This document shows, piece by piece, positions 1 through 64,000 of a DNA stretch of 64,000 bases (the stretch's first letter is position 1; every line of letters starts with the position of its first letter). The position numbers were made by a program, and so were the translations under genes. The notes beneath the pieces were generated by a model. It was not told the DNA's origin, did no database searches, and saw only the letters and a list, made by a program, of their open reading frames with translations. The stretch comes from a virus: IMG/VR virus record IMGVR_UViG_3300045988_061855; one strand, written 5' to 3'.

Positions 1-124
1 AGATTATCCATGCGAAGCAACTATGCATAGATGGCTTAATGAATTCCACTGAAGTTGTTTTTACTGATTCTCAAGTTTAACCTAGAATAGACTTGCCGGC
101 AATAATAATCAAGGAGATGATATT

Positions 125-538
125 ATGGCAACAAAGATACGACCAGTATTATCAGAGAAAAACAAATATTACATAGACAAGCATAGATACTACGAACTTA
201 AGCATTTTTGTTTGCAATACGATGATTGGAAGAAGGCTTATTCTATATTAGACGGATACGATTCTTATCAAGTTGGACTTGGCGTTAAATCATCAGGAGT
301 TAGTGATCGCACGGCTGATTATGGAATGGCTAGGGCTTATTATTCTAATAGGATTGATATGATTGAAAGAGTTGCAAGATTAACTGATTTGGAACTATCT
401 TTCTATATTTTACAGGGAGTTACTGAAGGATATTCATACGATATTCTTAAAGCTAGGTTTGATATACCGTGTTGTAAAGATACATATTATGAACTGTATC
501 GGCGATTCTTTTGGCTGCTGGATATTGAGAGAGGGTAA
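125..538 (+). CDS. hypothetical protein; possible RinA/ArpU-type transcription activator with a sigma region-4-like HTH (tentative)
   Basis: 137-aa ORF with AAGGAG upstream of the ATG. The C-terminal LSFYILQGVTEGYSYDILKARFDI...YYELYRRFF looks like a late-activator HTH. This is pattern memory only. Confidence 0.5.
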   Translation: MATKIRPVLSEKNKYYIDKHRYYELKHFCLQYDDWKKAYSILDGYDSYQVGLGVKSSGVSDRTADYGMARAYYSNRIDMIERVARLTDLELSFYILQGVTEGYSYDILKARFDIPCCKDTYYELYRRFFWLLDIERG

Positions 539-651
539 GTTCACAGGACTATTTCTCTTTAATCTAGGTTACAATTATATCTATATTTGTGGTTGAATAC
601 CTAGCAGACAATTGTTATACTATTTATATAATTTTAAGGAGGAACAAACAC

Positions 652-1107
652 ATGAAAAAAGTTATTCTAGGTTTATTAACTGCGGCAACAGCTGTAAGTA
701 TTGTAGGTTGTGGCGGTACGTCATCTGATAGCGCTCAGGCAAATAATAGTAATATTGAAAGTACCGAAAACATTGAGGAGAGTGCTTCATGGAAGACATA
801 TGATGGACCATCAGCCACTAAAGAAGAATGGGAGTCAGATTCGTTTCTAACTGAGTTACCTTATCCAGAAATGGACAATATTAACATTCATTATGAGAGT
901 TCAACTTGGACAGACATTTTTATATATGAGACAACATCAAGTCAGTTTAAGACTTATGGTAATAAATGCAAATCAGCAGGATTTACTACGGATTTAACAT
1001 TTGACAGTTCTTTCTTTATGGCTAAAAAAGGTGACTCAGAATTAACTATGTCGCGTAATCCAGATAATGGAATTATAGAAATTTCATATACATATCCTGA
1101 AAAGTAA
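652..1107 (+). CDS. secreted lipoprotein
   Basis: Internal ATG at 652 is preceded by AAGGAGG. MKKVILGLLTAATAVSIVGCGG is a signal peptide with a lipobox Cys. The 21 upstream codons of the track ORF were discarded. Confidence 0.8.
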   Translation: MKKVILGLLTAATAVSIVGCGGTSSDSAQANNSNIESTENIEESASWKTYDGPSATKEEWESDSFLTELPYPEMDNINIHYESSTWTDIFIYETTSSQFKTYGNKCKSAGFTTDLTFDSSFFMAKKGDSELTMSRNPDNGIIEISYTYPEK

Positions 1108-1110
1108 TAT

Positions 1111-1154
1111 ATAAAGAAAAAGAGGGCGCACCAGATAAAACTGATGTACCCTCT
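1111..1154 (-). terminator. hairpin plus T-run terminator for the minus-strand gene (possibly bidirectional)
   Basis: AGAGGG (1121-1126) pairs with CCCTCT (1149-1154). On the minus strand the hairpin is followed by a TTTTCTTT run. Confidence 0.4.
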
Positions 1155-1162
1155 AAGCTAGA

Positions 1163-1339
1163 TTAGAGACCAACCATTCCCATTATGCCATTCATTTTAT
1201 CAAGAGAAGACTTCCTTTCTCGGATAGCTCTTTCTAAGGACATTTTTGAATAAGATGTACCCTCAAGCTCTTCAATAGTCCATTCATCCCCTAAGTTTGA
1301 CATTTCGTCAATAAATATTTCATATTCTTCTTTTTTCAT
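1163..1339 (-). CDS. hypothetical protein (58 aa); the only minus-strand gene
   Basis: Read by hand and absent from the track (<60 aa). AAGGAGG lies 8 nt upstream of the ATG (1339..1337). Translation is MKKEEYEIFIDEMSNLGDEWTIEELEG..., with TAA at 1165..1163. Confidence 0.6.
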   Translation of the reverse strand: MKKEEYEIFIDEMSNLGDEWTIEELEGTSYSKMSLERAIRERKSSLDKMNGIMGMVGL

Positions 1340-1435
1340 AATTGAAATACCTCCTTAAATTTTTCGTCTATATTATACTACGATATATGGCTGTGAGTAA
1401 ATGAACAGAATATTAACAAATTGTAAATTCGCATT

Positions 1436-1462
1436 AAAAACATGCCCTTTAATGGGAGAAAG
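1436..1462 (+). promoter_or_regulatory. conserved early-region element, copy A
   Basis: aaaaacatgccctttaatgggagaaag. Confidence 0.5.
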
Positions 1463-1487
1463 AATAAAAGAAGCTTTCTCTTTTTTT
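1456..1487 (+). terminator. hairpin plus T7 run immediately after element A
   Basis: GAGAAAG (1456-1462) pairs with CTTTCTC (1474-1480), followed by TTTTTTT. Confidence 0.45.
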
Positions 1488-1562
1488 ATTTTCAGTACGA
1501 AGGTGACAGTAATATGTCTTATATTCGCATTGATGAAAGTTGAATAGAAAGGAGAGTTCAAA

Positions 1563-1799
1563 ATGGAAATGGCAGTTATATTAGCATTTATTCTTGGAGC
1601 TGCAATTGGTGTAGTTATGTCTGTTGTATTGGATAAAATCAGATGCAGTAATAGAGATGCGTACGGAATTTTCAAGATTAGACCCGTATCTGATGAAGAT
1701 GGCGACACCGGTTTATATTCAGTAAATGTTGCTATTGTACCTAACCAAGATTTGCTTAATAAGAAACGGATAATTCTGGTCAAGGATTCGCACAATTAA
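1563..1799 (+). CDS. small membrane protein
   Basis: 78 aa with an AAAGGAGAG RBS. The N-terminal TM is MEMAVILAFILGAAIGVVMSVVL. The FILGAA.G N-terminus is shared with ORF 9424..9957. Confidence 0.7.
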   Translation: MEMAVILAFILGAAIGVVMSVVLDKIRCSNRDAYGIFKIRPVSDEDGDTGLYSVNVAIVPNQDLLNKKRIILVKDSHN

Positions 1800-1839
1800 C
1801 AATTACTTTAATGACTATAAAATAAAGGAGGTCAATTCA

Positions 1840-2229
1840 ATGAACACAAGAAGTGTATTGGAAGATGAGATTGGACGAATCTCAGCAAAATTGAATGAAA
1901 TGGAGCCAGGTACCGAAGAGTATGAAAAGTTATCGAACCTACTCCACAAGTACATCGATAGGCGTACAGAACTTGAAAAAGCAGATTATGATGCTGACGA
2001 GAAAGCTCTTGCCAGGGAAGAGGGTAATGAGCTTAAGACTCAGCAACTTAATGAGGCTAAGAAAGATCGTATTACTAAAGTGGCTATGTGGGCTGTAGGT
2101 GGCATATCTGGAGGAGTTGTAAGTATTTGGGCTGCTCTTAAAGCGTTTAAATTTGATGGAGACGGACGAATATTCTCATCTACATTTGGACGAGACAGTG
2201 TTAAGAACTTGATTAAATTTAAGAAGTAG
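1840..2229 (+). CDS. coiled-coil protein with C-terminal TM anchor
   Basis: 129 aa with an AAAGGAGG RBS. It has a charged helical N-half and the TM segment VAMWAVGGISGGVVSIWAAL. Confidence 0.75.
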   Translation: MNTRSVLEDEIGRISAKLNEMEPGTEEYEKLSNLLHKYIDRRTELEKADYDADEKALAREEGNELKTQQLNEAKKDRITKVAMWAVGGISGGVVSIWAALKAFKFDGDGRIFSSTFGRDSVKNLIKFKK

Positions 2230-2242
2230 TTACATTTTAGGA

Positions 2243-2273
2243 GGCGCTAAGGAAACTTAGTGTCTTCTTTTTT
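2243..2273 (+). terminator. rho-independent terminator
   Basis: GGCGCTAAG-gaaa-CTTAGTGTC stem (with G-U pairs), then TTCTTTTTT. Confidence 0.6.
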
Positions 2274-2278
2274 CGTTT

Positions 2279-2309
2279 GAAAAACATATGCCTTTATGAA
2301 AGGAGAGTG
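2279..2309 (+). promoter_or_regulatory. conserved early-region element, copy B
   Basis: gaaaaacatatgcctttatgaaaggagagtg. CCTTT pairs with the SD AAAGG across a 3-nt loop. Confidence 0.5.
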
Positions 2310-2317
2310 ATATTTTT

Positions 2318-2536
2318 ATGACAATTATTCAATTAGATAAAAGTTTAGAAACAATACAATCACTGGATATAAACAAGTATAATAAAATATACTTCTTAAC
2401 TTTAGTGGAGTCTAAAACAAGGAGTGGTACAGATAATTACGTGTTTAGGTCCAAGCGATTAGATTATTTGATGTTTAATGAGCTTGAATCTTATTTGAAT
2501 AATCCAGAATACATTCTGGTAAGAATCGAAAAGTGA
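2318..2536 (+). CDS. hypothetical protein
   Basis: 72 aa; the RBS is embedded in element B. Confidence 0.65.
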   Translation: MTIIQLDKSLETIQSLDINKYNKIYFLTLVESKTRSGTDNYVFRSKRLDYLMFNELESYLNNPEYILVRIEK

Positions 2537-2553
2537 TTAAAAAATCAGAGACT

Positions 2554-2579
2554 GAGTCCTAACAAGGGCTCTTTCTTTT
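2554..2579 (+). terminator. rho-independent terminator (GAGTCCT-aaca-AGGGCTC family)
   Basis: Hairpin plus TTTCTTTT. The same hairpin recurs at 18258, 25914 and 30696. Confidence 0.7.
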
Positions 2580-2597
2580 AACTTAGGTGGTGAGCTG

Positions 2598-2957
2598 ATG
2601 AGATATCATTTTGATAAACCAGATATATATTATTCGTTATATGGGAAAAGATACATCTGTAATCATCCAGTATATAACGAATGTACATTATATAAGATTG
2701 ACGATAAAGGGTTAGCAGTTATACAGCAGCGGTATAATCCTGAAACGAAACATACATGGTGGACAGCTATAGACCCTTGGCTTACTGACCCGATATATTT
2801 GGATATTGGTTTTAAAAATCTATTTGATGCTCGTGCCGGGAAGTGTACGGACGGATTATATCCAACGATAACTGTAAGACAGCTCATGTGGGCACTCAAA
2901 ATGAAACCGATTCCAAGAGAGCGTTGGGAAACGTGCTTTGATAAACGAGATATTTAG
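2598..2957 (+). CDS. hypothetical protein
   Basis: 119 aa with an AGGTGGTGAG RBS. Confidence 0.7.
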   Translation: MRYHFDKPDIYYSLYGKRYICNHPVYNECTLYKIDDKGLAVIQQRYNPETKHTWWTAIDPWLTDPIYLDIGFKNLFDARAGKCTDGLYPTITVRQLMWALKMKPIPRERWETCFDKRDI

Positions 2958-2960
2958 CGT

Positions 2961-2987
2961 CATTTACATGTACTTTAATGAGATACA
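2961..2987 (+). promoter_or_regulatory. conserved early-region element, copy C
   Basis: catttacatgtactttaatgagataca. Confidence 0.45.
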
Positions 2988-3005
2988 TATAAGGAGGATA
3001 CTAAT

Positions 3006-3182
3006 ATGACTTGGAAGACTATTGAAGCAGCTAGGGAGATTAGACAATGGACGACTCAGATAGTAATACCGACAGTTGCAGTTGGTGTAGCTATTGCAGT
3101 TACTCCAGAGTTAAGAGAACCAGTTGTTGATACTTATAGGACAGTAAAAGAAAAAATTAAATCAAAGATATGTAGAAAGTAA
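3006..3182 (+). CDS. small membrane protein (58 aa)
   Basis: Hand-read: AAGGAGG RBS, MTWKTIEAAREIRQWTTQIVIPTVAVGVAIAVTPEL..., TAA at 3180. Confidence 0.6.
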   Translation: MTWKTIEAAREIRQWTTQIVIPTVAVGVAIAVTPELREPVVDTYRTVKEKIKSKICRK

Positions 3183-3188
3183 AGCAAA

Positions 3189-3223
3189 GGGCTTGAGTCT
3201 TAGGACTTGGGCTCTTTCTTTTT
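3189..3223 (+). terminator. rho-independent terminator (GGGCTTGAGTC-ttag-GACTTGGGCTC family)
   Basis: 11-bp stem with wobbles plus TTTCTTTTT. A near-identical ~40-nt copy occurs at 3749 and 28179. Confidence 0.7.
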
Positions 3224-3226
3224 CGT

Positions 3227-3256
3227 GTAAGAAACATGTTCCTTTATGAGAAAGTG
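3227..3256 (+). promoter_or_regulatory. conserved early-region element, copy D
   Basis: gtaagaaacatgttcctttatgagaaagtg. Confidence 0.5.
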
Positions 3257-3281
3257 ATGAAACATTAAGGAGGATTTCAAA

Positions 3282-3497
3282 ATGGAAAAAGAACAGAGAA
3301 CACAGAAGATTGACGAATTCTTGGAGAAATTTGATGAAATGATTAAGGCTGCTAATGCCATCGAAGATTTTAAATTTGAGATAGGTGTTACAATTCATAG
3401 TCGTGACAGCATGGTTTCTGATAGAGTACGGACAATTAACGGTATCAATGAAATATTTTCAAAGAATGATATGAAATGGTCATCATCAAATGCTTAA
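3282..3497 (+). CDS. hypothetical protein
   Basis: 71 aa with a TAAGGAGG RBS. Confidence 0.7.
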   Translation: MEKEQRTQKIDEFLEKFDEMIKAANAIEDFKFEIGVTIHSRDSMVSDRVRTINGINEIFSKNDMKWSSSNA

Positions 3498-3501
3498 GGT
3501 T

Positions 3502-3526
3502 GAGCCCGCAAGGGCTTTTCCTTTTT
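3502..3526 (+). terminator. rho-independent terminator
   Basis: GAGCCC-gcaa-GGGCTT plus TTCCTTTTT. Confidence 0.6.
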
Positions 3527-3530
3527 CGCA

Positions 3531-3560
3531 CGATATACAATCCCTTTAATGACTGAAAGT
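3531..3560 (+). promoter_or_regulatory. conserved early-region element, copy E
   Basis: cgatatacaatccctttaatgactgaaagt. Confidence 0.45.
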
Positions 3561-3575
3561 AATAAGGAGGTTGAA

Positions 3576-3740
3576 ATGATACTATTAATTATTTTGATAC
3601 TTATCGTTTTTATACTAACTACGGTTGTAGTGCTTAGTGTAAGTGCAATAGGCAGTGCAGCTATACTTATATTTGGGGACGTTATAGTATGTATTGGTTT
3701 TTTGGTATGGCTAATCAAAAAACTTGTTACTAAGGATTGA
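3576..3740 (+). CDS. very hydrophobic small membrane protein (54 aa)
   Basis: ATG at 3576 follows AAGGAGG. Translation is MILLIILILIVFILTTVVVLSVSAIGSAAILIFGDVIVCIGFLVWLI. Confidence 0.65.
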   Translation: MILLIILILIVFILTTVVVLSVSAIGSAAILIFGDVIVCIGFLVWLIKKLVTKD

Positions 3741-3748
3741 TGAAAGAA

Positions 3749-3783
3749 GGGCTTGAGTCTTAGGACTTGGGCTCTTTCTTTTT
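3749..3783 (+). terminator. rho-independent terminator (repeat of 3189..3223)
   Basis: Identical hairpin and T-run. Confidence 0.7.
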
Positions 3784-3787
3784 ATCC

Positions 3788-3815
3788 GCGTAAAAAACAA
3801 TTTATCTAATGAGAG
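3788..3815 (+). promoter_or_regulatory. conserved early-region element, copy F, abutting the tRNA-like gene
   Basis: gcgtaaaaaacaatttatctaatgagag. The tRNA acceptor stem starts at 3815. Confidence 0.5.
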
Positions 3816-3885
3816 AATAGGTAGCTCAGGTGGTAGAGCAGCAGATTTATTCTGCGGGCCATGGGTTCGAGTCCCATTCTATTCT
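3815..3885 (+). tRNA. tRNA-like gene with an aberrant anticodon arm (anticodon UUA if the loop is 7 nt)
   Basis: The acceptor stem GAATAGG/TCTATTC has 7 bp with one G-U. The D arm is GCTC-AGGTGGTA-GAGC and the T arm is ATGGG-TTCGAGT-CCCAT. The anticodon region GCAGATTTATTCTGC folds either as 5 bp plus a 5-nt loop or as 4 bp plus the loop ATTTATT. The gene is 71 nt with no encoded CCA. Confidence 0.6.
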
Positions 3886-3920
3886 CTTTTTTATTTTTTA
3901 TAATAAGGAGGATTTATAGC

Positions 3921-4697
3921 ATGAAGTCACATTACCGATGGAAATGCAAAACTGCTACTGTACTAACATTTATTGGTGCAGCTGGTGTAGTAGCAACAGC
4001 TGTAACAACAGCTAAACAGACACCTAAAGCTTTAAGATTGCTTAAGGAAGCTAGTGATGAGAAAGGAGAGGAACTTACATTTGCAGAAAAGGCAACAGCT
4101 ATGTTACCTGCATATTTGCCAGCCATAGTGACAGGCTCAGCGACTATTTTATGTATATTTGGCGCAAATATATTAAATAAAAGGAGCCAGGCAAGTTTAG
4201 TAAGTGCGTATGGATTATTAGACCAGAGATTCAAAGATTATAAGAGAAAACTTATTGAATTATACGGACAGGATGCTCATGAAAAGATAATCACTGAACT
4301 TGCAGCTGAGAAAGCAGAAAACCGATATATTTCTAGTTCATATCTCGGATGCAAATCTTGTGCATTATATTTAGACGAAAACGTTGGTAAGCCTGTATTA
4401 TTTTATGAACCGGTATCTGATAGGTATTTTGAAGCTACTGTTGAGCAGGTCATGAACGCTGAATATCATCTTAATAGGAACTTTGCTCTGGCTGGTGCAG
4501 CTTTGCTTAATGAGTTTTATGATTTTATTGGAATAGAAGAACGACCGGAATTAGATGAAATGGGATGGGCTCCAACTGATGAGGGCGAATTCTGGATTGA
4601 ATTCAATCACGTTCCAAAGGACCTTCCAGATGGCAGGAGATGCTACATAATCGACATGCCATTTGAACCAAGGGTTAATTTCGACGATTATGATTGA
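3921..4697 (+). CDS. two-TM membrane protein, paralog 1 of 3 (DUF6353-like, from memory)
   Basis: ATG at 3921 follows AAGGAGG, so the track start at 3861 overlaps the tRNA and was rejected. It shares TM1-TPKALRLL, TM2-KR..A...AY and a C-terminal MGW block with 5188..5958 and 7760..8725. Confidence 0.75.
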   Translation: MKSHYRWKCKTATVLTFIGAAGVVATAVTTAKQTPKALRLLKEASDEKGEELTFAEKATAMLPAYLPAIVTGSATILCIFGANILNKRSQASLVSAYGLLDQRFKDYKRKLIELYGQDAHEKIITELAAEKAENRYISSSYLGCKSCALYLDENVGKPVLFYEPVSDRYFEATVEQVMNAEYHLNRNFALAGAALLNEFYDFIGIEERPELDEMGWAPTDEGEFWIEFNHVPKDLPDGRRCYIIDMPFEPRVNFDDYD

Positions 4698-4742
4698 TTG
4701 TCGTGTCAAATACTTAGCCTATTATGGAAAGGAGGATTAATC

Positions 4743-4901
4743 ATGAAAGATAAGTTTGATTTTAAAACTCTTATAATACCAGCTGCTATGGGAATTATGA
4801 CATTTATCACAGCAGTTGTAGACAGTAAGAGAAGTAAGAAAATCGATGAGCTTAGCGAAAAGATTGATAAGCTCGAATCTAAGGACGAAGAGGTTGCCTA
4901 A
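4743..4901 (+). CDS. small membrane protein (52 aa)
   Basis: AAAGGAGG RBS; TM segment LIIPAAMGIMTFITAVV followed by a charged helix. Confidence 0.65.
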   Translation: MKDKFDFKTLIIPAAMGIMTFITAVVDSKRSKKIDELSEKIDKLESKDEEVA

Positions 4902-4921
4902 CGGCGCCTCTTTTCTTTTTT
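4890..4921 (+). terminator. rho-independent terminator
   Basis: GAGGTTGCC-taac-GGCGCCTC plus TTTTCTTTTTTT. Confidence 0.65.
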
Positions 4922-4964
4922 TATGTAACACTAAAATATTTAATATCAAAAAGGAGAATTTACT

Positions 4965-5198
4965 ATGAACAACATTATTACAAACCCAACACAGAAAGAA
5001 TTTAATGAGGCAATGGACATCGTTAAGGATTATTTAAGAATTAATAAAATTCAGTTTATTGCTTTTGATGCGGAGAAGAATGCCATAGTAGCCGCAATTG
5101 GATTTGAAGATGCTATGAATAATAAGAAAGAAATATTTGGTGACAGGTATGTCAGCATGTTTGATAAGAAGTTAGAGGAGAAAAAGAATGAGAACTAA
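4965..5198 (+). CDS. hypothetical protein
   Basis: 77 aa with an AAAGGAG RBS. Confidence 0.7.
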   Translation: MNNIITNPTQKEFNEAMDIVKDYLRINKIQFIAFDAEKNAIVAAIGFEDAMNNKKEIFGDRYVSMFDKKLEEKKNEN

Positions 5199-5958
5199 TT
5201 TAGAAAAGATATTCAGACCCATAGCAAAACAGGTGTCAAAATATGGTCCTGAAATTGCTGTGGGTGTAGGTATTGCAGGAATGATTACGACAACTATTCT
5301 TGCTGTCAAAGCAACACCAAAAGCTTTGAAGTTAATAGATGAAGCTAAGAAAGAAGAAGCAGTTGAACTCAAACCTACAGAAGTTGTCAAGGTTGCATGG
5401 AAACCATATATTCCAGTGATGATTTCAGGAGCATTATCCATAGGTTGCATAGTTGGAGCGAGCACAGTTCATGTAAAAAGAAACGCTGCTCTTGCTACGG
5501 CATATCAGTTGGCGGCTAACACACTCAGTGACTATAAAGAGAAAGTTATAGAGACCATCGGTGAAGAAAAAGAAAAAGAAGTACAGAAGAAAGTAGATGC
5601 TAAGAAAGTAGAAAAAATTAGTTCTACTGAGCCATCTTTTGTACGTAAGGGAAAGCCTTTATGTATTGAACCGATATCTGGTCGTCCATTTGAAATGGAT
5701 TTGGAAGATGTCAAGGCCGCTATTAATAGACTCAATTATAGACTTACAGGTGGTATGGAAGAATGTATCTCTTTGTCAGAATGGTATGATGAGATTGGAT
5801 TAAAACATACCGATGTATCAGATTATATGGGTTGGAATATTTACAGTGACGGCTTAATTACAGTAACTGAAGTCCCAAGTTCAACAGATGATGGCGAATT
5901 ATGCTGGGTACTTGAGTATGCAGTATTACCACATTACAAGTATGAGAAAACGCGTTAA
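5188..5958 (+). CDS. two-TM membrane protein, paralog 2 of 3
   Basis: 256 aa. Contains KYGPEIAVGVGIAGMITTTILAVKATPKALKLIDEAKKE, a second TM, then AYQLAANTLSDYKEKV and MGWNIY. Confidence 0.8.
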   Translation: MRTNLEKIFRPIAKQVSKYGPEIAVGVGIAGMITTTILAVKATPKALKLIDEAKKEEAVELKPTEVVKVAWKPYIPVMISGALSIGCIVGASTVHVKRNAALATAYQLAANTLSDYKEKVIETIGEEKEKEVQKKVDAKKVEKISSTEPSFVRKGKPLCIEPISGRPFEMDLEDVKAAINRLNYRLTGGMEECISLSEWYDEIGLKHTDVSDYMGWNIYSDGLITVTEVPSSTDDGELCWVLEYAVLPHYKYEKTR

Positions 5959-5990
5959 AAACAACACCTTTAATGGATAAATACATATCC
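5951..5990 (+). promoter_or_regulatory. conserved early-region element, copy G
   Basis: cgcgttaaaaacaacacctttaatggataaatacatatcc, including a GGATA/TATCC hairpin. Confidence 0.45.
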
Positions 5991-6020
5991 AATTAATTAT
6001 ATTCTAGGAGGATTTATATT

Positions 6021-6314
6021 ATGTCAAACGAAGAAAAGAAAGTAATTGAAATGGAAGATACACAGGTATCAGAAGAAGCTACTGAAATCACAGCAGTTTC
6101 AGAGAGTAAAGGACAGAAAGTACGTAATTTTATTAAGAAAAACGGCAAGAAACTCGGAATTGGAGTTGGTGCAGGTTTAGGAATGATATTATGTTACGCT
6201 CTGGGAAAGAAATCTGGACATAGTGATTTGGAAGCTATGAATGATTATGTGGATGGCGATTACACGGTTCTTGATAACGATGACAGCAATGATGAAGCTG
6301 TAGAAGAAAATTGA
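6021..6314 (+). CDS. acidic protein with central TM
   Basis: 97 aa with an AGGAGG RBS; TM segment LGIGVGAGLGMILCYAL. Confidence 0.7.
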   Translation: MSNEEKKVIEMEDTQVSEEATEITAVSESKGQKVRNFIKKNGKKLGIGVGAGLGMILCYALGKKSGHSDLEAMNDYVDGDYTVLDNDDSNDEAVEEN

Positions 6315-6332
6315 ATATTTATTAAACCGAGA

Positions 6333-6368
6333 GGGAGATGCTCTTAACAGAGTGTCTTCCTTTTTTTT
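6333..6368 (+). terminator. rho-independent terminator
   Basis: GGGAGATGCTCT-taac-AGAGTGTCTTCC plus T8. Confidence 0.7.
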
Positions 6369-6388
6369 GGCTGAAAGGAGATATTAAT

Positions 6389-6580
6389 ATGCCAAGATAT
6401 GTCTATAACGGACCAATTATGTCGTTTAATGTTTGTATTGCTAGTAATTGGAAAGGAGAGACATACGCTCCTTCCGAGGCAAAAGCAAGAAACAATTTAG
6501 CTTATCAATTTAAAAAGCAGAATAACAGGATTGCAGGAACAAATATTTCTCTTCCTGGCAGATTGCTAGAAACATATTAA
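6389..6580 (+). CDS. hypothetical protein (63 aa)
   Basis: ATG at 6389 follows GAAAGGAG. The upstream part of the track ORF overlaps the terminator. Confidence 0.65.
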   Translation: MPRYVYNGPIMSFNVCIASNWKGETYAPSEAKARNNLAYQFKKQNNRIAGTNISLPGRLLETY

Positions 6581-6592
6581 AGGAGATATTCA

Positions 6593-7237
6593 ATGAGCGA
6601 AGTAAAAATGGATATTAAACCAAACTCTCACAGATATAAAGCCGAACAGCAGGCCAAATTATCAGAAGAGAGAAAAGTAAGCAAAGTAACCAGTGGTAGG
6701 GTCAGAACTAAGAAGAAATCTGAGATTGCGAAGATGAAAGATTCTATCATATCCCCAGAAGCTAGTGGAATGCAGTCTTATATTTTTGGAAGTGTGCTTA
6801 TACCAGCTGTAAAGAAATTGATGTCAGATATTGTAAAAGATGGTATTGACATCCTTCTGTATGGTGACACACGGAGATCAAGTAGAGACCGTGACGACAG
6901 GGACAGGTATTCTAATGGAGCAACGTATGTCTCTTATAGAAGTTATTCTGATAGAGACCGTGACGACAGAGAGCGGAGACGGGAATCAAGATATGCGTAT
7001 GACTATAAAGAATTAATATTTGACAGTAGGTCAGATGCTAAAGAAGTTTTAGACACTCTACTTGATATTCTTGATACCTATGATTCAGTAAGTGTCGGGG
7101 ATTTATATGATGCAGTAGGCATGAGTCACAATTACACGGACAATGATTATGGATGGACTAATTTAAGTTCAGCAGAGGTTGTTTGTATCAGAGGCGATTA
7201 CATGCTCAGATTACCAAAGGCTAAGCCTTTAAGATAG
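6593..7237 (+). CDS. hypothetical protein with an Arg/Asp/Ser-rich low-complexity linker
   Basis: 214 aa with an AAGGAG RBS. The central segment is RRSSRDRDDRDRYSNGATYVSYRSYSDRDRDDRERRRESRY, followed by a globular C-terminal domain. Confidence 0.75.
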   Translation: MSEVKMDIKPNSHRYKAEQQAKLSEERKVSKVTSGRVRTKKKSEIAKMKDSIISPEASGMQSYIFGSVLIPAVKKLMSDIVKDGIDILLYGDTRRSSRDRDDRDRYSNGATYVSYRSYSDRDRDDRERRRESRYAYDYKELIFDSRSDAKEVLDTLLDILDTYDSVSVGDLYDAVGMSHNYTDNDYGWTNLSSAEVVCIRGDYMLRLPKAKPLR

Positions 7238-7245
7238 GAGGAACT

Positions 7246-7359
7246 ATGAAGAAATCATTAGGATATTATTTAGGAAATGCTTTTGCAGCTGTTATAGCAA
7301 TATGTGTAATGGTGCTTATTATGACTCTTACATATAAACTGGTTATGTGGATTTTATAG
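7246..7359 (+). CDS. small membrane peptide (37 aa)
   Basis: Hand-read: AGGAGG RBS, MKKSLGYYLGNAFAAVIAICVMVLIMTLTYKLVMWIL. Confidence 0.55.
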   Translation: MKKSLGYYLGNAFAAVIAICVMVLIMTLTYKLVMWIL

Positions 7360-7370
7360 GGGGTTATATT

Positions 7371-7760
7371 ATGGCATACGTTAAAGAAAATGACACGATT
7401 CAGAATAGTAGTAATCCAATAAATAGAAATGGAATTTTAAGCAAAGCAGAGTCAATTATTAATGGTGAGCGTCAGGGAACATATGGTGATGCTGAAGATA
7501 GTTTTCAGACAATTGCAGATATGTGGAGTGCGTATCTGAACACAGAGATATCATCTGAAGATGTTGCTAATATGATGATTCTTATGAAAGTTGCTAGGAA
7601 TTCTAGTGGGGTTTACAAGGATGATAATTGGATTGATATTTGCGGTTATGCGGCATTGGGCGGAGAAATTCAGGCTGCTAAAAATGCAATTCATGTGCAG
7701 TTTGAAGAAAATAAAAAAATAACTGCATCTATTATTGATGGTTTGAAAGGAGATAAATAA
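7371..7760 (+). CDS. DUF6378-like protein (nucleotide-metabolism-associated phage domain; tentative)
   Basis: Contains RQGTYGDAEDSFQTIADMWSAYL...DVANMMILMKVARN...DICGYAALG. The pattern was recalled from memory. Confidence 0.5.
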   Translation: MAYVKENDTIQNSSNPINRNGILSKAESIINGERQGTYGDAEDSFQTIADMWSAYLNTEISSEDVANMMILMKVARNSSGVYKDDNWIDICGYAALGGEIQAAKNAIHVQFEENKKITASIIDGLKGDK

Positions 7761-8725
7761 TGTTTAATTTTAATAATATGGCTAACAAGGCTTCAAGAAT
7801 GTTAAATAAGGTAGGATTTCAGGTAAAGAAATATAGTCCTGAGATTCTTATATGTGCTGGTGTGATTGGTGTAGGTGCAAGTGGTGTAATGGCTTGCAGA
7901 GCGACAACAAAGCTAAGTGATATCATTGATAAGGCTAATGACGACATCATCAAGACTGATGAGGTTATAGCTAATCCTGATATGTTACCAGAGGGGTCAG
8001 AAGAGTATACAGAAGAAGATGCCACTAAGGATAAAGTAATAATCAGAGCGCATATGGTAATGGATATTGTAAAGCTGTATGCACCATCAGTTATATTAGG
8101 TGGATTATCACTCACAGCAATTCTTACATCTAACAATATTCTCAGGAAGAGAAATATTGCACTTGCAGCTGCTTATGCTTCAACTAACAAGACGCTTAAG
8201 GAATACAGACAGAGAGTTGTTGAGCGTTTTGGAGAAGATGTTGACAAACAGCTTAGATTTAATACAAAGCAGGAAGAAATTGAAGAAACTGTCATAGATG
8301 AGAAGACTGGCAAAGAGAAGAAAGTTAAGAAGACTATAGAAGTGTTTGACCCTAACACTCTTGGCGATTTTGCGGTTATATTTGATGAGTCTAATGTTAA
8401 CTGGAGTAAGACACCTGGCGCTAATAAAATGTTTCTTATTAATCAGCAGAGATATCTAAACGATAAGCTTAAGGCTAAAGGACGTTTATTTGTAAACGAC
8501 GTTAATGAAGCACTCGGATTCCCGTTGACAGCAGCTGGTCAGGTTGCTGGTTGGGTTTACGATGAGGAGCATCCTATAGGAGACAATTGTATTGATTTTG
8601 GATTGTTCGATTTAGACAATCCTAGAGCGGTAGATTTTGTCAATGGATATGAGCGAAGCATTATAATTGATTATAATTGTGATGGGAACATCTTGAAGTA
8701 TCTTGATGAGCCCAGGATTAGATAG
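7760..8725 (+). CDS. two-TM membrane protein, paralog 3 of 3 (longer C-terminal domain)
   Basis: 321 aa. Contains KYSPEILICAGVIGVGASGVMACRATTKL, a second TM, then RKRNIALAAAYASTNKTLKEYRQRV and GWVYDE. Confidence 0.8.
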   Translation: MFNFNNMANKASRMLNKVGFQVKKYSPEILICAGVIGVGASGVMACRATTKLSDIIDKANDDIIKTDEVIANPDMLPEGSEEYTEEDATKDKVIIRAHMVMDIVKLYAPSVILGGLSLTAILTSNNILRKRNIALAAAYASTNKTLKEYRQRVVERFGEDVDKQLRFNTKQEEIEETVIDEKTGKEKKVKKTIEVFDPNTLGDFAVIFDESNVNWSKTPGANKMFLINQQRYLNDKLKAKGRLFVNDVNEALGFPLTAAGQVAGWVYDEEHPIGDNCIDFGLFDLDNPRAVDFVNGYERSIIIDYNCDGNILKYLDEPRIR

Positions 8726-8729
8726 CATT

Positions 8730-8798
8730 GGCTCGGGTAATGTATACCGAGATATGTTTGATTACCCTTGGTTATTCGGTTACTAATCGAGCCAAGGG
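8730..8798 (+). other. structured intergenic element (nested inverted repeats)
   Basis: The outer stem is TTGGCTCG (8730-8737) with CGAGCCAA (8791-8798). It encloses a GGGTAAT/ATTACCC hairpin and is followed by a GTATTTTT run. Confidence 0.35.
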
Positions 8799-8819
8799 TA
8801 TTTTTACGAAGGGAGTATT

Positions 8820-9411
8820 ATGCAAATTAAGAACCAACTAGCTGCTATCGGAATGGCGTTTGTAATTGGTGTATCTTCATTAATTCCTATTCATATGAAG
8901 AAGCCAGTTACGAACGAAATATTCAAAGCAAGTGTTTCAAGTGAAATTATTGTTCCAATGCAGTATAAAGTCGACGATACTGCTGAAGAAGATTTATATT
9001 TTGATGAATTAATTGAAGATGAAACCATTGAAATAGCAGAAATAGAAGAGTCTGTGATTGAGCAGACCTTCGTAATGTCAGATGACGAGATTGAATTGTT
9101 AACATTAGTTACTATGGCAGAAGCGGAAGGCGAAAGTGAATACGGTCAAAGATTGGTTATTGATACTATTCTGAATCGTATTGATTGCGAGCGTTTTGAT
9201 AATTCATTAAGTGAGGTTATATATGCGCCTGGTCAGTTTTCTTCGGTGCGGACGAATAAACAGATGCTACGTTAAGGAAGATATTTACCAGCTAGTGATT
9301 GATGAGTTACTCAATCGAACAAATGACGAAGTTTTATATTTCACAGCAGGGCATTACAGTGAATATGGCACGCCTCTGTTTTGTGAAGGAAATCATTATT
9401 TTTCAAAATAA
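8820..9411 (+). pseudogene. SleB/Hydrolase_2-like cell-wall hydrolase with N-terminal TM, interrupted by a +1 frameshift near 9245
   Basis: Frame A (8820..9275) ends ...VIDTILNRIDCERF..IYAPGQFSSVRTNKQMLR*. Frame B (to 9411) continues GRINRCYVKEDIYQLV...YFTAGHYSEYGTPLFCEGNHYF, the expected C-terminal half of the domain. Confidence 0.55.
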
Positions 9412-9423
9412 GGAGAATTTACT

Positions 9424-9957
9424 ATGAATAAGATTGATATGATATTTTCATTTATTCTTGGTGCCGCGGCAGGTTCTGTAGTCACCTGGGAAGTTGTAAA
9501 GTATAAATTTGATTTGGGTCCATACGAAGATATTATTGAAGAAGGCAGTTCTGAAAACTGTGAACTGACTAGCGTAGAAGGCATCGAAGGTGTAAAAAAA
9601 AACGCTAAAAATATAATAGAAACACAGGAGTATGTGGCTTATAACAAGAGCGAAGAAAAGGAGGAAGATGAAAGTATGAATAACACTGGACCATATGTGA
9701 TCACACCAGATGAATACGATTGCTCTGAATACGAGCCAACAACTCTTAATTATTATGCAGATGGTGTTCTTACAGATATCTACGATAATAAGATTGATGA
9801 CATTGATGAGATGGTTGGTCTTGAATCTTTAGAACATTTCGGTGAGTATGAAGACGATACCGTATATGTCAGAGATGATAGTAAAAAAGTTGACTATGAA
9901 ATTCTTCGAAATTCAGAAGAATATTATGATTTGTATCCAGATGAGAGGAATGTTTAA
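9424..9957 (+). CDS. membrane-anchored acidic protein
   Basis: 177 aa with an AAGGAG RBS. The N-terminal TM is IFSFILGAAAGSVVTW and the rest is acidic. Confidence 0.75.
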   Translation: MNKIDMIFSFILGAAAGSVVTWEVVKYKFDLGPYEDIIEEGSSENCELTSVEGIEGVKKNAKNIIETQEYVAYNKSEEKEEDESMNNTGPYVITPDEYDCSEYEPTTLNYYADGVLTDIYDNKIDDIDEMVGLESLEHFGEYEDDTVYVRDDSKKVDYEILRNSEEYYDLYPDERNV

Positions 9958-10502
9958 TGAATATAGATGAAATAAACGATGAATACTTTGCATGGCTGAG
10001 CGATAAAGTTTGCAAGGGTAGATTTTCCAAGGATGTTTCATATTCTGAATTATTACATGCGTTGCATAAAACAGAATTTAGGTGGAGGATGAGTAATGAC
10101 ACTAATCGTGCATCTGATGGTCTTATGCTTCGTCGTAGATTCGCATCATTCATGGGATTTGAAGAGGATTATTTCTTACCATATATAACAGGACCTTGTA
10201 CTGTATTGGAGATGATGATTGCACTTGCAATCAGATGTGAAGTAAGTATTATGGACAACCCAAAAGTTGGGGATAGAACTGCGCAGTGGTTTTGGGAAAT
10301 GATAAACAACATGGAACTTGGTGGTATGTATAATAATAACTTCGACAAGCGATATGTAAATGATGTCATTGATAGATTCATTGATAGGGAATACTCGCCA
10401 AACGGTAAAGGTGGATTGTTTTATATCAGGGATTGCAAATGTGATTTAGCAATGGTTGAGATATGGGACCAGATGTGTTGGTATCTTAACGGTATATCTT
10501 AG
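9957..10502 (+). CDS. conserved hypothetical phage protein
   Basis: 181 aa with ATGA start/stop overlap to the preceding gene. Confidence 0.75.
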   Translation: MNIDEINDEYFAWLSDKVCKGRFSKDVSYSELLHALHKTEFRWRMSNDTNRASDGLMLRRRFASFMGFEEDYFLPYITGPCTVLEMMIALAIRCEVSIMDNPKVGDRTAQWFWEMINNMELGGMYNNNFDKRYVNDVIDRFIDREYSPNGKGGLFYIRDCKCDLAMVEIWDQMCWYLNGIS

Positions 10503-10522
10503 AAAGGAGGACTTGAAATGTA

Positions 10523-13500
10523 ATGCTTGATTTTTTAAAAATATCTGCTCGCAGCAAAAAGCAGGGCGTTACAGAGATATATCCTCGATTCATTATTAAT
10601 AACAGAAGCACAGACCTCATGATACGAGGTGGAGATTTTTATGCAGTCTGGATTGAAGAGTCTGGTTTGTGGTCTACAGATGAACAGGATGTAATTCAAA
10701 TGATAGACCATGAACTGGATAAATTTGCTGATGAGTATAAGCAACATTCCATGGGCGAAAGTGTTTATATTCTTCATATGTGGGACAGCGAAACTGGCGT
10801 GATAGATTCTTGGCATAAATATTGCCAAAAGCAGATGAGAGATAATTTTCATCCGTTAGATGAAACACTCATATTTGCAAACACTAAGACAACTAAGAAG
10901 GATTACGCAAGTAAGCGATTGGAATATCCTTTGGAAAAAGGCGACACATCAGCATGGGATAAGCTCATTTCAACTTTATATTCTCCAGAAGAAAGACATA
11001 AGATTGAATGGGCTATAGGAGCAGTAATCACTGGTGACTCTAAATGGATTCAGAAATTTATGGTATTCTATGGTGCTGCTGGAACAGGTAAATCAACAAT
11101 TCTTAACGTTATACAGGAATTATTTAAAGGATATTATTCGGTCTTTGATGCTAAAGCATTAGGCTCATCTAGCAATGTATTTGCTTTGGAGGCATTCAAG
11201 ACAAATCCTTTGGTGGCTATCCAACATGATGGTGATTTATCTCATATTGAGGATAACACTAGGTTAAATAGTCTTGTATCTCATGAGCTTATGACTGTGA
11301 ATGAAAAGTTCAAGTCAACATATTCTAATAGATTTAATGCTTTCTTATTTATGGGTACAAATAAACCTGTAAAGATTACGGATGGCAAATCTGGTCTTAT
11401 TCGAAGACTTATCGATGTAACTCCATCAGGGAATAAATTGAATAGTAGAGAATATAAACAGGTTGTTAAGCAGGTTGGTTTTGAGTTGGGCGCTATAGCC
11501 TATCATTGTAAAAATGTTTATGACGAAGAACCAGATGCTTACGACAGCTATATCCCAATTGATATGATGGGAGCGTCAAATGACTTTTATAACTTTGTTA
11601 TGGATTCATATTTTGTATTTTCTAGGGATGATGAGACAACTTTGAAAGCTTCTTGGGAAATGTACAAGGTATATTGCGATGACGCAAAAGTACCTTACCC
11701 ATATTCACAAAGAATATTTAAAGAAGAGTTGAAGAATTATTTCAAGGAATACGAAGAAGAACCAGACAGTAAAGGTCGTATGAAAAATATCTATAGAAAG
11801 TTTAAGAAAGAGATATTTGAATCTGAAAAAAAGTCGGAGGGTAAAAATGAGAATGTCAATTCAGAATCATGGCTCGTCATTGAAGAATCTACAGGCAACA
11901 CAACTTTCAGCAAAGAATGCTGTAGGTGTCCAGCTCAATATGCCACAGACAATGAGACTCCAACTATGCCATGGGATAAAGTCACAACAAAACTCAGTGA
12001 TATTGACGAATCGAGACTTCATTATGTCAAGGTTCCTGAAAATCACATAGTTATTGATTTTGATATCAAGGATGAGAAAGGAGAAAAATCATTTGAAAAG
12101 AATTTGGCAGAGGCTAGTAAATGGCCTCCTACATACGCTGAAATCAGCAAAGGAGGCGCTGGGATACATCTTCATTATATTTATACTGGAGATGTTACTA
12201 AGCTTAGCCGAATATTTGCAGATGAAATAGAAATTAAGGTATTTACTGGAAAATCTTCATTGCGAAGGAAACTGACTAAATGTAATAACTTACCAATTGC
12301 AACCATCAGTTCTGGTTTACCTTTAAAGGAGGAAAAGAAAATGGTAAGTGGAGAGGTGATTAAATCTGAGCGAAGCTTACGAGAGCTAATAAAGCGTAAC
12401 TTGCTCAAAGAGATTCATCCAGGCACAAAGCCTAGTATGGATTTTATAGTAAAGATTCTGGATGACGCATATTCTAGCGGACTTAAATATGATGTGTCTG
12501 ATATGAAAAATGCAATAATTGGATTTGCGGCGCAGAGTTCAAATCATTCGGATTATTGCTTAAAACTGGTTGACCAGATTAAATGGAAATCAGAAGATAT
12601 GGACAGTTCAAATGATGCAGATTCAGATGAACTTATATTTTATGATATTGAAGTATTCCCTAATTTGTTTCTTGTTAATTGGAAAATACAGGGAGAAGGA
12701 CGATCAGTTATACGAATGATTAATCCTAGTCCATCAGATATTGAAGAATTAACCAGATTCAAACTGGTCGGATTCAATTGTAGAAGGTATGATAATCATT
12801 TGATATATGCACGAATGATGGGGTATACAAATGAGCAATTATACGATTTATCGCAGAGAATTATATCTGGTGATAGAAATGCGTTCTTTGGTGCAGCATA
12901 TAATTTAAGTTATACCGATGTATATGATTTTGCATCAGCTGGAAATAAAAAAAGTTTAAAGAAGCTTGAAATTGAGATGGGAATACACCATCAGGAATTA
13001 GGTTTGCCATGGGATAAACCGGTCCCTAAGGAAATGTGGGTAAAGGTCGCTGAGTATTGTGATAATGATGTTATCGCTACTGAGGCGGCCTTTAATTATT
13101 TATCGGCAGACTGGACGGCAAGACAGATTCTAGCCGATTTAGCAGATATGACTGTTAATGATACGACAAACACATTAACAACCAAAATCATATTTGGTAA
13201 TAATAAAAAACCTCAGAATGAATTTCATTATCGAGATTTATCAAAGCCAGTTCCACCAGAAGATATTGATGAGGAGACATATCAATTCTTAGCTAGGTCT
13301 TGTCCTAAGATGATGGAAAAAACTCATGGCGATGCTGGAAGTTTATTACCATATTTCCCAGGTTATAAGTTTGAAAATGGTAAGTCTACTTACCGTGGAG
13401 AAGATGTTGGTGAAGGTGGATTCGCTCAGGGTGTTCCTGGTATGTATGGTAATGTCGCATTGTTAGATATTGCCTCTATGCACCCACATAGTGTTATTGC

Positions 13501-14665
13501 TGAATGCTTGTTTGGTGTTAGATATACAAAGGCATTTCAGGATATTGTTGAGGGTCGAGTATCCATCAAGCATAAGGCATGGGATGAAGTAAACCACATG
13601 CTAGATGGAAAGCTTACACCTTATATTCAGAAGGTTATTGATGGTGAGATGTCTGCTAAGCAGTTAGCAAATGCATTGAAGACCGCCATTAATTCAGTTT
13701 ATGGTCTGACATCGGCAAACTTTGATAATCCATTTAGAGATATCCGTAATAAGGATAATATTGTTGCCAAGCGAGGAGCTCTGTTCATGATAGACCTTAA
13801 GAATGAGGTTCTGAAACGAGGATTCCAAGTTGCGCATATTAAGACGGATTCAATTAAGATTCCAGATGCTACGCCAGAGATTATTAAGTTTGTTATGGAC
13901 TTTGGTGAACGATATGGATATACATTCGAGCATGAGGCTACATATGACAGAATGACTCTTGTTAACGATGCAGTTTATATTGCTAAATATAAGGACGCAG
14001 ACGACTGTAAAAAGATGTATGGTTATATCCCGGGTGATAACGAAGAACACAGTAATCAGTGGACTGCTACTGGAACACAGTTTGCGGTTCCATATTTGTT
14101 CAAGACACTATTTTCACATGAGAAAATTGAATTTGTGGATATGTGTGAGACATTCTCGGTATCTAAGGGTGACTTATATTTGGATATGAATGAAGGATTG
14201 ACAGATGTAAGTGGCTTAGAAAAAGAATTGGACAAGCTTGAATCTTTATATAAGAAGGGAAAGATATCAGATACAACTTTTGAGCCACAGGCCGCAGAAC
14301 TTGTAGAGAAAATAAAAGCTGGTCATGACTTGCATTTTGTTGGACGAGTTGGACAGTTTACTCCTATAAAAAGGGGGTGCGGTGGCGGAGTATTATATCG
14401 TGTTAACGATGGTAAGAATTATGCAGCATCTGGCTCGACAGGTTTTAGATGGCTTGAATCAGAATCGGTGAAAGCGGCTAACATGTATGATGATATTGAC
14501 CGTTCATTCTATCAGCGATTAATAGATGATGCGGTCGATACAATATCAAAGTATGGAGATTTTGAATGGTTCGTTTCGGACGACCCTTATATTTGTAAAG
14601 TGACTCCAGGGTTTATGAATATACCGGAAGATGCTGACGAAGACGAAGGGATGCCATTTGATTGA
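10523..14665 (+). CDS. replicative fusion protein: D5/P4-type SF3 helicase, AEP primase and family B DNA polymerase with 3'-5' exonuclease
   Basis: The SF3 helicase part has Walker A FYGAAGTGKST at aa 182-191. The AEP primase part has VIDFD at aa 509-513 and GGAGIHLHY at aa 544-552. The exonuclease motifs are Exo I FYDIEVF (706-712), Exo II GFNCRRYDNHL (750-760) and Exo III YCDNDV (845-850). The PolB motifs are A LDIASMHPHS (981-990), B KTAINSVYG (1053-1061) and C IKTDSI (1106-1111). Confidence 0.85.
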   Translation: MLDFLKISARSKKQGVTEIYPRFIINNRSTDLMIRGGDFYAVWIEESGLWSTDEQDVIQMIDHELDKFADEYKQHSMGESVYILHMWDSETGVIDSWHKYCQKQMRDNFHPLDETLIFANTKTTKKDYASKRLEYPLEKGDTSAWDKLISTLYSPEERHKIEWAIGAVITGDSKWIQKFMVFYGAAGTGKSTILNVIQELFKGYYSVFDAKALGSSSNVFALEAFKTNPLVAIQHDGDLSHIEDNTRLNSLVSHELMTVNEKFKSTYSNRFNAFLFMGTNKPVKITDGKSGLIRRLIDVTPSGNKLNSREYKQVVKQVGFELGAIAYHCKNVYDEEPDAYDSYIPIDMMGASNDFYNFVMDSYFVFSRDDETTLKASWEMYKVYCDDAKVPYPYSQRIFKEELKNYFKEYEEEPDSKGRMKNIYRKFKKEIFESEKKSEGKNENVNSESWLVIEESTGNTTFSKECCRCPAQYATDNETPTMPWDKVTTKLSDIDESRLHYVKVPENHIVIDFDIKDEKGEKSFEKNLAEASKWPPTYAEISKGGAGIHLHYIYTGDVTKLSRIFADEIEIKVFTGKSSLRRKLTKCNNLPIATISSGLPLKEEKKMVSGEVIKSERSLRELIKRNLLKEIHPGTKPSMDFIVKILDDAYSSGLKYDVSDMKNAIIGFAAQSSNHSDYCLKLVDQIKWKSEDMDSSNDADSDELIFYDIEVFPNLFLVNWKIQGEGRSVIRMINPSPSDIEELTRFKLVGFNCRRYDNHLIYARMMGYTNEQLYDLSQRIISGDRNAFFGAAYNLSYTDVYDFASAGNKKSLKKLEIEMGIHHQELGLPWDKPVPKEMWVKVAEYCDNDVIATEAAFNYLSADWTARQILADLADMTVNDTTNTLTTKIIFGNNKKPQNEFHYRDLSKPVPPEDIDEETYQFLARSCPKMMEKTHGDAGSLLPYFPGYKFENGKSTYRGEDVGEGGFAQGVPGMYGNVALLDIASMHPHSVIAECLFGVRYTKAFQDIVEGRVSIKHKAWDEVNHMLDGKLTPYIQKVIDGEMSAKQLANALKTAINSVYGLTSANFDNPFRDIRNKDNIVAKRGALFMIDLKNEVLKRGFQVAHIKTDSIKIPDATPEIIKFVMDFGERYGYTFEHEATYDRMTLVNDAVYIAKYKDADDCKKMYGYIPGDNEEHSNQWTATGTQFAVPYLFKTLFSHEKIEFVDMCETFSVSKGDLYLDMNEGLTDVSGLEKELDKLESLYKKGKISDTTFEPQAAELVEKIKAGHDLHFVGRVGQFTPIKRGCGGGVLYRVNDGKNYAASGSTGFRWLESESVKAANMYDDIDRSFYQRLIDDAVDTISKYGDFEWFVSDDPYICKVTPGFMNIPEDADEDEGMPFD

Positions 14666-14670
14666 TGTTC

Positions 14671-14706
14671 GCTTGAAAAACACGGCATGTTATGGATAAA
14701 CATATC
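14671..14706 (+). promoter_or_regulatory. conserved early-region element, copy H
   Basis: gcttgaaaaacacggcatgttatggataaacatatc. Confidence 0.45.
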
Positions 14707-14728
14707 AAATCTAAGGAGGATTTATATT

Positions 14729-14923
14729 ATGAATACGTTAACATTGGATAGTAAACAGATTGGAAAAGTTGTATTTAAAGCAACTATTAGCTACTACATA
14801 GGTAAAAACATTGCGTTATCTGCTAACAGTATAATCAATAAGTTAGTAATAAAACCAAGTTTTACTACGTTGGCTAATAACGGTAATAAAACAGCTCAGA
14901 AAATCCTAATGATATTAAAATAG
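14729..14923 (+). CDS. hypothetical protein (64 aa)
   Basis: ATG at 14729 follows TAAGGAGG, within the conserved AGGAGGATTTATATTATG initiation region. Confidence 0.65.
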   Translation: MNTLTLDSKQIGKVVFKATISYYIGKNIALSANSIINKLVIKPSFTTLANNGNKTAQKILMILK

Positions 14924-14945
14924 GATTTCATATGTAATTTAAAAA

Positions 14946-14980
14946 GGCTCAGTGCAAAATGCATTGGGTCTTTTATTTTT
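14946..14980 (+). terminator. rho-independent terminator
   Basis: GGCTCAGTGCA-aaa-TGCATTGGGTC plus a T-run. Confidence 0.65.
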
Positions 14981-15010
14981 TATTAATTATATTTTAAGGA
15001 GATTTAGATT

Positions 15011-15514
15011 ATGGAATTAAAGATTTTAAAAAACGGAAACTTACAGATTGACGACGCAAGAATCATATTTAGAAACTTTAGAGGCGAGGCATCTAAGTAC
15101 AATAATGCTGGAGACAGAAACTTTAGTTTAGTTATACCTGATCAGGAACTTGCAGATATGCTGACCAACGATACGAATTCATACGGAGTAGGTTGGAATA
15201 TTAAGGTCAAAGATTCACTTGATCCGGATGATGCACCTCGTATGCATATGAAAGTTAAGGTCAAGTTCTCACGTAAAGGACCTAATATTTATTTGGTTAC
15301 CGGTGGACACCGTAAGCTTCTTACAGAAGATAATGTCGGATATCTTGATGATATAAATATAGCTTCTGTGAGAATGGACATAAGACCATATGATGATGTA
15401 GTTAATGGTAAGCCGTTCAGAGCCGCATATCTTGCATCCATGGAAGTAACTCAGGATTTAGATAGATTCGCTGCTGAGTATGAAAGAGAAGACGAAGCTG
15501 AAGAGGATGAATAA
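15011..15514 (+). CDS. putative single-stranded DNA-binding protein
   Basis: 167 aa. It has an acidic C-terminal tail EYEREDEAEEDE typical of phage SSBs and sits between the polymerase and helicase genes. The fold has not been verified. Confidence 0.5.
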   Translation: MELKILKNGNLQIDDARIIFRNFRGEASKYNNAGDRNFSLVIPDQELADMLTNDTNSYGVGWNIKVKDSLDPDDAPRMHMKVKVKFSRKGPNIYLVTGGHRKLLTEDNVGYLDDINIASVRMDIRPYDDVVNGKPFRAAYLASMEVTQDLDRFAAEYEREDEAEEDE

Positions 15515-15522
15515 TATTTTAC

Positions 15523-15554
15523 AGAGCCTTAGTTTATGCTGAGGCTCTTTTTTT
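15523..15554 (+). terminator. rho-independent terminator
   Basis: AGAGCCTTAG-tttatg-CTGAGGCTCT plus a T-run. Confidence 0.65.
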
Positions 15555-15570
15555 AAAGGAGATTTTGAGT

Positions 15571-15837
15571 ATGATTACAAATTATTTTTTAAATGGTGGA
15601 ACATGGAGTTTATATGTAGATAAGGTTGATTCTTACGCGACTGTAAATGTTGGATTTTCTCATAATGATGATGAAGACGAGACACAGTTTGATATTTCTT
15701 ATCCGAATATCGGCGAGTTAAATACACTGTTTAACAACTTCGTTGCTGAGAATAACTTTGAAAACGTGAAAATATTATATGTGAATGTTATAAAAACAGC
15801 ACATACAATATATGGATTGGAGGAAGCAGATGAGTAA
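15571..15837 (+). CDS. hypothetical protein
   Basis: ATG at 15571 follows AAAGGAG. The track start at 15565 is a TTG. Confidence 0.7.
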   Translation: MITNYFLNGGTWSLYVDKVDSYATVNVGFSHNDDEDETQFDISYPNIGELNTLFNNFVAENNFENVKILYVNVIKTAHTIYGLEEADE

Positions 15838-16039
15838 TAAGTTAAAGGTTCAGAGATTAGATGATGGACTGATTATTGGTTATAGTCGCAAAGACCCTTT
15901 TTCACCTCCTGTGATGGTTGTTGGAAGAAAAAGGATGAACGATACGCCAGTTATAATAAACGCTTTCGAAGGTAAGGAAGCTGAAGAGTTATATAAGAAG
16001 CTGACTACCGTTGTAAAAAAGGATGATGCTAATGGCTAA
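15830..16039 (+). CDS. hypothetical protein
   Basis: ATG at 15830 follows GGAGGAAGC and overlaps the upstream stop. Confidence 0.65.
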   Translation: MSNKLKVQRLDDGLIIGYSRKDPFSPPVMVVGRKRMNDTPVIINAFEGKEAEELYKKLTTVVKKDDANG

Positions 16040-17282
16040 TTCATTTTTGAGAGATTACCAGATGGACGCTGTAAAAAAAATGAGTAATGGATGCATCTTA
16101 AATGGCGGTACTGGCTCTGGAAAATCACGGACTGGATTATATTACTACTTCAAAGAGCAGGGCGGTTGTCTTGAAAATCAGGAAACGATTTATATGAAAA
16201 ATCCAAAAGACTTATATATCATAACCACGGCTAAGAAGAGAGATTCATTGGAGTGGGAAGGCGAACTTGCCAACTTCTGTATGTCCAGTAATCCAAAGAA
16301 TAATAAATTATATTCTAATAAAATTGTAGTTGACTCGTGGAATAATATAAAGAAGTATGCTGATACAACAGATGCTTTCTTTATATTTGACGAGGACAAG
16401 GTTACTGGTTCCGGAGTATGGGTTAAGGCATTCTTAAAGATATCTAAACATAACGATTGGATTATATTGTCGGCAACTCCAGGAGATACATGGAGTGATT
16501 ATATTCCAGTATTTATAGCCAATAGGTTCTACAAGAATGTAACGGAGTTTAGAGAGCGGCACATCATATATTCAAGATATACCAAATGGCCTCAAGTTGA
16601 CAGATACATCGATACAAATAGATTGATTAGGCTAAGAGACAGAATTCTTATAGATATGGATTTCGAGAGAAGTACCGTACCGCACCATCAAGACATTCAT
16701 GTCTCGTATGATATATCTAAGTATAAAGAGATACTGAAAACAAGATGGGACCCATATAAAAAAGAACCCATTGAGCAAGCGGCGGGGCTTTGCTATGTTC
16801 TGAGGCGGCTGGTTAACGAAGACGAATCAAGAGTTGTAGCTCTACTTGAATTACTGGATAAAACTGATAAGGCAATTATATTCTACAATTTTGATTACGA
16901 ACGGGATATATTACTTCATACTATGGCTGATTTGAATGAAACATTTGATAATTATGACGACATTTATGAGGTTACTGAATGGAGCGGACATGCTCATCAG
17001 CCAGTTCCAACTTCAAAGAGATGGATATATTTGGTACAGTATACGGCTGGTTGCGAAGGCTGGAATTGCATTACTACTGACACAATTATATTTTACTCGC
17101 AAAATTACAGCTATAAGGTTATGGAGCAGGCGTGCGGTCGAATAGACCGAATGAATACACCATTTATTAATCTATATTATTATCATTTGAAAAGCCGAGC
17201 TGGTATTGATTTAGCCATAACTAAAGCACTTAATGAAAAGAAAAAATTTAATGAACGGAAGTTTACTAAATGGGATAGGTAG
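16023..17282 (+). CDS. SF2 (DEAD/SNF2-like) DNA helicase
   Basis: Contains YQMDAV (Q-like motif), motif I GGTGSGKS, motif II FIFDED, motif III LSATPG and motif VI QACGRIDR. The start could instead be 16032. Confidence 0.8.
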   Translation: MMLMANSFLRDYQMDAVKKMSNGCILNGGTGSGKSRTGLYYYFKEQGGCLENQETIYMKNPKDLYIITTAKKRDSLEWEGELANFCMSSNPKNNKLYSNKIVVDSWNNIKKYADTTDAFFIFDEDKVTGSGVWVKAFLKISKHNDWIILSATPGDTWSDYIPVFIANRFYKNVTEFRERHIIYSRYTKWPQVDRYIDTNRLIRLRDRILIDMDFERSTVPHHQDIHVSYDISKYKEILKTRWDPYKKEPIEQAAGLCYVLRRLVNEDESRVVALLELLDKTDKAIIFYNFDYERDILLHTMADLNETFDNYDDIYEVTEWSGHAHQPVPTSKRWIYLVQYTAGCEGWNCITTDTIIFYSQNYSYKVMEQACGRIDRMNTPFINLYYYHLKSRAGIDLAITKALNEKKKFNERKFTKWDR

Positions 17283-17287
17283 GTGAG

Positions 17288-17425
17288 ATGATATTGATAC
17301 TATTTGGAATAATTGTGGTCTTGGCGATTGGAACGGTACTCAATATTATATTTGCAGTTAACGAACCAGACGATGATATTCGCGATGAGAACGACTCCTT
17401 TAATGAGAATAAAACAAAGGAGTGA
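17288..17425 (+). CDS. small membrane peptide (45 aa)
   Basis: Hand-read: MILILFGIIVVLAIGTVLNIIFAV.... Its 3' end contains element I. Confidence 0.45.
   Translation: MILILFGIIVVLAIGTVLNIIFAVNEPDDDIRDENDSFNENKTKE
17391..17420 (+). promoter_or_regulatory. conserved early-region element, copy I
   Basis: acgactcctttaatgagaataaaacaaagg. The upstream half is weak. Confidence 0.35.
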
Positions 17426-17430
17426 TTTAT

Positions 17431-17691
17431 ATGTGCGAGTATGAAATTATATTTTGTAAGGCGTTACATGAGAAATTAAAAGAAAAAGTAAAAGGCGGAC
17501 TCTGGGTAAGGGTTAAAAATGACGATTGTTTATGGATTGATATTGTTCAGCGAGAACTTAATACAATAACACATATACAAATTGGCAATCCTTTTTCAGA
17601 ATTAATCGTTAAAGGCTTTTCTGTTGATGAGGCATGTGAGGAGGTTATAAAACAGTACAGACGGATAATATTAAGCCGTTGTTTTAAGTAA
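17431..17691 (+). CDS. hypothetical protein
   Basis: ATG at 17431 follows AAAGGAGTG. Confidence 0.7.
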   Translation: MCEYEIIFCKALHEKLKEKVKGGLWVRVKNDDCLWIDIVQRELNTITHIQIGNPFSELIVKGFSVDEACEEVIKQYRRIILSRCFK

Positions 17692-17698
17692 CATATTT

Positions 17699-17739
17699 AA
17701 GAGGTTTGGTCATATAGACTGAGCCTCTTATATTTTTTT
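17699..17739 (+). terminator. rho-independent terminator
   Basis: AAGAGGTTTGGTC-atata-GACTGAGCCTCTT plus a T-run. Confidence 0.6.
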
Positions 17740-17753
17740 GGAGGTGAAAAAAT

Positions 17754-17939
17754 ATGGGTTCATGTGGGGCTGACAATCCAATACCTAAAGCAGAATCACT
17801 GTCACAATGTAAAAAACGATGTAAAGCCGTAGCTAAAGATTTGGGATACGGTTATGACGTTGTGGATGCCATTAAACAAGCTAAGAGTAATGATGAGATT
17901 GACCGAATAATGATTGATGCTAGAAGGAGACAGGAATGA
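17754..17939 (+). CDS. hypothetical protein
   Basis: 61 aa with a GGAGGTG RBS. Confidence 0.7.
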   Translation: MGSCGADNPIPKAESLSQCKKRCKAVAKDLGYGYDVVDAIKQAKSNDEIDRIMIDARRRQE

Positions 17940-18094
17940 TAAGTAAACAAGATAGAGAAGTTCGTTTTGATAAATATTGCGAGCTGTGTAAGTACAAGGA
18001 GTTAGATGATATTAAAGACCCTTGTAATGCCTGCTTAGATGCACCATTTAACGAGTACTCACACAAACCAATATGTTTTGAAGAGAAAGAATAA
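17936..18094 (+). CDS. small Cys-rich (zinc-ribbon-like) protein, 52 aa
   Basis: Hand-read with ATGA overlap: MISKQDREVRFDKYCELCKYKELDDIKDPCNACLD... (CxxC...CxxC). Confidence 0.55.
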   Translation: MISKQDREVRFDKYCELCKYKELDDIKDPCNACLDAPFNEYSHKPICFEEKE

Positions 18095-18097
18095 TGG

Positions 18098-18135
18098 TCG
18101 TGTAATTTACAAGTACTATTATGAAAGGAGTGTGA
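18098..18135 (+). promoter_or_regulatory. conserved early-region element, copy P
   Basis: tcgtgtaatttacaagtactattatgaaaggagtgtga. Confidence 0.5.
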
Positions 18136-18140
18136 TATTT

Positions 18141-18227
18141 ATGAAACAGGGCGTCAAATTAGCGATTGTTGGTGTTGCTGGGTATTTCATAGGGCTTATG
18201 CTTGGTATAAAAAAACAAATATATTGA
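18141..18227 (+). CDS. 28-aa membrane peptide
   Basis: MKQGVKLAIVGVAGYFIGLMLGIKKQIY. The RBS lies inside element P, so the upstream part of the track ORF was rejected. Confidence 0.5.
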   Translation: MKQGVKLAIVGVAGYFIGLMLGIKKQIY

Positions 18228-18257
18228 CGGCTAATTAAATAATAACACTGACGAGAC

Positions 18258-18286
18258 AGAGTCCTAACAAGGGCTCTTTCTTTTTT
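18258..18286 (+). terminator. rho-independent terminator (GAGTCCT-aaca-AGGGCTC family)
   Basis: Same hairpin plus TTTCTTTTTTT. Confidence 0.7.
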
Positions 18287-18312
18287 TACACATTTTAAGG
18301 AGGATTTACATT

Positions 18313-18597
18313 ATGGACGCAAAATTTGAATTAGGAAGAGTGGTTATAACTAAGAGTGCTGCTGAGAGATTAGAGAATGATGATGAATTTTACGCTTTTG
18401 TCGAGGAATCTTTAGCCAGATACACACAGGGTGATTGGGGTGACACATGTGATGAAGACAAGAAGACTAATGACGCTGCTATAAAAGATAACGACAGAAT
18501 TTTAGCAGTATATAAGTATAACGATACTACTACAATTTGGATAATTACGGAATGCGATAGAAGTGTAACAACTATTCTATTTCCGAGCGAATATTAG
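18313..18597 (+). CDS. hypothetical protein
   Basis: 94 aa, following the conserved AAGGAGGATTTACATTATG initiation region. Contains GDWGD....IWIITECDRSVTTILFPSEY, a block I recall from plasmid/ICE proteins of unknown function. Confidence 0.7.
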   Translation: MDAKFELGRVVITKSAAERLENDDEFYAFVEESLARYTQGDWGDTCDEDKKTNDAAIKDNDRILAVYKYNDTTTIWIITECDRSVTTILFPSEY

Positions 18598-18606
18598 GAG
18601 GTGCTT

Positions 18607-18765
18607 ATGAATAATACAACAAAAATAAAGATATTAGCATACGCCTCAGAACCAGATAAAGATACAGATTACAACGGAGATATTGTTGAATTTGAAGGCA
18701 AGAGATATTTTGTAAGTTTAGCAGAGGAACGAGTAGAGTTTCTTGAAATTATAAAGGAGGATTAA
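18607..18765 (+). CDS. hypothetical protein (52 aa)
   Basis: Hand-read: AGGAGGTG RBS, MNNTTKIKILAYASEPDKD.... Confidence 0.55.
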   Translation: MNNTTKIKILAYASEPDKDTDYNGDIVEFEGKRYFVSLAEERVEFLEIIKED

Positions 18766-18769
18766 CATT

Positions 18770-19363
18770 ATGAACTATTTAGATACAGATAGGAACATAA
18801 AGCTGCCGACACCTAAGTGGTATACACCATATATTAAAGGGCATCCAATGATTAAACTTGGCGAGTTTTGTAGGACGCATGGGATTGCTATAGAGAGTGA
18901 ATATAACACATACCAAGATGTTACCACATTTTATTTTCGCAGACATAGTATGCTTGGTAAAGCTGCGGCTAGTTATCGTATTCCATGCGACGGAATAAAT
19001 GAATATTATGATACATCACATATCGAATACATGATCATTAAACAAATCAGAAATGATTTTGATATTAAGGAGGAATTACAATATATGGTAACACCAAGAA
19101 ATAGTGGAAGATATGCAGCAACTATGAACACTCGTTATGGAATATGTAATAATAAGCCGGAAATCAAGAATGTTATATTTTCAGGTCCATGCACAATTGT
19201 TCTGTGGTCAGATGGAGATAAGACAATCGTAAGATGCGGAGAAGATGACACGTTTGATAAAGAAAAAGGACTTGCTATGGCTATTTCTAAGAAAATGTTA
19301 GGAACTAACAGTTCAAAGTCTAGCTATTATGATGTTTTTAAAAAATTTATTCAGGAGGCATAA
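18770..19363 (+). CDS. hypothetical protein
   Basis: 197 aa with an AAGGAGG RBS. The C-terminal block is DKTIVRCGEDDTFDKEKGLAMAISKKMLG. Confidence 0.75.
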   Translation: MNYLDTDRNIKLPTPKWYTPYIKGHPMIKLGEFCRTHGIAIESEYNTYQDVTTFYFRRHSMLGKAAASYRIPCDGINEYYDTSHIEYMIIKQIRNDFDIKEELQYMVTPRNSGRYAATMNTRYGICNNKPEIKNVIFSGPCTIVLWSDGDKTIVRCGEDDTFDKEKGLAMAISKKMLGTNSSKSSYYDVFKKFIQEA

Positions 19364-19365
19364 TT

Positions 19366-19698
19366 ATGGGAACTTTTGGAAACACATCAGATATTATAAG
19401 TAGTACAGTTGATAAAATTGTAACCACTGTGAATGAGACACAAGATGCATTTATATTTTCAACGCTGAGTAGTTATGCCACTGAACAGTATAACATTACA
19501 GTTGAAAAAGAAGAATTAGTACGTGCCATTCAGTTAATTCGAATGAGCAGAGAATATGGTCCTAGTATTGGTGAGCGTTGGGCAACTGCCACTCAGAATG
19601 CGGCAGAATTAAATCGTGCTTATGAAAAAGGACTTCAAGATGGCATACAGGAAGCACGTAAGAGATTAGAAAATACATTTAAGGAGGAAAAGAAATGA
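19366..19698 (+). CDS. hypothetical protein
   Basis: 110 aa, tightly coupled to its neighbours. Confidence 0.75.
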   Translation: MGTFGNTSDIISSTVDKIVTTVNETQDAFIFSTLSSYATEQYNITVEKEELVRAIQLIRMSREYGPSIGERWATATQNAAELNRAYEKGLQDGIQEARKRLENTFKEEKK

Positions 19699-20060
19699 TT
19701 TCAGAGAATAATATTTGTGAGTTGATAGATGTAAAAATCAATAAATCAGATAATAGATATGTTTTGTGTCTTACATATAAATACCATGATGAATATGGTA
19801 ATACACATGAAAGAGTAATTGATAATGTTCCATTACCACTTTATAATCATTTAGACAATATAATAATTAAGGAAACATACGGATCTCCGCTGTTTGGTCT
19901 TTACATACCCAAGACAATCGATGTCGGATTTGGCGAACAGGATGTAAGACCTGATTTTACATATATAGACCGTATAGTGGAATATGCAACAAAAGAAATG
20001 ACAATCGAAGAAATTGAAAATAAACTCGGTCATAAGGTTAAGATTGTTAATAAGAAATAA
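19695..20060 (+). CDS. hypothetical protein
   Basis: 121 aa with ATGA overlap. Confidence 0.75.
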   Translation: MISENNICELIDVKINKSDNRYVLCLTYKYHDEYGNTHERVIDNVPLPLYNHLDNIIIKETYGSPLFGLYIPKTIDVGFGEQDVRPDFTYIDRIVEYATKEMTIEEIENKLGHKVKIVNKK

Positions 20061-20070
20061 ACATTTTTAA

Positions 20071-20101
20071 GGGCTTTAGAGAATTCTAAGGCTCTTTTTT
20101 T
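20071..20101 (+). terminator. rho-independent terminator
   Basis: GGGCTTTAGA-gaat-TCTAAGGCTC plus T7. Confidence 0.65.
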
Positions 20102-20120
20102 ATTTAGGAGGATTTACATT

Positions 20121-20222
20121 ATGGATGAAAAATTTCAAAAGGCTAAAGAAATATTGAATAGCATGACTAATGCAATTTACAAACAATATTTCGGAAAGAG
20201 AGGCAAAAAGAAAAACAAGTAA
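20121..20222 (+). CDS. small basic peptide (33 aa)
   Basis: Hand-read, following the conserved AGGAGGATTTACATTATG region: MDEKFQKAKEILNSMTNAIYKQYFGKRGKKKNK. Confidence 0.45.
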   Translation: MDEKFQKAKEILNSMTNAIYKQYFGKRGKKKNK

Positions 20223-20228
20223 AATAGC

Positions 20229-20267
20229 TCGCGTGTTTCACGCACTCTGTAATGAGAAAGGAGAGTG
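20229..20267 (+). promoter_or_regulatory. conserved early-region element, copy J
   Basis: tcgcgtgtttcacgcactctgtaatgagaaaggagagtg. It contains a GCGTG-ttt-CACGC hairpin and a CACTCT/AGAGTG pairing over the SD. Confidence 0.45.
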
Positions 20268-20273
20268 ATATGT

Positions 20274-20456
20274 ATGTCAATAGAAAAAATGATACTAAAT
20301 GTAGCAACTCATTATCATGCAAACTTAATTGATATTCATAATGCTTTACATGCTTTAGGTTTAAGAAGCGATGATCAAGCAGAAGAATTTAATAAAAGAC
20401 ATGTAATGAAGATTGTTGAGATGTATGAACGAAGAGGACATAGTATTACTAAATAA
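20274..20456 (+). CDS. hypothetical protein (60 aa)
   Basis: ATG at 20274 follows AAAGGAGAG. Confidence 0.65.
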   Translation: MSIEKMILNVATHYHANLIDIHNALHALGLRSDDQAEEFNKRHVMKIVEMYERRGHSITK

Positions 20457-20460
20457 AATT

Positions 20461-20498
20461 AGAGCCTTGGTTGAAATATACTAGGGCTCTTTCTTTTT
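20461..20498 (+). terminator. rho-independent terminator
   Basis: AGAGCCTTGG-N10-CTAGGGCTCT plus TTCTTTTT. Confidence 0.6.
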
Positions 20499-20541
20499 CA
20501 TTTAACACACAAAAACAATAACAATAATTTAGGAGGATTAG

Positions 20542-20856
20542 ATGTTAGATAATGCTAAGGACCAATGTACAGTCAAGGATCTAAAAGAACTATTGAATGA
20601 ATTATCGAATAATGGATATGATAATATGCCGATATTTTTAGGCAATAAAACACCATTATTAAATGATGCTATTTGTATAAGCTATGCATTTGATGTGGGG
20701 GTATATTTTAAGAATACTCATTATGATAAAGAGCTTGTTAATGCTGCTGACCAGTTAAAAAATGAAATTGATGTGGCGGTTAAAAAATATATAGCACATT
20801 GTTATTATGCTGGGCGTGATATTAAATCAGACGAGGAGGTTTTGCATCATGAGTAA
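20542..20856 (+). CDS. hypothetical protein
   Basis: 104 aa with a TAGGAGG RBS. Confidence 0.75.
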   Translation: MLDNAKDQCTVKDLKELLNELSNNGYDNMPIFLGNKTPLLNDAICISYAFDVGVYFKNTHYDKELVNAADQLKNEIDVAVKKYIAHCYYAGRDIKSDEEVLHHE

Positions 20857-21007
20857 TGATATTTCCAGTATGTACACAAAAGATCAAAATAAGAAAGCTG
20901 GGCGTCGAGGATATTCATTATGGAAACATGAGAAGGTAGCAATAATACCTCCAGCAGCTTATGGCGATTATATTTTGCAGGATAGAAGGAGAGGCAAAAA
21001 GAGATGA
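20849..21007 (+). CDS. hypothetical basic protein (52 aa)
   Basis: ATG at 20849 follows GAGGAGG. Confidence 0.6.
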   Translation: MSNDISSMYTKDQNKKAGRRGYSLWKHEKVAIIPPAAYGDYILQDRRRGKKR

Positions 21008-21267
21008 TAGTGTTGTTAATCGTTTTGTATTTAATAATAGGTCTTATAGTGTCAATTATTGGCACTTACGTTGACTATAGGGAAAGCTGGCGAACTGATA
21101 TTGTCGATTATATTGAGTATGATTTTTCTGTGGCTACTATCATAATTGTATTGTTCTTCTGGCCCATTATATTATTTTGGGTATTTATTTTATATGGGTG
21201 TAAAAATCTATATATGGCCACAACGATATTATTAGACAAATTTTATAGAAAGAGAGGTAAAAAATAA
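21004..21267 (+). CDS. membrane protein (2 TM)
   Basis: 87 aa with TM segments MIVLLIVLYLIIGLIVSIIG and TIIIVLFFWPIILFWVFILY. Confidence 0.75.
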   Translation: MIVLLIVLYLIIGLIVSIIGTYVDYRESWRTDIVDYIEYDFSVATIIIVLFFWPIILFWVFILYGCKNLYMATTILLDKFYRKRGKK

Positions 21268-21270
21268 AAT

Positions 21271-21588
21271 ATGTCAAGTAATAAACAGGAATGCTCATAT
21301 AAATGCATAGGAGTTTGGCAAAATGATTATAGGTTATATCATGACGGCAAACATAATGAATTTTTTGTACTTACTCCTAAATTTAGAATTACACAATCTC
21401 CTCGCAGAATAAGCCCTGAACTAGCGGATTGGTGTAATAAGAAAATAGAAGAATGGAATGAGGCACATAAACCGGCAACCACAGATATTATAAAGAGTGG
21501 AATAGGTCATAAGATAAACAATAAATATCACAATATGTTCTATGAATTAGAACAAAAACTTAAAGAAGGAGAGTCAAATGATGAGTGA
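21271..21588 (+). CDS. hypothetical protein
   Basis: 105 aa. Confidence 0.7.
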   Translation: MSSNKQECSYKCIGVWQNDYRLYHDGKHNEFFVLTPKFRITQSPRRISPELADWCNKKIEEWNEAHKPATTDIIKSGIGHKINNKYHNMFYELEQKLKEGESNDE

Positions 21589-21766
21589 TGTTTTGGTTAT
21601 TAAGTCTAGACGCGCAGTCAGACCTGAAAGATTGAGAGAATTGAGAAGAAATATTTTAGAACAGAAAGAAACTGGTGTGATTGTTTTACCATCATGCGTT
21701 GATGCTGTGGTTGTTCCAGATGATATTAAAATTGTTATTGATGATGATGAAAGGGAAGAAAGGTAA
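21578..21766 (+). CDS. hypothetical protein
   Basis: 62 aa with a GGAGAG RBS; overlaps the upstream stop. Confidence 0.65.
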   Translation: MMSDVLVIKSRRAVRPERLRELRRNILEQKETGVIVLPSCVDAVVVPDDIKIVIDDDEREER

Positions 21767-21772
21767 AAAATA

Positions 21773-22735
21773 ATGAGTAAAGAATACGATTTATATTTAG
21801 AACAGCATAGAGCTAACGTAGCTAAAGGATTCTATTGGATTCAGGAAAATCTACCAGAGTTATTGATAGACATCCCTAATGTATCATATGAACATCAGAT
21901 TTGTTATTCTCACGATAATTCTAAGGACGATAGTGCAGAATACAAAGCATATGATGCTTATTTTTATGGGAGAAACAGGTCTTTTCAAGTTGTGCAGGAT
22001 TTCCAGTATGCATGGCTTACACATATTCATAAAAATCCACATCATTGGCAGCATTGGATTCTTGTTCATGATGATATCAAGAATGGAAAGTTAGAGACAA
22101 TCCTTGAGATACCATATAATTATATTATAGAAATGATTTGCGATTGGTGGGCTTTTAGTTGGGCTCGCAGCAATTTATATGAGATATTCAACTGGTATGA
22201 TGAGCATTCAAAAAATATGAAACTTGCGCCAGAAACCAGAACAACTGTTGAAAGCATTCTGAATAAGATAAAAAATACGCTTGATAACTCAGAGATTATT
22301 CACAGTGGAGTTAAGGGGATGAAATGGGGTGTTAAAAACGGTCCACCATATCCGATAAAATATAACGGACGAGTTGCAGCTATACAGAAACGTGATAGAA
22401 TAGTAGAAAATGCTATTAAATCCGGAGAAGTAATAAAAACTATAAATAGAGATAAACAGGAACGTCATAATAAAACACAACACATTCCAGGAAGAAGTTA
22501 TCTAAATGGTGATACAGAATATGCACAGAAATTAGTGAATAAATACAGTGGGACTGGTGAATCAAAACTTGATCATCATGGTAAATGGAATCATCGAGAA
22601 CGAATATTCGCGGATGAGGATATTGGTATGTATGTGGATGATCAAGGTACAGAAATACCATCGAATGTTGGAATGATAGTATATTCTAATACTGGAACAC
22701 ATATTTATCCGGCACGAAGAAAGGAGAACAAATAA
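21773..22735 (+). CDS. three-part protein: DUF5662-like His-rich N-domain, HxGxxGxKWG motif, and a C-terminal domain resembling MuF-associated polymorphic-toxin modules
   Basis: The N-domain has YSHDNSK..EYKAYDAYFYGRNRS...AWLTHIHKNPHHWQHW. The WG motif is IIHSGVKGMKWGVKNGPPYP at aa 184-203. The C-terminal domain has QHIPGRSYLNGD..KYSGTGE...IVYSNTGTHIYPARR. Confidence 0.55.
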   Translation: MSKEYDLYLEQHRANVAKGFYWIQENLPELLIDIPNVSYEHQICYSHDNSKDDSAEYKAYDAYFYGRNRSFQVVQDFQYAWLTHIHKNPHHWQHWILVHDDIKNGKLETILEIPYNYIIEMICDWWAFSWARSNLYEIFNWYDEHSKNMKLAPETRTTVESILNKIKNTLDNSEIIHSGVKGMKWGVKNGPPYPIKYNGRVAAIQKRDRIVENAIKSGEVIKTINRDKQERHNKTQHIPGRSYLNGDTEYAQKLVNKYSGTGESKLDHHGKWNHRERIFADEDIGMYVDDQGTEIPSNVGMIVYSNTGTHIYPARRKENK

Positions 22736-22948
22736 ATGAAACTTAGTCAGAATCTTGAAGGAAGAAACGTTAAAATAACATGTGTAGATGGAGATGTATT
22801 TACTGGGCAGGTCAGTGATTATGTATTTCCAGAAGATAATGAACCTGAAGGAGTAGCAGCAATAGATATTGATAATTGTCCTCAGAGTTCTGGAGAAAGC
22901 GTTAGCTTTAATGAAGATGAAATAGCTAACATTGAAGTGATTAACTAA
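22736..22948 (+). CDS. small acidic beta-rich protein (Sm/LSm-like pattern); possible cognate partner of 21773..22735
   Basis: 70 aa starting 1 nt after the upstream stop. Contains GRNVKITCVDGDVFTGQVSDY. Confidence 0.5.
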   Translation: MKLSQNLEGRNVKITCVDGDVFTGQVSDYVFPEDNEPEGVAAIDIDNCPQSSGESVSFNEDEIANIEVIN

Positions 22949-22976
22949 AAAGTCGCTTTAAACATTTGAATGCTTA

Positions 22977-23015
22977 AACCCATGAGCCTTTATAAGCTTG
23001 TGGGTTATTTTATTT
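22977..23015 (+). terminator. rho-independent terminator
   Basis: AACCCATGAGC-N8-GCTTGTGGGTT plus ATTTTATTT. Confidence 0.65.
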
Positions 23016-23033
23016 AAAAGGAGAGAAAACACT

Positions 23034-23234
23034 ATGAAACTTGGAGACTTTTTATTAAGCGCATATAACGATGTTGCCGTTGTTAATGCCCGTCGCGAAA
23101 CAGAAGTTTATATTAAATATGATATTGATCCAGCTAAATATCTTAACGCCGATATTTTGAATAGAGAAATTAAGGCAATTGGAGCTGGTGATGGAGAGTT
23201 TAGGGTTTTACTTGAGGAGGGGGATAATGATTGA
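23034..23234 (+). CDS. hypothetical protein (66 aa)
   Basis: ATG at 23034 follows AAAGGAGAG. Confidence 0.65.
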   Translation: MKLGDFLLSAYNDVAVVNARRETEVYIKYDIDPAKYLNADILNREIKAIGAGDGEFRVLLEEGDND

Positions 23235-23412
23235 TTTTTGGTTATCTAAAAATGTTGCTGACGCACTGTATGGTCTTATTGTTTTAGCCATGTTTTTTAT
23301 AATAATGTTTATTGTGAGTGCTATCAAAAGTGTATTTAACAGGCATAATAAAAAGAAATTTTATAAACAGTTTAAAGAGTCTAAGAGAAAGGATGATAAA
23401 AATAATGGATAA
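23227..23412 (+). CDS. small membrane protein (61 aa)
   Basis: ATG at 23227 follows GAGGAGGGGG. TM segment LYGLIVLAMFFIIMFIVSAI with a basic tail. Confidence 0.6.
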   Translation: MIDFWLSKNVADALYGLIVLAMFFIIMFIVSAIKSVFNRHNKKKFYKQFKESKRKDDKNNG

Positions 23413-23656
23413 ATTATATTTGGTTCATGGAAATACTTGGTATGAGGGATATGGACATTGTGAGAATCTTTATGGAGTGTTTACAGATAGAAAAACAGCT
23501 GAGAAGGTTAAGGCTGAAGTAACAGTGAAACTCTATGAGAAAGAAATGCATAATATAAACACCAATGTTGAGAGTATTTCTGATATTGAAATTGATATTT
23601 TGGAAGTCGATGCTAACCAGGTTACTGATATAGAATTAGGAGGATACGTTGAATGA
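23405..23656 (+). CDS. hypothetical protein (83 aa)
   Basis: ATG at 23405; the start is less certain than for most genes here. Confidence 0.55.
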   Translation: MDKLYLVHGNTWYEGYGHCENLYGVFTDRKTAEKVKAEVTVKLYEKEMHNINTNVESISDIEIDILEVDANQVTDIELGGYVE

Positions 23657-24084
23657 GAGGCAAATTAAAGTTAGATGAAACATCAGTTGCTAAAATAATT
23701 GAAATTGCCATGTCTAATAATGAAAAATGTAAGGCTTGTAAGTTCAGAGGCATGTGCTTTTTTGCTTACTCATGCCTTAGCAACAATTATAAATACTATT
23801 TAAAGGGAGATACGGAAATGATTAGAGAATTGAAAAATTGGACTGAAACAACAAAAGGATTATACAGGTATGTTGTTGGTGCTTCGGTATGTTATGAGAT
23901 TCACATAATGTATCATGCTAAGGATACTGATATTTTAACAGCGAACGCTTCATTATATATAGTTGGTGATTGGTTTAAGCCTGTAAGCAGCACTAACTTC
24001 TTTGAGAGGAAGCTATTATTAAATGGTCCTGTAGCAGCATGTTTAGAAAAAGCTGCTGAAGACGAAAAGGAGATGGGAAAATAA
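23653..24084 (+). CDS. hypothetical protein
   Basis: 143 aa with ATGA overlap. Confidence 0.75.
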   Translation: MRGKLKLDETSVAKIIEIAMSNNEKCKACKFRGMCFFAYSCLSNNYKYYLKGDTEMIRELKNWTETTKGLYRYVVGASVCYEIHIMYHAKDTDILTANASLYIVGDWFKPVSSTNFFERKLLLNGPVAACLEKAAEDEKEMGK

Positions 24085-24266
24085 TGATAAAAATTATAGA
24101 ACTTGGAACCATTAGAAAGCAAAAATGTCAACGTTGTGGATGTTTATTCTCTTACGAAAATGAAGATGTGATAACGGAAAGAAATGAACACATGCTTCTT
24201 GGGTTTCATAAAATATACATAAATTGTCCACAGTGTGAACAGAAAATAGTATTAGGAGTGTGCTAA
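24084..24266 (+). CDS. zinc-ribbon protein, paralog of 24807..24995
   Basis: MIKIIELGTIRKQKCQRCGCLFSYENEDV...CPQCEQKIVL. Confidence 0.7.
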   Translation: MIKIIELGTIRKQKCQRCGCLFSYENEDVITERNEHMLLGFHKIYINCPQCEQKIVLGVC

Positions 24267-24269
24267 GCG

Positions 24270-24407
24270 ATGAGTGAATTAAATTTTGAGAAATGTAATG
24301 GTTGCCCATATTATTTTGAAGAGATAGACCAGTGTATGTTCGGAGATGATGATATTCCTGATAATTTAGAGAAAAAATGCAAGACGGAGGATATATCAAA
24401 TGATTAA
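24270..24407 (+). CDS. small Cys-containing acidic protein (45 aa)
   Basis: Hand-read: MSELNFEKCNGCPYYFEEIDQCMFGDDD.... Confidence 0.45.
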   Translation: MSELNFEKCNGCPYYFEEIDQCMFGDDDIPDNLEKKCKTEDISND

Positions 24408-24543
24408 AAAAATAATAGCCTCGATAATGTGTTCTTTTGTTAAGTTGTATTTTAAATTAGACAACGAATGCACTTGTTACTGCATCGGAACAAATGGCGA
24501 TAATGATGATTATGATATTCATAGAAGGAGATATAAAACATGA
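24400..24543 (+). CDS. small hypothetical protein (47 aa)
   Basis: Hand-read; overlaps both neighbours by ATGA-type junctions. Confidence 0.4.
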   Translation: MIKKIIASIMCSFVKLYFKLDNECTCYCIGTNGDNDDYDIHRRRYKT

Positions 24544-24731
24544 TAAAATATATTAATGAGATGTGTGAAAAATACAAGTGTGATATTCAGTTAACTTTCA
24601 AATTATATGGGGAATTACGAATAGTTGTCGTGGCAAACGGGCATATGGATTATTTGATGATTGATTCAAATACCGACGAAAATACTGTGAAAAAAAGTAT
24701 CGAAGATACAATAAGGAGGTGCTTACAATGA
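24540..24731 (+). CDS. hypothetical protein
   Basis: 63 aa with an AGGAGA RBS. Confidence 0.65.
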   Translation: MIKYINEMCEKYKCDIQLTFKLYGELRIVVVANGHMDYLMIDSNTDENTVKKSIEDTIRRCLQ

Positions 24732-24806
24732 TATTTATAATTCATAATACATAATCTTAAATATGACACTGATGAGAAATATTTTGAAGAATTGGAGGAA
24801 ACGTGA

Positions 24807-24995
24807 ATGATTAAAATTATTAAGCCTGGAACAATAACAGAATTGAGATGCTATAAATGCGGATGCTTATTCAGTTATGAAAAAGAAGATATAGAAATTA
24901 AAAAAGTGAATATATCAGATCCTTTATCTACGCAATATAAATATATAACTTGCCCACAGTGTAAAAAGGAAATAACATTGGAGGCTACGAGATGA
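24807..24995 (+). CDS. zinc-ribbon protein, paralog of 24084..24266
   Basis: MIKIIKPGTITELRCYKCGCLFSYEKEDI...CPQCKKEITL. Confidence 0.7.
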   Translation: MIKIIKPGTITELRCYKCGCLFSYEKEDIEIKKVNISDPLSTQYKYITCPQCKKEITLEATR

Positions 24996-25387
24996 TTAAA
25001 TTAGAAGGTAGAGTTCTATTATTTGATGTGATCAATCAACTCTCTAATAAAATATCTAAAGATTGTAAACTTACTATGCCCGAAAAAGTTCCTTTGACTT
25101 GGAATTTTGAGCATGATAAACCTATTGGATTTGCTACGCCAATCAGAGATAATAAGGGCATTTATGCCACAGCAGAAACATTTTCCAATGAATATATTGG
25201 CATCGAAGATATCCGGGATATTCTTACAGATGGAAAGATTGGTGTTGGTGGATACTATAGTATAAATAAAAGGCACAACGAAGGAGAACTAGACATCATT
25301 GATGAAGCAACATTACTAGATATTGGACTAACTTTGGCGCCGGTTCGTGAAGAATATTATTTTAAAATTATGGAGGAAAAGAAATGA
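24992..25387 (+). CDS. hypothetical protein whose N-terminal block resembles a prohead-protease (S78/U35) N-terminus
   Basis: 131 aa. VPLTWNFEHDKPIGFATPIRDNKGIYATAE compares with VPLVWNHEHNDPNAVLGHAVLENRKDGVYAYG in the capsid-protease fusion at 41855. Confidence 0.6.
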   Translation: MIKLEGRVLLFDVINQLSNKISKDCKLTMPEKVPLTWNFEHDKPIGFATPIRDNKGIYATAETFSNEYIGIEDIRDILTDGKIGVGGYYSINKRHNEGELDIIDEATLLDIGLTLAPVREEYYFKIMEEKK

Positions 25388-25639
25388 TTAAATTAGAGCA
25401 TGTAGTTCTGGCAAGTCCGGAGCAGATGGAGTTTATTATTGAGGGTATGCGAAACCCTATGAATTCATGGGAGAAAGGAGACAGTAAACTGGCGACCGCT
25501 GGATATGACGTTGTCGGGTTCGATCTTGGAGACGCTGATCTCGCTCTGATGCGGCGACTCTCCAAAGCAGGTACTGACCATAGAAAATTCATGCGAATGA
25601 TTCCGGTGTATGTGAGAATCACTGCGCCGTTGTATTGGT
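25384..25639 (+). CDS. ThyX-like (flavin-dependent thymidylate-synthase-like) phage protein, exon 1
   Basis: Ends ...HRKFMRMIPVYVRITAPLYW plus the first base of the next Trp codon. The apparent TAG at 25639 is created by the intron. Confidence 0.65.
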
Positions 25640-25686
25640 AGTTCTTTCTGCCAATGAAACACTTTGCCTAGTTATTGCTAGGGGTC

Positions 25687-25721
25687 ACGCTAAATTTACA
25701 TCTCCTATAATGAAAGGAGTG
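25687..25721 (+). promoter_or_regulatory. conserved early-region element, copy K (inside the intron)
   Basis: acgctaaatttacatctcctataatgaaaggagtg. Confidence 0.45.
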
Positions 25722-25727
25722 ATTTAT

Positions 25728-25922
25728 ATGATAGCTAGAATGGCATTAACAATCAACATTAATTCCAAAAAAGGCAAATATTTTGTGAAGCAGATGTTAC
25801 CTAAATGTAAACATATGGTAACTATCAGATCAAGCAAAGTCTTAGATGGATATACTGATTATATAATGGACATTGAAGATTATTATATAGCACAAGAATT
25901 ATTAGAAAAGATTGAGTCCTAA
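25728..25922 (+). CDS. intron-borne hypothetical protein (64 aa)
   Basis: ATG at 25728 follows AAAGGAGTG. No homing-endonuclease motifs are visible. Confidence 0.55.
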   Translation: MIARMALTININSKKGKYFVKQMLPKCKHMVTIRSSKVLDGYTDYIMDIEDYYIAQELLEKIES

Positions 25923-25940
25923 CATGGGCTCTTTCTTTTT
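25914..25940 (+). terminator. rho-independent terminator (GAGTCCT-aaca-TGGGCTC)
   Basis: The hairpin overlaps the stop codon of 25728..25922. Confidence 0.6.
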
Positions 25941-26296
25941 ATATTTTAGCGTGGCTAACGGGGAACCACCCATTGGAATCCCGTGGGAAACATTTCAAAG
26001 ATATATTTTCGCGAAAATTACATGGTGTATTATGAGAGAATAAGGCCCGTGGAATTAAAAATATTAACCACAATTCTAGGGTGACTAGTAACGGTGGAGA
26101 TTCTATTAGAATCGTAGTTAGGCAAGATCCTTATTCTTTTTTGTTTTTATTTCTTTTATATTTTTGAAATGAACCTGTAGAGGCTATCCCCTATGCCTTC
26201 CGGGCGGGGGAGTAGGGCTACTATTGATACGTAGCTGGGTTTTAGGAAACGAAGCCCATGAAAACCGAAATGGTGTCCTATTGTTTTTTGTGTGTT

Positions 26297-26333
26297 AGCG
26301 AGATTTACAACTCCTTTTATGAAAGGATGGTGA
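26297..26333 (+). promoter_or_regulatory. conserved early-region element, copy L (inside the intron)
   Basis: agcgagatttacaactccttttatgaaaggatggtga. Confidence 0.45.
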
Positions 26334-26338
26334 TATTT

Positions 26339-26563
26339 ATGTTTAATTTTTTTAAGAAAAAAGTCAGAGAAGAGGACCCAATATTGAAGGAGATAAACCA
26401 ACAAACTGAAGAATTAAAAGCTATAACCGATTCTATGCGTAGAGATAACGAATCATTAGAAGCTGATATTCAAATTGCGGAAAAATTATTACTCAATAGG
26501 GGATACTCACAAGAGGATTTGGAAAAATTAAAAATAAAATCGAAACTCAAAATAGTTAAGTAA
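26339..26563 (+). CDS. intron-borne coiled-coil protein (74 aa)
   Basis: ATG at 26339: MFNFFKKKVREEDPILKEINQQTEELKAITDSMRRDNESLEADIQ.... Confidence 0.55.
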   Translation: MFNFFKKKVREEDPILKEINQQTEELKAITDSMRRDNESLEADIQIAEKLLLNRGYSQEDLEKLKIKSKLKIVK

Positions 26564-26573
26564 AAATTAGGGG

Positions 26574-26608
26574 AAGACTCAGAGTAAAATCTTGGTCTTT
26601 TCTCTTTT
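26574..26608 (+). terminator. hairpin plus T-rich run
   Basis: AAGACTCAG-N8-CTTGGTCTT. Confidence 0.4.
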
Positions 26609-26653
26609 GTATTTAACACACAAAAAACAATAGTAAAAGATAGTCCATTAATG

Positions 26654-27135
26654 GGAAAGAATTTGATACTTATAAAGTTGGTACTGTTGCGAACTCTTGC
26701 AGTACAATGCACAAGATTGCTGAGAAAGAGTTTACACTGGAGGATTTCTCTACGGAGCATCTGATGACCTGGAATGACGATTTCACAGCGGATTGCGTTA
26801 TTGATTATGGACATTCTCCTGACGGTTATCCTTCTGGTAAAGTTCCCATGGATATTTTAGGCAACACTATTAAGATGCTAAATGAAGCTAGGGATAAATA
26901 TTTAAACTTTTCGTCTTTAAATGTTAATACTGAAAATGCTAAAAAAGATATTTGGTGGCAGATGATCCAGCTTCTTCCGAGCAGCTATAACCAGACACGC
27001 AACGTTATGATGAATTATGAGGTGCTGACAAACATATATAAGTCTCGCAAAGACCACAAGCTGGACGAATGGAGAGAGTTCTGTAAGTGGATTGAAACTT
27101 TACCTTATAGTGAATTAATTATCGGAGGTGAATAA
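26654..27135 (+). CDS. ThyX-like phage protein, exon 2
   Basis: The frame is open from 26644. (W)KEFDTYKVGTVANSCSTMHKIAEKEF...RKDHKLDEWREFCKWIETLPYSELI. Exons 1 and 2 together are 738 nt, giving 245 aa. Confidence 0.65.
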
Positions 27136-27140
27136 ACATA

Positions 27141-27398
27141 ATGACTTTTGATGATTTGATAGTCATCACACCAAATGTAAGATTAGCTGATTTAATACAG
27201 CTATTTTTATTAGGATATGATGATAAAATATACTTTGATGTGGAGATCAATAGCGGAAATGATGTTATTACGCTAGATAATGTGCGCATAATAGCACCAG
27301 AGTTACAACCCTATTACGACTATAAGATCGCATATCTTGGTGAACCTGATTATGAATCGCATGCTAATTTAGAGGTAACATTAAAAAGAGTGGTATAA
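27141..27398 (+). CDS. hypothetical protein
   Basis: 85 aa with a GGAGGTG RBS. Confidence 0.7.
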   Translation: MTFDDLIVITPNVRLADLIQLFLLGYDDKIYFDVEINSGNDVITLDNVRIIAPELQPYYDYKIAYLGEPDYESHANLEVTLKRVV

Positions 27399-27562
27399 AT
27401 GACCACTATATTTTTAATATTATTAATCATTCGCACAATTAGTTTGCAATTGGGACGTTTATATTTATGATATGTGTATCTATTAGCTATGATATAGCGA
27501 CGTCAGATTTACAAGACAGATTTAAGTTCTGGTTACTTTCAAATTAAGGAGGATTTTACATT

Positions 27563-27919
27563 ATGACAACGCACAATAAATATGACAATGATATTTTAAA
27601 GCAACTTACAAGGATTGCTAACGCTTTAGACAGGATAGCTAAGAGATTACCAGAAGAATGTGATACAGCTGAGTACGCAAAAGAGAATCCAGATTGGACT
27701 GAGAAAATTGAAAAGATGGCTTCTGGTTATTATTTACAGGTAATAAGATGTAAAGACTGTAAATGCTTCATACCATTGGAAGATATGAAAAAATGCCCGG
27801 AATACAAGGATTACCCATTTGATGCAGCAGAAAAAGTACATTCTGATGGTATATGTACAAATACTGATAAATGGGTTTACACAAGTGATTTCTGTAGTGA
27901 GGCTAAAAACTCGCAGTAA
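27563..27919 (+). CDS. Cys-rich hypothetical protein
   Basis: 118 aa, following the conserved TAAGGAGGATTTTACATTATG region. Confidence 0.75.
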   Translation: MTTHNKYDNDILKQLTRIANALDRIAKRLPEECDTAEYAKENPDWTEKIEKMASGYYLQVIRCKDCKCFIPLEDMKKCPEYKDYPFDAAEKVHSDGICTNTDKWVYTSDFCSEAKNSQ

Positions 27920-27945
27920 AAACATGTTCCTTAATGAGTAAATTA
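27911..27945 (+). promoter_or_regulatory. conserved early-region element, copy M
   Basis: tcgcagtaaaaacatgttccttaatgagtaaatta; overlaps the upstream stop codon. Confidence 0.5.
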
Positions 27946-27966
27946 TAATCTAAGGAGGAATTAATT

Positions 27967-28161
27967 ATGACATCAGAAGAAAGAATTGATGAACTTGAAA
28001 AGAGGGTTCGTATTATGGAAATGAAAAATGATAATCTGGGAAAGCGTTTAGACATCATGTCTGAGCAATTACAGATTGTTAATATTTCGTTAGTTCAAAT
28101 ATACGGCATTCTTGACCTTCAGGATAAAATCAATCGTATTAACATGATGACTAAACAGTAG
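27967..28161 (+). CDS. coiled-coil hypothetical protein
   Basis: 64 aa with a TAAGGAGG RBS. Confidence 0.7.
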   Translation: MTSEERIDELEKRVRIMEMKNDNLGKRLDIMSEQLQIVNISLVQIYGILDLQDKINRINMMTKQ

Positions 28162-28178
28162 TAATTTATTAAAGCAAA

Positions 28179-28212
28179 GGGCTTGAGTCTTAGGACTTAG
28201 GCTCTTATTTTT
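28179..28212 (+). terminator. rho-independent terminator (third copy of the 3189 hairpin)
   Basis: aaagcaaagggcttgagtcttaggactt is shared with 3181-3208. Confidence 0.7.
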
Positions 28213-28234
28213 TATATTTAGGAGGTAATATTCA

Positions 28235-28387
28235 ATGATGACACAGGAACAGATGGAAATTGAAATCATGAAGTTAAAAATGGAAAACAACGAGATTAAG
28301 GAGATTATATTAGAAATGCAGCAGCAAATAAAAGAGACAGTCAGTTTACTTGAGCAGGTAGCTGTCTTAATGACTTCGAGAAAGTAG
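28235..28387 (+). CDS. small coiled-coil protein (50 aa)
   Basis: Hand-read: TAGGAGG RBS, MMTQEQMEIEIMKLKMENNEIKEIILEMQQQ.... Confidence 0.5.
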   Translation: MMTQEQMEIEIMKLKMENNEIKEIILEMQQQIKETVSLLEQVAVLMTSRK

Positions 28388-28396
28388 GCAATTAGT

Positions 28397-29026
28397 ATGA
28401 AAAAGAAAACAACAAAATTTATATTATTAGGATTAATGATTTCGGTTATTGCATTCGCTTTAACTGGCTGTGAAATGTTTAACAGTGGCGTACAGTCAAT
28501 GAAAGGAAGTATTGAAGGAAATGAATATTTAGCTGAATTTTATACCAATAACGGTGAAAAATTCATGACTATGCATGGTGAGCGTATAGACCTTAATGCT
28601 AACACCGTAAGAGAATATGATTATGCTGAGGGTGGTTATAACAAAGTACAGTCATCAGTTGTAACAATCACCATAGACGGTAAAGAAGTGGAAAACTGTG
28701 GAAGTACAGTGATATTTGCAGAGGAAGGACTTGAGCCGGATGTAGACTTAGAGCAGCAGGATATTGAAAGTAATAGTACCGGGAATATAGGGGAACTTCC
28801 AATCGTAGCAAATACGATTAATCGTTATAAGAATATGCTTGGTAAATCAAGAACAGTAGTAATTCAATCACAACTTGGCGACCCAATATGTGCATATTCA
28901 GGAGATAGCGTTTATTACGAAGTTTGTGAGAAGTTACCTAAAACTACAAAGTTATCAATAGATGGTAAGGCTTTATATATTCATAGAGCCAACTTTCAGA
29001 TTATTGATAATAGTTTGTTGGATTGA
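28397..29026 (+). CDS. secreted lipoprotein
   Basis: MKKKTTKFILLGLMISVIAFALTGC, a signal peptide with lipobox LTGC. Confidence 0.8.
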   Translation: MKKKTTKFILLGLMISVIAFALTGCEMFNSGVQSMKGSIEGNEYLAEFYTNNGEKFMTMHGERIDLNANTVREYDYAEGGYNKVQSSVVTITIDGKEVENCGSTVIFAEEGLEPDVDLEQQDIESNSTGNIGELPIVANTINRYKNMLGKSRTVVIQSQLGDPICAYSGDSVYYEVCEKLPKTTKLSIDGKALYIHRANFQIIDNSLLD

Positions 29027-29044
29027 TAAGAAAGGATATTAACT

Positions 29045-29185
29045 ATGGCAAAGATATTATTAAGTGAGAGCGATATGAAAGCTCTTAATAATGGCGAGAT
29101 TGTAAGTGCTATGATTTATGGATATTTAATTGGTATTCAGAAAGACACTAGAAAACCAGAGAAGGCTAAAGAAGAGGAGGAGTAA
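29045..29185 (+). CDS. small hypothetical protein (46 aa)
   Basis: Hand-read: MAKILLSESDMKALNNGEIVSAMIYGYLIG.... Confidence 0.45.
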   Translation: MAKILLSESDMKALNNGEIVSAMIYGYLIGIQKDTRKPEKAKEEEE

Positions 29186-29189
29186 TGTT

Positions 29190-29552
29190 ATGGCATATAT
29201 TATGAATATTAATATACAGGCCGATGAGGACATACAATATATTCTTAGAAATATAAAAAAATCAGATACAGGAGCTTATGTTTTTATGTCTGATAATAGA
29301 GAATCACTCATAAATATTTTTTGTGAGATACTACGCGATATTAATGAGACAATATATACAAGCAATAAATCATTGGATTTAATAAAAATAAAAGGGTTCG
29401 TATCAGAGGCGTATACAGATATATCGTTAGATTGCAACACCGACAAGTATTCATATGAGTTAAATTATGATGATTTTTCAATAAGTTTTAAATTAACTAG
29501 CATAAATGTATTTACTATCTATAGCGATATTATTCAAATTAAGGAGGAATAA
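29190..29552 (+). CDS. hypothetical protein (120 aa)
   Basis: ATG at 29190 follows GAGGAGGAG. Confidence 0.65.
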   Translation: MAYIMNINIQADEDIQYILRNIKKSDTGAYVFMSDNRESLINIFCEILRDINETIYTSNKSLDLIKIKGFVSEAYTDISLDCNTDKYSYELNYDDFSISFKLTSINVFTIYSDIIQIKEE

Positions 29553-29556
29553 TGTT

Positions 29557-29778
29557 ATGTCTGATATCAAAAAATGTGATAGATGTGGAAAAACATACGA
29601 GTATGATTTTTCTGATAAGCCCACGGATACTGAAACGAGATATCTAACTACCATTACTTTGAATGCAAAAGATTTGTGGAAACGTGAGTATCATAAAACT
29701 TATGACTTGTGTGCCGACTGCTGTGTGTCTTTAATGGAATGGTTAAATTTTGATATGGCTGAAGAAAGGAAAGACTAA
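29557..29778 (+). CDS. zinc-ribbon protein (73 aa)
   Basis: ATG at 29557 follows AAGGAGG. Contains CDRCGK...CADCC. Confidence 0.65.
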   Translation: MSDIKKCDRCGKTYEYDFSDKPTDTETRYLTTITLNAKDLWKREYHKTYDLCADCCVSLMEWLNFDMAEERKD

Positions 29779-30023
29779 TGATATGCGATTGGAATGAAGT
29801 ATTTAACCCTACTCCTGAACAGAAAAAATATTATGAAGACGAATATAAAAAACTATTACAAAGCGCATATGACGAGCATAAATGTTTTACATGTAGACAT
29901 TATATTTCTGATGAACCTGAGCGAGACTTTATTCAACCTTGTCCAACATGTGAGATTACTGGTCATGCTGCTATTACAACTTGTGATAAATATGAGAGCA
30001 ACGGTAAGGAGGAAATACATTGA
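29778..30023 (+). CDS. Cys-rich hypothetical protein
   Basis: 81 aa with CFTC...CPTC motifs. Confidence 0.65.
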   Translation: MICDWNEVFNPTPEQKKYYEDEYKKLLQSAYDEHKCFTCRHYISDEPERDFIQPCPTCEITGHAAITTCDKYESNGKEEIH

Positions 30024-30134
30024 AAGAGAAGCTTAATTTATATTTTACAGTAAAGGCTTTGAAATATCGTTTTGAGCCTGCTGGGTTTAGATATCGTTTG
30101 TACTCTTGGCTTGTCAGAAAGACTGACTAACATA

Positions 30135-30166
30135 CGCGACATATACTTATTATATTATGAGAAAAT
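30135..30166 (+). promoter_or_regulatory. conserved early-region element, copy U (divergent)
   Basis: cgcgacatatacttattatattatgagaaaat. Confidence 0.35.
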
Positions 30167-30185
30167 AATAAGGAGGATTTATATT

Positions 30186-30326
30186 ATGCTTACATTTATG
30201 TTTGATAGTGTTGAAGAATTAGTTAAATTCAGGGAGGAATGTATTGAAAAATACAATGAGGTTCCTAGAATTTCAGCGGTTTTTCATGGCAACGAACATA
30301 CATATTTTGCAAGGGTTAATATGTAG
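30186..30326 (+). CDS. small hypothetical protein (46 aa)
   Basis: ATG at 30186 follows the conserved AAGGAGGATTTATATTATG region. Confidence 0.55.
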   Translation: MLTFMFDSVEELVKFREECIEKYNEVPRISAVFHGNEHTYFARVNM

Positions 30327-30390
30327 TAATTATTAAAAGAAATGTTCTTGGCATTTGCTGAGGCTTTTCTTTTTGCTCTGTCGGATATGG

Positions 30391-30428
30391 TCGTGTGAGA
30401 TACATAGTGTGTTATGGAAAGGATGGTG
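30391..30428 (+). promoter_or_regulatory. conserved early-region element, copy N
   Basis: tcgtgtgagatacatagtgtgttatggaaaggatggtg. Confidence 0.4.
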
Positions 30429-30434
30429 ATATTT

Positions 30435-30704
30435 ATGACGGATATTGAAAAGCAAATAGAGGCTATGGGATACGAAGTTCGTGTTAGTGACATGTCTAAT
30501 GAGTATATTGTTTATGAGAATAAAAAAAGTGATCAAGAAGTAACCTTAGAATGGGATTACGAAGATCAGTATTGTATGATACATTCGCAAACAATATCAA
30601 GAGAAAAAGATTGGATAGGACAGACACATCAAATGCCTATGCCATTAACTATTTGTGAAGCTGAAATATTTATGGCTAGACTTAAAGAATTACGAGAGTC
30701 CTAA
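30435..30704 (+). CDS. hypothetical protein (89 aa)
   Basis: ATG at 30435. The C-terminal ...RES* is encoded by the terminator hairpin. Confidence 0.65.
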   Translation: MTDIEKQIEAMGYEVRVSDMSNEYIVYENKKSDQEVTLEWDYEDQYCMIHSQTISREKDWIGQTHQMPMPLTICEAEIFMARLKELRES

Positions 30705-30723
30705 CAAGGGCTCTTTCTTTTTT
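30696..30723 (+). terminator. rho-independent terminator (GAGTCCT-aaca-AGGGCTC family)
   Basis: Overlaps the stop codon; followed by TTTCTTTTTT. Confidence 0.7.
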
Positions 30724-30739
30724 ATATTTAGGAGGGTTT

Positions 30740-30922
30740 ATGAATATAGTTAGTGGATATTGGAAGAGTATTGATGGCTCCGTTACGTACGGATATTGCA
30801 CTTGTGGTAGAGAGGTAAAATCTACCAAAGAGGAAAGAGATGAAAAATGTCCTATGTGTGGAGCAAAAATTGTGTGGGATTTGGGTAATCCTGAGTTATG
30901 GATTGGACAGAAAAAGCAGTGA
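30740..30922 (+). CDS. zinc-ribbon protein
   Basis: 60 aa with CTCG...CPMCG. Confidence 0.65.
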   Translation: MNIVSGYWKSIDGSVTYGYCTCGREVKSTKEERDEKCPMCGAKIVWDLGNPELWIGQKKQ

Positions 30923-30930
30923 TTTTATGG

Positions 30931-30946
30931 GTAACCAATTGGTTAC
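30931..30946 (+). promoter_or_regulatory. operator O1, perfect 16-bp palindrome
   Basis: GTAACCAATTGGTTAC. Confidence 0.6.
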
Positions 30947-31012
30947 AGGTATGCTTTTTTGAAGATTTTTTATATGATTTTATATTTTTGAAAAATTGCA
31001 TTTTTGACTGGT

Positions 31013-31028
31013 GTAACCGTTTGGTTAC
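31013..31028 (+). promoter_or_regulatory. operator O2
   Basis: GTAACCGTTTGGTTAC. Confidence 0.6.
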
Positions 31029-31055
31029 TCGATGGTATTTATTATGATACAAAAA

Positions 31056-31112
31056 GGCTAAAAAACGGCTATTTTTGGTCATTTTTGGCTATATTTTGCC
31101 CATTTTTGGCTA
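31056..31112 (+). repeat. phased T-tract/GGCTA direct repeats (period ~10-11 bp)
   Basis: GGCTAaaaaacGGCTAtttttGGTCAtttttGGCTAtattttGCCCAtttttGGCTA. Confidence 0.6.
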
Positions 31113-31136
31113 ACATCGCATAATTAATACCAAAGT

Positions 31137-31153
31137 GTTAACCGACTGGTTAC
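31137..31153 (+). promoter_or_regulatory. operator O3 (imperfect)
   Basis: GTTAACCGACTGGTTAC. Confidence 0.5.
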
Positions 31154-31207
31154 ACCCCCTTATTACATAATAAAAAAATTAAATATATTAAAGGACTTTT
31201 TGCAGGT

Positions 31208-31223
31208 GTAACCAATTGGTTAA
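31208..31223 (+). promoter_or_regulatory. operator O4, ~40 nt upstream of the XRE gene start
   Basis: GTAACCAATTGGTTAA. Confidence 0.55.
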
Positions 31224-31260
31224 TACCCCTTTATTTTTAGCACAAAGAAAGGAGCATGTT

Positions 31261-31509
31261 ATGCATAACAACGAATACATAAGTGAAGTCGAGTTTATAG
31301 ATATCTTTGCAGATAACTTAAGAGATATTATGTATGAAATGGATATAAGCGAAGGAGAGTTAGCAAGAAGGACTGGGTTATCCAAAATGGCAATCAGTAG
31401 ATATCTTAATAAAAAAAGAATGCCAACATTAAAAGCGCTGGTAAATCTATCATATGTACTCTGTGTACCGATAACTGATTTAATACCAACATATGCAATG
31501 ATTGATTAG
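31261..31509 (+). CDS. XRE-family HTH transcriptional regulator
   Basis: ATG at 31261 follows AAAGGAG. Contains ELARRTGLSKMAISRYLNKKRMPTLKALVNLSYVLCVPITDLI. Confidence 0.8.
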   Translation: MHNNEYISEVEFIDIFADNLRDIMYEMDISEGELARRTGLSKMAISRYLNKKRMPTLKALVNLSYVLCVPITDLIPTYAMID

Positions 31510-31534
31510 AAGATATAATGGAGGATTTATATTT

Positions 31535-31897
31535 ATGAAAAATAATGTAAGGGTGGGAATACTAGAAACCGGTCAAGTATTTGATTCTATAACGGCGTGT
31601 GCCAATTATATTGGAGGGAATGCAAGACATGCCAGTATTGTGAGTCGGAATCCGAGAATGACTTGCAAAGGCTATCATATAGTTCGAATAGATGAACCAA
31701 TTCCTGAAATTGATCTATCGAGAAGTTTTGTCGGACGACCTGGAATTCGTGTAAGGATTGTTGAGACAGGCGATGAATTCGATTCAATCAAAGAGTGTGC
31801 AGAATTTATGAATTGTAGTAGTGGGAGAATACATGATGCTCTTACAGGTTACAATAATATTCATACATATAACGGTTATCATTTTACATATGTGTGA
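31535..31897 (+). CDS. DNA-binding protein with two tandem IENR1/NUMOD-like repeats and no nuclease domain
   Basis: Repeat 1 is VGILETGQVFDSITACANYIGGNARHASIV...KGYHIVRI. Repeat 2 is VRIVETGDEFDSIKECAEFMNCSSGRIHDAL...NGYHFTYV. Confidence 0.55.
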   Translation: MKNNVRVGILETGQVFDSITACANYIGGNARHASIVSRNPRMTCKGYHIVRIDEPIPEIDLSRSFVGRPGIRVRIVETGDEFDSIKECAEFMNCSSGRIHDALTGYNNIHTYNGYHFTYV

Positions 31898-31908
31898 TTT
31901 ATATTTAT

Positions 31909-31944
31909 GGGCTTTAGTGTGACAAACTAAGGCTCTTATTTTTT
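31909..31944 (+). terminator. rho-independent terminator
   Basis: GGGCTTTAGT-N7-ACTAAGGCTC plus TTATTTTTT. Confidence 0.65.
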
Positions 31945-31963
31945 GCTTATGGTATTAATTATG

Positions 31964-31998
31964 CGAGCGTAAAAAACATGCCCTTTTATAGGAGAGAT
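31964..31998 (+). promoter_or_regulatory. conserved early-region element, copy O (last copy)
   Basis: cgagcgtaaaaaacatgcccttttataggagagat. Confidence 0.5.
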
Positions 31999-32032
31999 AA
32001 CTAAAAACGCGCTATTTATATTTTTTGGAACG

Positions 32033-32070
32033 TACTCAGGTGACCTTCGGGCCCTGGGTCTTTTTATTTT
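32033..32070 (+). terminator. strong hairpin with UUCG loop plus T-run, between element O and the nuclease/RNAP genes
   Basis: ACTCAGG-tGaCC-ttcg-GGgC-CCTGGGT followed by CTTTTTATTTTT. Confidence 0.6.
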
Positions 32071-32100
32071 TGTGACTAAATAATTGAGAGGAGAATAGTT

Positions 32101-32394
32101 ATGAAAAAAGAAAGTGAATTCCAGGCAAGTCTTAAGAAAGAATTAAAAAAGATGTTTCCTGGATGTATTGTGACCAAATTGGATGCTGGTTGCATTCAAG
32201 GAATACCAGACCTACTTATTCTGTATGGAAAGCATTGGGCTACACTTGAAAATAAGAGAAGTGCTAATGCAAAGAAAAGACCTAATCAGGATTTTTATGT
32301 CAATAAGATGAATGATATGTCGTTTTCCAGATTTATATATCCAGAGAATAAGGAGGAAGTATTGAATGAACTTCGTAAAGCATTTGAATCTTGA
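32101..32394 (+). CDS. VRR-NUC / PD-(D/E)XK nuclease (Holliday-junction-resolvase-like)
   Basis: 97 aa. EFQ...GIPDLLILYGKHWATLENKRS fits the E...PD...ExK motif. Confidence 0.65.
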   Translation: MKKESEFQASLKKELKKMFPGCIVTKLDAGCIQGIPDLLILYGKHWATLENKRSANAKKRPNQDFYVNKMNDMSFSRFIYPENKEEVLNELRKAFES

Positions 32395-32920
32395 AGGATT
32401 GCATGCACCATTTAGTGCAAGTCAATCGGCATGGCTGCGATATTCTGATGATAAAGCAATTGCTGTTTATAGAAAAAAGAAAGCAGCAGAGATGGGAACC
32501 AGACTTCATGCATGGGCTAAAGACACAATTGATCTAGGTATCAAGCAGGCAAGGAGCAATAAAACACTATGTGCATATGTCAATGATGCAATTGGTTTTA
32601 GAATGGACACTGAAGTAGTTTTATATTATTCAGATTATTTCTTTGGAACAGCAGATGCTATATCTTTTAATAAAAATGTATTGAGAATACATGATTTAAA
32701 AACTGGCGATTCAGGACATATGGAACAGCTTATGGTTTATGCTGCGTTGTTCTGTTTGGAATACAGAGTGAAGCCTGGTGATATTAGGATAGAGCTTCGT
32801 CTTTATAAAAATGATGAGGTCGAAGTATTTAATCCTACAGCAGAAGATATTTTACCAATCATGGATAAGATTGTTAGTCTTAATAAAATTATGGAAGAAA
32901 TTGACGAGGGGGTAAGATAA
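32366..32920 (+). CDS. PD-(D/E)XK (RecB/Cas4-like) exonuclease
   Basis: 184 aa with an AAGGAGG RBS. Contains GTRLHAW..., FGTADAI and LRIHDLKTG...QLMVYA. Confidence 0.65.
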   Translation: MNFVKHLNLEGLHAPFSASQSAWLRYSDDKAIAVYRKKKAAEMGTRLHAWAKDTIDLGIKQARSNKTLCAYVNDAIGFRMDTEVVLYYSDYFFGTADAISFNKNVLRIHDLKTGDSGHMEQLMVYAALFCLEYRVKPGDIRIELRLYKNDEVEVFNPTAEDILPIMDKIVSLNKIMEEIDEGVR

Positions 32921-32921
32921 T

Positions 32922-35813
32922 ATGAATTCAGTAGCAGAAGAGATTCTTTCCTATATTGGAAGTCAAGCATTCAGCGAAGAAGAATTTCTTGCTCATTATG
33001 GAATGCCTCGTCGAAGTGGAAGATATCCATGGGGCTCGGGAGAGGAGCCATTTCAACATAGTGGAGATTTCTTATCAAGAGTTGAAGAGATGAGAAAATC
33101 TAAGTTTACTTATACTGATGAAGATGGCGTAAAATGGACTGGTGACAATGCAATAGCTAAATCTCTTGGGTACACTTCAAGTGATTTTAGAACTGTATGT
33201 GCCATCGCTAATAATGAGCGTAGGGCTGTAAAAGTTGCCGCCGCTAAAGCATTAAAAGAAAAAGGATTTAATGCAACTGAAATTGGTAGGCAGATGGGAA
33301 TTAACGAATCGTCTGTTAGGTCTTTACTCGATGAAAAAGCAGAAGAGAGAATGAACCAGGCTAGAGCAACTGCTGATTTTTTAAAGGAACAAGTTGATAA
33401 AAAGAAAATGATAGATGTTGGTTCAAAAGCCAACCTTGAATTAAATGTTTCTAAAGAGAAAATGGATCAGGCTCTTTATATGTTGCAGGCAGAAGGTGGT
33501 TATGAAATCTGGGGAAATAGATTTCCACAGGCAACTAATAAAGGACAGTTGACAACTCAGAAGGTTCTGTGTGTTCCTGGAACACCACACAGTGCCATAT
33601 ATGATTTTGGTAAGGTTCAGACTATTGGCGATTATATTACTAGAGACGATGGAAAAACATTTGAAAAGAAGTTTCATTATCCTGAGAGTTTGAACTCTAA
33701 GCGTCTTGAAATCTGTTATGCAGAAGATGGGGGTATAAAGAAAGATGGTCTTATTGAACTTAGAAGGAATGTCCCAGATCTTTCATTAGGAGAGTCTCGA
33801 TATTCTCAGGTTCGTATTATGGTGGATGGTAAGAAATACATAAAAGGAATGGCAGTATATGCTGATGATTTACCAGAAGGCATAGACGTTAGATTTAACA
33901 CCAATAAATCAAATAAATTATCTAAGCTGGAATGTCTCAAGGATGTTAAGAGCGACCCAGACAATCCTTTTGGAGCCCTCATCAAAGAAGAAGGCGGACA
34001 GTATTGGTATACAGATTCAAAGGGTAAAAAGAAGCTTGGATTAATTAATAAAACAAGAGAAGAAGGAGAATGGGAAGAATGGAAAGATTCTTTACCATCT
34101 CAGTTCTTGTCAAAACAGAATAAGGTATTAGCTGAGAAACAGCTAGGAATTGCCAAGGCAGATAAGCAGTCTGAGTTTGATGACATAATGGCATTGAACA
34201 ATCCTACTATTAAAAAATATTATCTTGATAAATTTGCATCATCATGCGACTCAGCAGCAGTGCATTTACAGGCAGCTGCGTTGCCAGGTCAGAAGTATCA
34301 CGTAATATTACCATTAACTACAATGAGTGATAGAGAAGCTTATGCTCCTGATTATGCTGATGGAACTAAACTTGCATTGGTAAGATTCCCACATGGTGGA
34401 ACATTTGAAATACCTATAGTTACTGTTAATAATAGAAATAAAGAAGCTATTAAGATGATTGGTAAGTCTTCAACAGATGCCATAGGTATTAACGCTAATG
34501 TCGCAGGAAGATTATCGGGTGCAGATTTTGATGGCGATACTGTTATGTGTATTCCAACCCATGATAGGGGCGGAAAAGTAAAAATTACATCTACTCCAGA
34601 ATTAAAAGACTTAGAGGGATTTGATCCTAAGCTTAATTATGGTGGCGAATGTAGAAAAGATAGTGATGGTAAAGAACATTATTATCGTAATGGTAGAGAG
34701 TATCGCCTGATGACAAAGACCGATACTGAGATGGGAAAAATTTCTAATCTTATTACTGATATGACCCTGATAGGTGCAACTGAAGATGAGCTTGCAAGAG
34801 CAGTAAAACATTCAATGGTTGTTATCGATGCAGAGAAACATCATCTGGATTATAAGCAGAGTGAGCTTGATAATAACATTGTTGCACTTAAGAAGAAGTA
34901 TCAGGGGAAAGCTCAAGGCGGAGCAGCTACAATTATCTCACAATCAAAAGGTGAGTATGATGTAGATAAAAGACAGGGTACTCCTCGTACTAATCTTAAG
35001 CGTAACGAGTATAAGAATAATCCAGAAAAGGGAGACATTTGGTATGACCCAAGTCGACCTGAAGGTGCCCTTCTCTACAAGAAAGCTGACGATGCTGACT
35101 ATCAGATAACCAAGGTTGATAAGAGAACTGGTGAGGTAACCACTATTACTAAAACCCGCCAACAGAAGAGTACTAAGATGGCCGAGACAGATGATGCCAA
35201 TACACTGGTATCTACTCATCGCCATCCTATGGAATTAGTGTATGCTGATTATGCTAATGCAATGAAAGATATGGCTAACAAGGCTAGAATTGCTATAGCA
35301 GATGCAGGTAAGGTTGCATACAGTAGGGAGGCTAAGAGTAAGTATGAGGTGGAGGTAAAATCTCTTTTAGAAAAACTTAATAATGCTGAAAAGAATGCCG
35401 TTAGAGAGAGAGCCGCACAGAGAATTGCTAATGCCAACATAAATGAGAAATTAGAAGCTAATCCTGACATGAAAGCTAAAGATAAAAAGAAAGTTTCTCA
35501 GCAGGCTTTAAGTAAGGCAAGACTTGAAGTTGGTTCTGTTAAGAGACGAGATAGAAACATAGTAATCACTGATAATGAATGGGAAGCTATTCAGGCAGGT
35601 GCTGTGAGTGAAACGATTCTTAAACGAATACTGAATAATTCAGACCCAGATTCGTTGAGAGCAAAGGCAATGCCTAAAGAATCATCAGCATTATCAGATG
35701 CTAAGATAGCCAGAATTAAAGCTATGTCTGCTTCATACACAATTGCACAGATAGCTGATAAACTTGGCTATTCAACATCAACAATTTCTAAAGCTTTGAA
35801 AGGAGGAAATTAA
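32922..35813 (+). CDS. single-subunit two-barrel (double-psi beta-barrel) RNA polymerase, YonO/beta-prime-like
   Basis: LVRFPHGG at aa 486-493 and SGADFDGDTVMCIP at aa 532-545 (nt 34521..34538 encode ADFDGD) match the beta-prime pattern RxPxxH...NADFDGDQMAVH. GKKYIKGMAVYADDLPEG at aa 303-320 resembles the beta-subunit motif GDKxxxRHGNKGV...EDMP. HTH-like segments occur at aa ~116-136 and ~936-958. The N-terminal HYGMPRRSGRYPWGSGE is a WG motif. Confidence 0.75.
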   Translation: MNSVAEEILSYIGSQAFSEEEFLAHYGMPRRSGRYPWGSGEEPFQHSGDFLSRVEEMRKSKFTYTDEDGVKWTGDNAIAKSLGYTSSDFRTVCAIANNERRAVKVAAAKALKEKGFNATEIGRQMGINESSVRSLLDEKAEERMNQARATADFLKEQVDKKKMIDVGSKANLELNVSKEKMDQALYMLQAEGGYEIWGNRFPQATNKGQLTTQKVLCVPGTPHSAIYDFGKVQTIGDYITRDDGKTFEKKFHYPESLNSKRLEICYAEDGGIKKDGLIELRRNVPDLSLGESRYSQVRIMVDGKKYIKGMAVYADDLPEGIDVRFNTNKSNKLSKLECLKDVKSDPDNPFGALIKEEGGQYWYTDSKGKKKLGLINKTREEGEWEEWKDSLPSQFLSKQNKVLAEKQLGIAKADKQSEFDDIMALNNPTIKKYYLDKFASSCDSAAVHLQAAALPGQKYHVILPLTTMSDREAYAPDYADGTKLALVRFPHGGTFEIPIVTVNNRNKEAIKMIGKSSTDAIGINANVAGRLSGADFDGDTVMCIPTHDRGGKVKITSTPELKDLEGFDPKLNYGGECRKDSDGKEHYYRNGREYRLMTKTDTEMGKISNLITDMTLIGATEDELARAVKHSMVVIDAEKHHLDYKQSELDNNIVALKKKYQGKAQGGAATIISQSKGEYDVDKRQGTPRTNLKRNEYKNNPEKGDIWYDPSRPEGALLYKKADDADYQITKVDKRTGEVTTITKTRQQKSTKMAETDDANTLVSTHRHPMELVYADYANAMKDMANKARIAIADAGKVAYSREAKSKYEVEVKSLLEKLNNAEKNAVRERAAQRIANANINEKLEANPDMKAKDKKKVSQQALSKARLEVGSVKRRDRNIVITDNEWEAIQAGAVSETILKRILNNSDPDSLRAKAMPKESSALSDAKIARIKAMSASYTIAQIADKLGYSTSTISKALKGGN

Positions 35814-35815
35814 GC

Positions 35816-36088
35816 ATGACTAAAGTATCTAATGATTGTAGATTGACTACATTTGACAATCCTTACAATCCATTTACACAGTTTGCTGAATGGTTGTTGT
35901 TTGACAATTCAAAAGATTACTTTACATTAAACAAACTTGCTAGAATTGAACAAGTTGATGAAAGTATGTCTGAGAATGAAATAAACATTGAACATGAAAG
36001 AGCAATTGATGAAATTATACAGAACGATTTCCTCAACATCTATAAAAAAGTGTACAGAAATGAAGAAATAAATGAACAGATCGCATGA
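35816..36088 (+). CDS. hypothetical protein
   Basis: 90 aa with a GGAGGA RBS. Confidence 0.7.
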   Translation: MTKVSNDCRLTTFDNPYNPFTQFAEWLLFDNSKDYFTLNKLARIEQVDESMSENEINIEHERAIDEIIQNDFLNIYKKVYRNEEINEQIA

Positions 36089-36393
36089 TATATGTGTAAA
36101 AGCATAGAGGGGGGTCTAAAAAATTAACACCCCCTCCCATCATCGCGCCGGTCTTTATATTTTCCCCGGAGGGAATTTTCGAAAAAGCAAATCCATTTTT
36201 TAGACAGCATTTAAACGAACCTATAATATTTAAAGCACTTAGTACAAGTTGTAAGTCACCTCTCGATTATATTTTATTGCGCCATGATGTAAATTCTCCT
36301 TTCTTTGGGTATTATAGGTTCTTTTAAGTGCTGTCTTATTCTTTATAAAGACTACAAAACTAACAGAGAAATACAAGAAAGGAGGCGGTAAGG
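36089..36393 (+). other. 305-nt non-coding region ahead of the packaging genes; candidate cos/pac site and/or late promoter
   Basis: This is one of the two longest ORF-free gaps, similar in length to the operator region at 30923..31260. It contains G/C-rich hairpins GAGGGGGGT...ACCCCCTC (36107-36137) and TTCCC-cgga-GGGAA (36161-36174), and an AGCACTTA/TAAGTGCT inverted repeat (36233/36325). Confidence 0.35.
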
Positions 36394-36717
36394 ATGCCTA
36401 AAGTCAAGAATTCTGGTACTCAAAGAAGAATGCGTCCGGCATTAACACCAGAAGCACGAGAAAATCAGCTCATTTCTTTAGCTGTAGACCTTGCCGAAAA
36501 GCAGTTAAGAGAGGGAACAGCTTCATCTCAGGTAATTACGCATTATTTGAAAATGGGTTCACCAAGTGAACGGCTCAAAAGAGAACAGATGGAAGAAGAG
36601 AACGAGTTGCTCAAAGCAAAAACTAAAGCTATCAGAGAGTCAGGAGACATGTCTGTAATGTATGAAAAAGCTATAAAGGCAATGCAGTCGTATTCTGGAA
36701 AGGATGAAGATGAGTAG
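36394..36717 (+). CDS. hypothetical protein; possible small terminase/packaging accessory protein
   Basis: 107 aa with a GGAGGCGG RBS. The assignment rests only on its position as first gene of the packaging block. Confidence 0.35.
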   Translation: MPKVKNSGTQRRMRPALTPEARENQLISLAVDLAEKQLREGTASSQVITHYLKMGSPSERLKREQMEEENELLKAKTKAIRESGDMSVMYEKAIKAMQSYSGKDEDE

Positions 36718-37129
36718 GATTCTTTCATATTCAGAGTTAATTACTATTCCATCTTTTGAGGAGCGATTTGAGTATCTCAATCTTAATGGTAGAGTTGGAG
36801 ATGCAACATTTGGGTGTGATAGATATTTGAATCAGGCATTTTATAAGTCTAAAGGGTGGTTGCGTGTAAGAGATGATATAATTATACGAGATAACGGATG
36901 CGATTTAGCGTTTCCTGGTAGAGATATTGATGGACAGATATTGATTCATCATCTTAATCCAATAACAAAATATGATGTGATTAATCATACCAGAAAATTG
37001 TTAGACCCAGAAAATCTTGTATGTACAATTAAACAGACTCATGATGCGATTCACTATGGTGATGAGCGGTTACTTATAAAAAATCCGATAGAACGAAAAA
37101 TAAATGACACATGTCCTTGGAAACATTAA
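36704..37129 (+). CDS. HNH endonuclease (terminase-associated type)
   Basis: Contains WLRVRDDIIIRDNGCDLAFPG...ILIHHLNPIT...NLVCTIKQTHDAIHYG. Confidence 0.75.
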   Translation: MKMSRILSYSELITIPSFEERFEYLNLNGRVGDATFGCDRYLNQAFYKSKGWLRVRDDIIIRDNGCDLAFPGRDIDGQILIHHLNPITKYDVINHTRKLLDPENLVCTIKQTHDAIHYGDERLLIKNPIERKINDTCPWKH

Positions 37130-37139
37130 CGGAGGAGAT

Positions 37140-37481
37140 ATGACAGATAGTATATTAAACTCAATCAAAGGATCGCTATATATAGATGAATCTGAAAAAG
37201 GATTTGATAGCGACATAATTATGCATATCAATTCTGTATTTATGGTGCTTAATCAGCTTGGTGTCGGTCCAGATGAAGGATTCACAATAAGCGATGATTC
37301 GGCAACATGGTCAGATTTTCTTGGCGAAGATAAATCATTAGAAGGTGTAAAGACCTATGTTTATATGAAGGTTAGAATGATTTTTGACCCGCCGACTAGC
37401 AGCTCAGTAATGGATTCTATGAAGCGGTCAATTGATGAACTTGAATGGCGATTGAATATCGCCGTATCAAATAAAAAGTAG
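37140..37481 (+). CDS. hypothetical structural-module protein (possible gp6-like head-tail connector)
   Basis: ATG at 37140 follows GGAGGAG; 113 aa. The assignment is weak. Confidence 0.4.
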   Translation: MTDSILNSIKGSLYIDESEKGFDSDIIMHINSVFMVLNQLGVGPDEGFTISDDSATWSDFLGEDKSLEGVKTYVYMKVRMIFDPPTSSSVMDSMKRSIDELEWRLNIAVSNKK

Positions 37482-37490
37482 AGGGCAATT

Positions 37491-38024
37491 ATGGAACAGA
37501 ATGAATTAATGCATTACGGAGTTATGGGAATGAAATGGGGTATTAGAAGAGCCGCTTCCAAGAGTTCCCAAAACAATAAATTAGAATTGAAAGCCTTGAA
37601 ATATGATAAGAAAGCAGCAATCCAATCAAAAAAATCAGAAAATGCACATTCTAAGAATGATCTTGGTACAGCGAATAAGAAGGCTAAAAAAGCAAACGAA
37701 TATTTGAAGAAAGCTGCTAAATTACAGACTAAAGCATTAAAAACAGACAATGACATAAAGCGAAGTAATTTAGAGAAAAAAGCGGAAACCCTAAAGTATA
37801 AATCAGCAAAAAAAAACATAGACGCAGACAGGATTTCAAAACTAACTGGATATGGTTATAAGGCTATGCAGTATTCTGTTAAATCAGATAAATTTAAAAA
37901 GAAAGCAGCAAAAGCACGAATGATGATTTCCAGTAATAACAGATACATTACAATGATGAATCATCGTGTTAGTACGTTGCCAAAAGATAAACAGGAATTA
38001 GCGATGAAGTACCTGGGTAAATAG
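37491..38024 (+). CDS. Lys-rich basic protein with N-terminal HYGVxGMKWG motif
   Basis: MEQNELMHYGVMGMKWGIRRAAS, followed by a K/A-rich helical body. Confidence 0.7.
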   Translation: MEQNELMHYGVMGMKWGIRRAASKSSQNNKLELKALKYDKKAAIQSKKSENAHSKNDLGTANKKAKKANEYLKKAAKLQTKALKTDNDIKRSNLEKKAETLKYKSAKKNIDADRISKLTGYGYKAMQYSVKSDKFKKKAAKARMMISSNNRYITMMNHRVSTLPKDKQELAMKYLGK

Positions 38025-38034
38025 GAGGCTCAAA

Positions 38035-38823
38035 ATGGAAAACGAATTATACCATCATGGCGTCCTAGGTCAGAAATGGGGCGTAAGAAGATACCAGAAT
38101 AAAGATGGAAGTCTTACTATGGCTGGAAAGAAGCGTGCATTGCGAATCCAGAACGACTATACAGAACTTACTAATAATAAGAAGTATAGAGACCGTAATG
38201 GTAATATGACATATGCTGGTCGTAAAAAGGCTCTTGCTTTACAGAATGAATATACAAATGTTACTGGTAAAAAACACCTTATAGCATTTAATAACAAGAC
38301 TGGTGCAGGCAAGCAGACTCATCAGAAGAGCGTTAGTGAGATGAGTAATCAGGAATTGCAGGCAAAGGTTGATAGACTTCGATTAGAGAAGCAATTAAAA
38401 GACCTTACGCCAGAACATAAAACAGCTGGTCAGAAATTTGTCGACTTTGTCAAGGATACATCAATGTCCATAATTAAGGATAAGGGAACTAGAATACTTG
38501 GTGATTATGTCGATAAGCAGGTTCGAGATGCTATAGGACTTAATAAGAAAGACCCATTAACCAAGTCTCAGAAACTTGCTCAGGATGCCAAAGATGCGGC
38601 AAACAAGAAAGTAATTGCTCAGGTTGAAGATTACTTTAAAGAGCGAGATAAAGGCAAGAATACAGCAACTGAGACTAAGAAAGATTCTGGATATACTATG
38701 ACAGAAGCTCAGAAGAAAGAACATGATGCATTATTTGGTAATCATGAAACAAAAACTGAATCAGATGCTGAAAAGCGCAAAAGAGAACATGACCGATTGT
38801 TCTCAGGAAGATATGTAGATTAA
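38035..38823 (+). CDS. basic protein with N-terminal HHGVLGQKWG motif and an internal tandem repeat
   Basis: MENELYHHGVLGQKWGVRRYQNKDGSLTMAGKKRALRIQNDYTELT, then a repeat DRNGNMTYAGRKKALALQNEYTNVT. Confidence 0.7.
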   Translation: MENELYHHGVLGQKWGVRRYQNKDGSLTMAGKKRALRIQNDYTELTNNKKYRDRNGNMTYAGRKKALALQNEYTNVTGKKHLIAFNNKTGAGKQTHQKSVSEMSNQELQAKVDRLRLEKQLKDLTPEHKTAGQKFVDFVKDTSMSIIKDKGTRILGDYVDKQVRDAIGLNKKDPLTKSQKLAQDAKDAANKKVIAQVEDYFKERDKGKNTATETKKDSGYTMTEAQKKEHDALFGNHETKTESDAEKRKREHDRLFSGRYVD

Positions 38824-38832
38824 GGAGAATAT

Positions 38833-40596
38833 ATGGCGTTATCGAATACAGCCACACCGATTTATTATGGCAGGTTTCGAGATGCCGTAATTAGAGGCGA
38901 AATACCAGTATGCGAGGAAATTTCTATGGAGATGAATCGTATAGATGCTCTTATAGCAAATCCTGGTGTATGGTATGACGATAAAGCGGTAAATGGCTTT
39001 ATAAAATATTGTGAGAGTGAACTTACATTAACCAATGGCGATGATTTATTTCTTCTCGATTCATTTAAGCTGTGGGCTGAGGAAATTTTTGGTTGGTATT
39101 ATTATATAGAACGAAGTATTTATGTACCAGACAAAGATAATCATGGCGGACATTACGAGAAGAAAATCATAAGAAAAAGGCTCATAAATAAGCAGTATTT
39201 AATCGTTGCCAGAGGTGCAGCTAAGTCAATGTATGCGTCGTGCATACAAAATTATTTCTTGAATGTAGATACATCTACATCTCATCAGATAACAACAGCC
39301 CCAACAATGGCTCAGGCAGAAGAGGTTATGTCACCTTTTAGAACAGCCATAACAAGAGCCAGAGGTCCATTATATCAATTCTTAACAGAAGGCTCATTGC
39401 AGAACACGACAGGCTCAAAGGCTAATCGTGTAAAGTTGGCAAGTACCAAGAAAGGAATACAGAATTTCCTCACAGGTTCGTTATTAGAAGTAAGACCTAT
39501 GTCAATAGATAAATTGCAGGGATTACGAGTTAAAGTAGCTACCGTCGATGAATGGCTCTCCGGCGATGTTAGAGAAGATGTTGTTGAGACACTTGAACAG
39601 GGAGCTGCAAAGGAACAGGGTGGCGGACAGAATGACGATTATTTGATAGTCGCCATTAGTTCTGAAGGTACTGTTCGTAATGGTTCTGGCGATACAATCA
39701 AAATGGAGCTAATGAAAATCCTTAAGGGAGAACATAATGCTCCTCATACATCTATTTTCTGGTACAAGCTCGACAGCATTGATGAAGTAGGTGACCCGTC
39801 TAAGTGGCCCAAAGCCAATCCTAATCTGGATAAGACTGTCACATATGAGACATATCAAGAAGCGGTCGAAACAGCTGAAAAAAATCCTGCTAAGAGAAAC
39901 GATATACTTGCAAAGCGATTCGGACTTCCGATGGAAGGTTATACATATTACTTTACATATGAAGAAACTCTTCCACATAGAAAGAAAGAATTTTGGCAGA
40001 TGCCTTGTGCGTTGGGAGCAGACCTTTCTCAAGGCGACGATTTCTGTGCTTTTACATTTCTATTTCCGTTATCCAGCGGTTCATTCGGAGTTAAAACCCG
40101 TAACTATATAACAGAATTAACATTAAAAAAACTACCTTTGGCTCTTAGGAATAAATATGAAGAGTTCATTAATGAAGGTAGTCTTATTGTTATGCCTGGA
40201 AATATCTTAGACATGATGCAGGTTTATGATGATTTGGATGAATTCATAATTCGAACCGCTTATGACGTAAGATGCTTCGGTTATGACCCATATAATGCTA
40301 AAGAGTTTGTGGAACGATGGGAACGAGAAAATGGAGCATACGGAATAGAAAAAGTTATACAGGGGGCTAAGACTGAATCTGTACCGTTAGGAGAGTTAAA
40401 GAAATTAGCTGAAGAAAGAATGTTGTTGTTCGACGAGGGGTTGATGACATTCACAATGGGAAATTGTATCACCATCGAAGATACCAATGGTAATCGTAAA
40501 TTATATAAAAACAGATATGATGCCAAGATTGACGCTGTGGCTGCAATGATGGATGCATTTGTAGCATATAAGCACAATCGTGAGGCTTTTGAGTAG
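38833..40596 (+). CDS. terL: terminase large subunit
   Basis: 587 aa. It has a Walker A-like VARGAAKS and a Walker B-like VATVDEW. The C-terminal nuclease region contains GADLSQGDDFCAF. The position upstream of the portal fits. Confidence 0.85.
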   Translation: MALSNTATPIYYGRFRDAVIRGEIPVCEEISMEMNRIDALIANPGVWYDDKAVNGFIKYCESELTLTNGDDLFLLDSFKLWAEEIFGWYYYIERSIYVPDKDNHGGHYEKKIIRKRLINKQYLIVARGAAKSMYASCIQNYFLNVDTSTSHQITTAPTMAQAEEVMSPFRTAITRARGPLYQFLTEGSLQNTTGSKANRVKLASTKKGIQNFLTGSLLEVRPMSIDKLQGLRVKVATVDEWLSGDVREDVVETLEQGAAKEQGGGQNDDYLIVAISSEGTVRNGSGDTIKMELMKILKGEHNAPHTSIFWYKLDSIDEVGDPSKWPKANPNLDKTVTYETYQEAVETAEKNPAKRNDILAKRFGLPMEGYTYYFTYEETLPHRKKEFWQMPCALGADLSQGDDFCAFTFLFPLSSGSFGVKTRNYITELTLKKLPLALRNKYEEFINEGSLIVMPGNILDMMQVYDDLDEFIIRTAYDVRCFGYDPYNAKEFVERWERENGAYGIEKVIQGAKTESVPLGELKKLAEERMLLFDEGLMTFTMGNCITIEDTNGNRKLYKNRYDAKIDAVAAMMDAFVAYKHNREAFE

Positions 40597-40608
40597 GAGA
40601 CAAATTAA

Positions 40609-41862
40609 ATGGAGTTATCTATTACTGATAGAATGAAGCACGCATTTAATGCGTTTATGAATCGAGACCCTACAGCTTATTATAATAGGAATCTTGGTTC
40701 TAGTTATTCCATACGACCCGACCGACCGAGATTAAGTCGTGGAAATGAGCGTTCAATTATTACTGCAATATTCAATCGAATAGCGATGGATGTGGCAGCA
40801 ATAGATATAACACATTGCAGATTGGATGAGAACAATCGATTCATAGAAAAAATCGATTCCGGACTCAACAATTGTTTGAATCTGGAAGCAAATGTAGACC
40901 AGAGTGGACGAGCATTTATACAGGATGCAGTTATGTCTATGTTAGATGAGGGTGTGGTTGCGCTTGTTCCAGTTGACACTGATTTGAATCCAGCAAGCAC
41001 TGATTCATATGACATACTTACAATGAGAACTGGAAAGATTCTTGAATGGTATCCAGCACATGTCAAAGTAAGGCTTTACAATGACCGTACTGGAGAGAAA
41101 GAAGACCTTATGCTGGCTAAGCGAGACGTGGCAATTATTGAAAATCCATTATTTGCCATAGTCAATGAGCCTAATTCAACGATGCAGCGACTTATGAGAA
41201 AATTAAGTTTACTAGATGTGACAGATGAACAAACGGCATCAGGAAAGCTGGATTTAATCATTCAGTTGCCGTATGTAGTCAAGTCAGAGGCTAGGCGTGA
41301 ACAGGCTAATCAGCGTCGAAAAGATATAGAACAACAGTTGGCAGAAGGTAAATATGGAATTGCATATACCGATGGTACCGAGAAAATCACTCAGCTTAAC
41401 CGTTCAGTAGAAAACAATCTCATGAAACAAGTCGAATACCTGACTAATATGGTATACAGTCAAATAGGCATTACCCAGTCAGTTTTAGACGGAACTGCTG
41501 ATGAAAAAACAATGCTTAACTATAACAACCGAACAGTCGAACCGATTGTATCGGCTATCGTTGATGAGCTGAAGCGTAAGTTCCTTACAAAAACAGCTCG
41601 TACTCAGCTGCAATCAATATCGTTCTTTAGAGACCCATTTAAACTGGTTCCAGTAAACGATATTGCTGAAATCGCAGATAAATTCACTAGAAATGAAATC
41701 ATGACTTCAAATGAAATTCGCCAGATTGTTGGAATGAAGCCTTCTAATGACCCTAAGGCGGACCAGCTTATTAATAGTAACATTAGTCAGGCTAAAGAAG
41801 ATAATGTTCCTAGTGAGGGAAATGAAGAATATGGAGAAGGAGGAAAAAGTCAAAATGAGTAA
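40609..41862 (+). CDS. portal protein
   Basis: 417 aa immediately after TerL, with an acidic C-terminus. The call is based on position and size. Confidence 0.7.
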   Translation: MELSITDRMKHAFNAFMNRDPTAYYNRNLGSSYSIRPDRPRLSRGNERSIITAIFNRIAMDVAAIDITHCRLDENNRFIEKIDSGLNNCLNLEANVDQSGRAFIQDAVMSMLDEGVVALVPVDTDLNPASTDSYDILTMRTGKILEWYPAHVKVRLYNDRTGEKEDLMLAKRDVAIIENPLFAIVNEPNSTMQRLMRKLSLLDVTDEQTASGKLDLIIQLPYVVKSEARREQANQRRKDIEQQLAEGKYGIAYTDGTEKITQLNRSVENNLMKQVEYLTNMVYSQIGITQSVLDGTADEKTMLNYNNRTVEPIVSAIVDELKRKFLTKTARTQLQSISFFRDPFKLVPVNDIAEIADKFTRNEIMTSNEIRQIVGMKPSNDPKADQLINSNISQAKEDNVPSEGNEEYGEGGKSQNE

Positions 41863-43654
41863 CTACGATTTTAGTGGCTATGCTACTAGAAATGACTTGC
41901 TGTGTCAGGATGGTCGAACAATACGACAGAATGCATTCGTTGATAACGATGGCTGTGAGGTTCCGCTTGTGTGGAACCATGAACACAATGACCCTAATGC
42001 TGTATTAGGACATGCGGTATTGGAAAATCGTAAAGATGGTGTTTATGCATACGGTATGTTCAATGATACTGAACAGGGGCAGATGGCGAAGAAACTGGTT
42101 CAGAAAGGCGATGTTAAATCATTGTCGATATGGGCAAATCAGTTAAAGCAGATAGGTAATGATGTAATCCACGGAAACATCAGGGAACTCAGTCTTGTAT
42201 TGGCTGGAGCGAACCCAGGTGCGTACGTGGATTTTGTTATGGCTCACAGTGTTGATGAAGAGGATACATTATACGCTTCGTATGATGAGAATATCATGCT
42301 TTATCACTCGGCTGATGAGTCAGAGAAAAAGGAGGACAAGCAGGAAATGGCAGACAACGCAAAGTCACAGGAAGACAACAGCGATGATAAGACTGTTGAA
42401 GATGTAATCAACACAATGAATGAAGAACAGAAGAATGTTCTTTATACACTTATTGGAATGGCTCGAGAAGATGGAGCTGATGATGAAGATGAAAAAGGAG
42501 GAAATGGAAACATGAAACATAATGTTTTCGACAATGAAGGTGATACAAGGCAGTCTAATGTTCTTAGTCACTCAGATGAGCAGCAGATTATTTCACTTGC
42601 TAAGCAGACAGGTGTTGGAAGTCTTAAAGCTGCTATGGAAATCTTTGCAGAAGAGAGCGGTACATTAGCTCATGGTGTGTTTGGAGATGAAACAGAGAAG
42701 TTATTCCCAGAATATGAGCTTCTTAAGAAGGGTGAGCCAGAAACACTCGAGAGAGATCAGAGCTGGATTGGACATGTAATTTCTGGTATTCATAAGAGTC
42801 CAATTAGTAGAATCAGAACAAGACAGGCTGATGCTCGTATTGCTGAACTCAGAGCCAAGGGATATCAGAAGAAGGGTTCTTATAAGCAGGAAATGGCCGA
42901 CATCAAGCTTATTGGAAGAACAACCGATCCACAGACAATATTTATCAAAGCAGATATGCACAGAGATGATATTACTGATATCGTAGATTTTGATGTTGTA
43001 GGATATCAGTGGAGACTCATGAGACATATTCTTCTTGAGGAACTTGCTATTGCTGCTTTAATTGGCGATAGTAGAGATGAGGCTGACCCAGATAAAATTC
43101 ATGAAGAGCATATTCGTTCTATTTGGAATGATGACGACCTTTATTGTATTCATCAGTCAATCGATTATGAAAAGATGAAGACGAAGCTCAATGGTACTAA
43201 TACTGGGGCTAACTTCGGAGAAGAATACATTAAGGCTGAAGCAACAATTGCCGCAGCACTTTATGCAAGAGAAAAGTATAAGGGTTCGGGTAGCCTTGAT
43301 TACTACTGCACACCACATGCACTTAATGTTATGTTACTCGCTAGAGATCTTAACGGTAGAAGAATCTACTCTTCAAAGGCTGACCTTGCAGCAGCACTTA
43401 ATGTAGAAAATATCTACACCGTAGAGCAGTTTGAGGGAAAGACAAGAGAAGTAACTTCAGGCGGAACTAAGAAGCTTGTAGGTCTCTTTGTTAATCTTGG
43501 AGACTATCAGTTTGGTTCCACAAAGGGTGGTGAAATCACAAAGTTTGACGACTTTGATATGGATTTCAATAGATACAAGTATATGCTTGAAACAAGACTC
43601 TCAGGTTCATTAACAAAGCTGTATTCAGCTATTGCGCTTGAAGAAGATGCCTAA
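41855..43654 (+). CDS. prohead protease (HK97 S78-like) fused to a scaffold-like linker and the major capsid protein
   Basis: ATG at 41855 follows GGAGAAGGAGG. The N-terminal VPLVWNHEHNDPNAVLGH...GDVKSLSIWAN is protease-like. An acidic linker spans aa ~165-250. A ~350-aa capsid-like domain forms the C-terminus. No separate protease, scaffold or MCP gene is present. Confidence 0.65.
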   Translation: MSNYDFSGYATRNDLLCQDGRTIRQNAFVDNDGCEVPLVWNHEHNDPNAVLGHAVLENRKDGVYAYGMFNDTEQGQMAKKLVQKGDVKSLSIWANQLKQIGNDVIHGNIRELSLVLAGANPGAYVDFVMAHSVDEEDTLYASYDENIMLYHSADESEKKEDKQEMADNAKSQEDNSDDKTVEDVINTMNEEQKNVLYTLIGMAREDGADDEDEKGGNGNMKHNVFDNEGDTRQSNVLSHSDEQQIISLAKQTGVGSLKAAMEIFAEESGTLAHGVFGDETEKLFPEYELLKKGEPETLERDQSWIGHVISGIHKSPISRIRTRQADARIAELRAKGYQKKGSYKQEMADIKLIGRTTDPQTIFIKADMHRDDITDIVDFDVVGYQWRLMRHILLEELAIAALIGDSRDEADPDKIHEEHIRSIWNDDDLYCIHQSIDYEKMKTKLNGTNTGANFGEEYIKAEATIAAALYAREKYKGSGSLDYYCTPHALNVMLLARDLNGRRIYSSKADLAAALNVENIYTVEQFEGKTREVTSGGTKKLVGLFVNLGDYQFGSTKGGEITKFDDFDMDFNRYKYMLETRLSGSLTKLYSAIALEEDA

Positions 43655-43687
43655 TAAGTCTAAAAAAGTAAATAAGTAGGAGGAAGA

Positions 43688-43972
43688 ATGATGGATAGAG
43701 TATTTCACCATGATGACAGCATGTATGTTGCTGTAAATAAGGTCTATACAAAGGCTGACGGAGTTGCTTATTCGGATGCAGAGTGCAAGGTATCAATCGA
43801 TGCTGAAACTCTTGAAAAGCTGTTCTTAGAAGGAATGGTTGTAGTAGTTGATGGCGCTTCTTATAAGCCAATCAGCTGCAAAGTTGCATCAAAGGTAGCA
43901 ACAGTTACATATGTAACAGCTGACAGTTCTGCGGCTACAACAGCTAAGCTCGCAACAGTTAAGTCTAAGTAG
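43688..43972 (+). CDS. small head-associated hypothetical protein
   Basis: 94 aa with an AGGAGGAAG RBS. Confidence 0.6.
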   Translation: MMDRVFHHDDSMYVAVNKVYTKADGVAYSDAECKVSIDAETLEKLFLEGMVVVVDGASYKPISCKVASKVATVTYVTADSSAATTAKLATVKSK

Positions 43973-43987
43973 TCGGAGGATAAAAAG

Positions 43988-44314
43988 ATGAGTAAATGGA
44001 CTGGAAAGGTTGGATTTGCAGTTAACGGTGAAGTTGAGCCTGGATTATGGGTAGATGAAGTAGTTGAGAAAGTGTATAAAGGCGAACTGCTTAGTGATAG
44101 ATGGAGACGACAGAATTCCATTGGAATTAATGACAACATCAACTTATTGAATTCCATAAGCATAATTGCAAATCCATATGCTTTTGAGCATTGCTCATCG
44201 ATTGCTTATGTTGAAATCAAGGGGGAGAAATGGAAAGTAACTGATATAGATGCTTCCACTCCTCCTAGATTAATACTGACTGTAGGGGGTGTATACAATG
44301 GCGAGCAGGCTTGA
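43988..44314 (+). CDS. head-tail joining module protein (hypothetical)
   Basis: 108 aa with a GGAGGA RBS. Confidence 0.6.
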   Translation: MSKWTGKVGFAVNGEVEPGLWVDEVVEKVYKGELLSDRWRRQNSIGINDNINLLNSISIIANPYAFEHCSSIAYVEIKGEKWKVTDIDASTPPRLILTVGGVYNGEQA

Positions 44315-44603
44315 ATTGCAGACAAAACTTGAAGAGTTATTGGGAACTAGGCATGTGTATTATCAATCCCCCGCCTCAGTCAAAATGGAGTATCCAGCTA
44401 TAGTGTATTCACTGAACAACAGAGATATAAGAAAAGCGGATAACTCAGTATATACAGCAAACACAAGATATACAGTCACGGTAATTGATAAACGACCAGA
44501 TAATTCAGTAATCGATAAGTTACTAGGATTACAGTATTGCTCATATGACAGGCAGTATATAGCTGACAACCTTTACCATGACGTATTAACACTATATTTT
44601 TAA
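44298..44603 (+). CDS. head-tail joining module protein (hypothetical)
   Basis: MASRLELQTKLEELLG..VYYQSPASVKMEYPAIVY. Confidence 0.6.
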   Translation: MASRLELQTKLEELLGTRHVYYQSPASVKMEYPAIVYSLNNRDIRKADNSVYTANTRYTVTVIDKRPDNSVIDKLLGLQYCSYDRQYIADNLYHDVLTLYF

Positions 44604-44616
44604 TGGAGGAATATAA

Positions 44617-45279
44617 ATGGCTAAGTTAAAGTGGGACGTTTCTGGGGAACGTTCGTATGAAACAGGTATTAGCAATGGCGTATTATATGTTCAGGATGAG
44701 AACGGAAAGTATCCAAAGGGTGTTGTTTGGGACGGTTTAATATCAGTTACAGAGAGTCCATCCGGAGCTGAACCAACAGCATTATACGCTGATAATATTA
44801 AGTATCTTAACCTCTTATCTACAGAGGAGTTTAGTGCGACAATTGAAGCTTATAAGTCACCAGCTGAGTTCGATGAGTGTGATGGTTCAAAGGCTGTTGC
44901 TGAAGGCGTTACTTTTGGTCAGCAGGATAGAAAGCAGTTTGGATTTGCTTATAAGACTATTCTTGGTAACGATATTGATAAGAATAACCATGGATATAAG
45001 TTACATCTTATATATGGAGCATTGGCTGCACCATCAGAGAAACCCTACAACACAGTTAATGATAGTCCAGAGGCTATTACATTATCATGGGAGGTTTCAA
45101 CAACTCCTGTTGAGGTTGAAGGTTTTAAGCCAACAGCAACAGTTACTATTGACAGTACAAAGGTTGACGCTCAGAAGCTTAAGAAGCTTGAAGACATTCT
45201 CTTCGGTGCAGATGCTGGAGATGGTCCAAGACTTCCGCTTCCTGATGAAATAGTAACTCTCATGAAAGCAGCAGAATAA
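44617..45279 (+). CDS. major tail protein
   Basis: 220 aa with a GGAGGA RBS. It is followed by a strong terminator and then the chaperone genes. Confidence 0.7.
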   Translation: MAKLKWDVSGERSYETGISNGVLYVQDENGKYPKGVVWDGLISVTESPSGAEPTALYADNIKYLNLLSTEEFSATIEAYKSPAEFDECDGSKAVAEGVTFGQQDRKQFGFAYKTILGNDIDKNNHGYKLHLIYGALAAPSEKPYNTVNDSPEAITLSWEVSTTPVEVEGFKPTATVTIDSTKVDAQKLKKLEDILFGADAGDGPRLPLPDEIVTLMKAAE

Positions 45280-45301
45280 TAAGAATATTATGATCATTTT
45301 T

Positions 45302-45334
45302 GACTCCGCTTGAAATATAGCGGGGTCTTTTTTT
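45302..45334 (+). terminator. rho-independent terminator after the major tail gene
   Basis: GACTCCGCT-N8-AGCGGGGTC plus T7. Confidence 0.75.
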
Positions 45335-45357
45335 ATTTAGGAAGGAGAATTTACGAT

Positions 45358-45771
45358 ATGTTAAAGATTACAAAAACATATGAAGATTGGAATGATACAG
45401 AAAGAACCGAGGACTTTTATTTTAATCTTACTGAGGCCGAGATTACAGAGCTTCAGATTGGTACAGTTGGCGGATTCGCAGAAACAATTGAGAAGATAGT
45501 TAATGCAAAGGACCAGTCTGAACTTATTAAGATTTTCAAGGAACTTGTTCTTATGGCATACGGTAAGAAATCAGCAGATGGTAAGAGATTTATGAAAGAT
45601 GATGATACCAAGAAGGAATTTGTGGAGAATCCAGCTTATTCTATTATCTTCATGGAACTGGTATCAGATGCAGAAAAGGCTGCTGAATTTATTAACGGCA
45701 TTATGCCAAAGAGTATTGATAAAGCCGAACTCCAGAAGAAAACTAATGAGTTAATGGCTAAGTATAACTAA
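45358..45771 (+). CDS. tail assembly chaperone (gpG-like)
   Basis: ATG at 45358 follows GGAAGGAG. 137 aa, acidic; the call is based on position. Confidence 0.6.
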   Translation: MLKITKTYEDWNDTERTEDFYFNLTEAEITELQIGTVGGFAETIEKIVNAKDQSELIKIFKELVLMAYGKKSADGKRFMKDDDTKKEFVENPAYSIIFMELVSDAEKAAEFINGIMPKSIDKAELQKKTNELMAKYN

Positions 45772-45794
45772 GAAAAATCAGGGAGGTAAGAGAT

Positions 45795-46346
45795 ATGCTT
45801 CAGATAGTTGTTCCACCACCTTTATTAGAAGAATGGGATGAGTTGAGGGAAGAATTTGTATATCACGAATCTGGTAAGCCGTATGTGCTACAACTTGAAC
45901 ATTCTCTTATCTCACTTTCAAAATGGGAAGAAAAGCATTGTAAGCCATTCATATCATCAGAGAAAAACGAAGAAGAGAATCTGGATTACATCCGATGTAT
46001 GACACTTACACCGCATGTTCCTGATGAAATATATGACCGCTTAACAAAAGAAAATATAAAAGAAATTTTAGACTACATTGAAGCTCCGATGACTGCCACT
46101 ACTTTTTCAGATAGAGGACCTAAAACCCCTAGCCGAGAAAAAGTGACCGCGGAGCTTATTTATTATTGGATGATTAAATGTCAGATACCTATTGAGTTTC
46201 AGAAATGGCATCTCAATAAGTTAATAACATTAATACGGGTTTGTGAAGTAAAAGATTCACCGCCTAAGAAGCATAGTCAACGGGAATTACTTAATCATCA
46301 TGCTGCTGTAAATGCAGCAAGACGAAAAGCACACACGAAAGGATGA
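45795..46346 (+). CDS. tail assembly protein (gpT-position) with its own start
   Basis: 183 aa with a GGGAGG RBS. Contains LEHSLISLSKWEEKHCKPF. Confidence 0.55.
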   Translation: MLQIVVPPPLLEEWDELREEFVYHESGKPYVLQLEHSLISLSKWEEKHCKPFISSEKNEEENLDYIRCMTLTPHVPDEIYDRLTKENIKEILDYIEAPMTATTFSDRGPKTPSREKVTAELIYYWMIKCQIPIEFQKWHLNKLITLIRVCEVKDSPPKKHSQRELLNHHAAVNAARRKAHTKG

Positions 46347-46351
46347 TTATT

Positions 46352-47365
46352 ATGGAATTTTATGGAATTGATGTATCACATTATCAGGGAAATATAGATT
46401 GGAACGCAGTAGCTAAGACTGGTATTAATTTTGCATTTGTAAAAGCTGGTGGTTCAGAAGATGGAATCTATACAGAATCAATGTTTGAAAAGAATTATGC
46501 CGGAGCTAAGGCAGCCGGATTAAATGTAGGAGCCTATTATTTTCCAGGTTCTAATTTTACATCAGAAGAAGCAGGAATCGCCGATGCTAGACGTTTCTTG
46601 GATATCATCGCTGGTAAGACATTTGAAATGCCTGTAGCTCTTGATTTGGAAGGCACTAAACCGGAAGATAAAGATGGAGCTACCATAGCTACCATAGCAT
46701 TTTGCAAGATTATGGAAGCTGCTGGCTATTATGTAATGATTTATGGCGGCGACATATTCAGCTTCAACGATCGTTTAAATCTTGGTGAATTAGACGAATT
46801 CGATAAGTGGGTTGCCAGATATGGCTCAGAACCACAGTATGTAAAGGAATATGGAATTTGGCAGTATTCATCAACTGATTATGTTGACGGTATTACAGAA
46901 AATACAGTTGATAAGGATGTAGCATATAAGAACTATCCAGAAATTATCAAGAATGCTGGACTTAATGGTTTTTCATCAGATGCTGTAGATGAACCAGAAA
47001 ATGAGACTCCAGATGAACCTGCTATTGAAGAGCCAGAAGAATCGTCAGATGAACCAGTCACTTATGTAATACAGTCTGGTGACACATTATCTGAAATCGC
47101 TGCAAGATACAATACAACGGTAGATGAACTGGTTGAATTAAATGGAATTGATAACCCGGATTTAATTTATCCTGGAAATGAAATCACTGTTAAGGCAGGT
47201 TCTTCGAGGGATGATGACTGTGATGTAGCATATCAGGTTAGACCTGGTGACACATTATCTGAAATTGCTGCAAGATACAATACAACAGTTGGGAGATTAG
47301 TAGAGGTTAATGGAATTGATAACCCGGATTTAATTTATCCTGACACTATATTAAAAATTAAATAA
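46352..47365 (+). CDS. endolysin: GH25 muramidase plus two LysM domains
   Basis: YGIDVSHYQGNIDWNAVAKTGINFAFVKA is GH25-like. Two LysM repeats read GDTLSEIAARYNTTV..L.E.NGIDNPDLIYP. The ATG at 46352 has better RBS spacing than the one at 46343. Confidence 0.85.
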   Translation: MEFYGIDVSHYQGNIDWNAVAKTGINFAFVKAGGSEDGIYTESMFEKNYAGAKAAGLNVGAYYFPGSNFTSEEAGIADARRFLDIIAGKTFEMPVALDLEGTKPEDKDGATIATIAFCKIMEAAGYYVMIYGGDIFSFNDRLNLGELDEFDKWVARYGSEPQYVKEYGIWQYSSTDYVDGITENTVDKDVAYKNYPEIIKNAGLNGFSSDAVDEPENETPDEPAIEEPEESSDEPVTYVIQSGDTLSEIAARYNTTVDELVELNGIDNPDLIYPGNEITVKAGSSRDDDCDVAYQVRPGDTLSEIAARYNTTVGRLVEVNGIDNPDLIYPDTILKIK

Positions 47366-47378
47366 TAAAGGTATAACT

Positions 47379-47756
47379 ATGATTAGCTTCAGACAAAAGG
47401 GCGACTTTTCGAAGTTGAATAAATACTTTGAAAGGGTTAGAGAGGCTGCTCGAATCGGCGTATTAGACAAGTATGGTCGAGAGGGAGTGGCAGCCCTTGC
47501 GTCTGCTACACCTATAGACACAGGAGTAACCGCCAATTCGTGGTATTACGAGATAAATCGTCAAAATGGAAGTGTTTCAATCGAGTTTAAAAATTCGAAT
47601 ATAAACAATGGTGTTCCTATAGCAATAATTTTGCAATATGGACATGCCACTGGAAACGGAGGCTGGGTTCAGGGTCGAGATTATATTAATCCTGCTATCC
47701 AGCCTATTTTTGACGCAATCGCAGATAACGCTTGGAGGGAGGTTACTAAAGCATGA
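47379..47756 (+). CDS. HK97 gp10-like head-tail/tail component
   Basis: 125 aa. ...ASATPIDTGVTANSWYYEI... is typical of the gp10 family. Confidence 0.55.
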   Translation: MISFRQKGDFSKLNKYFERVREAARIGVLDKYGREGVAALASATPIDTGVTANSWYYEINRQNGSVSIEFKNSNINNGVPIAIILQYGHATGNGGWVQGRDYINPAIQPIFDAIADNAWREVTKA

Positions 47757-50700
47757 GTAGCAAAGAAGTTGACGAGCGTGTCGTCGAAATGCGGTTTGAT
47801 AATGCTCAGTTTGAGAAAAATGTTCAGACGAGTATGTCAACATTAGATAAGTTAAAAGCCAAACTTAATTTTAATGGTGTTTCTAAAGGTCTTGAAGATG
47901 TTGGAAATGCCACTAAAAAACTTGAGTTTTCAGGTGTGACTTCTGGTATAGAAGCAGTGCAGGCGAAGCTCTCAGCAATGGAAGTAATAGGTGTTACTGC
48001 ATTGGCTAATATAACTAATTCTGCGGTTAATGCTGGAAAGAGAATTGCATCAGCTATAACCATTGACCCAGTTCGAGATGGTTTTAACGAGTATGAAACT
48101 CAGATGAACGCAGTTCAGACGATTCTGGCGAATACTCAGAAAGAGGGAACAAATGTAAAACAAGTTAATGCTGCACTTGACCAGTTAAATACTTACGCTG
48201 ATAAGACCATATACAATTTTACGGAGATGACACGTAATATTGGTACTTTCACAGCAGCAGGTGTTAAGTTGGATACTTCCGTGTCGGCTATTCAGGGTAT
48301 AGCCAATCTAGCCGCAGTGTCAGGTTCAACATCTCAACAGGCGTCTACTGCCATGTATCAGCTTTCACAGGCTTTGGCATCTGGTACAGTTAAACTTATG
48401 GACTGGAATTCAGTTGTTAATGCAGGCATGGGCGGTCAGGTATTTCAGGATGCATTAATAAGAACATCTGAAAAACTGGGAACCGGTGCAAAAGCATATA
48501 TTGATGCTGCTGGTTCATTTAGAGAATCACTGTCAAAGGGTTGGTTGACGACAGATGTTCTTACTGAGACTTTAGATATGTTTTCTACAGCAGCTGATAC
48601 TGAAGAAGAATATGCAGCTGCTATTCAGAAGTTCGTCAATGAAGGATATTCAGAAGAACAGGCTGTAGATATGGCCAATATGGCTAAAACTGCTGGTGAA
48701 GCAGCAACAAAGGTTAAGACATTTACACAGCTTATAGACACACTCAAGGAGGCACTTGGTTCTGGATGGACAACCACATGGCGATTAATAATTGGTGACT
48801 TCGAAGAGGCTAAGGAACTCTGGACAAATGTTTCAGATGTTCTTAGCAAGTTAATTAACAACGCTTCAGAGGCAAGAAATAAATTAGTAGAGGGAGTTAT
48901 GTCTTTTAACCCTTTTACTAATATGCTTAATAAACTCGAGAATTCTGACATTGGAAAAACTGTTAAACAGATAAATAATTTAACAAATAGTCTCGAATAT
49001 TATCAGAAAGCAGTAACTGATGTATGGAAAGGTGATTATAAGAATTCTGATACAGGACGATATGAATTGCTTGATGAAGCTGGATATAATCATCAAGTTA
49101 TACAGGATTTAGTTAATAAAGGTTATGAATATGAACTTACAGTAGAAGATGTGCAGGAAGCGGAAGCTAAGTTTGCAGATTCATTAGGCGACTCTACTGA
49201 AGAAATTCAAAATGAATCTAAGCAATTGGCGAAGCTTTCAGATGAACAGTTAAGCCATGCTGGTTTGACCGATGATGAGATTTCTATGTATAGAGATTTG
49301 GAAAAACAGTCTGAGAAAACTGGCAAATCTATAGAAGAACTCATTAACGATATGAGTGCGAAGGATGGCAGAACTTTATTATGGGATGGATTTGGTAATA
49401 TTGGAGAAACTCTCATAATTACATTTACAGCCATAAAGGATGCATTTTCTGAGATATTCCCAGCGCCATCCGTTGCTAAGATTTATGGTGTTATCGATGG
49501 ATTTAATGCACTTACTGAAAAGATGAAAGAATTCAGTAGCACACATGCATATGATGTAGAGCAGACTTTCAAAGGATTGTTTGCAGTAATTGATATTGTG
49601 CGAATGGTTTTAAGTTCCGGTCTTACAGTTGCATTTAAAGCATTGAAAGGAATCCTTAGTGCATTTGATATAGACATCATTGAATTTACAGGTTACATAG
49701 GTGAAGCACTTGTTAATCTTCGTAATTGGTTGAAAAACAATGATTACATCGAGAAATCTTTCAAGAAAGTAGGAGAAGGTTTAAAAGTTGTAATCGACGG
49801 AATAAAGAAACTTATAGATTTACTTAAAAAATCGCCAAGAATTCAGAAATTTGTTGATATTATAAAAGATATTGACCTAAAAGAAGCTGGCGGATTTGTC
49901 GTTGAAGGTCTTAAGAAAGGCTTATCGTCAGGATTAACCATTATTCCAGATATGCTGAAAGATATAGGTTTAAAACTATTATCAGCATTTGAGAAAGTGC
50001 TTAGAATTGCTTCCCCATCTAAAGAGATGGAGGCTGATGGTGAATTTGTAGTTGCTGGATTGGTTAAAGGTATAGAAAACACTGCATCTACAGTATGGGA
50101 TGCAATAAAAGACATTGGTACAAAGATAATTACCAAGTTTAAAGAGATTAAGGTCGGCGAAGCATTAACTAAGGTTATATCAGTTGGTGCTGGCGTTGGA
50201 ATGCTAGCCATCACAAAGAACCTTGTTGACACATTTAAGAATATAACAGCCCCAATGGCTAGTGTTGGTGAATTTATAGAGACACTTGATAAGTCAGTCA
50301 AAAAGACAGCTAAAGCGATAGGTAAGAATCTTAAAGCATCTGCATTTGAGAAGAAAACAGAAGGTGTTCGTAATCTTGCATTGGCACTTTTAGCATTATC
50401 TGCGGCAGTATTTATAATGTCAAAGATAGACACTAAAAAGTTATGGTCTACAGTTGGTGCAATAGGTGTATTGGCTGTAATACTTGTTGGGTTGGCAGTT
50501 GCAATTAGTAAGCTGACAGATTCTGCTGTTGAATTGGATAGCAATAGCAAGACACTTAAGTTAAGTGGGTTAAAAACTACACTCATAAGTATAGGTGTGG
50601 CTCTAGCATTAATGGCGGCAACTGTTAAGATCATGGGAAGTTTAAATCCTGATGCGTATATGCAAGGATTGTTGGGTCTTGTTACTCTTATGGGTGTTAT

Positions 50701-53700
50701 GATGCTTTTAATAGTATCTATGAGTTTACTTGTATCTGACAATAATAGTAAGAGTATACAGCAGGCTGGAAAAGCTATGAAGAAGATTGCTACAGCAATG
50801 CTTCTTATGGTAGCTGGCATAGCTATTCTTGGAAATATGAAACCAGAGAAGTATGCTCAGGGCCTTGATGGGTTTAATACTATCACGGCAGCTTTACTTG
50901 CAACCATAATCGGTTTAGTAGCATTAACTTATATAGCAACAGACAAAGACATATCTCAGGTTGGAAACTTAATGCTTAAGATAAGTGCCTCTATGTTATT
51001 AATGGCTGTTATGCTCAAAATGCTTAAGTCCATTGAACCAGCAGAAATGATAAAAGGAGCATTAATAGTTGGAGCTGCAATTGGTCTTGTCGTGGTGTTA
51101 GTTGCTTTATCACATCTTGGAAAGAAAAATGGGAAAGACATATCTCAGGTTGGAAACCTGATGCTAAAGATAAGTGCCTCTATGTTATTAATGGCTGTTA
51201 TGCTCAAGGTACTTAAATCGGTAGATTATGCTGAAATTGGAAAAGGTGCATTAATCTTGGCTGGAGTTGCAGTATTAATTGCTGGATTGGTCGCATTAAC
51301 TCATAAAGCATCTGATAAACAGATAAAAGGAATCGGTAAAATGCTATTGGCTGTATCGCTGTGCTTTGCAGTTATGGCTGGTGTGTGTTTAGTTCTTGGG
51401 TTATTGCCGGTTGACAAAATAGTTCAGGGATTAGCGGCTGTAGCAGCATTCACAATATTAATAGAGGGATTAATAGCTGTGGCAGCGATTGCTGGTAAAG
51501 TAGATGAGAATGCATCTAAAACTTTAATGAGTGCTGCAATTGCGATAGGTGTTATGGCTGCCGCAGTGGCAATATTATCTATACTCAAACCGGAGAAGAT
51601 AATAGTGGCTACAGCATGTATGAGCGTACTAGTCGGATTATTTGCATTGGTTGAGTTCTGTGCTTCAAAAGTACAAGGAGCAATGGGGTCTTTGATTGCT
51701 ATGGCAGTTGTTATAGGGCTTCTTGGTGGATTACTCATTGCTATATCATGTTTGCCGGTAGAGAAAACTATGGTCGCGACAGCAGAATTAGCGATATTAA
51801 TGGCAGTTATGGCTGGAGTGATGTTCTTAGTAAGTAAAGTCCCAGTCAGTGCGGCTATAACTGGCGCTGCTGGATTAGCTGCATTCATAGGAATATTTGC
51901 AGCCACATTAGCAATTCTCGGCGGTCTTAGTAAGATACCAGGAGTATCAGATATAGTTAATTCCGGAGGAGAGTTCTTAGCAAATATTGGATATGCTCTT
52001 GGAAATTTCATTGGTAGTATTATTGGCGGATTCGGCGCAGGTGTTTCTTCAGGACTACCTGAAATTGGAACTAACCTTGCATTATTTATGGAAAATGCTC
52101 AGCCATTTTTCGATGGTATTACCGGTATAGATGCTGTGTCAATGATAGCGAATATTGGTTCATTAACAGCTGCTATATTATTACTAACAGCAGCTGATTT
52201 TATATCCGGCATGGCTACATTTATGAAAGGTAAGAATTCATTTTCTCAGTTAGGAAAAGAGCTTTCAGCATTTATAGTAAGTGCTCAGCCATTTATAGAT
52301 GGTGCTAAATCGCTCACTGGTGAGATGATGGAGGGTGTTAAGGCGTTATCAGAAACATTACTGATGCTTACTGCCGCTGATTTAATAGATGGAATAAGCT
52401 CTTGGTTGACTGGAGGAACATCATTATCAGATTTTGCCGAACAGTTAAAGCCTTTTGGTGAAGCAATGGTAGAATTTTCTGATGTGGTTGCTGGAAAGAT
52501 TGATATTGATGCAGTTAATTCCGCAGCAAACGCTGGAAAGATAATGGCTGAGATGGAGAAGAGTGTCACTAAAACAGGTGGCGTAGTGCAGTGGTTTACC
52601 GGTGAGCATGATATGGGTAAATTCTCAACACAATTAGTTCAGTTTGGTAGAGCAATAGTTCGTTTCTCCGACACTGTATCGGTTGGAGTGAATGAAGAAG
52701 CCATAACAGCCGCTGCAAATGCCGGAAAGATTATGGCTGAAATGCAGAAAGACATTACACCATCTGGGGGCGTTGTAGAATGGTTTACCGGTGAAAAAGA
52801 TATGGGTAAATTCTCAACACAGCTAACTCAGTTCGGAAATGCTATTGTTAATTTTTCTAGTAAAGTGGCTGGAAAGATAGATGAAGGAGCAGTAACAGCA
52901 GCCGCAAATGCCGGTGCAATAATTGCAGATATGCAAAAGAATATAGCCCCATCAGGTGGTGTAGTGCAGTGGTTTACAGGCGATAAAGACATGAGTGCAT
53001 TCTCTAAACAGTTAGTTCAGTTTGGTGAAGCAATCGTTAAATATTCCGATAAGGTCACAAATGTTGATGCTACAGGTGTCGAAAAGTCTCTAACATTTTC
53101 AAGAGCATTGCTCGGTGTAATAAACAGTTCATTATCAATAAATGAAAATGGGATAACTAAGTTTGGTAAAACAGCAGATATTGGTACGACAATTCAGGCA
53201 TATGCTGAGAAGATAGCGTCTGTAAACTTAACATCGGTAACCACATCAATCAGTGCTGCAAAACAATTACGAGACTTTGTACAGAGTTTAAATAACTTTG
53301 ATATATCTGGAATAGCAACCTTCGATGAGGCTGTTAAAGAATTTTCAAAAGTTAATATGAGTTCGATAAAGAATGTACTTGATGGATATTCTTCAGAATT
53401 CAATGCCCTTGGAAAGAAATTCTTAACTTCGTTGGTCGAAGGCTATTCATCAAAAGAAGAAAGCTTTTTAGCAGCGGTTGACTCAAGTTTACAAAGAGCC
53501 ATAGAAACAATTAATTCATACTATCAGAGCATTAATAGCAGCGGAGCATATCTGGTTAGTGGCTTTGTCTCTGGTATAAACGTCAATACGTTCAGAGTAG
53601 AAGCATCTGCTAGAATAATGGCTAAGGCAGCATATGATGCAGCTAAAAGAGAATTGGATATCAATTCGCCATCTAGGGTTATGGAAAAATTAGCTAGTTA

Positions 53701-54160
53701 TGTTCCTGCTGGATTTGCTAAGGGTATTAATAATAATCTTGGATTAGTTAATGTGTCATCTTCCGATATGGCTAATACGGTCATTGACGGTGTTAGCAAC
53801 GCCATATCCAAGATATCAGAACTTATAAATGGTGATATGAATATGCAACCAACTATAAGACCTGTCGTGGATTTGTCGGATGTTCAGACAGGTGTTGGAG
53901 CGATAGCAGCTATGATGCCTACAGGAGGTACTATAGGTATTTCTGGAGGCTTTAATACCGTTGCTACAATGATGAACCGCAATCGTCAAAATGGAAATAA
54001 TGACGAAGTTATTTCAGCCATTAACAAACTCGATAAGAGTTTAAATGGTCTTTCTAAACCAACATACAACGTTGGTGGAATAACATATGATGATGGAAGT
54101 GCAGTATCCGATGCTGTACAGGAATTAATAAGAGCAGCTAGAATAGATAGGAGGTCATGA
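47753..54160 (+). CDS. tape measure protein (2135 aa)
   Basis: It is the largest ORF and sits after the chaperones. It has a helical N-terminus, a long multi-TM central region and tandem 63-aa repeats. Confidence 0.85.
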   Translation: MSSKEVDERVVEMRFDNAQFEKNVQTSMSTLDKLKAKLNFNGVSKGLEDVGNATKKLEFSGVTSGIEAVQAKLSAMEVIGVTALANITNSAVNAGKRIASAITIDPVRDGFNEYETQMNAVQTILANTQKEGTNVKQVNAALDQLNTYADKTIYNFTEMTRNIGTFTAAGVKLDTSVSAIQGIANLAAVSGSTSQQASTAMYQLSQALASGTVKLMDWNSVVNAGMGGQVFQDALIRTSEKLGTGAKAYIDAAGSFRESLSKGWLTTDVLTETLDMFSTAADTEEEYAAAIQKFVNEGYSEEQAVDMANMAKTAGEAATKVKTFTQLIDTLKEALGSGWTTTWRLIIGDFEEAKELWTNVSDVLSKLINNASEARNKLVEGVMSFNPFTNMLNKLENSDIGKTVKQINNLTNSLEYYQKAVTDVWKGDYKNSDTGRYELLDEAGYNHQVIQDLVNKGYEYELTVEDVQEAEAKFADSLGDSTEEIQNESKQLAKLSDEQLSHAGLTDDEISMYRDLEKQSEKTGKSIEELINDMSAKDGRTLLWDGFGNIGETLIITFTAIKDAFSEIFPAPSVAKIYGVIDGFNALTEKMKEFSSTHAYDVEQTFKGLFAVIDIVRMVLSSGLTVAFKALKGILSAFDIDIIEFTGYIGEALVNLRNWLKNNDYIEKSFKKVGEGLKVVIDGIKKLIDLLKKSPRIQKFVDIIKDIDLKEAGGFVVEGLKKGLSSGLTIIPDMLKDIGLKLLSAFEKVLRIASPSKEMEADGEFVVAGLVKGIENTASTVWDAIKDIGTKIITKFKEIKVGEALTKVISVGAGVGMLAITKNLVDTFKNITAPMASVGEFIETLDKSVKKTAKAIGKNLKASAFEKKTEGVRNLALALLALSAAVFIMSKIDTKKLWSTVGAIGVLAVILVGLAVAISKLTDSAVELDSNSKTLKLSGLKTTLISIGVALALMAATVKIMGSLNPDAYMQGLLGLVTLMGVMMLLIVSMSLLVSDNNSKSIQQAGKAMKKIATAMLLMVAGIAILGNMKPEKYAQGLDGFNTITAALLATIIGLVALTYIATDKDISQVGNLMLKISASMLLMAVMLKMLKSIEPAEMIKGALIVGAAIGLVVVLVALSHLGKKNGKDISQVGNLMLKISASMLLMAVMLKVLKSVDYAEIGKGALILAGVAVLIAGLVALTHKASDKQIKGIGKMLLAVSLCFAVMAGVCLVLGLLPVDKIVQGLAAVAAFTILIEGLIAVAAIAGKVDENASKTLMSAAIAIGVMAAAVAILSILKPEKIIVATACMSVLVGLFALVEFCASKVQGAMGSLIAMAVVIGLLGGLLIAISCLPVEKTMVATAELAILMAVMAGVMFLVSKVPVSAAITGAAGLAAFIGIFAATLAILGGLSKIPGVSDIVNSGGEFLANIGYALGNFIGSIIGGFGAGVSSGLPEIGTNLALFMENAQPFFDGITGIDAVSMIANIGSLTAAILLLTAADFISGMATFMKGKNSFSQLGKELSAFIVSAQPFIDGAKSLTGEMMEGVKALSETLLMLTAADLIDGISSWLTGGTSLSDFAEQLKPFGEAMVEFSDVVAGKIDIDAVNSAANAGKIMAEMEKSVTKTGGVVQWFTGEHDMGKFSTQLVQFGRAIVRFSDTVSVGVNEEAITAAANAGKIMAEMQKDITPSGGVVEWFTGEKDMGKFSTQLTQFGNAIVNFSSKVAGKIDEGAVTAAANAGAIIADMQKNIAPSGGVVQWFTGDKDMSAFSKQLVQFGEAIVKYSDKVTNVDATGVEKSLTFSRALLGVINSSLSINENGITKFGKTADIGTTIQAYAEKIASVNLTSVTTSISAAKQLRDFVQSLNNFDISGIATFDEAVKEFSKVNMSSIKNVLDGYSSEFNALGKKFLTSLVEGYSSKEESFLAAVDSSLQRAIETINSYYQSINSSGAYLVSGFVSGINVNTFRVEASARIMAKAAYDAAKRELDINSPSRVMEKLASYVPAGFAKGINNNLGLVNVSSSDMANTVIDGVSNAISKISELINGDMNMQPTIRPVVDLSDVQTGVGAIAAMMPTGGTIGISGGFNTVATMMNRNRQNGNNDEVISAINKLDKSLNGLSKPTYNVGGITYDDGSAVSDAVQELIRAARIDRRS
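50948..51325 (+). repeat. tandem 189-nt repeat (2 copies) within the tape measure gene
   Basis: gacatatctcaggttggaaac...gtgcctctatgttattaatggctgttatgctcaa occurs at 50948 and 51137. Confidence 0.75.
52520..53090 (+). repeat. tandem 189-nt repeat (3 copies) within the tape measure gene
   Basis: AANAGKIMAEM.K...GGVV.WFTG..DMGKFS.QL.QFG.AIV.FS units begin near 52523, 52712 and 52901. Confidence 0.75.
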
Positions 54161-54161
54161 T

Positions 54162-56687
54162 ATGGCTAGTGTATCAGGTTTGACTATAAAACGACAGACT
54201 GGCAGTAGCACATATTATGCTACATGGGATTTTGACAGTTCCATATCACAGTCTACTGGTGGTGGAGTCAATGAAGGTGACTGGGTCACAATTAATGATG
54301 GCGCAACTTGGTATAATGGAGTAGAAATAGCTGATTGGTGTTTTAGCGAGACATGGATGGTTATTCAAGTATCTGGAGACAGAGCCGTACTTGGTGAAAA
54401 TCAGGGTGGAGGCCATGACATACAAAGCCCGATTAATGTTAACGATTTGAGTGGTGGAAGTGGTGAATCTACTGAAACTATAACTGACACATTAGAGAAT
54501 TATGATGTGCAATGGTATTATGATACTGGAGACGACATATGGTTTGAAGGCACATCTGATTCGCCAACATCCACTCATTCGGTATACTCGTCACCACCTA
54601 GCAATGCACTTAGAATCAAAGTCAAGGTTACCCCAGTATCAAAGACTTATACAGTTAACGATAATGAGACATCCTATTGGGCAGGTGAGGCAAATGAAGA
54701 AGAGTTTTCATTGGCTGGGGACCCTCCTGAAACTCCAACGACGCCTACAACTGAAATTGAAAAATTAAAGTTAACAGCGTCTATAGAAAACATATCAGAT
54801 CCAAGAACGGACCAGATAGAATTCGAAGTATACAACGATTTAGTTAAAGTTAATAGCACAATCGTTGATGTAAAGTTATGTATGGCTTCTATGTCTACAA
54901 ATGTCATAGCTGGCGGAAAATACCGAGTTAGATGTAGAGCCATCAATCTTTATTACTCATCTAAGATATATGGAGAGTATTCAGAATTTACAAGTGAGCT
55001 ATTAACTATACCTGCGCCAGTTACTAATGTCGTTGCTTCGGCTGATAGTAAAACATCAGTTGTATTAGATTTTGACAAATCTTCCACAGCGACGGGGTAT
55101 AAAATTGAATATGTTACGAACCGTGATTACTTTGATACGTCATCGCAAACCAGTTCGTTATCGGTAACGACTAACAGAGCGCATGTTATAGGACTTGACA
55201 CTGGTAAAGAATGGTTTTTCAGAGTTGCTGCTACGAATAGTAAAGGAGATTCAGAGTGGAGTGATATTGTTTCATTAACAATAGGCTCTGCTCCAGCAGC
55301 TCCTACAACATGGTCATCTACAGCTACAGCTATCGTAGGTGAACCATTGAATTTATATTGGGTACACAATGCAAAAGATAATTCAAGTCAAACATTTGCT
55401 CAGGTAGAGATTGATGTTAATGGAACTGTTAAAACTTATACTCAAAAGAATAGTACAGATGAGGAAGAAAAAGATAAAACAAGTTCTTTCTCTATAAATA
55501 CTTCTCAGTATACAGAAGGAACGGTATTAAAATGGCGAGTTAAGACGGCTGGAGCAACAAATGAATATGGCCCATGGTCAGTACAGAGGCAGGTAAATAT
55601 TTATGCTCAACCTACATTAGAACTTGGACTCACTAACGCATCAGGTGTTTCCGTGGAAACAATATCAGCATTTCCGTTTTATATTTCAGCAGTTACAGGA
55701 CCGAAAACTCAGTCACCAATAGGCTATCATCTCACTATAACAGCCGAAGAATCTTATACAACAGTTGATGCTGTCGGAGAAGATAAGATTGTCAATTCTG
55801 GAGATGATGTATATTCACAGTACTTCGATATATTTACAAGTTTGAAAGCTGAGATATCCGCGTATAACATAGCTATAAAAAACGGTATGCATTACACCAT
55901 TACATGTGTTGCATCAATGAATTCAGGTTTGTCTGTACAAAAAACATTATCATTTAATGTTGCATGGGATGCTATAAAGTACAAACCTAATATCTCAATA
56001 AGTGTGAATAAGAAAAATTTTACAGCTTATCTAAGACCTTATTGCCTTGACATGAATAATAAAGAAACAGATAAGGTCATAATATCAGTATTTCGTCGTG
56101 AATTCGATGGTTCATTCACTGAAATAATCTCAAACATTGAAAATAACAAAAACACATATATTACTGACCCTCATCCAGGTCTGGATTATGCAAGATATAG
56201 GATTGTAGCAACAGAAAAATCTACGGGAACTATTAGTTACTATGATGCTCCTGGCTATCCAATAGGATGCCGTTTTGCGGTGATTCAATGGGATGAAAAA
56301 TGGAGAAATCTTGAAAATGCTACAGTTGACGCACAGGAACAAACACCATGGACTGGTTCTTTGTTGTTACTAAAGTACAATCTTGATGTTAGTGACAGTA
56401 ATGCTCCTGATAAATCGTTAGTTGAGTATGCTGGTCGAAAGCACCCAGTATCTTACTACGGAACACAGTTAGGAAGTACATCAACATGGAGTGTAGAGAT
56501 ACCAAGGAATGATAAAGATACTTTATATGCAATAAGAAGACTCTCAACATGGATGGGAGATGTATATGTTAGAGAACCATCAGGAAGCGGATATTGGGCT
56601 AGTGTAACAGTAAGTTATGATATAAAGCATACTGAATTAACTATACCAGTATCATTAACAATTACAAGAGTAGAAGGAGAAAAGTAA
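54162..56687 (+). CDS. distal tail protein (Dit-like) with an extended FN3/Ig-like middle region
   Basis: 841 aa directly after the TMP. Called on position and beta-rich repeats; the C-terminal part is Sipho_tail-like. Confidence 0.5.
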   Translation: MASVSGLTIKRQTGSSTYYATWDFDSSISQSTGGGVNEGDWVTINDGATWYNGVEIADWCFSETWMVIQVSGDRAVLGENQGGGHDIQSPINVNDLSGGSGESTETITDTLENYDVQWYYDTGDDIWFEGTSDSPTSTHSVYSSPPSNALRIKVKVTPVSKTYTVNDNETSYWAGEANEEEFSLAGDPPETPTTPTTEIEKLKLTASIENISDPRTDQIEFEVYNDLVKVNSTIVDVKLCMASMSTNVIAGGKYRVRCRAINLYYSSKIYGEYSEFTSELLTIPAPVTNVVASADSKTSVVLDFDKSSTATGYKIEYVTNRDYFDTSSQTSSLSVTTNRAHVIGLDTGKEWFFRVAATNSKGDSEWSDIVSLTIGSAPAAPTTWSSTATAIVGEPLNLYWVHNAKDNSSQTFAQVEIDVNGTVKTYTQKNSTDEEEKDKTSSFSINTSQYTEGTVLKWRVKTAGATNEYGPWSVQRQVNIYAQPTLELGLTNASGVSVETISAFPFYISAVTGPKTQSPIGYHLTITAEESYTTVDAVGEDKIVNSGDDVYSQYFDIFTSLKAEISAYNIAIKNGMHYTITCVASMNSGLSVQKTLSFNVAWDAIKYKPNISISVNKKNFTAYLRPYCLDMNNKETDKVIISVFRREFDGSFTEIISNIENNKNTYITDPHPGLDYARYRIVATEKSTGTISYYDAPGYPIGCRFAVIQWDEKWRNLENATVDAQEQTPWTGSLLLLKYNLDVSDSNAPDKSLVEYAGRKHPVSYYGTQLGSTSTWSVEIPRNDKDTLYAIRRLSTWMGDVYVREPSGSGYWASVTVSYDIKHTELTIPVSLTITRVEGEK

Positions 56688-57748
56688 TGATTGATTGGCA
56701 TGAGTCGATGGAACAGACCTTTGAGTATTACGTTGTCGATCCAGGGACTTGGAAAGACAAACAGAAACTTGATACGGTCAAACCTGGTTCAACAATTAAG
56801 CGTGATTCAAAGTCTGATACGTTGGGTTCAGCATCAATTAAAATTACGGGTCTGGTAGGAGAGTGTTATATAAGGGCATATCTTATAGCAATTCAAAATG
56901 GAGTTACTTATAAAGAGCCTTTAGGAACATTTCTTGTCCAGACCCCTTCTTCTTCGTTTGATGGAAAGGTAAAAAGTGTCACATTAGACGCTTATACGCC
57001 TTTAATAGAGCTGAATGAAAACCCTCCAGCTCTTGGATATTTCACACCAAAGAAATCAAATACTATGGATGAAGTATACAGACTGGCTAGGGATAATTGT
57101 AGGGCTCCAGTGGTGCCGTCAAAGTCTGATAAAGTGTTATATTCAGATTTTGTTGCAAACACCAGTGATACTTGGCTTACATATTGTAAAGATTTGGCCG
57201 CAAATGCTGATTATGAACTTGGATTGGATGAGATGGGGAGAATTATATTTCCTCCAACCCAAGAATTAGAGTCATTGCAGCCAGTGACAACATATAATGA
57301 TGATAATAGTTCGATATTGTTACCAAGTATAACAATGGAGCACGATATATATGGAATACCTAATGTTGTTGAAATAGTGTATTCAAACAATAATGATTAC
57401 TATTATTCACGAGTAGTAAATGATGATGTAAATAGCCCTACTTCTACGGTTAATAGAGGAAGAGAAATTATACATAGAGTTACTGATTTGAACTTAGCAG
57501 GTATCCCAACAAATGCACAAGTTGATGAATATGCCGAGAAGCTTTTAAAGTCACTATCTACAGTAGAATATACAATTACATATACGCATGGTTATTGCCA
57601 GACTCGTTTAGGCGATTGTGTAAGACTGAATTACAAAGCTGCTGGATTGACTGATGTAAAAGCAAAAGTTATATCGCAATCAATAACTTGTGAATCTGGT
57701 TGTCCTGTTGAAGAGACTGCCAAATATACTAAAAACTTATGGAGGTGA
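56687..57748 (+). CDS. tail hub / Tal-like protein (ReqiPepy6 gp37-like)
   Basis: 353 aa with ATGA overlap. Called on position and the N-terminal pattern FEYYVVDPGTW.... Confidence 0.5.
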   Translation: MIDWHESMEQTFEYYVVDPGTWKDKQKLDTVKPGSTIKRDSKSDTLGSASIKITGLVGECYIRAYLIAIQNGVTYKEPLGTFLVQTPSSSFDGKVKSVTLDAYTPLIELNENPPALGYFTPKKSNTMDEVYRLARDNCRAPVVPSKSDKVLYSDFVANTSDTWLTYCKDLAANADYELGLDEMGRIIFPPTQELESLQPVTTYNDDNSSILLPSITMEHDIYGIPNVVEIVYSNNNDYYYSRVVNDDVNSPTSTVNRGREIIHRVTDLNLAGIPTNAQVDEYAEKLLKSLSTVEYTITYTHGYCQTRLGDCVRLNYKAAGLTDVKAKVISQSITCESGCPVEETAKYTKNLWR

Positions 57749-57756
57749 GCGTTGTA

Positions 57757-60700
57757 ATGCCATTAAGCGAAAATCTTAAAGACCAATTTGCCAAAATGGT
57801 TAATACCGACAATCCCAAGGAGAACATAGGCAATGCTGTGTACGGTACTGTTAAAGTTTATTCAGATGGTACAAAGGCAGTAGTGTTGGATGGTTCAAAT
57901 ATTGCAACTCCGTTTGAAACCGTTACCGATGCAGAAGATGGCGATAGAGTAACAGTGACAATCAGGAATCACAAAGCAGTTGTTACTGGTAATCTTAGTT
58001 CACCAGCTGCTAGAACTGATGCTGTTAAAACCAACAGTGAGAAGATTGGAGAATTCAACACCGTACTCTCTAATAAAGTTGATACCGATGAACTTGATGC
58101 TCAGGTAGGCAGAATCAATACCCTTGAATCAGATAACGCTACAATTAAGCATAAATTAGCTGCATCTGAAGGCGAATTTAAGGAAATAAAAACCAAACAG
58201 CTTGAAGTTGAGGAAAAAGTCACAGCAGCTGAAGCAGAAATTAAAACAATAAAGAGCGATAAAATCGATGCTACGGTTGTCGAGTCGGAGTATACAAAGA
58301 CTAAAGTTTTTGATGCGTTAGCCGGTACTGTTGGTACATTAAACGGTGACTTTTCGAACTTCAAGAATACGACAACAGAAAAACTTGATGCTCATAAAGC
58401 TGACATAGACGAACTGAATACCAAGAAACTTAATTCTGAAGATGCAGATTTGAAATATGCCAATATTGATTTCACTAATATTGGTACGGCTGCAATGGCG
58501 TATTTTTATGCACAGTCAGGTCTTATTAAGAATGTAGTAGTTGGTGACCAGACAATCACTGGAGAGTTAATCGGTGTCACAATCAAAGGTGATTTAATTG
58601 AAGGTAATACAGTTGTCGCAGATAAGCTTGTTATAAAAGGTGAGGATGGACTGTATTACAAGTTAAATACTGATGGTATTACCGCCGAGGCTGAACAGAC
58701 TGATTACAACAGTATCAATGGACAAGTAATCAGAGCCAAATCAGTAACAGCATCTAAAATAGACGTTAAAGATTTGGTGGCTTTTGATGCAACCATTGCC
58801 GGATTCAAAATAGATGACAACGCCATACATTCTATAGGAAAAGAATCAGCGACTAGTGGAGTTCGTGGTATATATCTTGGAAAAGACGGTCAAATGGCTG
58901 TCGGTGACAGTAATCATTATATTAAATATTATAAGGATACGGATGGTAGCTTCAAACTCGCAATATCTGCCGAGAGTATGGAGTTTAGTTCGGGAACCAG
59001 TGTTAAAGACGCAATTGATGATGTTAATAATAAAGTTAATAATATTAAGTCGATTAAAAACACGACCGTAACTTATCAGGTAGGGGATAGCAATACAAAA
59101 GCTCCTACTGGCACCTGGAGTCCAAACATTCCATCAGTGACTGTTGGAAAATATTTATGGACAAGAACAGTGTTCACATATTCAGATAATACGATAAGCA
59201 CATCATATGGTATAAGCTCTATGGGTGCTAAAGGTGACCAAGGTATACCTGGTACGAATGGTCAAAATGGAAAAAGTATAGGTTCAGTTATTAATTATTA
59301 TCTGGCTACAAATGCTAATACAGGAGTTACGGCTAGTACATCAGGTTGGACAACCACTGTACAATCTGTATCTACCAGTAAAAAATATTTGTGGAATTAT
59401 GAGATTGTTAAGTATACTGACGGAACAATAGCAAGTACGACGGCACCTTGTGTAATTGGAAGTTATGGTGATACTGGAGAAGCTGGAAAGAATTTTAATT
59501 GGAATTTGATTAAATATAATTATATAGAAGCAATGGCAGCTGAAATTGATAAGAGTGAATATGTTAAGAGCGGAAAAGTAATATGTGAAGGCGATAATAT
59601 TAATTCCGGGTTTAAGATTGATTCTGCTGATTGTTACGAACCATCTACTAAATATATTCTTAGTGGATATATTACGGTAATCAGTAAGACATGTAATAAT
59701 TTGTATTTTTATAATGGCAAGAATCATGTATTTATTTCTTTATTAATAGATGGTAGAAATTATTCAACACCATTTGGTAATGAATTAATAGCCGCAAATT
59801 CAATATTAAACGATGGTAAATCACATTATTTCGAATTAAGATTTCAAACGGCTACTGATATACCAGACGATAGCAGTGTCTTGTATACATATATACAGCT
59901 TAATAAATCGAATGCTACAAATATTAGATATCAAATTACCGGATTAAAACTTGAAAAAGGAACAGAAGCTACTGATTGGTGTCCAGCTCAGGAAGACCTT
60001 AAGGGCGAAAAAGGCGATACTGGAGCTACAGGAAAAGGTGTTAAGTCTACCGCTATAACATACCAGGCAGCAGCAAACGGTACGACTGTTCCAACTGGTA
60101 CATGGGTAGCATCACCACCAACAACCACATCAGCATTACCTTATATGTGGACTCGAACTATTATTACATATACTGATAATACAATATCCACTTCATATAG
60201 TATTGGTTCTACTCCGGAAGGAATACAGGTTGGTGGAAGGAATTTGTTAACCGGTTCCGCAGGTTGGACTAAAGCCAATCCAGCAAAAAGTACAAATGCA
60301 GCAGATGGATATGCGTATATTGGTGGAAGAGTATATCTTGAAAATGGTAAGACATATACTTTGCAAGCTGTTAGTGATTCCGTATGGGCTACAGAACATG
60401 GCGATCGAACTGGTAAAGCAACAATATGGATTCATGGTTTATTAGGAGATGATTTTCACAGAGTTTTTTGTGGAGATGGTATAACATCGGGACGATATAC
60501 ATGGACATTTGTTCATACATCAGCTACTCAGAATTGTGAAATAAGAATCAACGGTTATAGTAAAATTACAAGTTTCTGGGACATTAAGATTGAATCGGGT
60601 AACAAAGCCACAGACTGGACACCAGCACCTGAAGATATCGATTACGCTATAAGTGATGTTAATTCCAAGATAACTAAAACAAAAGAAGAAATAACGCAGT

Positions 60701-62154
60701 CGGTATCCAAAACATATCAGACAAAAAATGATATGGGCAACTATTATACAACTAAACAGACTGATGCTGCTATAAAAACTCGTTGTGACAATGTTGAGTT
60801 AAAAGTTGATGGAATTAAGATTGGTGGAAGGAATCTTGCACAAAAAACGTCTAGTAAGTACTATGTTAGTTTTTCCAAGTTCAATGGAAACGATAACGTT
60901 TGTTTTAGCATTGGAAACACTTTAACTGATGGGTTATCAGTAGGCGACATAATATCAATTAAGTTAGTATGCAAATATACTAATATAGCATCTGTAAGCG
61001 GAAAAACTCCTCAGGTTCGTATTATTGGAGCTGGTAATGTAACAGGTTGGAATGATAATGGATATTTTCCAGTAAACAATTTTACTAAGTTATCTGGTTC
61101 TAATGGTGAAGTAACAATAATATATCAGGCAACAATAAATGAAAATCACGTTAAAAATTCTTATTGGAATACGTTACTCAGAACAGATGCGATTCAAAGT
61201 GGCACAATACAATGCAAAATGTTTAAAGTTGAACGCGGTACAAGATATACAGACTGGACACCAGCACCTGAAGACGTTGATTCAGCTATAAACGATGTAA
61301 GTGAAAGTACTAATCAATATATTACAGATGTCTCTGACAGCTTGGGAAAAACAGAAGAAGAGTTAGCCGACTTGAAATCTAATACCAATGCTACACTTAA
61401 ATTATGTGTAAAAGAAGATGAAACTGGACGCCTAAAGTCTATGATAGAAGCCATTGCAGATACTATCAACATCACGGCAAAAGGTGGATTGAATCTTACT
61501 GGTAATAGATTCAGCGTAAGTAGTACAAATCTTACTATTACTAAAGATGGTAGCATGACATGTAAGAAAATTGTTGCTACGGGCGGAACTGTAGGTGGAT
61601 GGCAAATTCAATCTGATGGATTGTATTCAATGTCAGGAGAACAAGGATCATCACTCAGTCTTATGAATCTAGGAAATTTTAAAGGCTCTTCTGAAGATGA
61701 TTTAATCATATCGTTTAGAAGATGGAATACCTATCCGTTTTATGTAACTAGTGGCGGAGAATTAGGATGTCGAAAATTAGCTATTTCGGTTGGATATAAC
61801 AAGTTAAATCAGCGTGCAACTACATCAGCAAATGATACTCAAGCGTTTAATTATGCATGGACAATAAATGGTACAGGATTGTTTATACTTAATGCTGGAT
61901 TATGGACTGATACCACTGATGATTATGGAACCACTAATTGTGCTATTTATGTCAATGGAGCATGTGTCACATCAAATACTCATCGATATGGTGAAAATTC
62001 AAGCTCAGTAGAATTAGATGCCGGTGCAACATTTGTATACTGGTTCAGGAATGCTAATAATCAGAAAGTGCTATTACAAGCAGGCTCAACAAAAACAGGA
62101 AACAAAACACTCACATACACTGTTCAAGGCTTATTTGGCTTGGCAGTAACTTAA
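57757..62154 (+). CDS. tail fibre / receptor-binding protein with coiled coil, collagen-like triplets and repeated modules
   Basis: ATG at 57757 follows GGAGGTGAG. Collagen-like triplets are GAKGDQGIPGTNGQNGKS and GEKGDTGATGKG. The block (E/R)(K/S/R)G..ATDW.PA.ED occurs three times. The module YQ...PTGTW...YLWTR..FTYSDNTISTSY is repeated. Confidence 0.75.
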   Translation: MPLSENLKDQFAKMVNTDNPKENIGNAVYGTVKVYSDGTKAVVLDGSNIATPFETVTDAEDGDRVTVTIRNHKAVVTGNLSSPAARTDAVKTNSEKIGEFNTVLSNKVDTDELDAQVGRINTLESDNATIKHKLAASEGEFKEIKTKQLEVEEKVTAAEAEIKTIKSDKIDATVVESEYTKTKVFDALAGTVGTLNGDFSNFKNTTTEKLDAHKADIDELNTKKLNSEDADLKYANIDFTNIGTAAMAYFYAQSGLIKNVVVGDQTITGELIGVTIKGDLIEGNTVVADKLVIKGEDGLYYKLNTDGITAEAEQTDYNSINGQVIRAKSVTASKIDVKDLVAFDATIAGFKIDDNAIHSIGKESATSGVRGIYLGKDGQMAVGDSNHYIKYYKDTDGSFKLAISAESMEFSSGTSVKDAIDDVNNKVNNIKSIKNTTVTYQVGDSNTKAPTGTWSPNIPSVTVGKYLWTRTVFTYSDNTISTSYGISSMGAKGDQGIPGTNGQNGKSIGSVINYYLATNANTGVTASTSGWTTTVQSVSTSKKYLWNYEIVKYTDGTIASTTAPCVIGSYGDTGEAGKNFNWNLIKYNYIEAMAAEIDKSEYVKSGKVICEGDNINSGFKIDSADCYEPSTKYILSGYITVISKTCNNLYFYNGKNHVFISLLIDGRNYSTPFGNELIAANSILNDGKSHYFELRFQTATDIPDDSSVLYTYIQLNKSNATNIRYQITGLKLEKGTEATDWCPAQEDLKGEKGDTGATGKGVKSTAITYQAAANGTTVPTGTWVASPPTTTSALPYMWTRTIITYTDNTISTSYSIGSTPEGIQVGGRNLLTGSAGWTKANPAKSTNAADGYAYIGGRVYLENGKTYTLQAVSDSVWATEHGDRTGKATIWIHGLLGDDFHRVFCGDGITSGRYTWTFVHTSATQNCEIRINGYSKITSFWDIKIESGNKATDWTPAPEDIDYAISDVNSKITKTKEEITQSVSKTYQTKNDMGNYYTTKQTDAAIKTRCDNVELKVDGIKIGGRNLAQKTSSKYYVSFSKFNGNDNVCFSIGNTLTDGLSVGDIISIKLVCKYTNIASVSGKTPQVRIIGAGNVTGWNDNGYFPVNNFTKLSGSNGEVTIIYQATINENHVKNSYWNTLLRTDAIQSGTIQCKMFKVERGTRYTDWTPAPEDVDSAINDVSESTNQYITDVSDSLGKTEEELADLKSNTNATLKLCVKEDETGRLKSMIEAIADTINITAKGGLNLTGNRFSVSSTNLTITKDGSMTCKKIVATGGTVGGWQIQSDGLYSMSGEQGSSLSLMNLGNFKGSSEDDLIISFRRWNTYPFYVTSGGELGCRKLAISVGYNKLNQRATTSANDTQAFNYAWTINGTGLFILNAGLWTDTTDDYGTTNCAIYVNGACVTSNTHRYGENSSSVELDAGATFVYWFRNANNQKVLLQAGSTKTGNKTLTYTVQGLFGLAVT

Positions 62155-62175
62155 AAAGAAAAGGAGATTAATATT

Positions 62176-62424
62176 ATGTTAGAAACAAGAAGCGATATTA
62201 CATTATCAGGAACAAGCTACATCGAAAAAGCTGTAGCTGGAGCAGAAACAAAGATGAGAACAGATGTTGTTTATCTCACAGCAACAATTAACTCAGGCAG
62301 CATCAGTTATTCAGTGAATAAGACTATTCAGGACAAGGATACTTATTTGAAGAATAAAGAATCATGTGATAAAGATATAGCAGAATTTGAAGCTACGGTA
62401 ATGAGCTACATACAGCAGGCATAA
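62176..62424 (+). CDS. hypothetical protein
   Basis: 82 aa with an AAGGAG RBS. Confidence 0.65.
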   Translation: MLETRSDITLSGTSYIEKAVAGAETKMRTDVVYLTATINSGSISYSVNKTIQDKDTYLKNKESCDKDIAEFEATVMSYIQQA

Positions 62425-62437
62425 GGAGAAATTCAAA

Positions 62438-62848
62438 ATGGATTTGACATTAGGCGAAATAAGAGATAAGTATAAGGTTTTTGTAGTAATATCTTCAAAA
62501 AAGCTTCCAATAAAGTTGTCATACGCAATTTCGAAGAATCTTTCAGTATTAGAAAAAGAAGCAAACTTAATTGATGATAATCGTATAAAGTTGGCAGAGG
62601 CTTATGCTGAAAAGAATCCTGACGGAACTCCAATTATTGATAAGAATAAGTGCTATGTTATTAACGAAGCCGCATTACCAAGTCTTAATAAAGAAATTGC
62701 TGAGTATTATCGAACTATAACCAGTATCGATATTTGCAAAGCTAATATTAAAGAACTTGATAAGCTTGAGGAATCAAGATACGATGCTCTTAGCCCAGCA
62801 GAGATATCTGCATTGGATTTTATGCTTGAAGATATTATGGAAAATTAA
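62438..62848 (+). CDS. hypothetical protein
   Basis: 136 aa with an AAGGAGA RBS. Confidence 0.7.
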   Translation: MDLTLGEIRDKYKVFVVISSKKLPIKLSYAISKNLSVLEKEANLIDDNRIKLAEAYAEKNPDGTPIIDKNKCYVINEAALPSLNKEIAEYYRTITSIDICKANIKELDKLEESRYDALSPAEISALDFMLEDIMEN

Positions 62849-62861
62849 AGAGGGATGATAA

Positions 62862-63182
62862 ATGAAGAATGTTTTGTTTCAGACATACATAATTATCTTA
62901 TCGACAGCAATGCCGACATTAATGGGATATATTGTATGGTTATTACAGCGTCAGAAAAAAGATAGGGACGCGAACAGCAAAGGTACTATGCTGCTTTTAA
63001 GAGCACAGTTGATAGAGTATCATGACAAATTTATGGAGATAGGAGAGATTCCGTCTGATGTGTATTCAAACTTTTGTGAAATGTATGATGCTTATCACAA
63101 TCTTGGAGGGAACGGTATGGCTACAAAAATGTATAAAGAGATAGAAGAACTTCATCTCAAATGTAAGGAGGAAAAATCATGA
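62862..63182 (+). CDS. membrane protein, possible holin/holin accessory
   Basis: 106 aa. N-terminal TM YIIILSTAMPTLMGYIVWLL followed by a charged tail. Confidence 0.5.
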   Translation: MKNVLFQTYIIILSTAMPTLMGYIVWLLQRQKKDRDANSKGTMLLLRAQLIEYHDKFMEIGEIPSDVYSNFCEMYDAYHNLGGNGMATKMYKEIEELHLKCKEEKS

Positions 63183-63400
63183 AGAAGATGAGTAATAAAA
63201 CTTACGATGTACTTAAGTGGATTGCAATGATTGGTTTACCAGCACTTATTACTTTTTATGGTATTGTTGGTGCTACTTGTCACATCCCGTATACAGATGC
63301 AGTGCTTACAATTGCGGGCGCGTTTGATGCAATGATGGGAACAATGCTTGGTATATCATCAAGTAAGTACAACAAGGATAATAATACAACTGAACAGTAG
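63179..63400 (+). CDS. holin (Dp-1 / LL-H-like)
   Basis: MKKMSNKTYDVLKWIAMIGLPALITFYGIVGATCHIPYTDAVLTIAGAFDAMMGTMLGIS. Confidence 0.7.
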   Translation: MKKMSNKTYDVLKWIAMIGLPALITFYGIVGATCHIPYTDAVLTIAGAFDAMMGTMLGISSSKYNKDNNTTEQ

Positions 63401-63411
63401 ATGATCAGGGG

Positions 63412-63442
63412 GGGCGTGCATACAACATGCCCTCTTATTTTT
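63412..63442 (+). terminator. rho-independent terminator at the end of the late operon
   Basis: GGGCGTG-cataca a-CATGCCC plus TCTTATTTTT. Confidence 0.65.
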
Positions 63443-63517
63443 ACCTAGGTTAAAACTCAGTACATAGGTTACATAGAAATTCATTAATATTACTTCCAGA
63501 ACGGAGGTGAATTCAAA

Positions 63518-63775
63518 ATGGAACAAGACATACACGAATACCCAGAATTCTCTGGTAAGAATGTCCCTGTAAAAGAAGTAGCAAGACTGATGGGTAAAGA
63601 CCAACAATTTATTCGACAGGGAATCATACGAGGTATATTACCAATAGGGGTTGCTTTTAAAAAGAAAATTGTAGATTCAAAATGGAACCAGGAAAAAGAA
63701 TCTACGCAGTATGACTTTTATATAAGTCCTAAATTATTATGGGAATACACAGGAATATTATATAAAGAAGAATAA
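63518..63775 (+). CDS. small HTH DNA-binding protein (excisionase/MerR-like)
   Basis: 85 aa with a GGAGGTG RBS. Contains VPVKEVARLMGKDQQFIRQGIIRGILPIGVAF. Confidence 0.6.
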   Translation: MEQDIHEYPEFSGKNVPVKEVARLMGKDQQFIRQGIIRGILPIGVAFKKKIVDSKWNQEKESTQYDFYISPKLLWEYTGILYKEE

Positions 63776-63787
63776 ATTACACGGGAA

Positions 63788-63815
63788 GGACAGGGTATAA
63801 ATCTTGTCCTTTTTA
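63788..63815 (+). terminator. rho-independent terminator
   Basis: GGACAGG-N8-CTTGTCC plus TTTTT. Confidence 0.6.
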
Positions 63816-64000
63816 TTTTGTTGTGATAAAATGTTGAGTGCGATTGTAATATATAATATGTTCTGAATCGATGTAGTTATGTGTGAGAAAGACGCATTAC
63901 AAGACGCATTTGATTTACAGGTGCAGTAATATCAAGCATCAGAACTAAATGTTACAATTAGAAGGGAAATGGGCAGAGATATTGATGGTGCCTGTGGACA

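Follow-up and report, generated by a model that had tools for sequence, protein, structure and literature searches.

Strand-specific elements in the non-structural half of a prophage are probable promoters for a phage-encoded two-barrel RNA polymerase

The prophage sequence analyzed here (the window; 64,000 nucleotides of IMG/VR record IMGVR_UViG_3300045988_061855) carries 20 copies of an element of approximately 30 bases, all on the + strand between positions 1428 and 31993, as located by a weight-matrix scan of both strands. These elements are probably promoters recognized by a putative single-chain two-barrel RNA polymerase that the phage itself encodes, a protein of 963 amino acids (aa). 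The candidate promoter copies and their associated features are given below; each entry includes the position of the C of the CG box, the position of the G of the invariant ATG (G0, numbered 0 throughout) and the matrix score.

1428..1457, +, promoter copy 1; CG-box C 1430, G0 1454; 36.0 bits; promoter-proximal hairpin and T-run after it
1787..1816, +, promoter copy 2; CG-box C 1789, G0 1813; 29.8 bits; precedes gene starting at 1840
2272..2301, +, promoter copy 3; CG-box C 2274, G0 2298; 28.7 bits; Shine-Dalgarno at +4; 13-bp terminator 5 nt upstream
2954..2983, +, promoter copy 4; CG-box C 2956, G0 2980; 24.0 bits; CG box is AGCG
3222..3251, +, promoter copy 5; CG-box C 3224, G0 3248; 33.2 bits; 14-bp terminator upstream
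3525..3554, +, promoter copy 6; CG-box C 3527, G0 3551; 32.5 bits
3785..3814, +, promoter copy 7; CG-box C 3787, G0 3811; 28.4 bits; fused to tRNA-like gene
3815..3886, +, tRNA-like gene behind copy 7, anticodon TTA (ARAGORN; Rfam tRNA 56.2 bits)
4700..4729, +, promoter copy 8, weak; CG-box C 4702, G0 4726; 19.0 bits; ACT replaces ACA; Shine-Dalgarno at +3
5949..5978, +, promoter copy 9; CG-box C 5951, G0 5975; 27.6 bits; by gene order the last ahead of the 6.0-14.7 kb block with the DNA polymerase gene
14668..14697, +, promoter copy 10; CG-box C 14670, G0 14694; 29.7 bits
17379..17408, +, promoter copy 11; CG-box C 17381, G0 17405; 29.2 bits
18097..18126, +, promoter copy 12; CG-box C 18099, G0 18123; 27.7 bits; AAAGGAG immediately 3' of ATG
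20228..20257, +, promoter copy 13; CG-box C 20230, G0 20254; 26.7 bits; Shine-Dalgarno at +4; holds a one-off GCGTG-ttt-CACGC palindrome
25686..25715, +, promoter copy 14; CG-box C 25688, G0 25712; 28.1 bits; Shine-Dalgarno at +2
26008..26037, +, promoter copy 15; CG-box C 26010, G0 26034; 29.5 bits; before candidate small RNA
26034..26142, +, candidate small RNA of about 105 nt; RNA fold -26.1 kcal/mol, z = -2.1; 12-bp closing stem from G0, then U-run
26295..26324, +, promoter copy 16; CG-box C 26297, G0 26321; 27.6 bits; Shine-Dalgarno at +2
27910..27939, +, promoter copy 17; CG-box C 27912, G0 27936; 32.1 bits
30133..30162, +, promoter copy 18, weakest; CG-box C 30135, G0 30159; 16.3 bits
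30390..30419, +, promoter copy 19; CG-box C 30392, G0 30416; 24.4 bits; Shine-Dalgarno at +3
31964..31993, +, promoter copy 20; CG-box C 31966, position 0 is A; 18.9 bits; hairpin and T-run next, then the exonuclease-polymerase operon
32922..35813, +, putative two-barrel RNA polymerase, 963 aa; phrog_4291; GADFDGD loop; helix-turn-helix domains

The matrix was built from 15 hand-aligned copies, leaving five copies outside the training set (2956, 4702, 26297, 30135 and 31966, named by the C of the CG box). The 20 sites scored from 16.3 to 36.0 bits, the next best site on either strand scored 9.2, and the training copies scored from 16.7 to 33.2 when each was left out in turn. When the matrix was rebuilt from all 20 copies and applied to 20 mononucleotide-shuffled versions of the window, the mean best score was 12.0 and the highest 18.8. 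On the scale of the 15-copy matrix, 17 copies reached at least 24 bits, far above the shuffle range, and copies 4702, 30135 and 31966 were borderline by score alone at 16 to 19 bits. All three are intergenic and upstream of a ribosome-binding site, and copy 31966 has positional counterparts before the equivalent operon in two relatives, MT835495 and FP_oengus. The initial annotation had counted at least 17 copies; the element is real, but the number is 20. Its claim that every copy is on the + strand and that none lies in the structural half (32-64 kb) was borne out by the scan of both strands. The label "early" that it gave to the other half was an assumption; the putative promoters would serve all of the non-structural half, with replication genes and the polymerase operon among their targets. 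Only 6 of the 20 copies, rather than most, had a terminator directly upstream in a crude hairpin scan.

The element consists of TTCGCR (-26 to -21), AAWWACA (-18 to -12) and CTWTWATG (-7 to 0), followed by purines. The spacing, previously described as including a variable stretch of 3 to 6 nt, is in fact fixed: CG, 9 nt, CA, 8 nt, T.AT. The literal 3' block proposed earlier, TTWAATGAGAAA, was not enriched (6 found versus 3.5 expected) because the block is TWTWATGR followed by purines. Across 169 distinct instances, G-23 was present in 100%, C-13 in 99% and each of T-4, A-2, T-1 and G0 in 99%, position +1 was a purine in 100%, and positions +2 to +6 were purine rich. T7 and SP6 promoters are likewise conserved up to and through the start, a pattern typical of phage-encoded polymerases and not of sigma-70.

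The position of the element relative to downstream features constrains where transcripts could begin. The 5' end of the tRNA-like gene is at +4 in the window, at +1 in FP_oengus and at +2 in eight metagenomic loci; the copy in the window was thought to end exactly at this 5' end, and the two do adjoin, but the gene starts 4 nt past the invariant G (3811 to 3815). A Shine-Dalgarno sequence starts at +2 to +4 in six window copies identified by script, plus copy 18099 identified by eye, and a Shine-Dalgarno-like core was found at +1 to +5 in 37 of the 169 distinct instances. Together with the small-RNA stem, these positions indicate that transcripts would have to start at approximately G0, although the tRNA-like RNA might conceivably be processed from longer read-through transcripts.

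An equivalent, strand-specific architecture was found in the non-structural regions of Faecalibacterium, Lactococcus, Arthrobacter and Streptomyces phages. FP_oengus has 14 copies on the + strand and none on the - strand, Lactococcus phage 1706 has 12 to 13 and none, Arthrobacter phage CapnMurica has at least 8 and Streptomyces phage Scap1, with a genome of 61% G+C, has 4, both on the + strand only. All four isolated phages encode an orthologue of the polymerase. The 23 IMG/VR loci that are metagenomic relatives of the prophage have 5 to 14 copies each, with no more than one on the - strand. Conversely, matrix scans found no site in the 30 kb of non-phage sequence of scaffold MT835495 and none above 10.4 bits (threshold, 12) in Lactococcus phage TP901-1, which has the same host as 1706 and whose record has no annotated polymerase of this type.

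The 963-aa protein was assigned to phrog_4291 (PHROG, E = 0) and has at residues 533-539 a GADFDGD catalytic loop that is invariant among its orthologues. Four of six orthologues matched Pfam RdRP (best E = 7e-5), the window's own protein had no RdRP match at E <= 5, and all six orthologues matched Sigma70_r4 or r4_2. Helix-turn-helix domains are present at both ends of the protein, the N-terminal one resembling sigma region 4, and domain and profile searches of the protein found no T7-type RNA polymerase domain. The AlphaFold model was poor (pLDDT 58.7; catalytic core, <50). A preprint (10.1101/842583) gives an HHpred probability of 95.7% for a match to RdRP, and the 1706 protein has been grouped with YonO-like polymerases (PMC2919709). 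The phrog_4291 assignment, the GADFDGD loop and the RdRP matches make it plausible that the 963-aa protein is a polymerase, and it is best regarded as an enzyme of the Lactococcus phage 1706/FP_oengus type, distantly related to YonO and QDE-1-like polymerases. The 1706 orthologue, orf75, was annotated "structural protein" by its depositors, a label consistent with a protein delivered by the virion.

We propose that the polymerase, presumably a DNA-dependent transcriptase, binds approximately 30 bp of duplex DNA, with its conserved helix-turn-helix domains probably reading the two upstream boxes one helical turn apart (TTCGCR near -24 and AAWWACA near -14). The AT-rich TWTWAT segment would then melt, and RNA synthesis would begin on or beside the invariant G, so that transcripts open with GAGAAA or a similar sequence. 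Each copy would head a short unit of promoter, Shine-Dalgarno sequence and either a small RNA or one to a few small genes, often with a hairpin terminator. Jointly, the copies would account for the entire non-structural half, replication genes and the polymerase's own operon included. The polymerase gene is downstream of all 20 copies and follows one of them, and the first polymerase molecules would therefore need another source. This might be transcription by the host of the operator-rich region (30.9-31.2 kb) or, on infection, protein carried in the virion.

It is unlikely that the elements are instead promoters for the host RNA polymerase, with TWTWAT as the -10 hexamer and the upstream boxes either occupied by a phage factor in lieu of -35 recognition or serving as a degenerate -35 at short spacing. 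T4 middle promoters, which rely on sigma appropriation and a MotA box at -30, are similar in having a phage-specific box near -25/-30 in place of the -35, but the start implied here is 0-1 nt, not 6-8 nt, from the TATAAT-like box. This box is exactly TATAAT in CapnMurica, positions resembling T-12 and T-7 are conserved, copy 4702 appeared in a sigma-70 scan as TTGTCG-16-TATTAT, genes of such a region are classically host transcribed, and many units end in host-type hairpin and T-run terminators. However, only 14 bp separate TTCGCR from TWTWAT, the would-be -11 position is A in only 72 of the 169 distinct instances (the CTTTAT and CCTTAT copies of FP_oengus all lack it), and initiation 6-8 nt downstream would place the start within the acceptor stem of the tRNA-like gene in three lineages and, for many genes, within the Shine-Dalgarno sequence. 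G0 and +1 are more conserved than any sigma-70 discriminator, the boxes persist across hosts of two phyla and phage genomes of 35-61% G+C, and a Pfam search of the approximately 70 open reading frames of the early half found no sigma factor, AsiA homologue or MotA-like factor. Sigma-70-type sites occurred at chance frequency (80 versus 84.8 expected; 104 versus 91.1 expected), only two of those listed overlapped copies, and only the one at 4702 used the element's own TWTWAT hexamer. The 14-bp spacing, weak -11 A and start-site constraints do not fit a sigma-70/sigma-A promoter, and the original suggestion of single-block promoters of a phage RNA polymerase agrees with all tests run (geometry, start-site constraints, co-occurrence and polymerase features). 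Host holoenzyme might nevertheless use some copies because the 3' box is TATAAT-like.

We regard it as very improbable that the elements are not promoters but operators for a repressor or activator, or boundaries of recombining cassettes (terminator plus repeat) like the promoter-early stem-loop (PeSL) repeats of T4-type phages, whose promoter-plus-stem-loop units likewise flank numerous small genes and might favor the shuffling of cassettes. Near-identical terminator-plus-element duplicates do occur (3186-3251 and 3746-3814), many small genes of unknown function are flanked by elements, TTCGCG is partly palindromic, and hairpins centered at -22/-23 are over-represented. Yet the elements are strictly co-oriented with genes, lie at a fixed position just before Shine-Dalgarno sequences or small-RNA 5' ends, have a conserved purine start after an AT-rich stretch, and are kept in phages without an integrase in their records, 1706 and Scap1. 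Phage 1706 is called virulent in the title of its original paper, and a lysogeny operator is therefore unlikely there; a role as cassette boundary would be compatible with promoter function, not a replacement for it. There is only the slightest chance that the polymerase recognizes a small extruded DNA hairpin instead of duplex sequence, as in N4, whose virion RNA polymerase also has phage-specific promoters, serves genes before the structural ones and invites comparison with a possibly virion-borne enzyme here, but differs in family and size. A few copies contain 5-bp hairpins (CCTTT-atg-AAAGG, 2290-2302; GCGTG-ttt-CACGC, 20232-20244), and hairpins of at least 5 bp are mildly enriched (79/169 versus 60 +/- 7 in column-permuted controls). 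Their centers nevertheless scatter (-23/-22, approximately 0, +3 and +8), and just 9 of 169 lie near -12. The T-run/CGCG/A-run palindrome and pairing of CCTTT with a neighboring AAAGG Shine-Dalgarno sequence account for the clusters, and the conserved boxes are not self-complementary. The likeness to N4 hairpins noted initially is not supported, as no hairpin has a fixed position and the examples cited were one-offs or such Shine-Dalgarno pairing.

Promoters read by the phage's own polymerase would have parallels in other systems. As in T7 and SP6, the element is one conserved block of about 25-30 bp up to the start, with a TATA-like AT-rich segment before a +1 G, a purine-rich initial transcript and many copies per genome, all co-oriented with genes. 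The Scap1 (CTATAGTGAGA) and 1706 (CTATAGTAGAAAG) versions resemble the T7 (CTATAGGGAGA) and SP6 (CTATAGAAGA) promoters. The T7 and SP6 enzymes are single-subunit and Pol I-like, whereas the putative polymerase here is unrelated, with a two-barrel GADFDGD core, and the block extends further upstream, to -26, with its two boxes one helical turn apart. In another system, phage-encoded single-chain two-barrel polymerases have each been linked with a conserved motif lying directly upstream of the starts that were mapped, which is present in relatives with the polymerase and absent in those without it (10.1101/2022.12.01.518664). The logic, that the motif tracks the presence of the polymerase, is shared, but in that system starts were mapped by ONT-cappable-seq and ChIP-seq, whereas those of the prophage are inferred from sequence, and the polymerase lineage differs from that of the 963-aa protein. 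We know of no polymerases of that type with fused sigma-4-like helix-turn-helix domains.

Distantly related phage single-chain two-barrel polymerases include YonO of SPbeta, whose promoter is undefined and which transcribes late genes, whereas non-structural genes are served here, and gp66 of the crAss-like phage phi14:2. The latter is packaged in the virion, comparable to the structural annotation of the 1706 orthologue, and transcribes the early genes; no common upstream motif is detectable for these early transcripts, and enzymes of this class therefore need not use a sequence-specific promoter. The prophage differs in having a strong motif that serves non-structural genes. In phi14:2, genes of the middle and late classes are read by the host polymerase from sigma-70-like promoters, and the window similarly has a sigma-70-like site before its late operon, at 36199-36227.

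Copies of the element were aligned by eye and converted to a weight matrix, with which both strands of the window were scanned. The scan gave 20 sites scoring from 16.3 to 36.0 bits, every one of them on the + strand between 1428 and 31993, and the runner-up site on either strand scored 9.2 bits. In 20 shuffles of the window the top score had a mean of 12.0 and a maximum of 18.8, these values coming from a matrix rebuilt from all 20 copies, unlike the one used for the scan. On the original-matrix scale, 17 copies are secure beyond doubt by their scores, and the weaker copies 4702, 30135, and 31966 (named by the position of the C of the CG box) rest on their context, since each is intergenic with a ribosome-binding site downstream; copy 31966 also has counterparts ahead of the same exonuclease-polymerase operon in two relatives. 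The count of 17 copies in the initial annotation was confirmed and rose to 20, with the strand bias and the restriction to 1.4-32 kb that it described holding for the complete set. The variable spacers it proposed did not survive alignment, which showed a fixed layout: taking the G of the invariant ATG as position 0 (G0) and the next base as +1, TT-CG-C-R occupies -26 to -21, AAWWACA -18 to -12, and C-T-W-T-W-A-T-G -7 to 0, with purines after it. Its literal 3' consensus (TTWAATGAGAAA), with one mismatch allowed, was not enriched in the window, and the motif used here was re-derived by alignment. Nor did most copies follow a terminator, as had been stated; in a crude scan, 6 of the 20 had one directly upstream.

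The window is a siphovirus-type phage genome of approximately 35% G+C with strong Shine-Dalgarno sequences, and nearly all of its genes are on the + strand. Its main features are as follows.

1-32 kb: small genes of unassigned function, three DUF6353 paralogues, a 1380-aa primase-polymerase, a helicase, and an ssDNA-binding protein
3861-4697, 5188-5958, and 7760-8725: the three DUF6353 paralogues, in a promoter-dense region; the Faecalibacterium phage FP_oengus has three too
32.4-35.8 kb: a Cas4-like exonuclease and the 963-aa protein, a putative two-barrel RNA polymerase
~36.11-36.15 kb: a cos-like site, with the terminase, portal, head, and tail genes beyond it

The cos-like site, within 36105-36230, has a sequence (GGGGGGTCT...CCCCCTCCCATCATCGCGCCGGTCT) similar to the right ends of two genomes, those of CapnMurica and 1706, and its presence inside the window means that the window reads through the virion ends, as a circular assembly or a prophage would. 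At NCBI, a protein 99% identical to the 963-aa one carries the label Lachnospira eligens; it lies on contigs of 212-601 kb in which the gene order across cos is the same, which makes a prophage of this gut Firmicute the most likely identity of the window.

Orthologues of the 963-aa protein were present in 251 deposited phage genomes (from Arthrobacter, Gordonia, Streptomyces, Lactococcus, Faecalibacterium, and others) as well as in at least 8000 metagenomic protein clusters. We read the non-structural regions of four of the 251 genomes, and each contained the motif.

Motif copies in four phages carrying an orthologue of the 963-aa protein
FP_oengus (Faecalibacterium), G+C 48%: consensus gaCGCGAAAAAtnCAnnnnnCTTTATGGaag; 14 copies on the + strand, 0 on the - strand
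CapnMurica (Arthrobacter), G+C 49%: consensus cTCGCAaGAATTACAnnnnnTTATAATGAgAAG; at least 8 copies
1706 (Lactococcus), G+C 33%: consensus ttCRCAtGTTTTACAtannCTATAGTAGAAAG; 12-13 copies on the + strand, 0 on the - strand, all at 24.0-46.5 kb
Scap1 (Streptomyces), G+C 61%: consensus CTCGCAAGTTTTACAnnnnnTATAGTGAGACCCCTAC; 4 copies

The distances between CG, CA, and T.AT were identical across all five lineages. A further 23 IMG/VR loci, found via the DUF6353 gene, each had 5-14 copies on the coding strand and at most 1 on the opposite strand. The phage collection held no relative of the window at the DNA level, and the closest deposited relative, scaffold MT835495, which comprises the late half of a phage and approximately 30 kb at 50% G+C, yielded two promoter copies. 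There were two controls in all, the only host-matched one being TP901-1, a Lactococcus phage that shares its host with 1706 and whose record has no such polymerase annotated: it had no site above background, and the non-phage 30 kb of MT835495 had no motif site. Motif and polymerase occurred together in five host lineages, and the motif was absent from both controls. That sequence and spacing are kept across two phyla, in genomes of 33-61% G+C, makes a reader carried by the phage a simpler explanation than differing host machineries.

Where transcription would begin was approached through three independent constraints, all drawn from sequence features rather than mapped 5' ends, which together place the predicted start at about G0. 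One is the tRNA-like gene adjoining copy 7, whose 5' end lies 4 nt past G0 (ARAGORN; Rfam tRNA, 56 bits, full model covered), with a strong terminator a short way upstream at 3746-3777; the equivalent gene begins 1 nt after G0 in FP_oengus and 2 nt after it in eight metagenomic relatives. A start 6-8 nt beyond the hexamer would land within the acceptor stem. Another is the ribosome-binding site: the Shine-Dalgarno core starts at +2 to +4 in six window copies when located by script, and likewise by eye in copy 18099, and a Shine-Dalgarno-like core lies at +1 to +5 in 37 of the 169 distinct motif instances pooled from the window phage and its relatives. In phage 1706, AGAAAGAAGG directly follows the box on its 3' side in at least 7 copies. 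The remaining constraint comes from copy 15, after which there is no gene; the approximately 105 nt from G0 to a U-run are predicted to fold with a 12-bp closing stem (z = -2.1), and as evidence for the start this predicted fold is suggestive only.

The tRNA-like gene of the window (3815-3886) has the anticodon TTA and would read UAA stop codons, and at the same site ahead of a DUF6353 gene the relatives have tRNA-like genes with abnormal anticodon loops (ARAGORN 'gaaa' or 'ga'; loci L003, 2935-3006, and L017-L024, for example L019, 9930-10004). All of them, in the window and in the relatives, are fused to a promoter copy, end in a T-run, and lack an encoded CCA, and the gene may be no decoding tRNA at all. 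The candidate small RNA behind copy 15 (26034-26142) contains no ORF, has its z value of -2.1 relative to shuffles, and had no match in Rfam.

The main rival explanation is that the host polymerase uses these copies. The would-be -7 T of a sigma-70-type -10 hexamer is 99% conserved among the 169 instances, and of the sigma-70 sites listed in a consensus scan two overlap a copy, one of which (4702) uses the element's own TWTWAT hexamer. In that scan, which covered both halves of the window, sigma-70-type sites occurred at about the chance level (80 versus 84.8 expected and 104 versus 91.1 expected). In every copy, 14 bp separate the sole -35-like hexamer, TTCGCR, from TWTWAT, which resembles TATAAT, where a sigma-A promoter would have 16-18 bp, and the would-be -11 base is A in 72 of the 169 instances and T in 88, in place of the nearly invariant A of sigma-70 sites. 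In the logo pooled from the same instances, the base following the hexamer (G0) is G in 99% and +1 is a purine in 100%; to our knowledge, the sigma-70 discriminator shows no such conservation. The positions of the tRNA-like gene, the Shine-Dalgarno sequences, and the small RNA would also disagree, as indirect evidence only, with a start 6-8 nt past a -10 hexamer. We regard use by the host enzyme as unlikely. The geometry, the start constraints, and the co-occurrence with the polymerase best support the proposal of the initial annotation that the elements are promoters of the phage's own polymerase, and we consider this probable.

Two other phage promoter types were compared. Like T7 and SP6 promoters, the element is a single block, conserved from -26 to +3 and ending at the predicted purine start, with a TATA-like melting region, a G at the start, and a purine-rich beginning. 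The enzyme here is unrelated to T7 polymerase: neither the 963-aa protein nor any of the early ORFs showed a T7-type polymerase domain. The resemblance to N4 hairpin promoters that had been suggested did not hold up, since hairpins were only mildly enriched (79 of 169 instances versus 60 +/- 7) and their centres were scattered, with 9 of 169 near -12 and none of the fixed distance that the 5-7-bp stem with a 3-nt loop of an N4 promoter would keep from the start; their positions are trivially explained.

The 963-aa protein matches phrog_4291 end to end. Its GADFDGD loop is invariant, corresponding to the motif of the multisubunit beta' catalytic loop and to the DxDGD double-psi-barrel loop of two-barrel polymerases. 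The Pfam RdRP family (PF05183) matched 4 of 6 orthologues, with a best E of 7e-5, and did not match the window protein itself; Sigma70_r4 or r4_2 (best 5e-8) together with HTH_23 matched all 6. Published work has reported a 95.7% HHpred probability to RdRP with helix-turn-helix domains at both ends (preprint 10.1101/842583), and in an earlier survey the 1706 protein was grouped with YonO-like two-barrel enzymes (PMC2919709). The two DNA-binding domains would make an obvious pairing with the two upstream boxes, which are one helical turn apart. In Pfam searches of the other early-half ORFs, neither a sigma factor nor another candidate specificity factor was detected. A search of the PDB with the single polymerase sequence returned nothing, and a six-sequence profile returned helix-turn-helix matches only, apart from a non-significant alignment (E = 0.35) between the GADFDGD segment and a phage beta' subunit. 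An AlphaFold model built on 20 sequences approximately 72% identical had a pLDDT of 58.7, with the catalytic core below 50, and was too poor to confirm the fold.

A wider proposal, whose chances we judge to be evenly balanced, is that siphoviruses of Firmicutes and Actinobacteria possess a self-contained transcription system in which a single-chain two-barrel polymerase with a built-in sigma-region-4-like helix-turn-helix reads an approximately 30-bp duplex promoter (TTCGCR, N2, AAWWACA, N4, CTWTWATG, purines) and starts at G. For the two-barrel enzymes described elsewhere, the YonO promoter is undefined, no motif in common was detected among the early transcripts of crAss gp66, and the two enzymes of P23-45 have an AT-rich and a GC-rich promoter class, which start-site mapping and ChIP established (10.1101/2022.12.01.518664). 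For a fourth two-barrel lineage, one with fused helix-turn-helix domains, the corresponding promoter would be the motif described here. No published description of it was found in the literature searched, whose coverage was incomplete and did not include the original 1706 paper; nor did that literature contain anything joining phage 1706 with a promoter and RNA polymerase, or anything on promoters of the Arthrobacter relatives. If true, the wider proposal would give the two-barrel lineage with helix-turn-helix domains its first defined promoter and would mean that sigma-like promoter reading is built into a minimal polymerase. If confirmed, it would show helix-turn-helix domains substituting for a sigma factor in such an enzyme, explain how a 30-kb gene block is silenced or switched on through one enzyme, and supply Gram-positive hosts with a compact orthogonal pair of polymerase and promoter. 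The sharp cross-phylum consensus and the predicted start make the question of the enzyme's target testable at the bench, which is relevant to research on phage transcription and on minimal polymerases.

Since all non-structural units share this promoter class, including the exonuclease-polymerase operon behind copy 20, the first polymerase molecules would have to come from elsewhere. One route would be host transcription from the 30.94-31.21 kb region, and a prophage would need such a route. There, the four GTAACCnnnTGGTTAC palindromes and five TTTTTGGCTA direct repeats of 30940-31215 precede a gene for an XRE-type helix-turn-helix protein (31216-31509), and the region may act as a replication origin or a genetic switch; FP_oengus, 1706, and Scap1 have repeat-rich regions in the equivalent place ahead of the polymerase operon, with differing repeat sequences. 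By the other route, the two-barrel polymerase may be carried in by the virion. The 1706 orthologue was labelled 'structural protein' by its depositors, and the ReqiPoco6 record has the same label, reportedly from virion mass spectrometry. No copy of the motif, even a diverged one, was found ahead of the late operon (36.15-36.39 kb searched), which has a sigma-70-like TTTAGA-17-TATAAT just past the cos-like site. [quoted passage not shown]

Hairpins accompany the element in several arrangements. Behind the first and last copies, a hairpin and T-run lie 10-60 nt downstream, before any gene (1456-1493; 31994-32070). That of the last copy (copy 20), which stands ahead of the exonuclease-polymerase operon, is matched by counterparts in FP_oengus and MT835495 and may be an attenuator limiting polymerase expression. 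Terminator hairpins of the form GAGTCC-TAACAA-GGGCTC followed by a T-run were found at the following sites.

2554-2571, 18258-18277, 25914-25931, and 30694-30715: window
10816: locus L004
23375, 24030, and 27173: locus L035

The same CCCTAACAAGGG hairpin is present in the Arthrobacter and Streptomyces phages. Such cross-phylum conservation of a loop is unexpected in a plain intrinsic terminator, and the hairpin may mark a site of RNA processing or act as a signal particular to the phage polymerase; in the wider proposal, a conserved terminator hairpin of its own (CCUAACAAGG loop) may be a further signal to which the two-barrel polymerase responds. Hairpin-plus-element units stand ahead of several small ORFs at 1.4-6 kb and may be modules of the T4 PeSL type, in which repeats of a promoter plus a stem-loop flank small, variable ORFs. 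Three terminators of approximately 32 nt (AAGGGCTTGAGTCTTAGGACTTGGGCTCTT; 3186-3217, 3746-3777, and 28177-28206) are nearly identical, and two of them directly precede promoter copies. These look like duplicated terminator-promoter cassettes, which could support recombination between small-gene units. Among the 169 pooled instances (positions -12 to +15), the variable spacer and the CCTTT 5' of the start are often complementary to the downstream Shine-Dalgarno sequence, as in ACTCCTTT...AAAGGAGT at 17395-17432 and CTCCT...AGGAG at 25702-25719. Transcripts reading through from upstream units could have their ribosome-binding site masked by this pairing, and locally started transcripts would be without the masking strand.

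Two other genes of the window deserve mention. A 320-aa protein (21773-22735) joins DUF5662 to a toxin domain, Ntox50. On the minus strand, the one convincing gene (1163-1339) encodes 58 aa with a good Shine-Dalgarno sequence and diverges from copy 1 over a 90-bp gap, in which the minus strand has a sigma-70-like TTTACT-18-TATAAT; FP_oengus has an integrase in the place of this gene.

Follow-up and report, generated by a model that had tools for sequence, protein, structure and literature searches.

Gut phages are reported to carry group I introns very commonly (PMC12880540), and several described systems lie close to the locus analyzed here. The td intron of phage T4 belongs to subgroup IA2, interrupts a thyA-type gene and carries the endonuclease I-TevI. 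The DNA polymerase intron of the Bacillus phage SPO1 carries I-HmuI, the ORF of which is looped out from P8. A further system is of another kind: the promoter-early stem-loop (PeSL) cassettes of T4-type phages are modules that flank small ORFs and undergo modular shuffling (PMC2839356, PMC4122927). The window, meaning the whole stretch of 64,000 nucleotides from the virus record IMGVR_UViG_3300045988_061855, contains at 25640-26653 what is, judged from sequence, very probably a self-splicing intron of group IA and a relative of the td intron. A group I intron is an ordinary phage element, and the window copy is unusual in the small cassettes that replace the homing endonuclease. Our literature search on P3.1 or on introns in thyX returned nothing relevant.

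Host gene and splice junctions

The interruption divides the host gene into two exons:

25384..25639, plus strand: exon 1 of a gene with a predicted ThyX fold, 85 codons and the first base of W86
26654..27135, plus strand: exon 2, the GG of W86, then KEFDTYK..., through the stop codon

The 3' end of exon 1 was GCG CCG TTG TAT TGG T, and an in-frame TAG at 25639-25641 straddled the 5' splice site. The frame resumed after 1,014 nt (25640-26653) with GG AAA GAA TTT GAT at 26654. Ligation of the exons (256 + 482 nt) gave an ORF of 738 nt encoding 245 aa, so that the stop at TAG, the resumed frame and the length of the ligated ORF were all as originally predicted. The fused protein matched phrog_6721 over residues 1-243 (E 6.5e-81) and had more than 8,000 uninterrupted homologs, with a best identity of 84% in the search and 86% in the alignment. 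This family is an uncharacterised phage family of 4,111 clusters at 50% identity. Both exons had intact reading frames and contained every family-invariant residue.

The junction APLYW/WKEFDTYK was kept in the uninterrupted homologs, among which APLYWWKEFDTYK was invariant or nearly so. At the DNA level, an intronless allele (L072) ran from TATATTGGT into GGAAAGAGTTTG without a break; the intronless site reads TATATTGGTGGAAAGAGTTTG, and the junction of this allele was identical to that of the ligated exons (25639/26654). The alignment with uninterrupted homologs therefore bore out the predicted splice sites. The intron was located in the most conserved segment of the host family, as expected where a homing endonuclease selects its target, and its position marks that segment as functionally critical.

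The description of the host gene as ThyX-like was right at the level of the predicted fold, as decided by fold comparison alone. An AlphaFold2 model was made for the homolog P0002, 84% identical to the window protein in the search and 85% in the alignment, with 50 diverse representatives, and reached a pLDDT of 91.8; an earlier run on a shallow alignment of 24 close homologs had a pLDDT of 49 and was unusable. The top 50 matches of this model in a Foldseek search of the PDB were all ThyX (E 2.5e-8 at best, probability 1.00, TM 0.5-0.67). Four of 50 diverse family members gave sub-threshold matches to Pfam Thy1 (PF02511; E 0.001 or weaker). The fused window protein matched nothing in Pfam, two profile searches against the PDB returned chance matches only, and the hhalign profile comparison with Thermotoga maritima ThyX was not significant (probability 0.7%). 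The identity to ThyX sequences was 11-15%, and the local pattern H..(F/Y)(V/I).(I/V).AP(L/I)(Y/F) was common to both. The window protein is predicted to have the fold of the ThyX/Thy1 proteins, which are flavin-dependent thymidylate synthases, whereas their signature RHRxxS was missing from it: in an alignment made by eye around AP(L/I)(Y/F), DTYK was found at the RHR position (family consensus WWKEFDTYKVGT). Since RHR is replaced by DTYK, the thymidylate synthase function stays putative.

Two pairings were found between the exons and the start of the interruption:

25634..25655, plus strand: P1, exon AUUGGU (25634-39) with guide GCCAAU (25650-55), loop 25640-49
25642..25649, plus strand: P10 guide UUCUUUCU, pairing with GGAAAGAA, 8 nt at the start of exon 2 (26654-26661)

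The predicted P1 was exact, with 6 bp and the wobble U25639-G25650 at the 5' splice site, and the predicted P10 was confirmed with 8 bp including one G-U. P1 was invariant across 18 aligned same-site copies; in relatives inserted in other genes the guide tracked the exon (GGGGU/GCCCU in Enterococcus phage EF1, GAGGU/GCCUU in L015 and AGGGU/GCCCU in L058), and this covariation favoured the assignment. P10 was likewise supported by covariation, 95% of its cells being paired across the aligned copies, with exon changes absorbed as U-G wobbles. When the 40 nucleotides at the start of the intron were shuffled 200,000 times, 21% of the shuffles contained a P1 of 6 bp, which makes P1 weak evidence by itself. 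The combination with an adjacent 8-bp P10 is not weak, since it appeared in 0.032% (3.2e-4) of the same shuffles. The last nucleotide of the intron was G26653, again as predicted, and it was G in 28 of 28 same-site copies despite a tail of variable length and sequence.

The intron core and its same-site family

The 28 same-site copies were recovered from viral contigs and ranged from 308 to 2,277 nt, and the shortest (L027) contained no ORF. Covariation was tested on an alignment of trimmed cores (A6), the structure of which extended from P1 to P10, included the P3/P7 pseudoknot and comprised 84 pairs. The window copy contained the following core elements:

25659..25663, plus strand: P3 5' strand ACACU, pairing with GGUGU at 26272-26276, in a pseudoknot with P7
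25667..25682, plus strand: P2 hairpin CCUAG-UUAUUG-CUAGG, with compensatory changes in 4 of 5 pairs
25684..25955, plus strand: P2.1 hairpin, immediately 5' of J3/4, with a stem of 11 bp (25684-94/25945-55)
25956..25983, plus strand: J3/4 (UAA), P4 (25959-63/25979-83) and P5 (25966-68/25974-76)
25985..26176, plus strand: P6 (25985-87/26174-76) and P6a (25991-26005/26157-71), enclosing a 151-nt insert
26182..26187, plus strand: P7 5' strand GGCUAU, pairing with AUAGUC at 26640-26645
26188..26266, plus strand: P7.1 (26188-26210) and the P7.2 domain (26215-26266)
26272..26276, plus strand: P3 3' strand GGUGU, after a conserved GAAAU
26278..26633, plus strand: P8, a stem of 20 bp without mismatch (26278-97/26614-33)
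26634..26653, plus strand: J8/7 (UAAAAG), P7 3' strand AUAGUC (26640-45), a 7-nt tail and G26653

In the alignment, 98.0% of the cells were paired and 33 of the 84 pairs showed compensatory changes, which none of 500 shuffles reached. The copies are mutually related, and the shuffle control therefore overstates the significance; controls with the structure slid along the alignment are free of that weakness, and they gave 41-48% paired cells and 9-10 compensatory pairs. All 84 core pairs of the window copy were standard pairs.

P3 and P7 crossed each other, as in the group I pseudoknot. P3 was 100% paired, with a change from C-G to U-A in seven sequences and from A-U to G-C in one, and nine different complementary versions of it were present across the intron family. 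P7 showed a change from U-A to C-G in L070 and was GGUCAU/AUGACC in L004 and L071. The hairpin predicted as P2-like (CCTAG-ttattg-CTAGG) was present at 25667-25682 and backed by covariation, and four of the six outer pairs of P8 had compensatory changes. The P7.2 domain was built on a base of GG/CC (26215-16/26265-66), with the hairpin GCUAC/GUAGC at 26217-35 and an additional one, P7.2a, at 26236-58. Covariation was seen in P7.1 and P7.2a; P7.2 showed no variation, having served as the retrieval motif for the copies. The P7.1-P7.2-P7.2a region was ~80% identical to the DNA polymerase intron of phage EF1 and to Lak phage sequences, and a block in the J3/4-P4-P5 region, UAACGGGGAACC...AAUCCCGUG, was common to the T4 td intron.

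The 5' strand of P3 was located upstream of P2 and P2.1. A P3 at the canonical position, pairing the strand directly 5' of UAA with GGUGU, was rejected: it had a central mismatch in every copy and no compensatory change, and 478 of 500 shuffles scored as high. The P9 hairpin was absent, only 7 nt being present between the P7 3' strand and the terminal G. The GC-rich block predicted at 25940-26290 was real, but it was composite rather than one structured block. It consisted of the P2.1 3' strand with P4-P6 (25945-26005), the 151-nt insertion in the P6a loop (26006-26156), which folded no better than shuffles (z -0.56), and the stretch from the P6 3' strand through P7, P7.1 and P7.2 to the P3 3' strand (26157-26276).

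A covariance model (R1) built from the same-site family only, without td, matched the T4 td intron at its catalytic core (L002, 2163-2247) with 28 bits and an E of about 3e-4, a rough value that may be off about fivefold either way. It was the sole match in the T4 locus, and the aligned part spanned P7, P7.1, AGUAGG, CGAAA, the P3 3' strand, P8, J8/7 and the P7 3' strand. In the Infernal/Rfam comparison the window had no match to group I at E values as permissive as 10, the gathering score of RF00028 not being reached, and the 308-nt copy without ORF had none either. The T4 td intron itself scored 42.5 bits against a threshold of 50 bits, and the EF1 intron was missed. The negative result for the window is thus uninformative, as the model is insensitive to this subgroup; a relative (L040) gave a sub-threshold match to Intron_gpI (32.5 bits, E 1e-4). 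Within the window itself, regex scans found no second related intron, and a weak R1 match at 20672-20797 (15 bits, E 0.3) inside an intact 104-aa ORF was taken as a chance match.

Two sister copies carried endonuclease ORFs in their loops: a GIY-YIG ORF in P6 of L011 (E 5.7e-13), and an ORF with NUMOD4 and HNH_3 in P8 of L012. The group I reading follows from these endonucleases together with the invariant protein junction, the intronless allele, the 28 same-site copies, the covariation of a core with the P3/P7 pseudoknot, the match of R1 to the td core and the sequence blocks common with td. On this evidence the original prediction of a group I intron in a ThyX-like gene at 25640-26653 has held. 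The extras of the IA type, P7.1 and P7.2, were present between P7 and the P3 3' strand, and the IA2 traits of td, namely P9 with P9.1/P9.2 and a P3 5' strand adjoining J3/4, were absent. The family may, though less probably than not, be a distinct structural variant of group IA, with the P3 5' strand moved upstream of P2 and P2.1 and no P9, that carries cassettes in three sockets. The long P10 may compensate in such a variant.

Cargo in three loops and competing readings

The window copy contained about 720 nt of cargo distributed across three loops:

25729..25922, plus strand: cargo ORF1, 64 aa, in the P2.1 loop
26006-26156, plus strand: insert in the P6a loop, with a degenerate cassette leader (TTACATGGTGTATTATGA at 26018), a unique stretch of ~110 nt and, last, a U-rich tail
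26340..26563, plus strand: cargo ORF2, 74 aa, in the P8 loop, with a promoter-like motif TTACAACTCCTTTTATGA at 26305-26322

The ORF1 cassette was housed in the P2.1 loop at 25695-25944, and the ORF2 cassette in the P8 loop at 26298-26613; in cargo-less copies the P2.1 hairpin as a whole measured just 14-21 nt and P8 14-19 nt. Upstream of ORF1 there was the promoter-like motif TTACATCTCCTATAATGA at 25696-25713 and, within a hairpin at 25702-19, a Shine-Dalgarno site, and downstream a terminator-like hairpin (25914-31) followed by a U-tract. The ORF1 cassette was also found in L023, L025, L006 and L039. The ORF2 cassette, 87% identical, was located in the P6 loop of L046, as against P8 in the window copy. 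The loops accepting cargo were L2.1, L6a and L8, and relatives carry GIY-YIG or HNH endonucleases there. No homing endonuclease was detected in the window copy, ORF1 and ORF2 having no significant Pfam match; the sole match of ORF2 was weak and to the unrelated DyP_N (E 0.067). Searches against PHROG gave weak matches of unknown or unrelated function, and no homologs of either ORF were found in GenBank phages.

The promoter-like motif TTACA-N5-TWTWATGA occurred seven times on the plus strand of the window against 1.78 expected, with TWTWATGA at 25713, 26035 and 26322 in the intron and at 1814, 2981, 3552 and 18124 outside it, and the cassette leader and trailer recurred at non-intron sites in the window. 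The hairpins that would hide the ribosome-binding sites appeared in minimum-energy folds (-6.5 and -6.6 kcal/mol). Their z values of -1.1 and -0.6 were unexceptional and similar pairing was present at two non-intron motif sites, so they were rejected as an intron-specific device and kept only as an analogy with T4. The P6a insert was for now rejected as a structured small RNA, since it folded no better than shuffles and just its 36-nt leader was conserved elsewhere. The exon junction, the secondary structure by covariation, the homology to td and the layout of the cargo are computed results, whereas it is inferred that the motifs act as promoters, that the ORFs are expressed and how the copy spreads.

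The cargo bears on a first alternative, that the intron is decayed and no longer splices, which would leave the gene as a pseudogene or as the source of an 85-aa N-terminal fragment only. The loss of the endonuclease, with ~720 nt of unrelated sequence accumulated as cargo across the three loops, would fit a late stage of the homing cycle. This reading is nevertheless improbable: the core retained all its standard pairs and hardly differed from that of the copies in numerous independent contigs, the exon frames were intact with their family-invariant residues, and cargo occurred only in loops that vary among the sister copies.

It is considerably less probable still that the gene is split, with both halves translated separately, the second from ATG 26707 (142 aa), the subunits assembling and the insert consisting of unrelated small genes. 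An ATG-initiated ORF (26707-27135) does span most of exon 2, and promoter-like motifs and terminator-like hairpins were found within the insert, but such a start would throw away the invariant segment WKEFDTYKVGTVANSCST. It would also leave unexplained the covarying RNA core, the presence of P1, P10 and the terminal G at codon-restoring positions, and the 308-nt same-site copies without ORF.

Lastly, TAG is reassigned in some gut phages, so read-through would be conceivable, as would an intein, but stop codons in all frames of the insert ruled out both. At 1,014 nt the insert far exceeds the known gaps of translational bypassing. A group II intron, a class recently reported in phages (PMC12350094), was opposed by the lack of any Rfam group II match and of a reverse transcriptase ORF. 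The core is moreover homologous to T4 td, and each of these other elements is extremely improbable.

Proposed splicing and comparison with known systems

The preferred reading of a self-splicing group I intron suggests the following mechanism, in which catalysis by the window intron is something we infer. The pre-mRNA would fold into the domains P1-P2-P2.1, P4-P6 and P3-P7-P8. An external guanosine bound in P7 would attack the phosphate 3' of U25639, which P1 would present as the U-G wobble. The terminal G26653 would next occupy the same guanosine site, the 8-bp P10 would position exon 2, and exon 1 would attack after G26653 with its free 3'-OH. The product would be ...UAU UGG U joined to GG AAA GAA..., restoring the 245-aa protein of predicted ThyX fold. 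The UAG at the splice site would keep ribosomes out of the ribozyme, and the cargo in L2.1, L6a and L8 would leave the core undisturbed. This cargo comprises two small ORFs plus a remnant with no ORF, all three behind copies of the promoter-like motif, which recurs outside the intron. As there is no homing endonuclease, the window copy may have been inherited passively or moved by endonucleases of related phages.

If the family is indeed such a carrier with three sockets, promoter-ORF-terminator modules built from the phage's own motifs would shift among L2.1, L6 and L8 and among intron copies, and would be expressed from inside an RNA that is spliced out. The intron would then give accessory genes a landing pad that is phenotypically silent, beyond its role as a vehicle of homing endonucleases. 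The variable non-endonuclease cargo in three loops offers a tractable case for the spread of small accessory genes. For annotation, gene callers will show two gene fragments and two orphan ORFs at such a locus. Rfam missed the whole intron family including the 308-nt form, so counts of such introns in gut phage genomes are probably too low; a model seeded with the family's alignment and structure could detect them. The displaced P3 strand and the missing P9, if confirmed, would mean that periphery and strand order change while the P3/P7 pseudoknot stays.

The T4 td intron and the window intron have much in common. P7 is GACUAU/AUAGUC in td and GGCUAU/AUAGUC in the window, and both contain the blocks UAA-(A)CGGGGAACC...AAUCCCGUG, CUAUCCC...GGGGAGUAGGG and CGAAA(C/U), as well as (A)GAUA(UA)GUC at J8/7. 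Both have P7.1 and P7.2 between P7 and the P3 3' strand, and a stop codon at the 5' splice site. In both, an ORF in a peripheral loop stands behind its own promoter, predicted in the window, with the ribosome-binding site inside a hairpin (PMC2988022). However, the P3 5' strand of td (UCUAUC) is directly 5' of UAA, where the window intron has the P2.1 3' strand; its own P3 5' strand is just after the internal guide and upstream of P2. The td intron has P9, P9.1 and P9.2, whereas the window family has only a tail of 6-8 nt. It contains one ORF, a GIY-YIG endonuclease in P6, in comparison with three cargo loops and no endonuclease in the window copy, and its host gene encodes ThyA instead of a protein with the predicted ThyX fold.

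The DNA polymerase intron of phage EF1 has the same order as the window intron (P1, P3 5' strand, P2, P2.1, UAA, P4), and all helices are complementary in both although their sequences differ. It interrupts a different host gene at a different splice site, forms a P9 hairpin and carries its ORF in P6. In the EF1 record this segment is not annotated as an intron, and the neighbouring HNH gene alone is noted as 'Phage intron'.

The SPO1 intron has P7 GACUAU/AUAGUC, and sister copy L012 resembles it in carrying, in P8, an HNH endonuclease with an I-HmuI-like NUMOD domain. By our reading the P3 5' strand of the SPO1 intron is directly before UAA as in td, unlike in the window, and the family model R1 gave no match to it, so it was rejected as the nearest relative. 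The cargo cassettes resemble the PeSL cassettes in that small ORFs of unknown function have a recurring promoter-like leader on one side and a stem-loop with its U-rich trailer on the other, and in that the same cassette occurs at different places in related genomes. They differ in being located inside the loops of a putative ribozyme, and their promoter-like motif is unrelated to the T4 early promoters.

Splice junction and host gene

An ATG-initiated ORF from 25384 ended in ...ITAPLYW at a TAG stop codon (25639-25641) according to the window reading and the ORF list, and the exon 2 frame, (W)KEFDTYKVGTVANSCSTMHKI, ran from 26654 to 27135. Joining 25639 to 26654 gave the ligated ORF of 738 nt that the original prediction had described, encoding 245 aa. 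Residues 1-243 of the fused protein matched positions 7-216 of the 218 in the PHROG family 6721 profile in one stretch (E 6.5e-81). In a search of 5.8 billion proteins it had at least 8,000 matches; the closest among those listed matched at 84% identity across 100% of the length, and no interrupted homolog was found among the 8,000 listed. When 17 sequences were aligned, the segment YVRITAPLYWWKEFDTYKVGT ran ungapped across the junction, most of its residues being invariant, and a contig encoding the 84%-identical homolog P0002 read ...CCTCTATATTGGTGGAAAGAGTTTGATAC..., with the end of exon 1 and the start of exon 2 contiguous in DNA. The junction 25639|26654 was the only fitting one because the protein requires W-W-K. 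The proposed comparison with uninterrupted homologs was thus compatible with this junction, and the predicted boundaries of 25640-26653 were upheld by the PHROG match, the alignment and the intronless DNA.

Re-reading 25000-27400 confirmed the predicted splice-site elements. AUUGGU (25634-39) was complementary to GCCAAU (25650-55), with U25639 opposite G25650 (P1); UUCUUUCU (25642-49) was complementary to GGAAAGAA (26654-61; P10); G26653 preceded exon 2; and the hairpin sequence CCUAG-UUAUUG-CUAGG occupied 25667-82. As a chance control, the first 40 intron bases were shuffled 200,000 times: a 6-bp P1 by itself arose in 21% of the shuffles, and P1 with an adjacent 8-bp P10 in 0.032%. The evidential weight is in the combination of P1 and P10, not in P1 by itself.

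Sequence methods (Pfam, PDB profile searches and hhalign) gave no ThyX call for the host protein, whose family (homolog set P0001-P0270) is very large and uncharacterised, with 4,111 clusters at 50% identity in a full-library profile search (E up to 0.001). A confident AlphaFold2 model from 50 diverse representatives of that search had a pLDDT of 91.8 and a pTM of 0.86, and ThyX structures of H. pylori and T. maritima made up all of its top 50 PDB matches (E from 2.5e-8, probability 1.00, TM 0.46-0.67, 11-15% identity). Thy1, matched by four of the 50 members (best E 0.001), was the sole Pfam family to be matched more than once. By-eye alignment around a shared AP(L/I)(Y/F) pattern placed the intron just ahead of the site of the ThyX signature, and the host family had DTYK where ThyX has RHR; therefore, it would be unsafe to assume thymidylate synthase activity. 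The predicted 'ThyX-like' nature of the gene held at the level of the fold and failed at the signature. Residues invariant throughout the family include R23, D53, K69, R72, A82-P83, W87, W187, Q200, and Y208 (P0002 numbering).

Phage isolates of Clostridium, Enterocloster, Clostridioides, and Fusobacterium encoded homologs, in every case annotated as hypothetical. The source of the window is an uncultured gut phage that probably infects Firmicutes. When 25 kb of the window was compared with isolated phages, no sizeable match was found except at about 34727-34855 (129 nt), which was 83% identical to Lactococcus phage 1706; one record names the matched gene 'structural protein', another 'RNA-dependent RNA polymerase'. 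The window also carried a tRNA gene (3815-3885, + strand; Rfam tRNA, 56.2 bits).

Core structure and related introns

The Infernal/Rfam search proposed as a check returned no group I match in the window, whether the cutoff was the gathering score or an E of up to 10. The T4 td intron (locus L002) reached 42.5 bits, short of the gathering score of 50, and the intron within Enterococcus phage EF1's DNA polymerase gene was undetected; the negative result is therefore uninformative. By BLAST, two short blocks of the intron region were conserved in unrelated phages (EF1, 14 Lak megaphage records and a gut phage scaffold). Four td-like blocks were recognised in the insert by eye.

Td-like blocks in the window intron and their T4 td counterparts
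Block 1: window UAACGGGGAACC...AAUCCCGUG; T4 td UAAACGGGGAACC...AAUCCCGUG
Block 2: window GGCUAUCCCC...GGGGAGUAGGG; T4 td GACUAUCCC...GGGGAGUAGGG
Block 3: window CCGAAAU; T4 td CUCGAAAC
Block 4: window AAAGAUAGUCC; T4 td GAGAUAUAGUC

A P7.2-motif scan of IMG/VR retrieved 68 loci, 27 of which shared with the window an intron at exactly the same site in the ThyX-fold gene. These introns ranged from 308 nt (L027 and L055, without an ORF) to 2,277 nt. Eighteen distinct cores were aligned (alignment A6) with three variable loops trimmed, and pairs were counted after the structure had been written from the window sequence.

Anatomy of the window intron
25634-39 with 25650-55: P1
25642-49: P10 guide
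25659-63: P3, 5' strand
25667-82: P2
25684-94 with 25945-55: P2.1, loop containing the ORF1 cassette
25956-58: J3/4 (UAA)
25959-63 with 25979-83: P4
25966-68 with 25974-76: P5
25985-87 with 26174-76: P6
25991-26005 with 26157-71: P6a, loop containing a 151-nt insert
26182-87: P7, 5' strand
26188-26210: P7.1
26215-66: P7.2 and P7.2a
26272-76: P3, 3' strand
26278-97 with 26614-33: P8, perfect 20 bp, loop containing the ORF2 cassette
26634-39: J8/7
26640-45: P7, 3' strand
26646-53: tail and terminal G

Standard pairs filled 98.0% of 1,512 cells, and 33 of the 84 pairs had changed on both sides, values reached by none of 500 shuffles. Sliding the 3' partners by 1-3 columns lowered pairing to 41-48% and compensatory pairs to 9-10. 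Compensatory changes occurred in P2, P2.1, P3, P5, P6, P6a, P7, P7.1, P7.2a, and P8. P1, P4, and P7.2 were invariant: P1 lacks variation because the exon constrains it, and the invariance of P7.2 is to be read in light of its use as the retrieval motif. P3 (25659-63 with 26272-76) crossed P7 (26182-87 with 26640-45), which is the defining pseudoknot of group I introns.

Relatives in other genes (EF1, L013, L015, L019, L034, L040, and L058) had the same helices with differing sequences, and their internal guides matched their own exons. Across the family P3 took nine different sequences, every one complementary. R1, a covariance model of the 3' core built from alignment A9 with the intron family only, had a single match in the T4 locus, namely the td catalytic core (L002 2163-2247; 28 bits, E about 3e-4), aligning P7, P7.1, AGUAGG, CGAAA, P3', P8, J8/7, and P7'. 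A weak R1 match, at window 20672-20797 (15.2 bits, E 0.3), fell within an intact 104-aa ORF (20542-20856) and was taken as chance.

The junction, the covarying structure, the homology to a proven ribozyme and the endonuclease-bearing sister copies bore out the original reading. On these sequence grounds, we regard the insert as a true group I intron of the IA type and a relative of the T4 td intron, and predict that it splices.

The relative L040 gave a sub-threshold Rfam Intron_gpI match (32.5 bits, E 1e-4). About 170 nt downstream of this member of the family was a different group I intron, scoring above threshold (72.3 bits); the two occupy 1429-1653 and 1821-2041. The P7.2/P7.2a region (window 26206-26275, 70 nt) had 80-85% identity to sequences from 14 Prevotella Lak phage genomes (MK250015-MK250028). 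Such likeness suggests the presence of the window intron family in megaphages.

Loop cargo and its flanking signals

Over the 28 same-site copies, the loops spanned 14-872 nt (L2.1), 63-1,006 nt (P6), and 14-1,333 nt (P8). Homing endonucleases of classical types were present in sister copies: L011 carried a GIY-YIG ORF in P6 (Pfam E 5.7e-13), L012 and L059 carried a NUMOD4, HNH_3 and I-HmuI-like ORF in P8, and six sister copies encoded a 199-293-aa zinc-ribbon protein in P6 with a weak DUF2726 match. None of these ORFs was found in the window copy. Its two small ORFs matched no Pfam family significantly and PHROGs weakly, and had no tblastn match in GenBank phages.

Cargo and flanking signals in the window
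25729-25922: ORF1, 64 aa
26340-26563: ORF2, 74 aa
25696, 26018, 26305 (+ strand): TTACA-N5-TWTWATGA, inside the intron
1797-1814, 2964-2981, 3535-3552, 18107-18124 (+ strand): TTACA-N5-TWTWATGA, outside the intron
25914-25947: trailer, hairpin then CTCTTTCTTTTT(T)ATATTT, in the intron
2549-2579, 18259-18288, 30696-30727: the same trailer, outside the intron

Copies of a 30-nt repeat (D1) stood at the start of ORF1, ORF2, and the P6 insert. The core of this repeat, TTACA-N5-TWTWATGA, had seven occurrences in the window where chance would give 1.78; every one was on the + strand, and each of the four copies outside the intron was followed after 10-25 nt by a Shine-Dalgarno site and ATG. We propose that it may be a phage-specific promoter, because the 5-nt spacing is unfit for a sigma-70 promoter. 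The cassettes ended in a hairpin followed by a U-rich trailer, and the sequence ending the ORF1 cassette recurred outside the intron; it looks like a shared terminator module.

The ORF2 cassette lay in P8 of the window copy and L039 and in P6 of L046 (87% identity), and other cassettes too occupied differing loops in differing copies. The P6 insert is read as a decayed or non-coding cassette because the leader alone was kept and the remaining ~110 nt were unique and without a folding signal. Larger non-endonuclease cargo occurred in the P8 loops of L056 (intron coordinates 996-1877) and L067 (573-1121) and also in L021 and L022; these proteins began with a DUF7211 motif (MxExYLxHHGVKGQKWGVR), and one weakly matched GNAT acetyltransferase. 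In P6, L022, L052, and L064 shared an 84-aa crAss001_48-like protein.

Comparison with known introns and phage modules

The window cassettes are similar to T4-type phage PeSL modules (PMC2839356, PMC4122927). Hairpins enclosing their ribosome-binding sites resemble I-TevI regulation (PMC2988022); such hairpins were statistically unexceptional and were also present outside the intron.

In T4 td, the 5' strand of P3 (UCUAUC) is directly 5' of UAA, and by our reading the same is true of SPO1. In the window intron, by contrast, the 3' strand of the P2.1 hairpin occupies that position, and the partner of the P3' strand follows the internal guide directly, upstream of P2. A P3 at the canonical td position was rejected: every copy contained a mismatch there, compensatory changes were absent, and the pairing was no better than shuffles. 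Unlike T4 td, the same-site copies lack P9, with 6-8 nt between P7' and the terminal G; in the relatives that interrupt other genes, a P9 hairpin is present. P10 is long, with 8 bp in the window copy and, by our reading, 10 bp in several same-site copies. A limited literature check found no description of an upstream P3 5' strand with a missing P9; newness is not claimed.

The 3' cores of L035 and L038, two loci sharing the P7.2 motif, contained CGAAA(C/A)GAUAGAC, with a P3' sequence identical to that of T4 td; their 5' halves were not located with the sequence anchors used. These loci may be intermediates between td and the window intron family.

Phage nucleotide-metabolism genes are classical locations for group I introns. 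Such introns are abundant in gut phages (PMC12880540), and the window intron is a further case of this known kind, of moderate interest for its invisibility to Rfam, its displaced P3 strand, its lack of P9, and its three loops with non-endonuclease cassettes.
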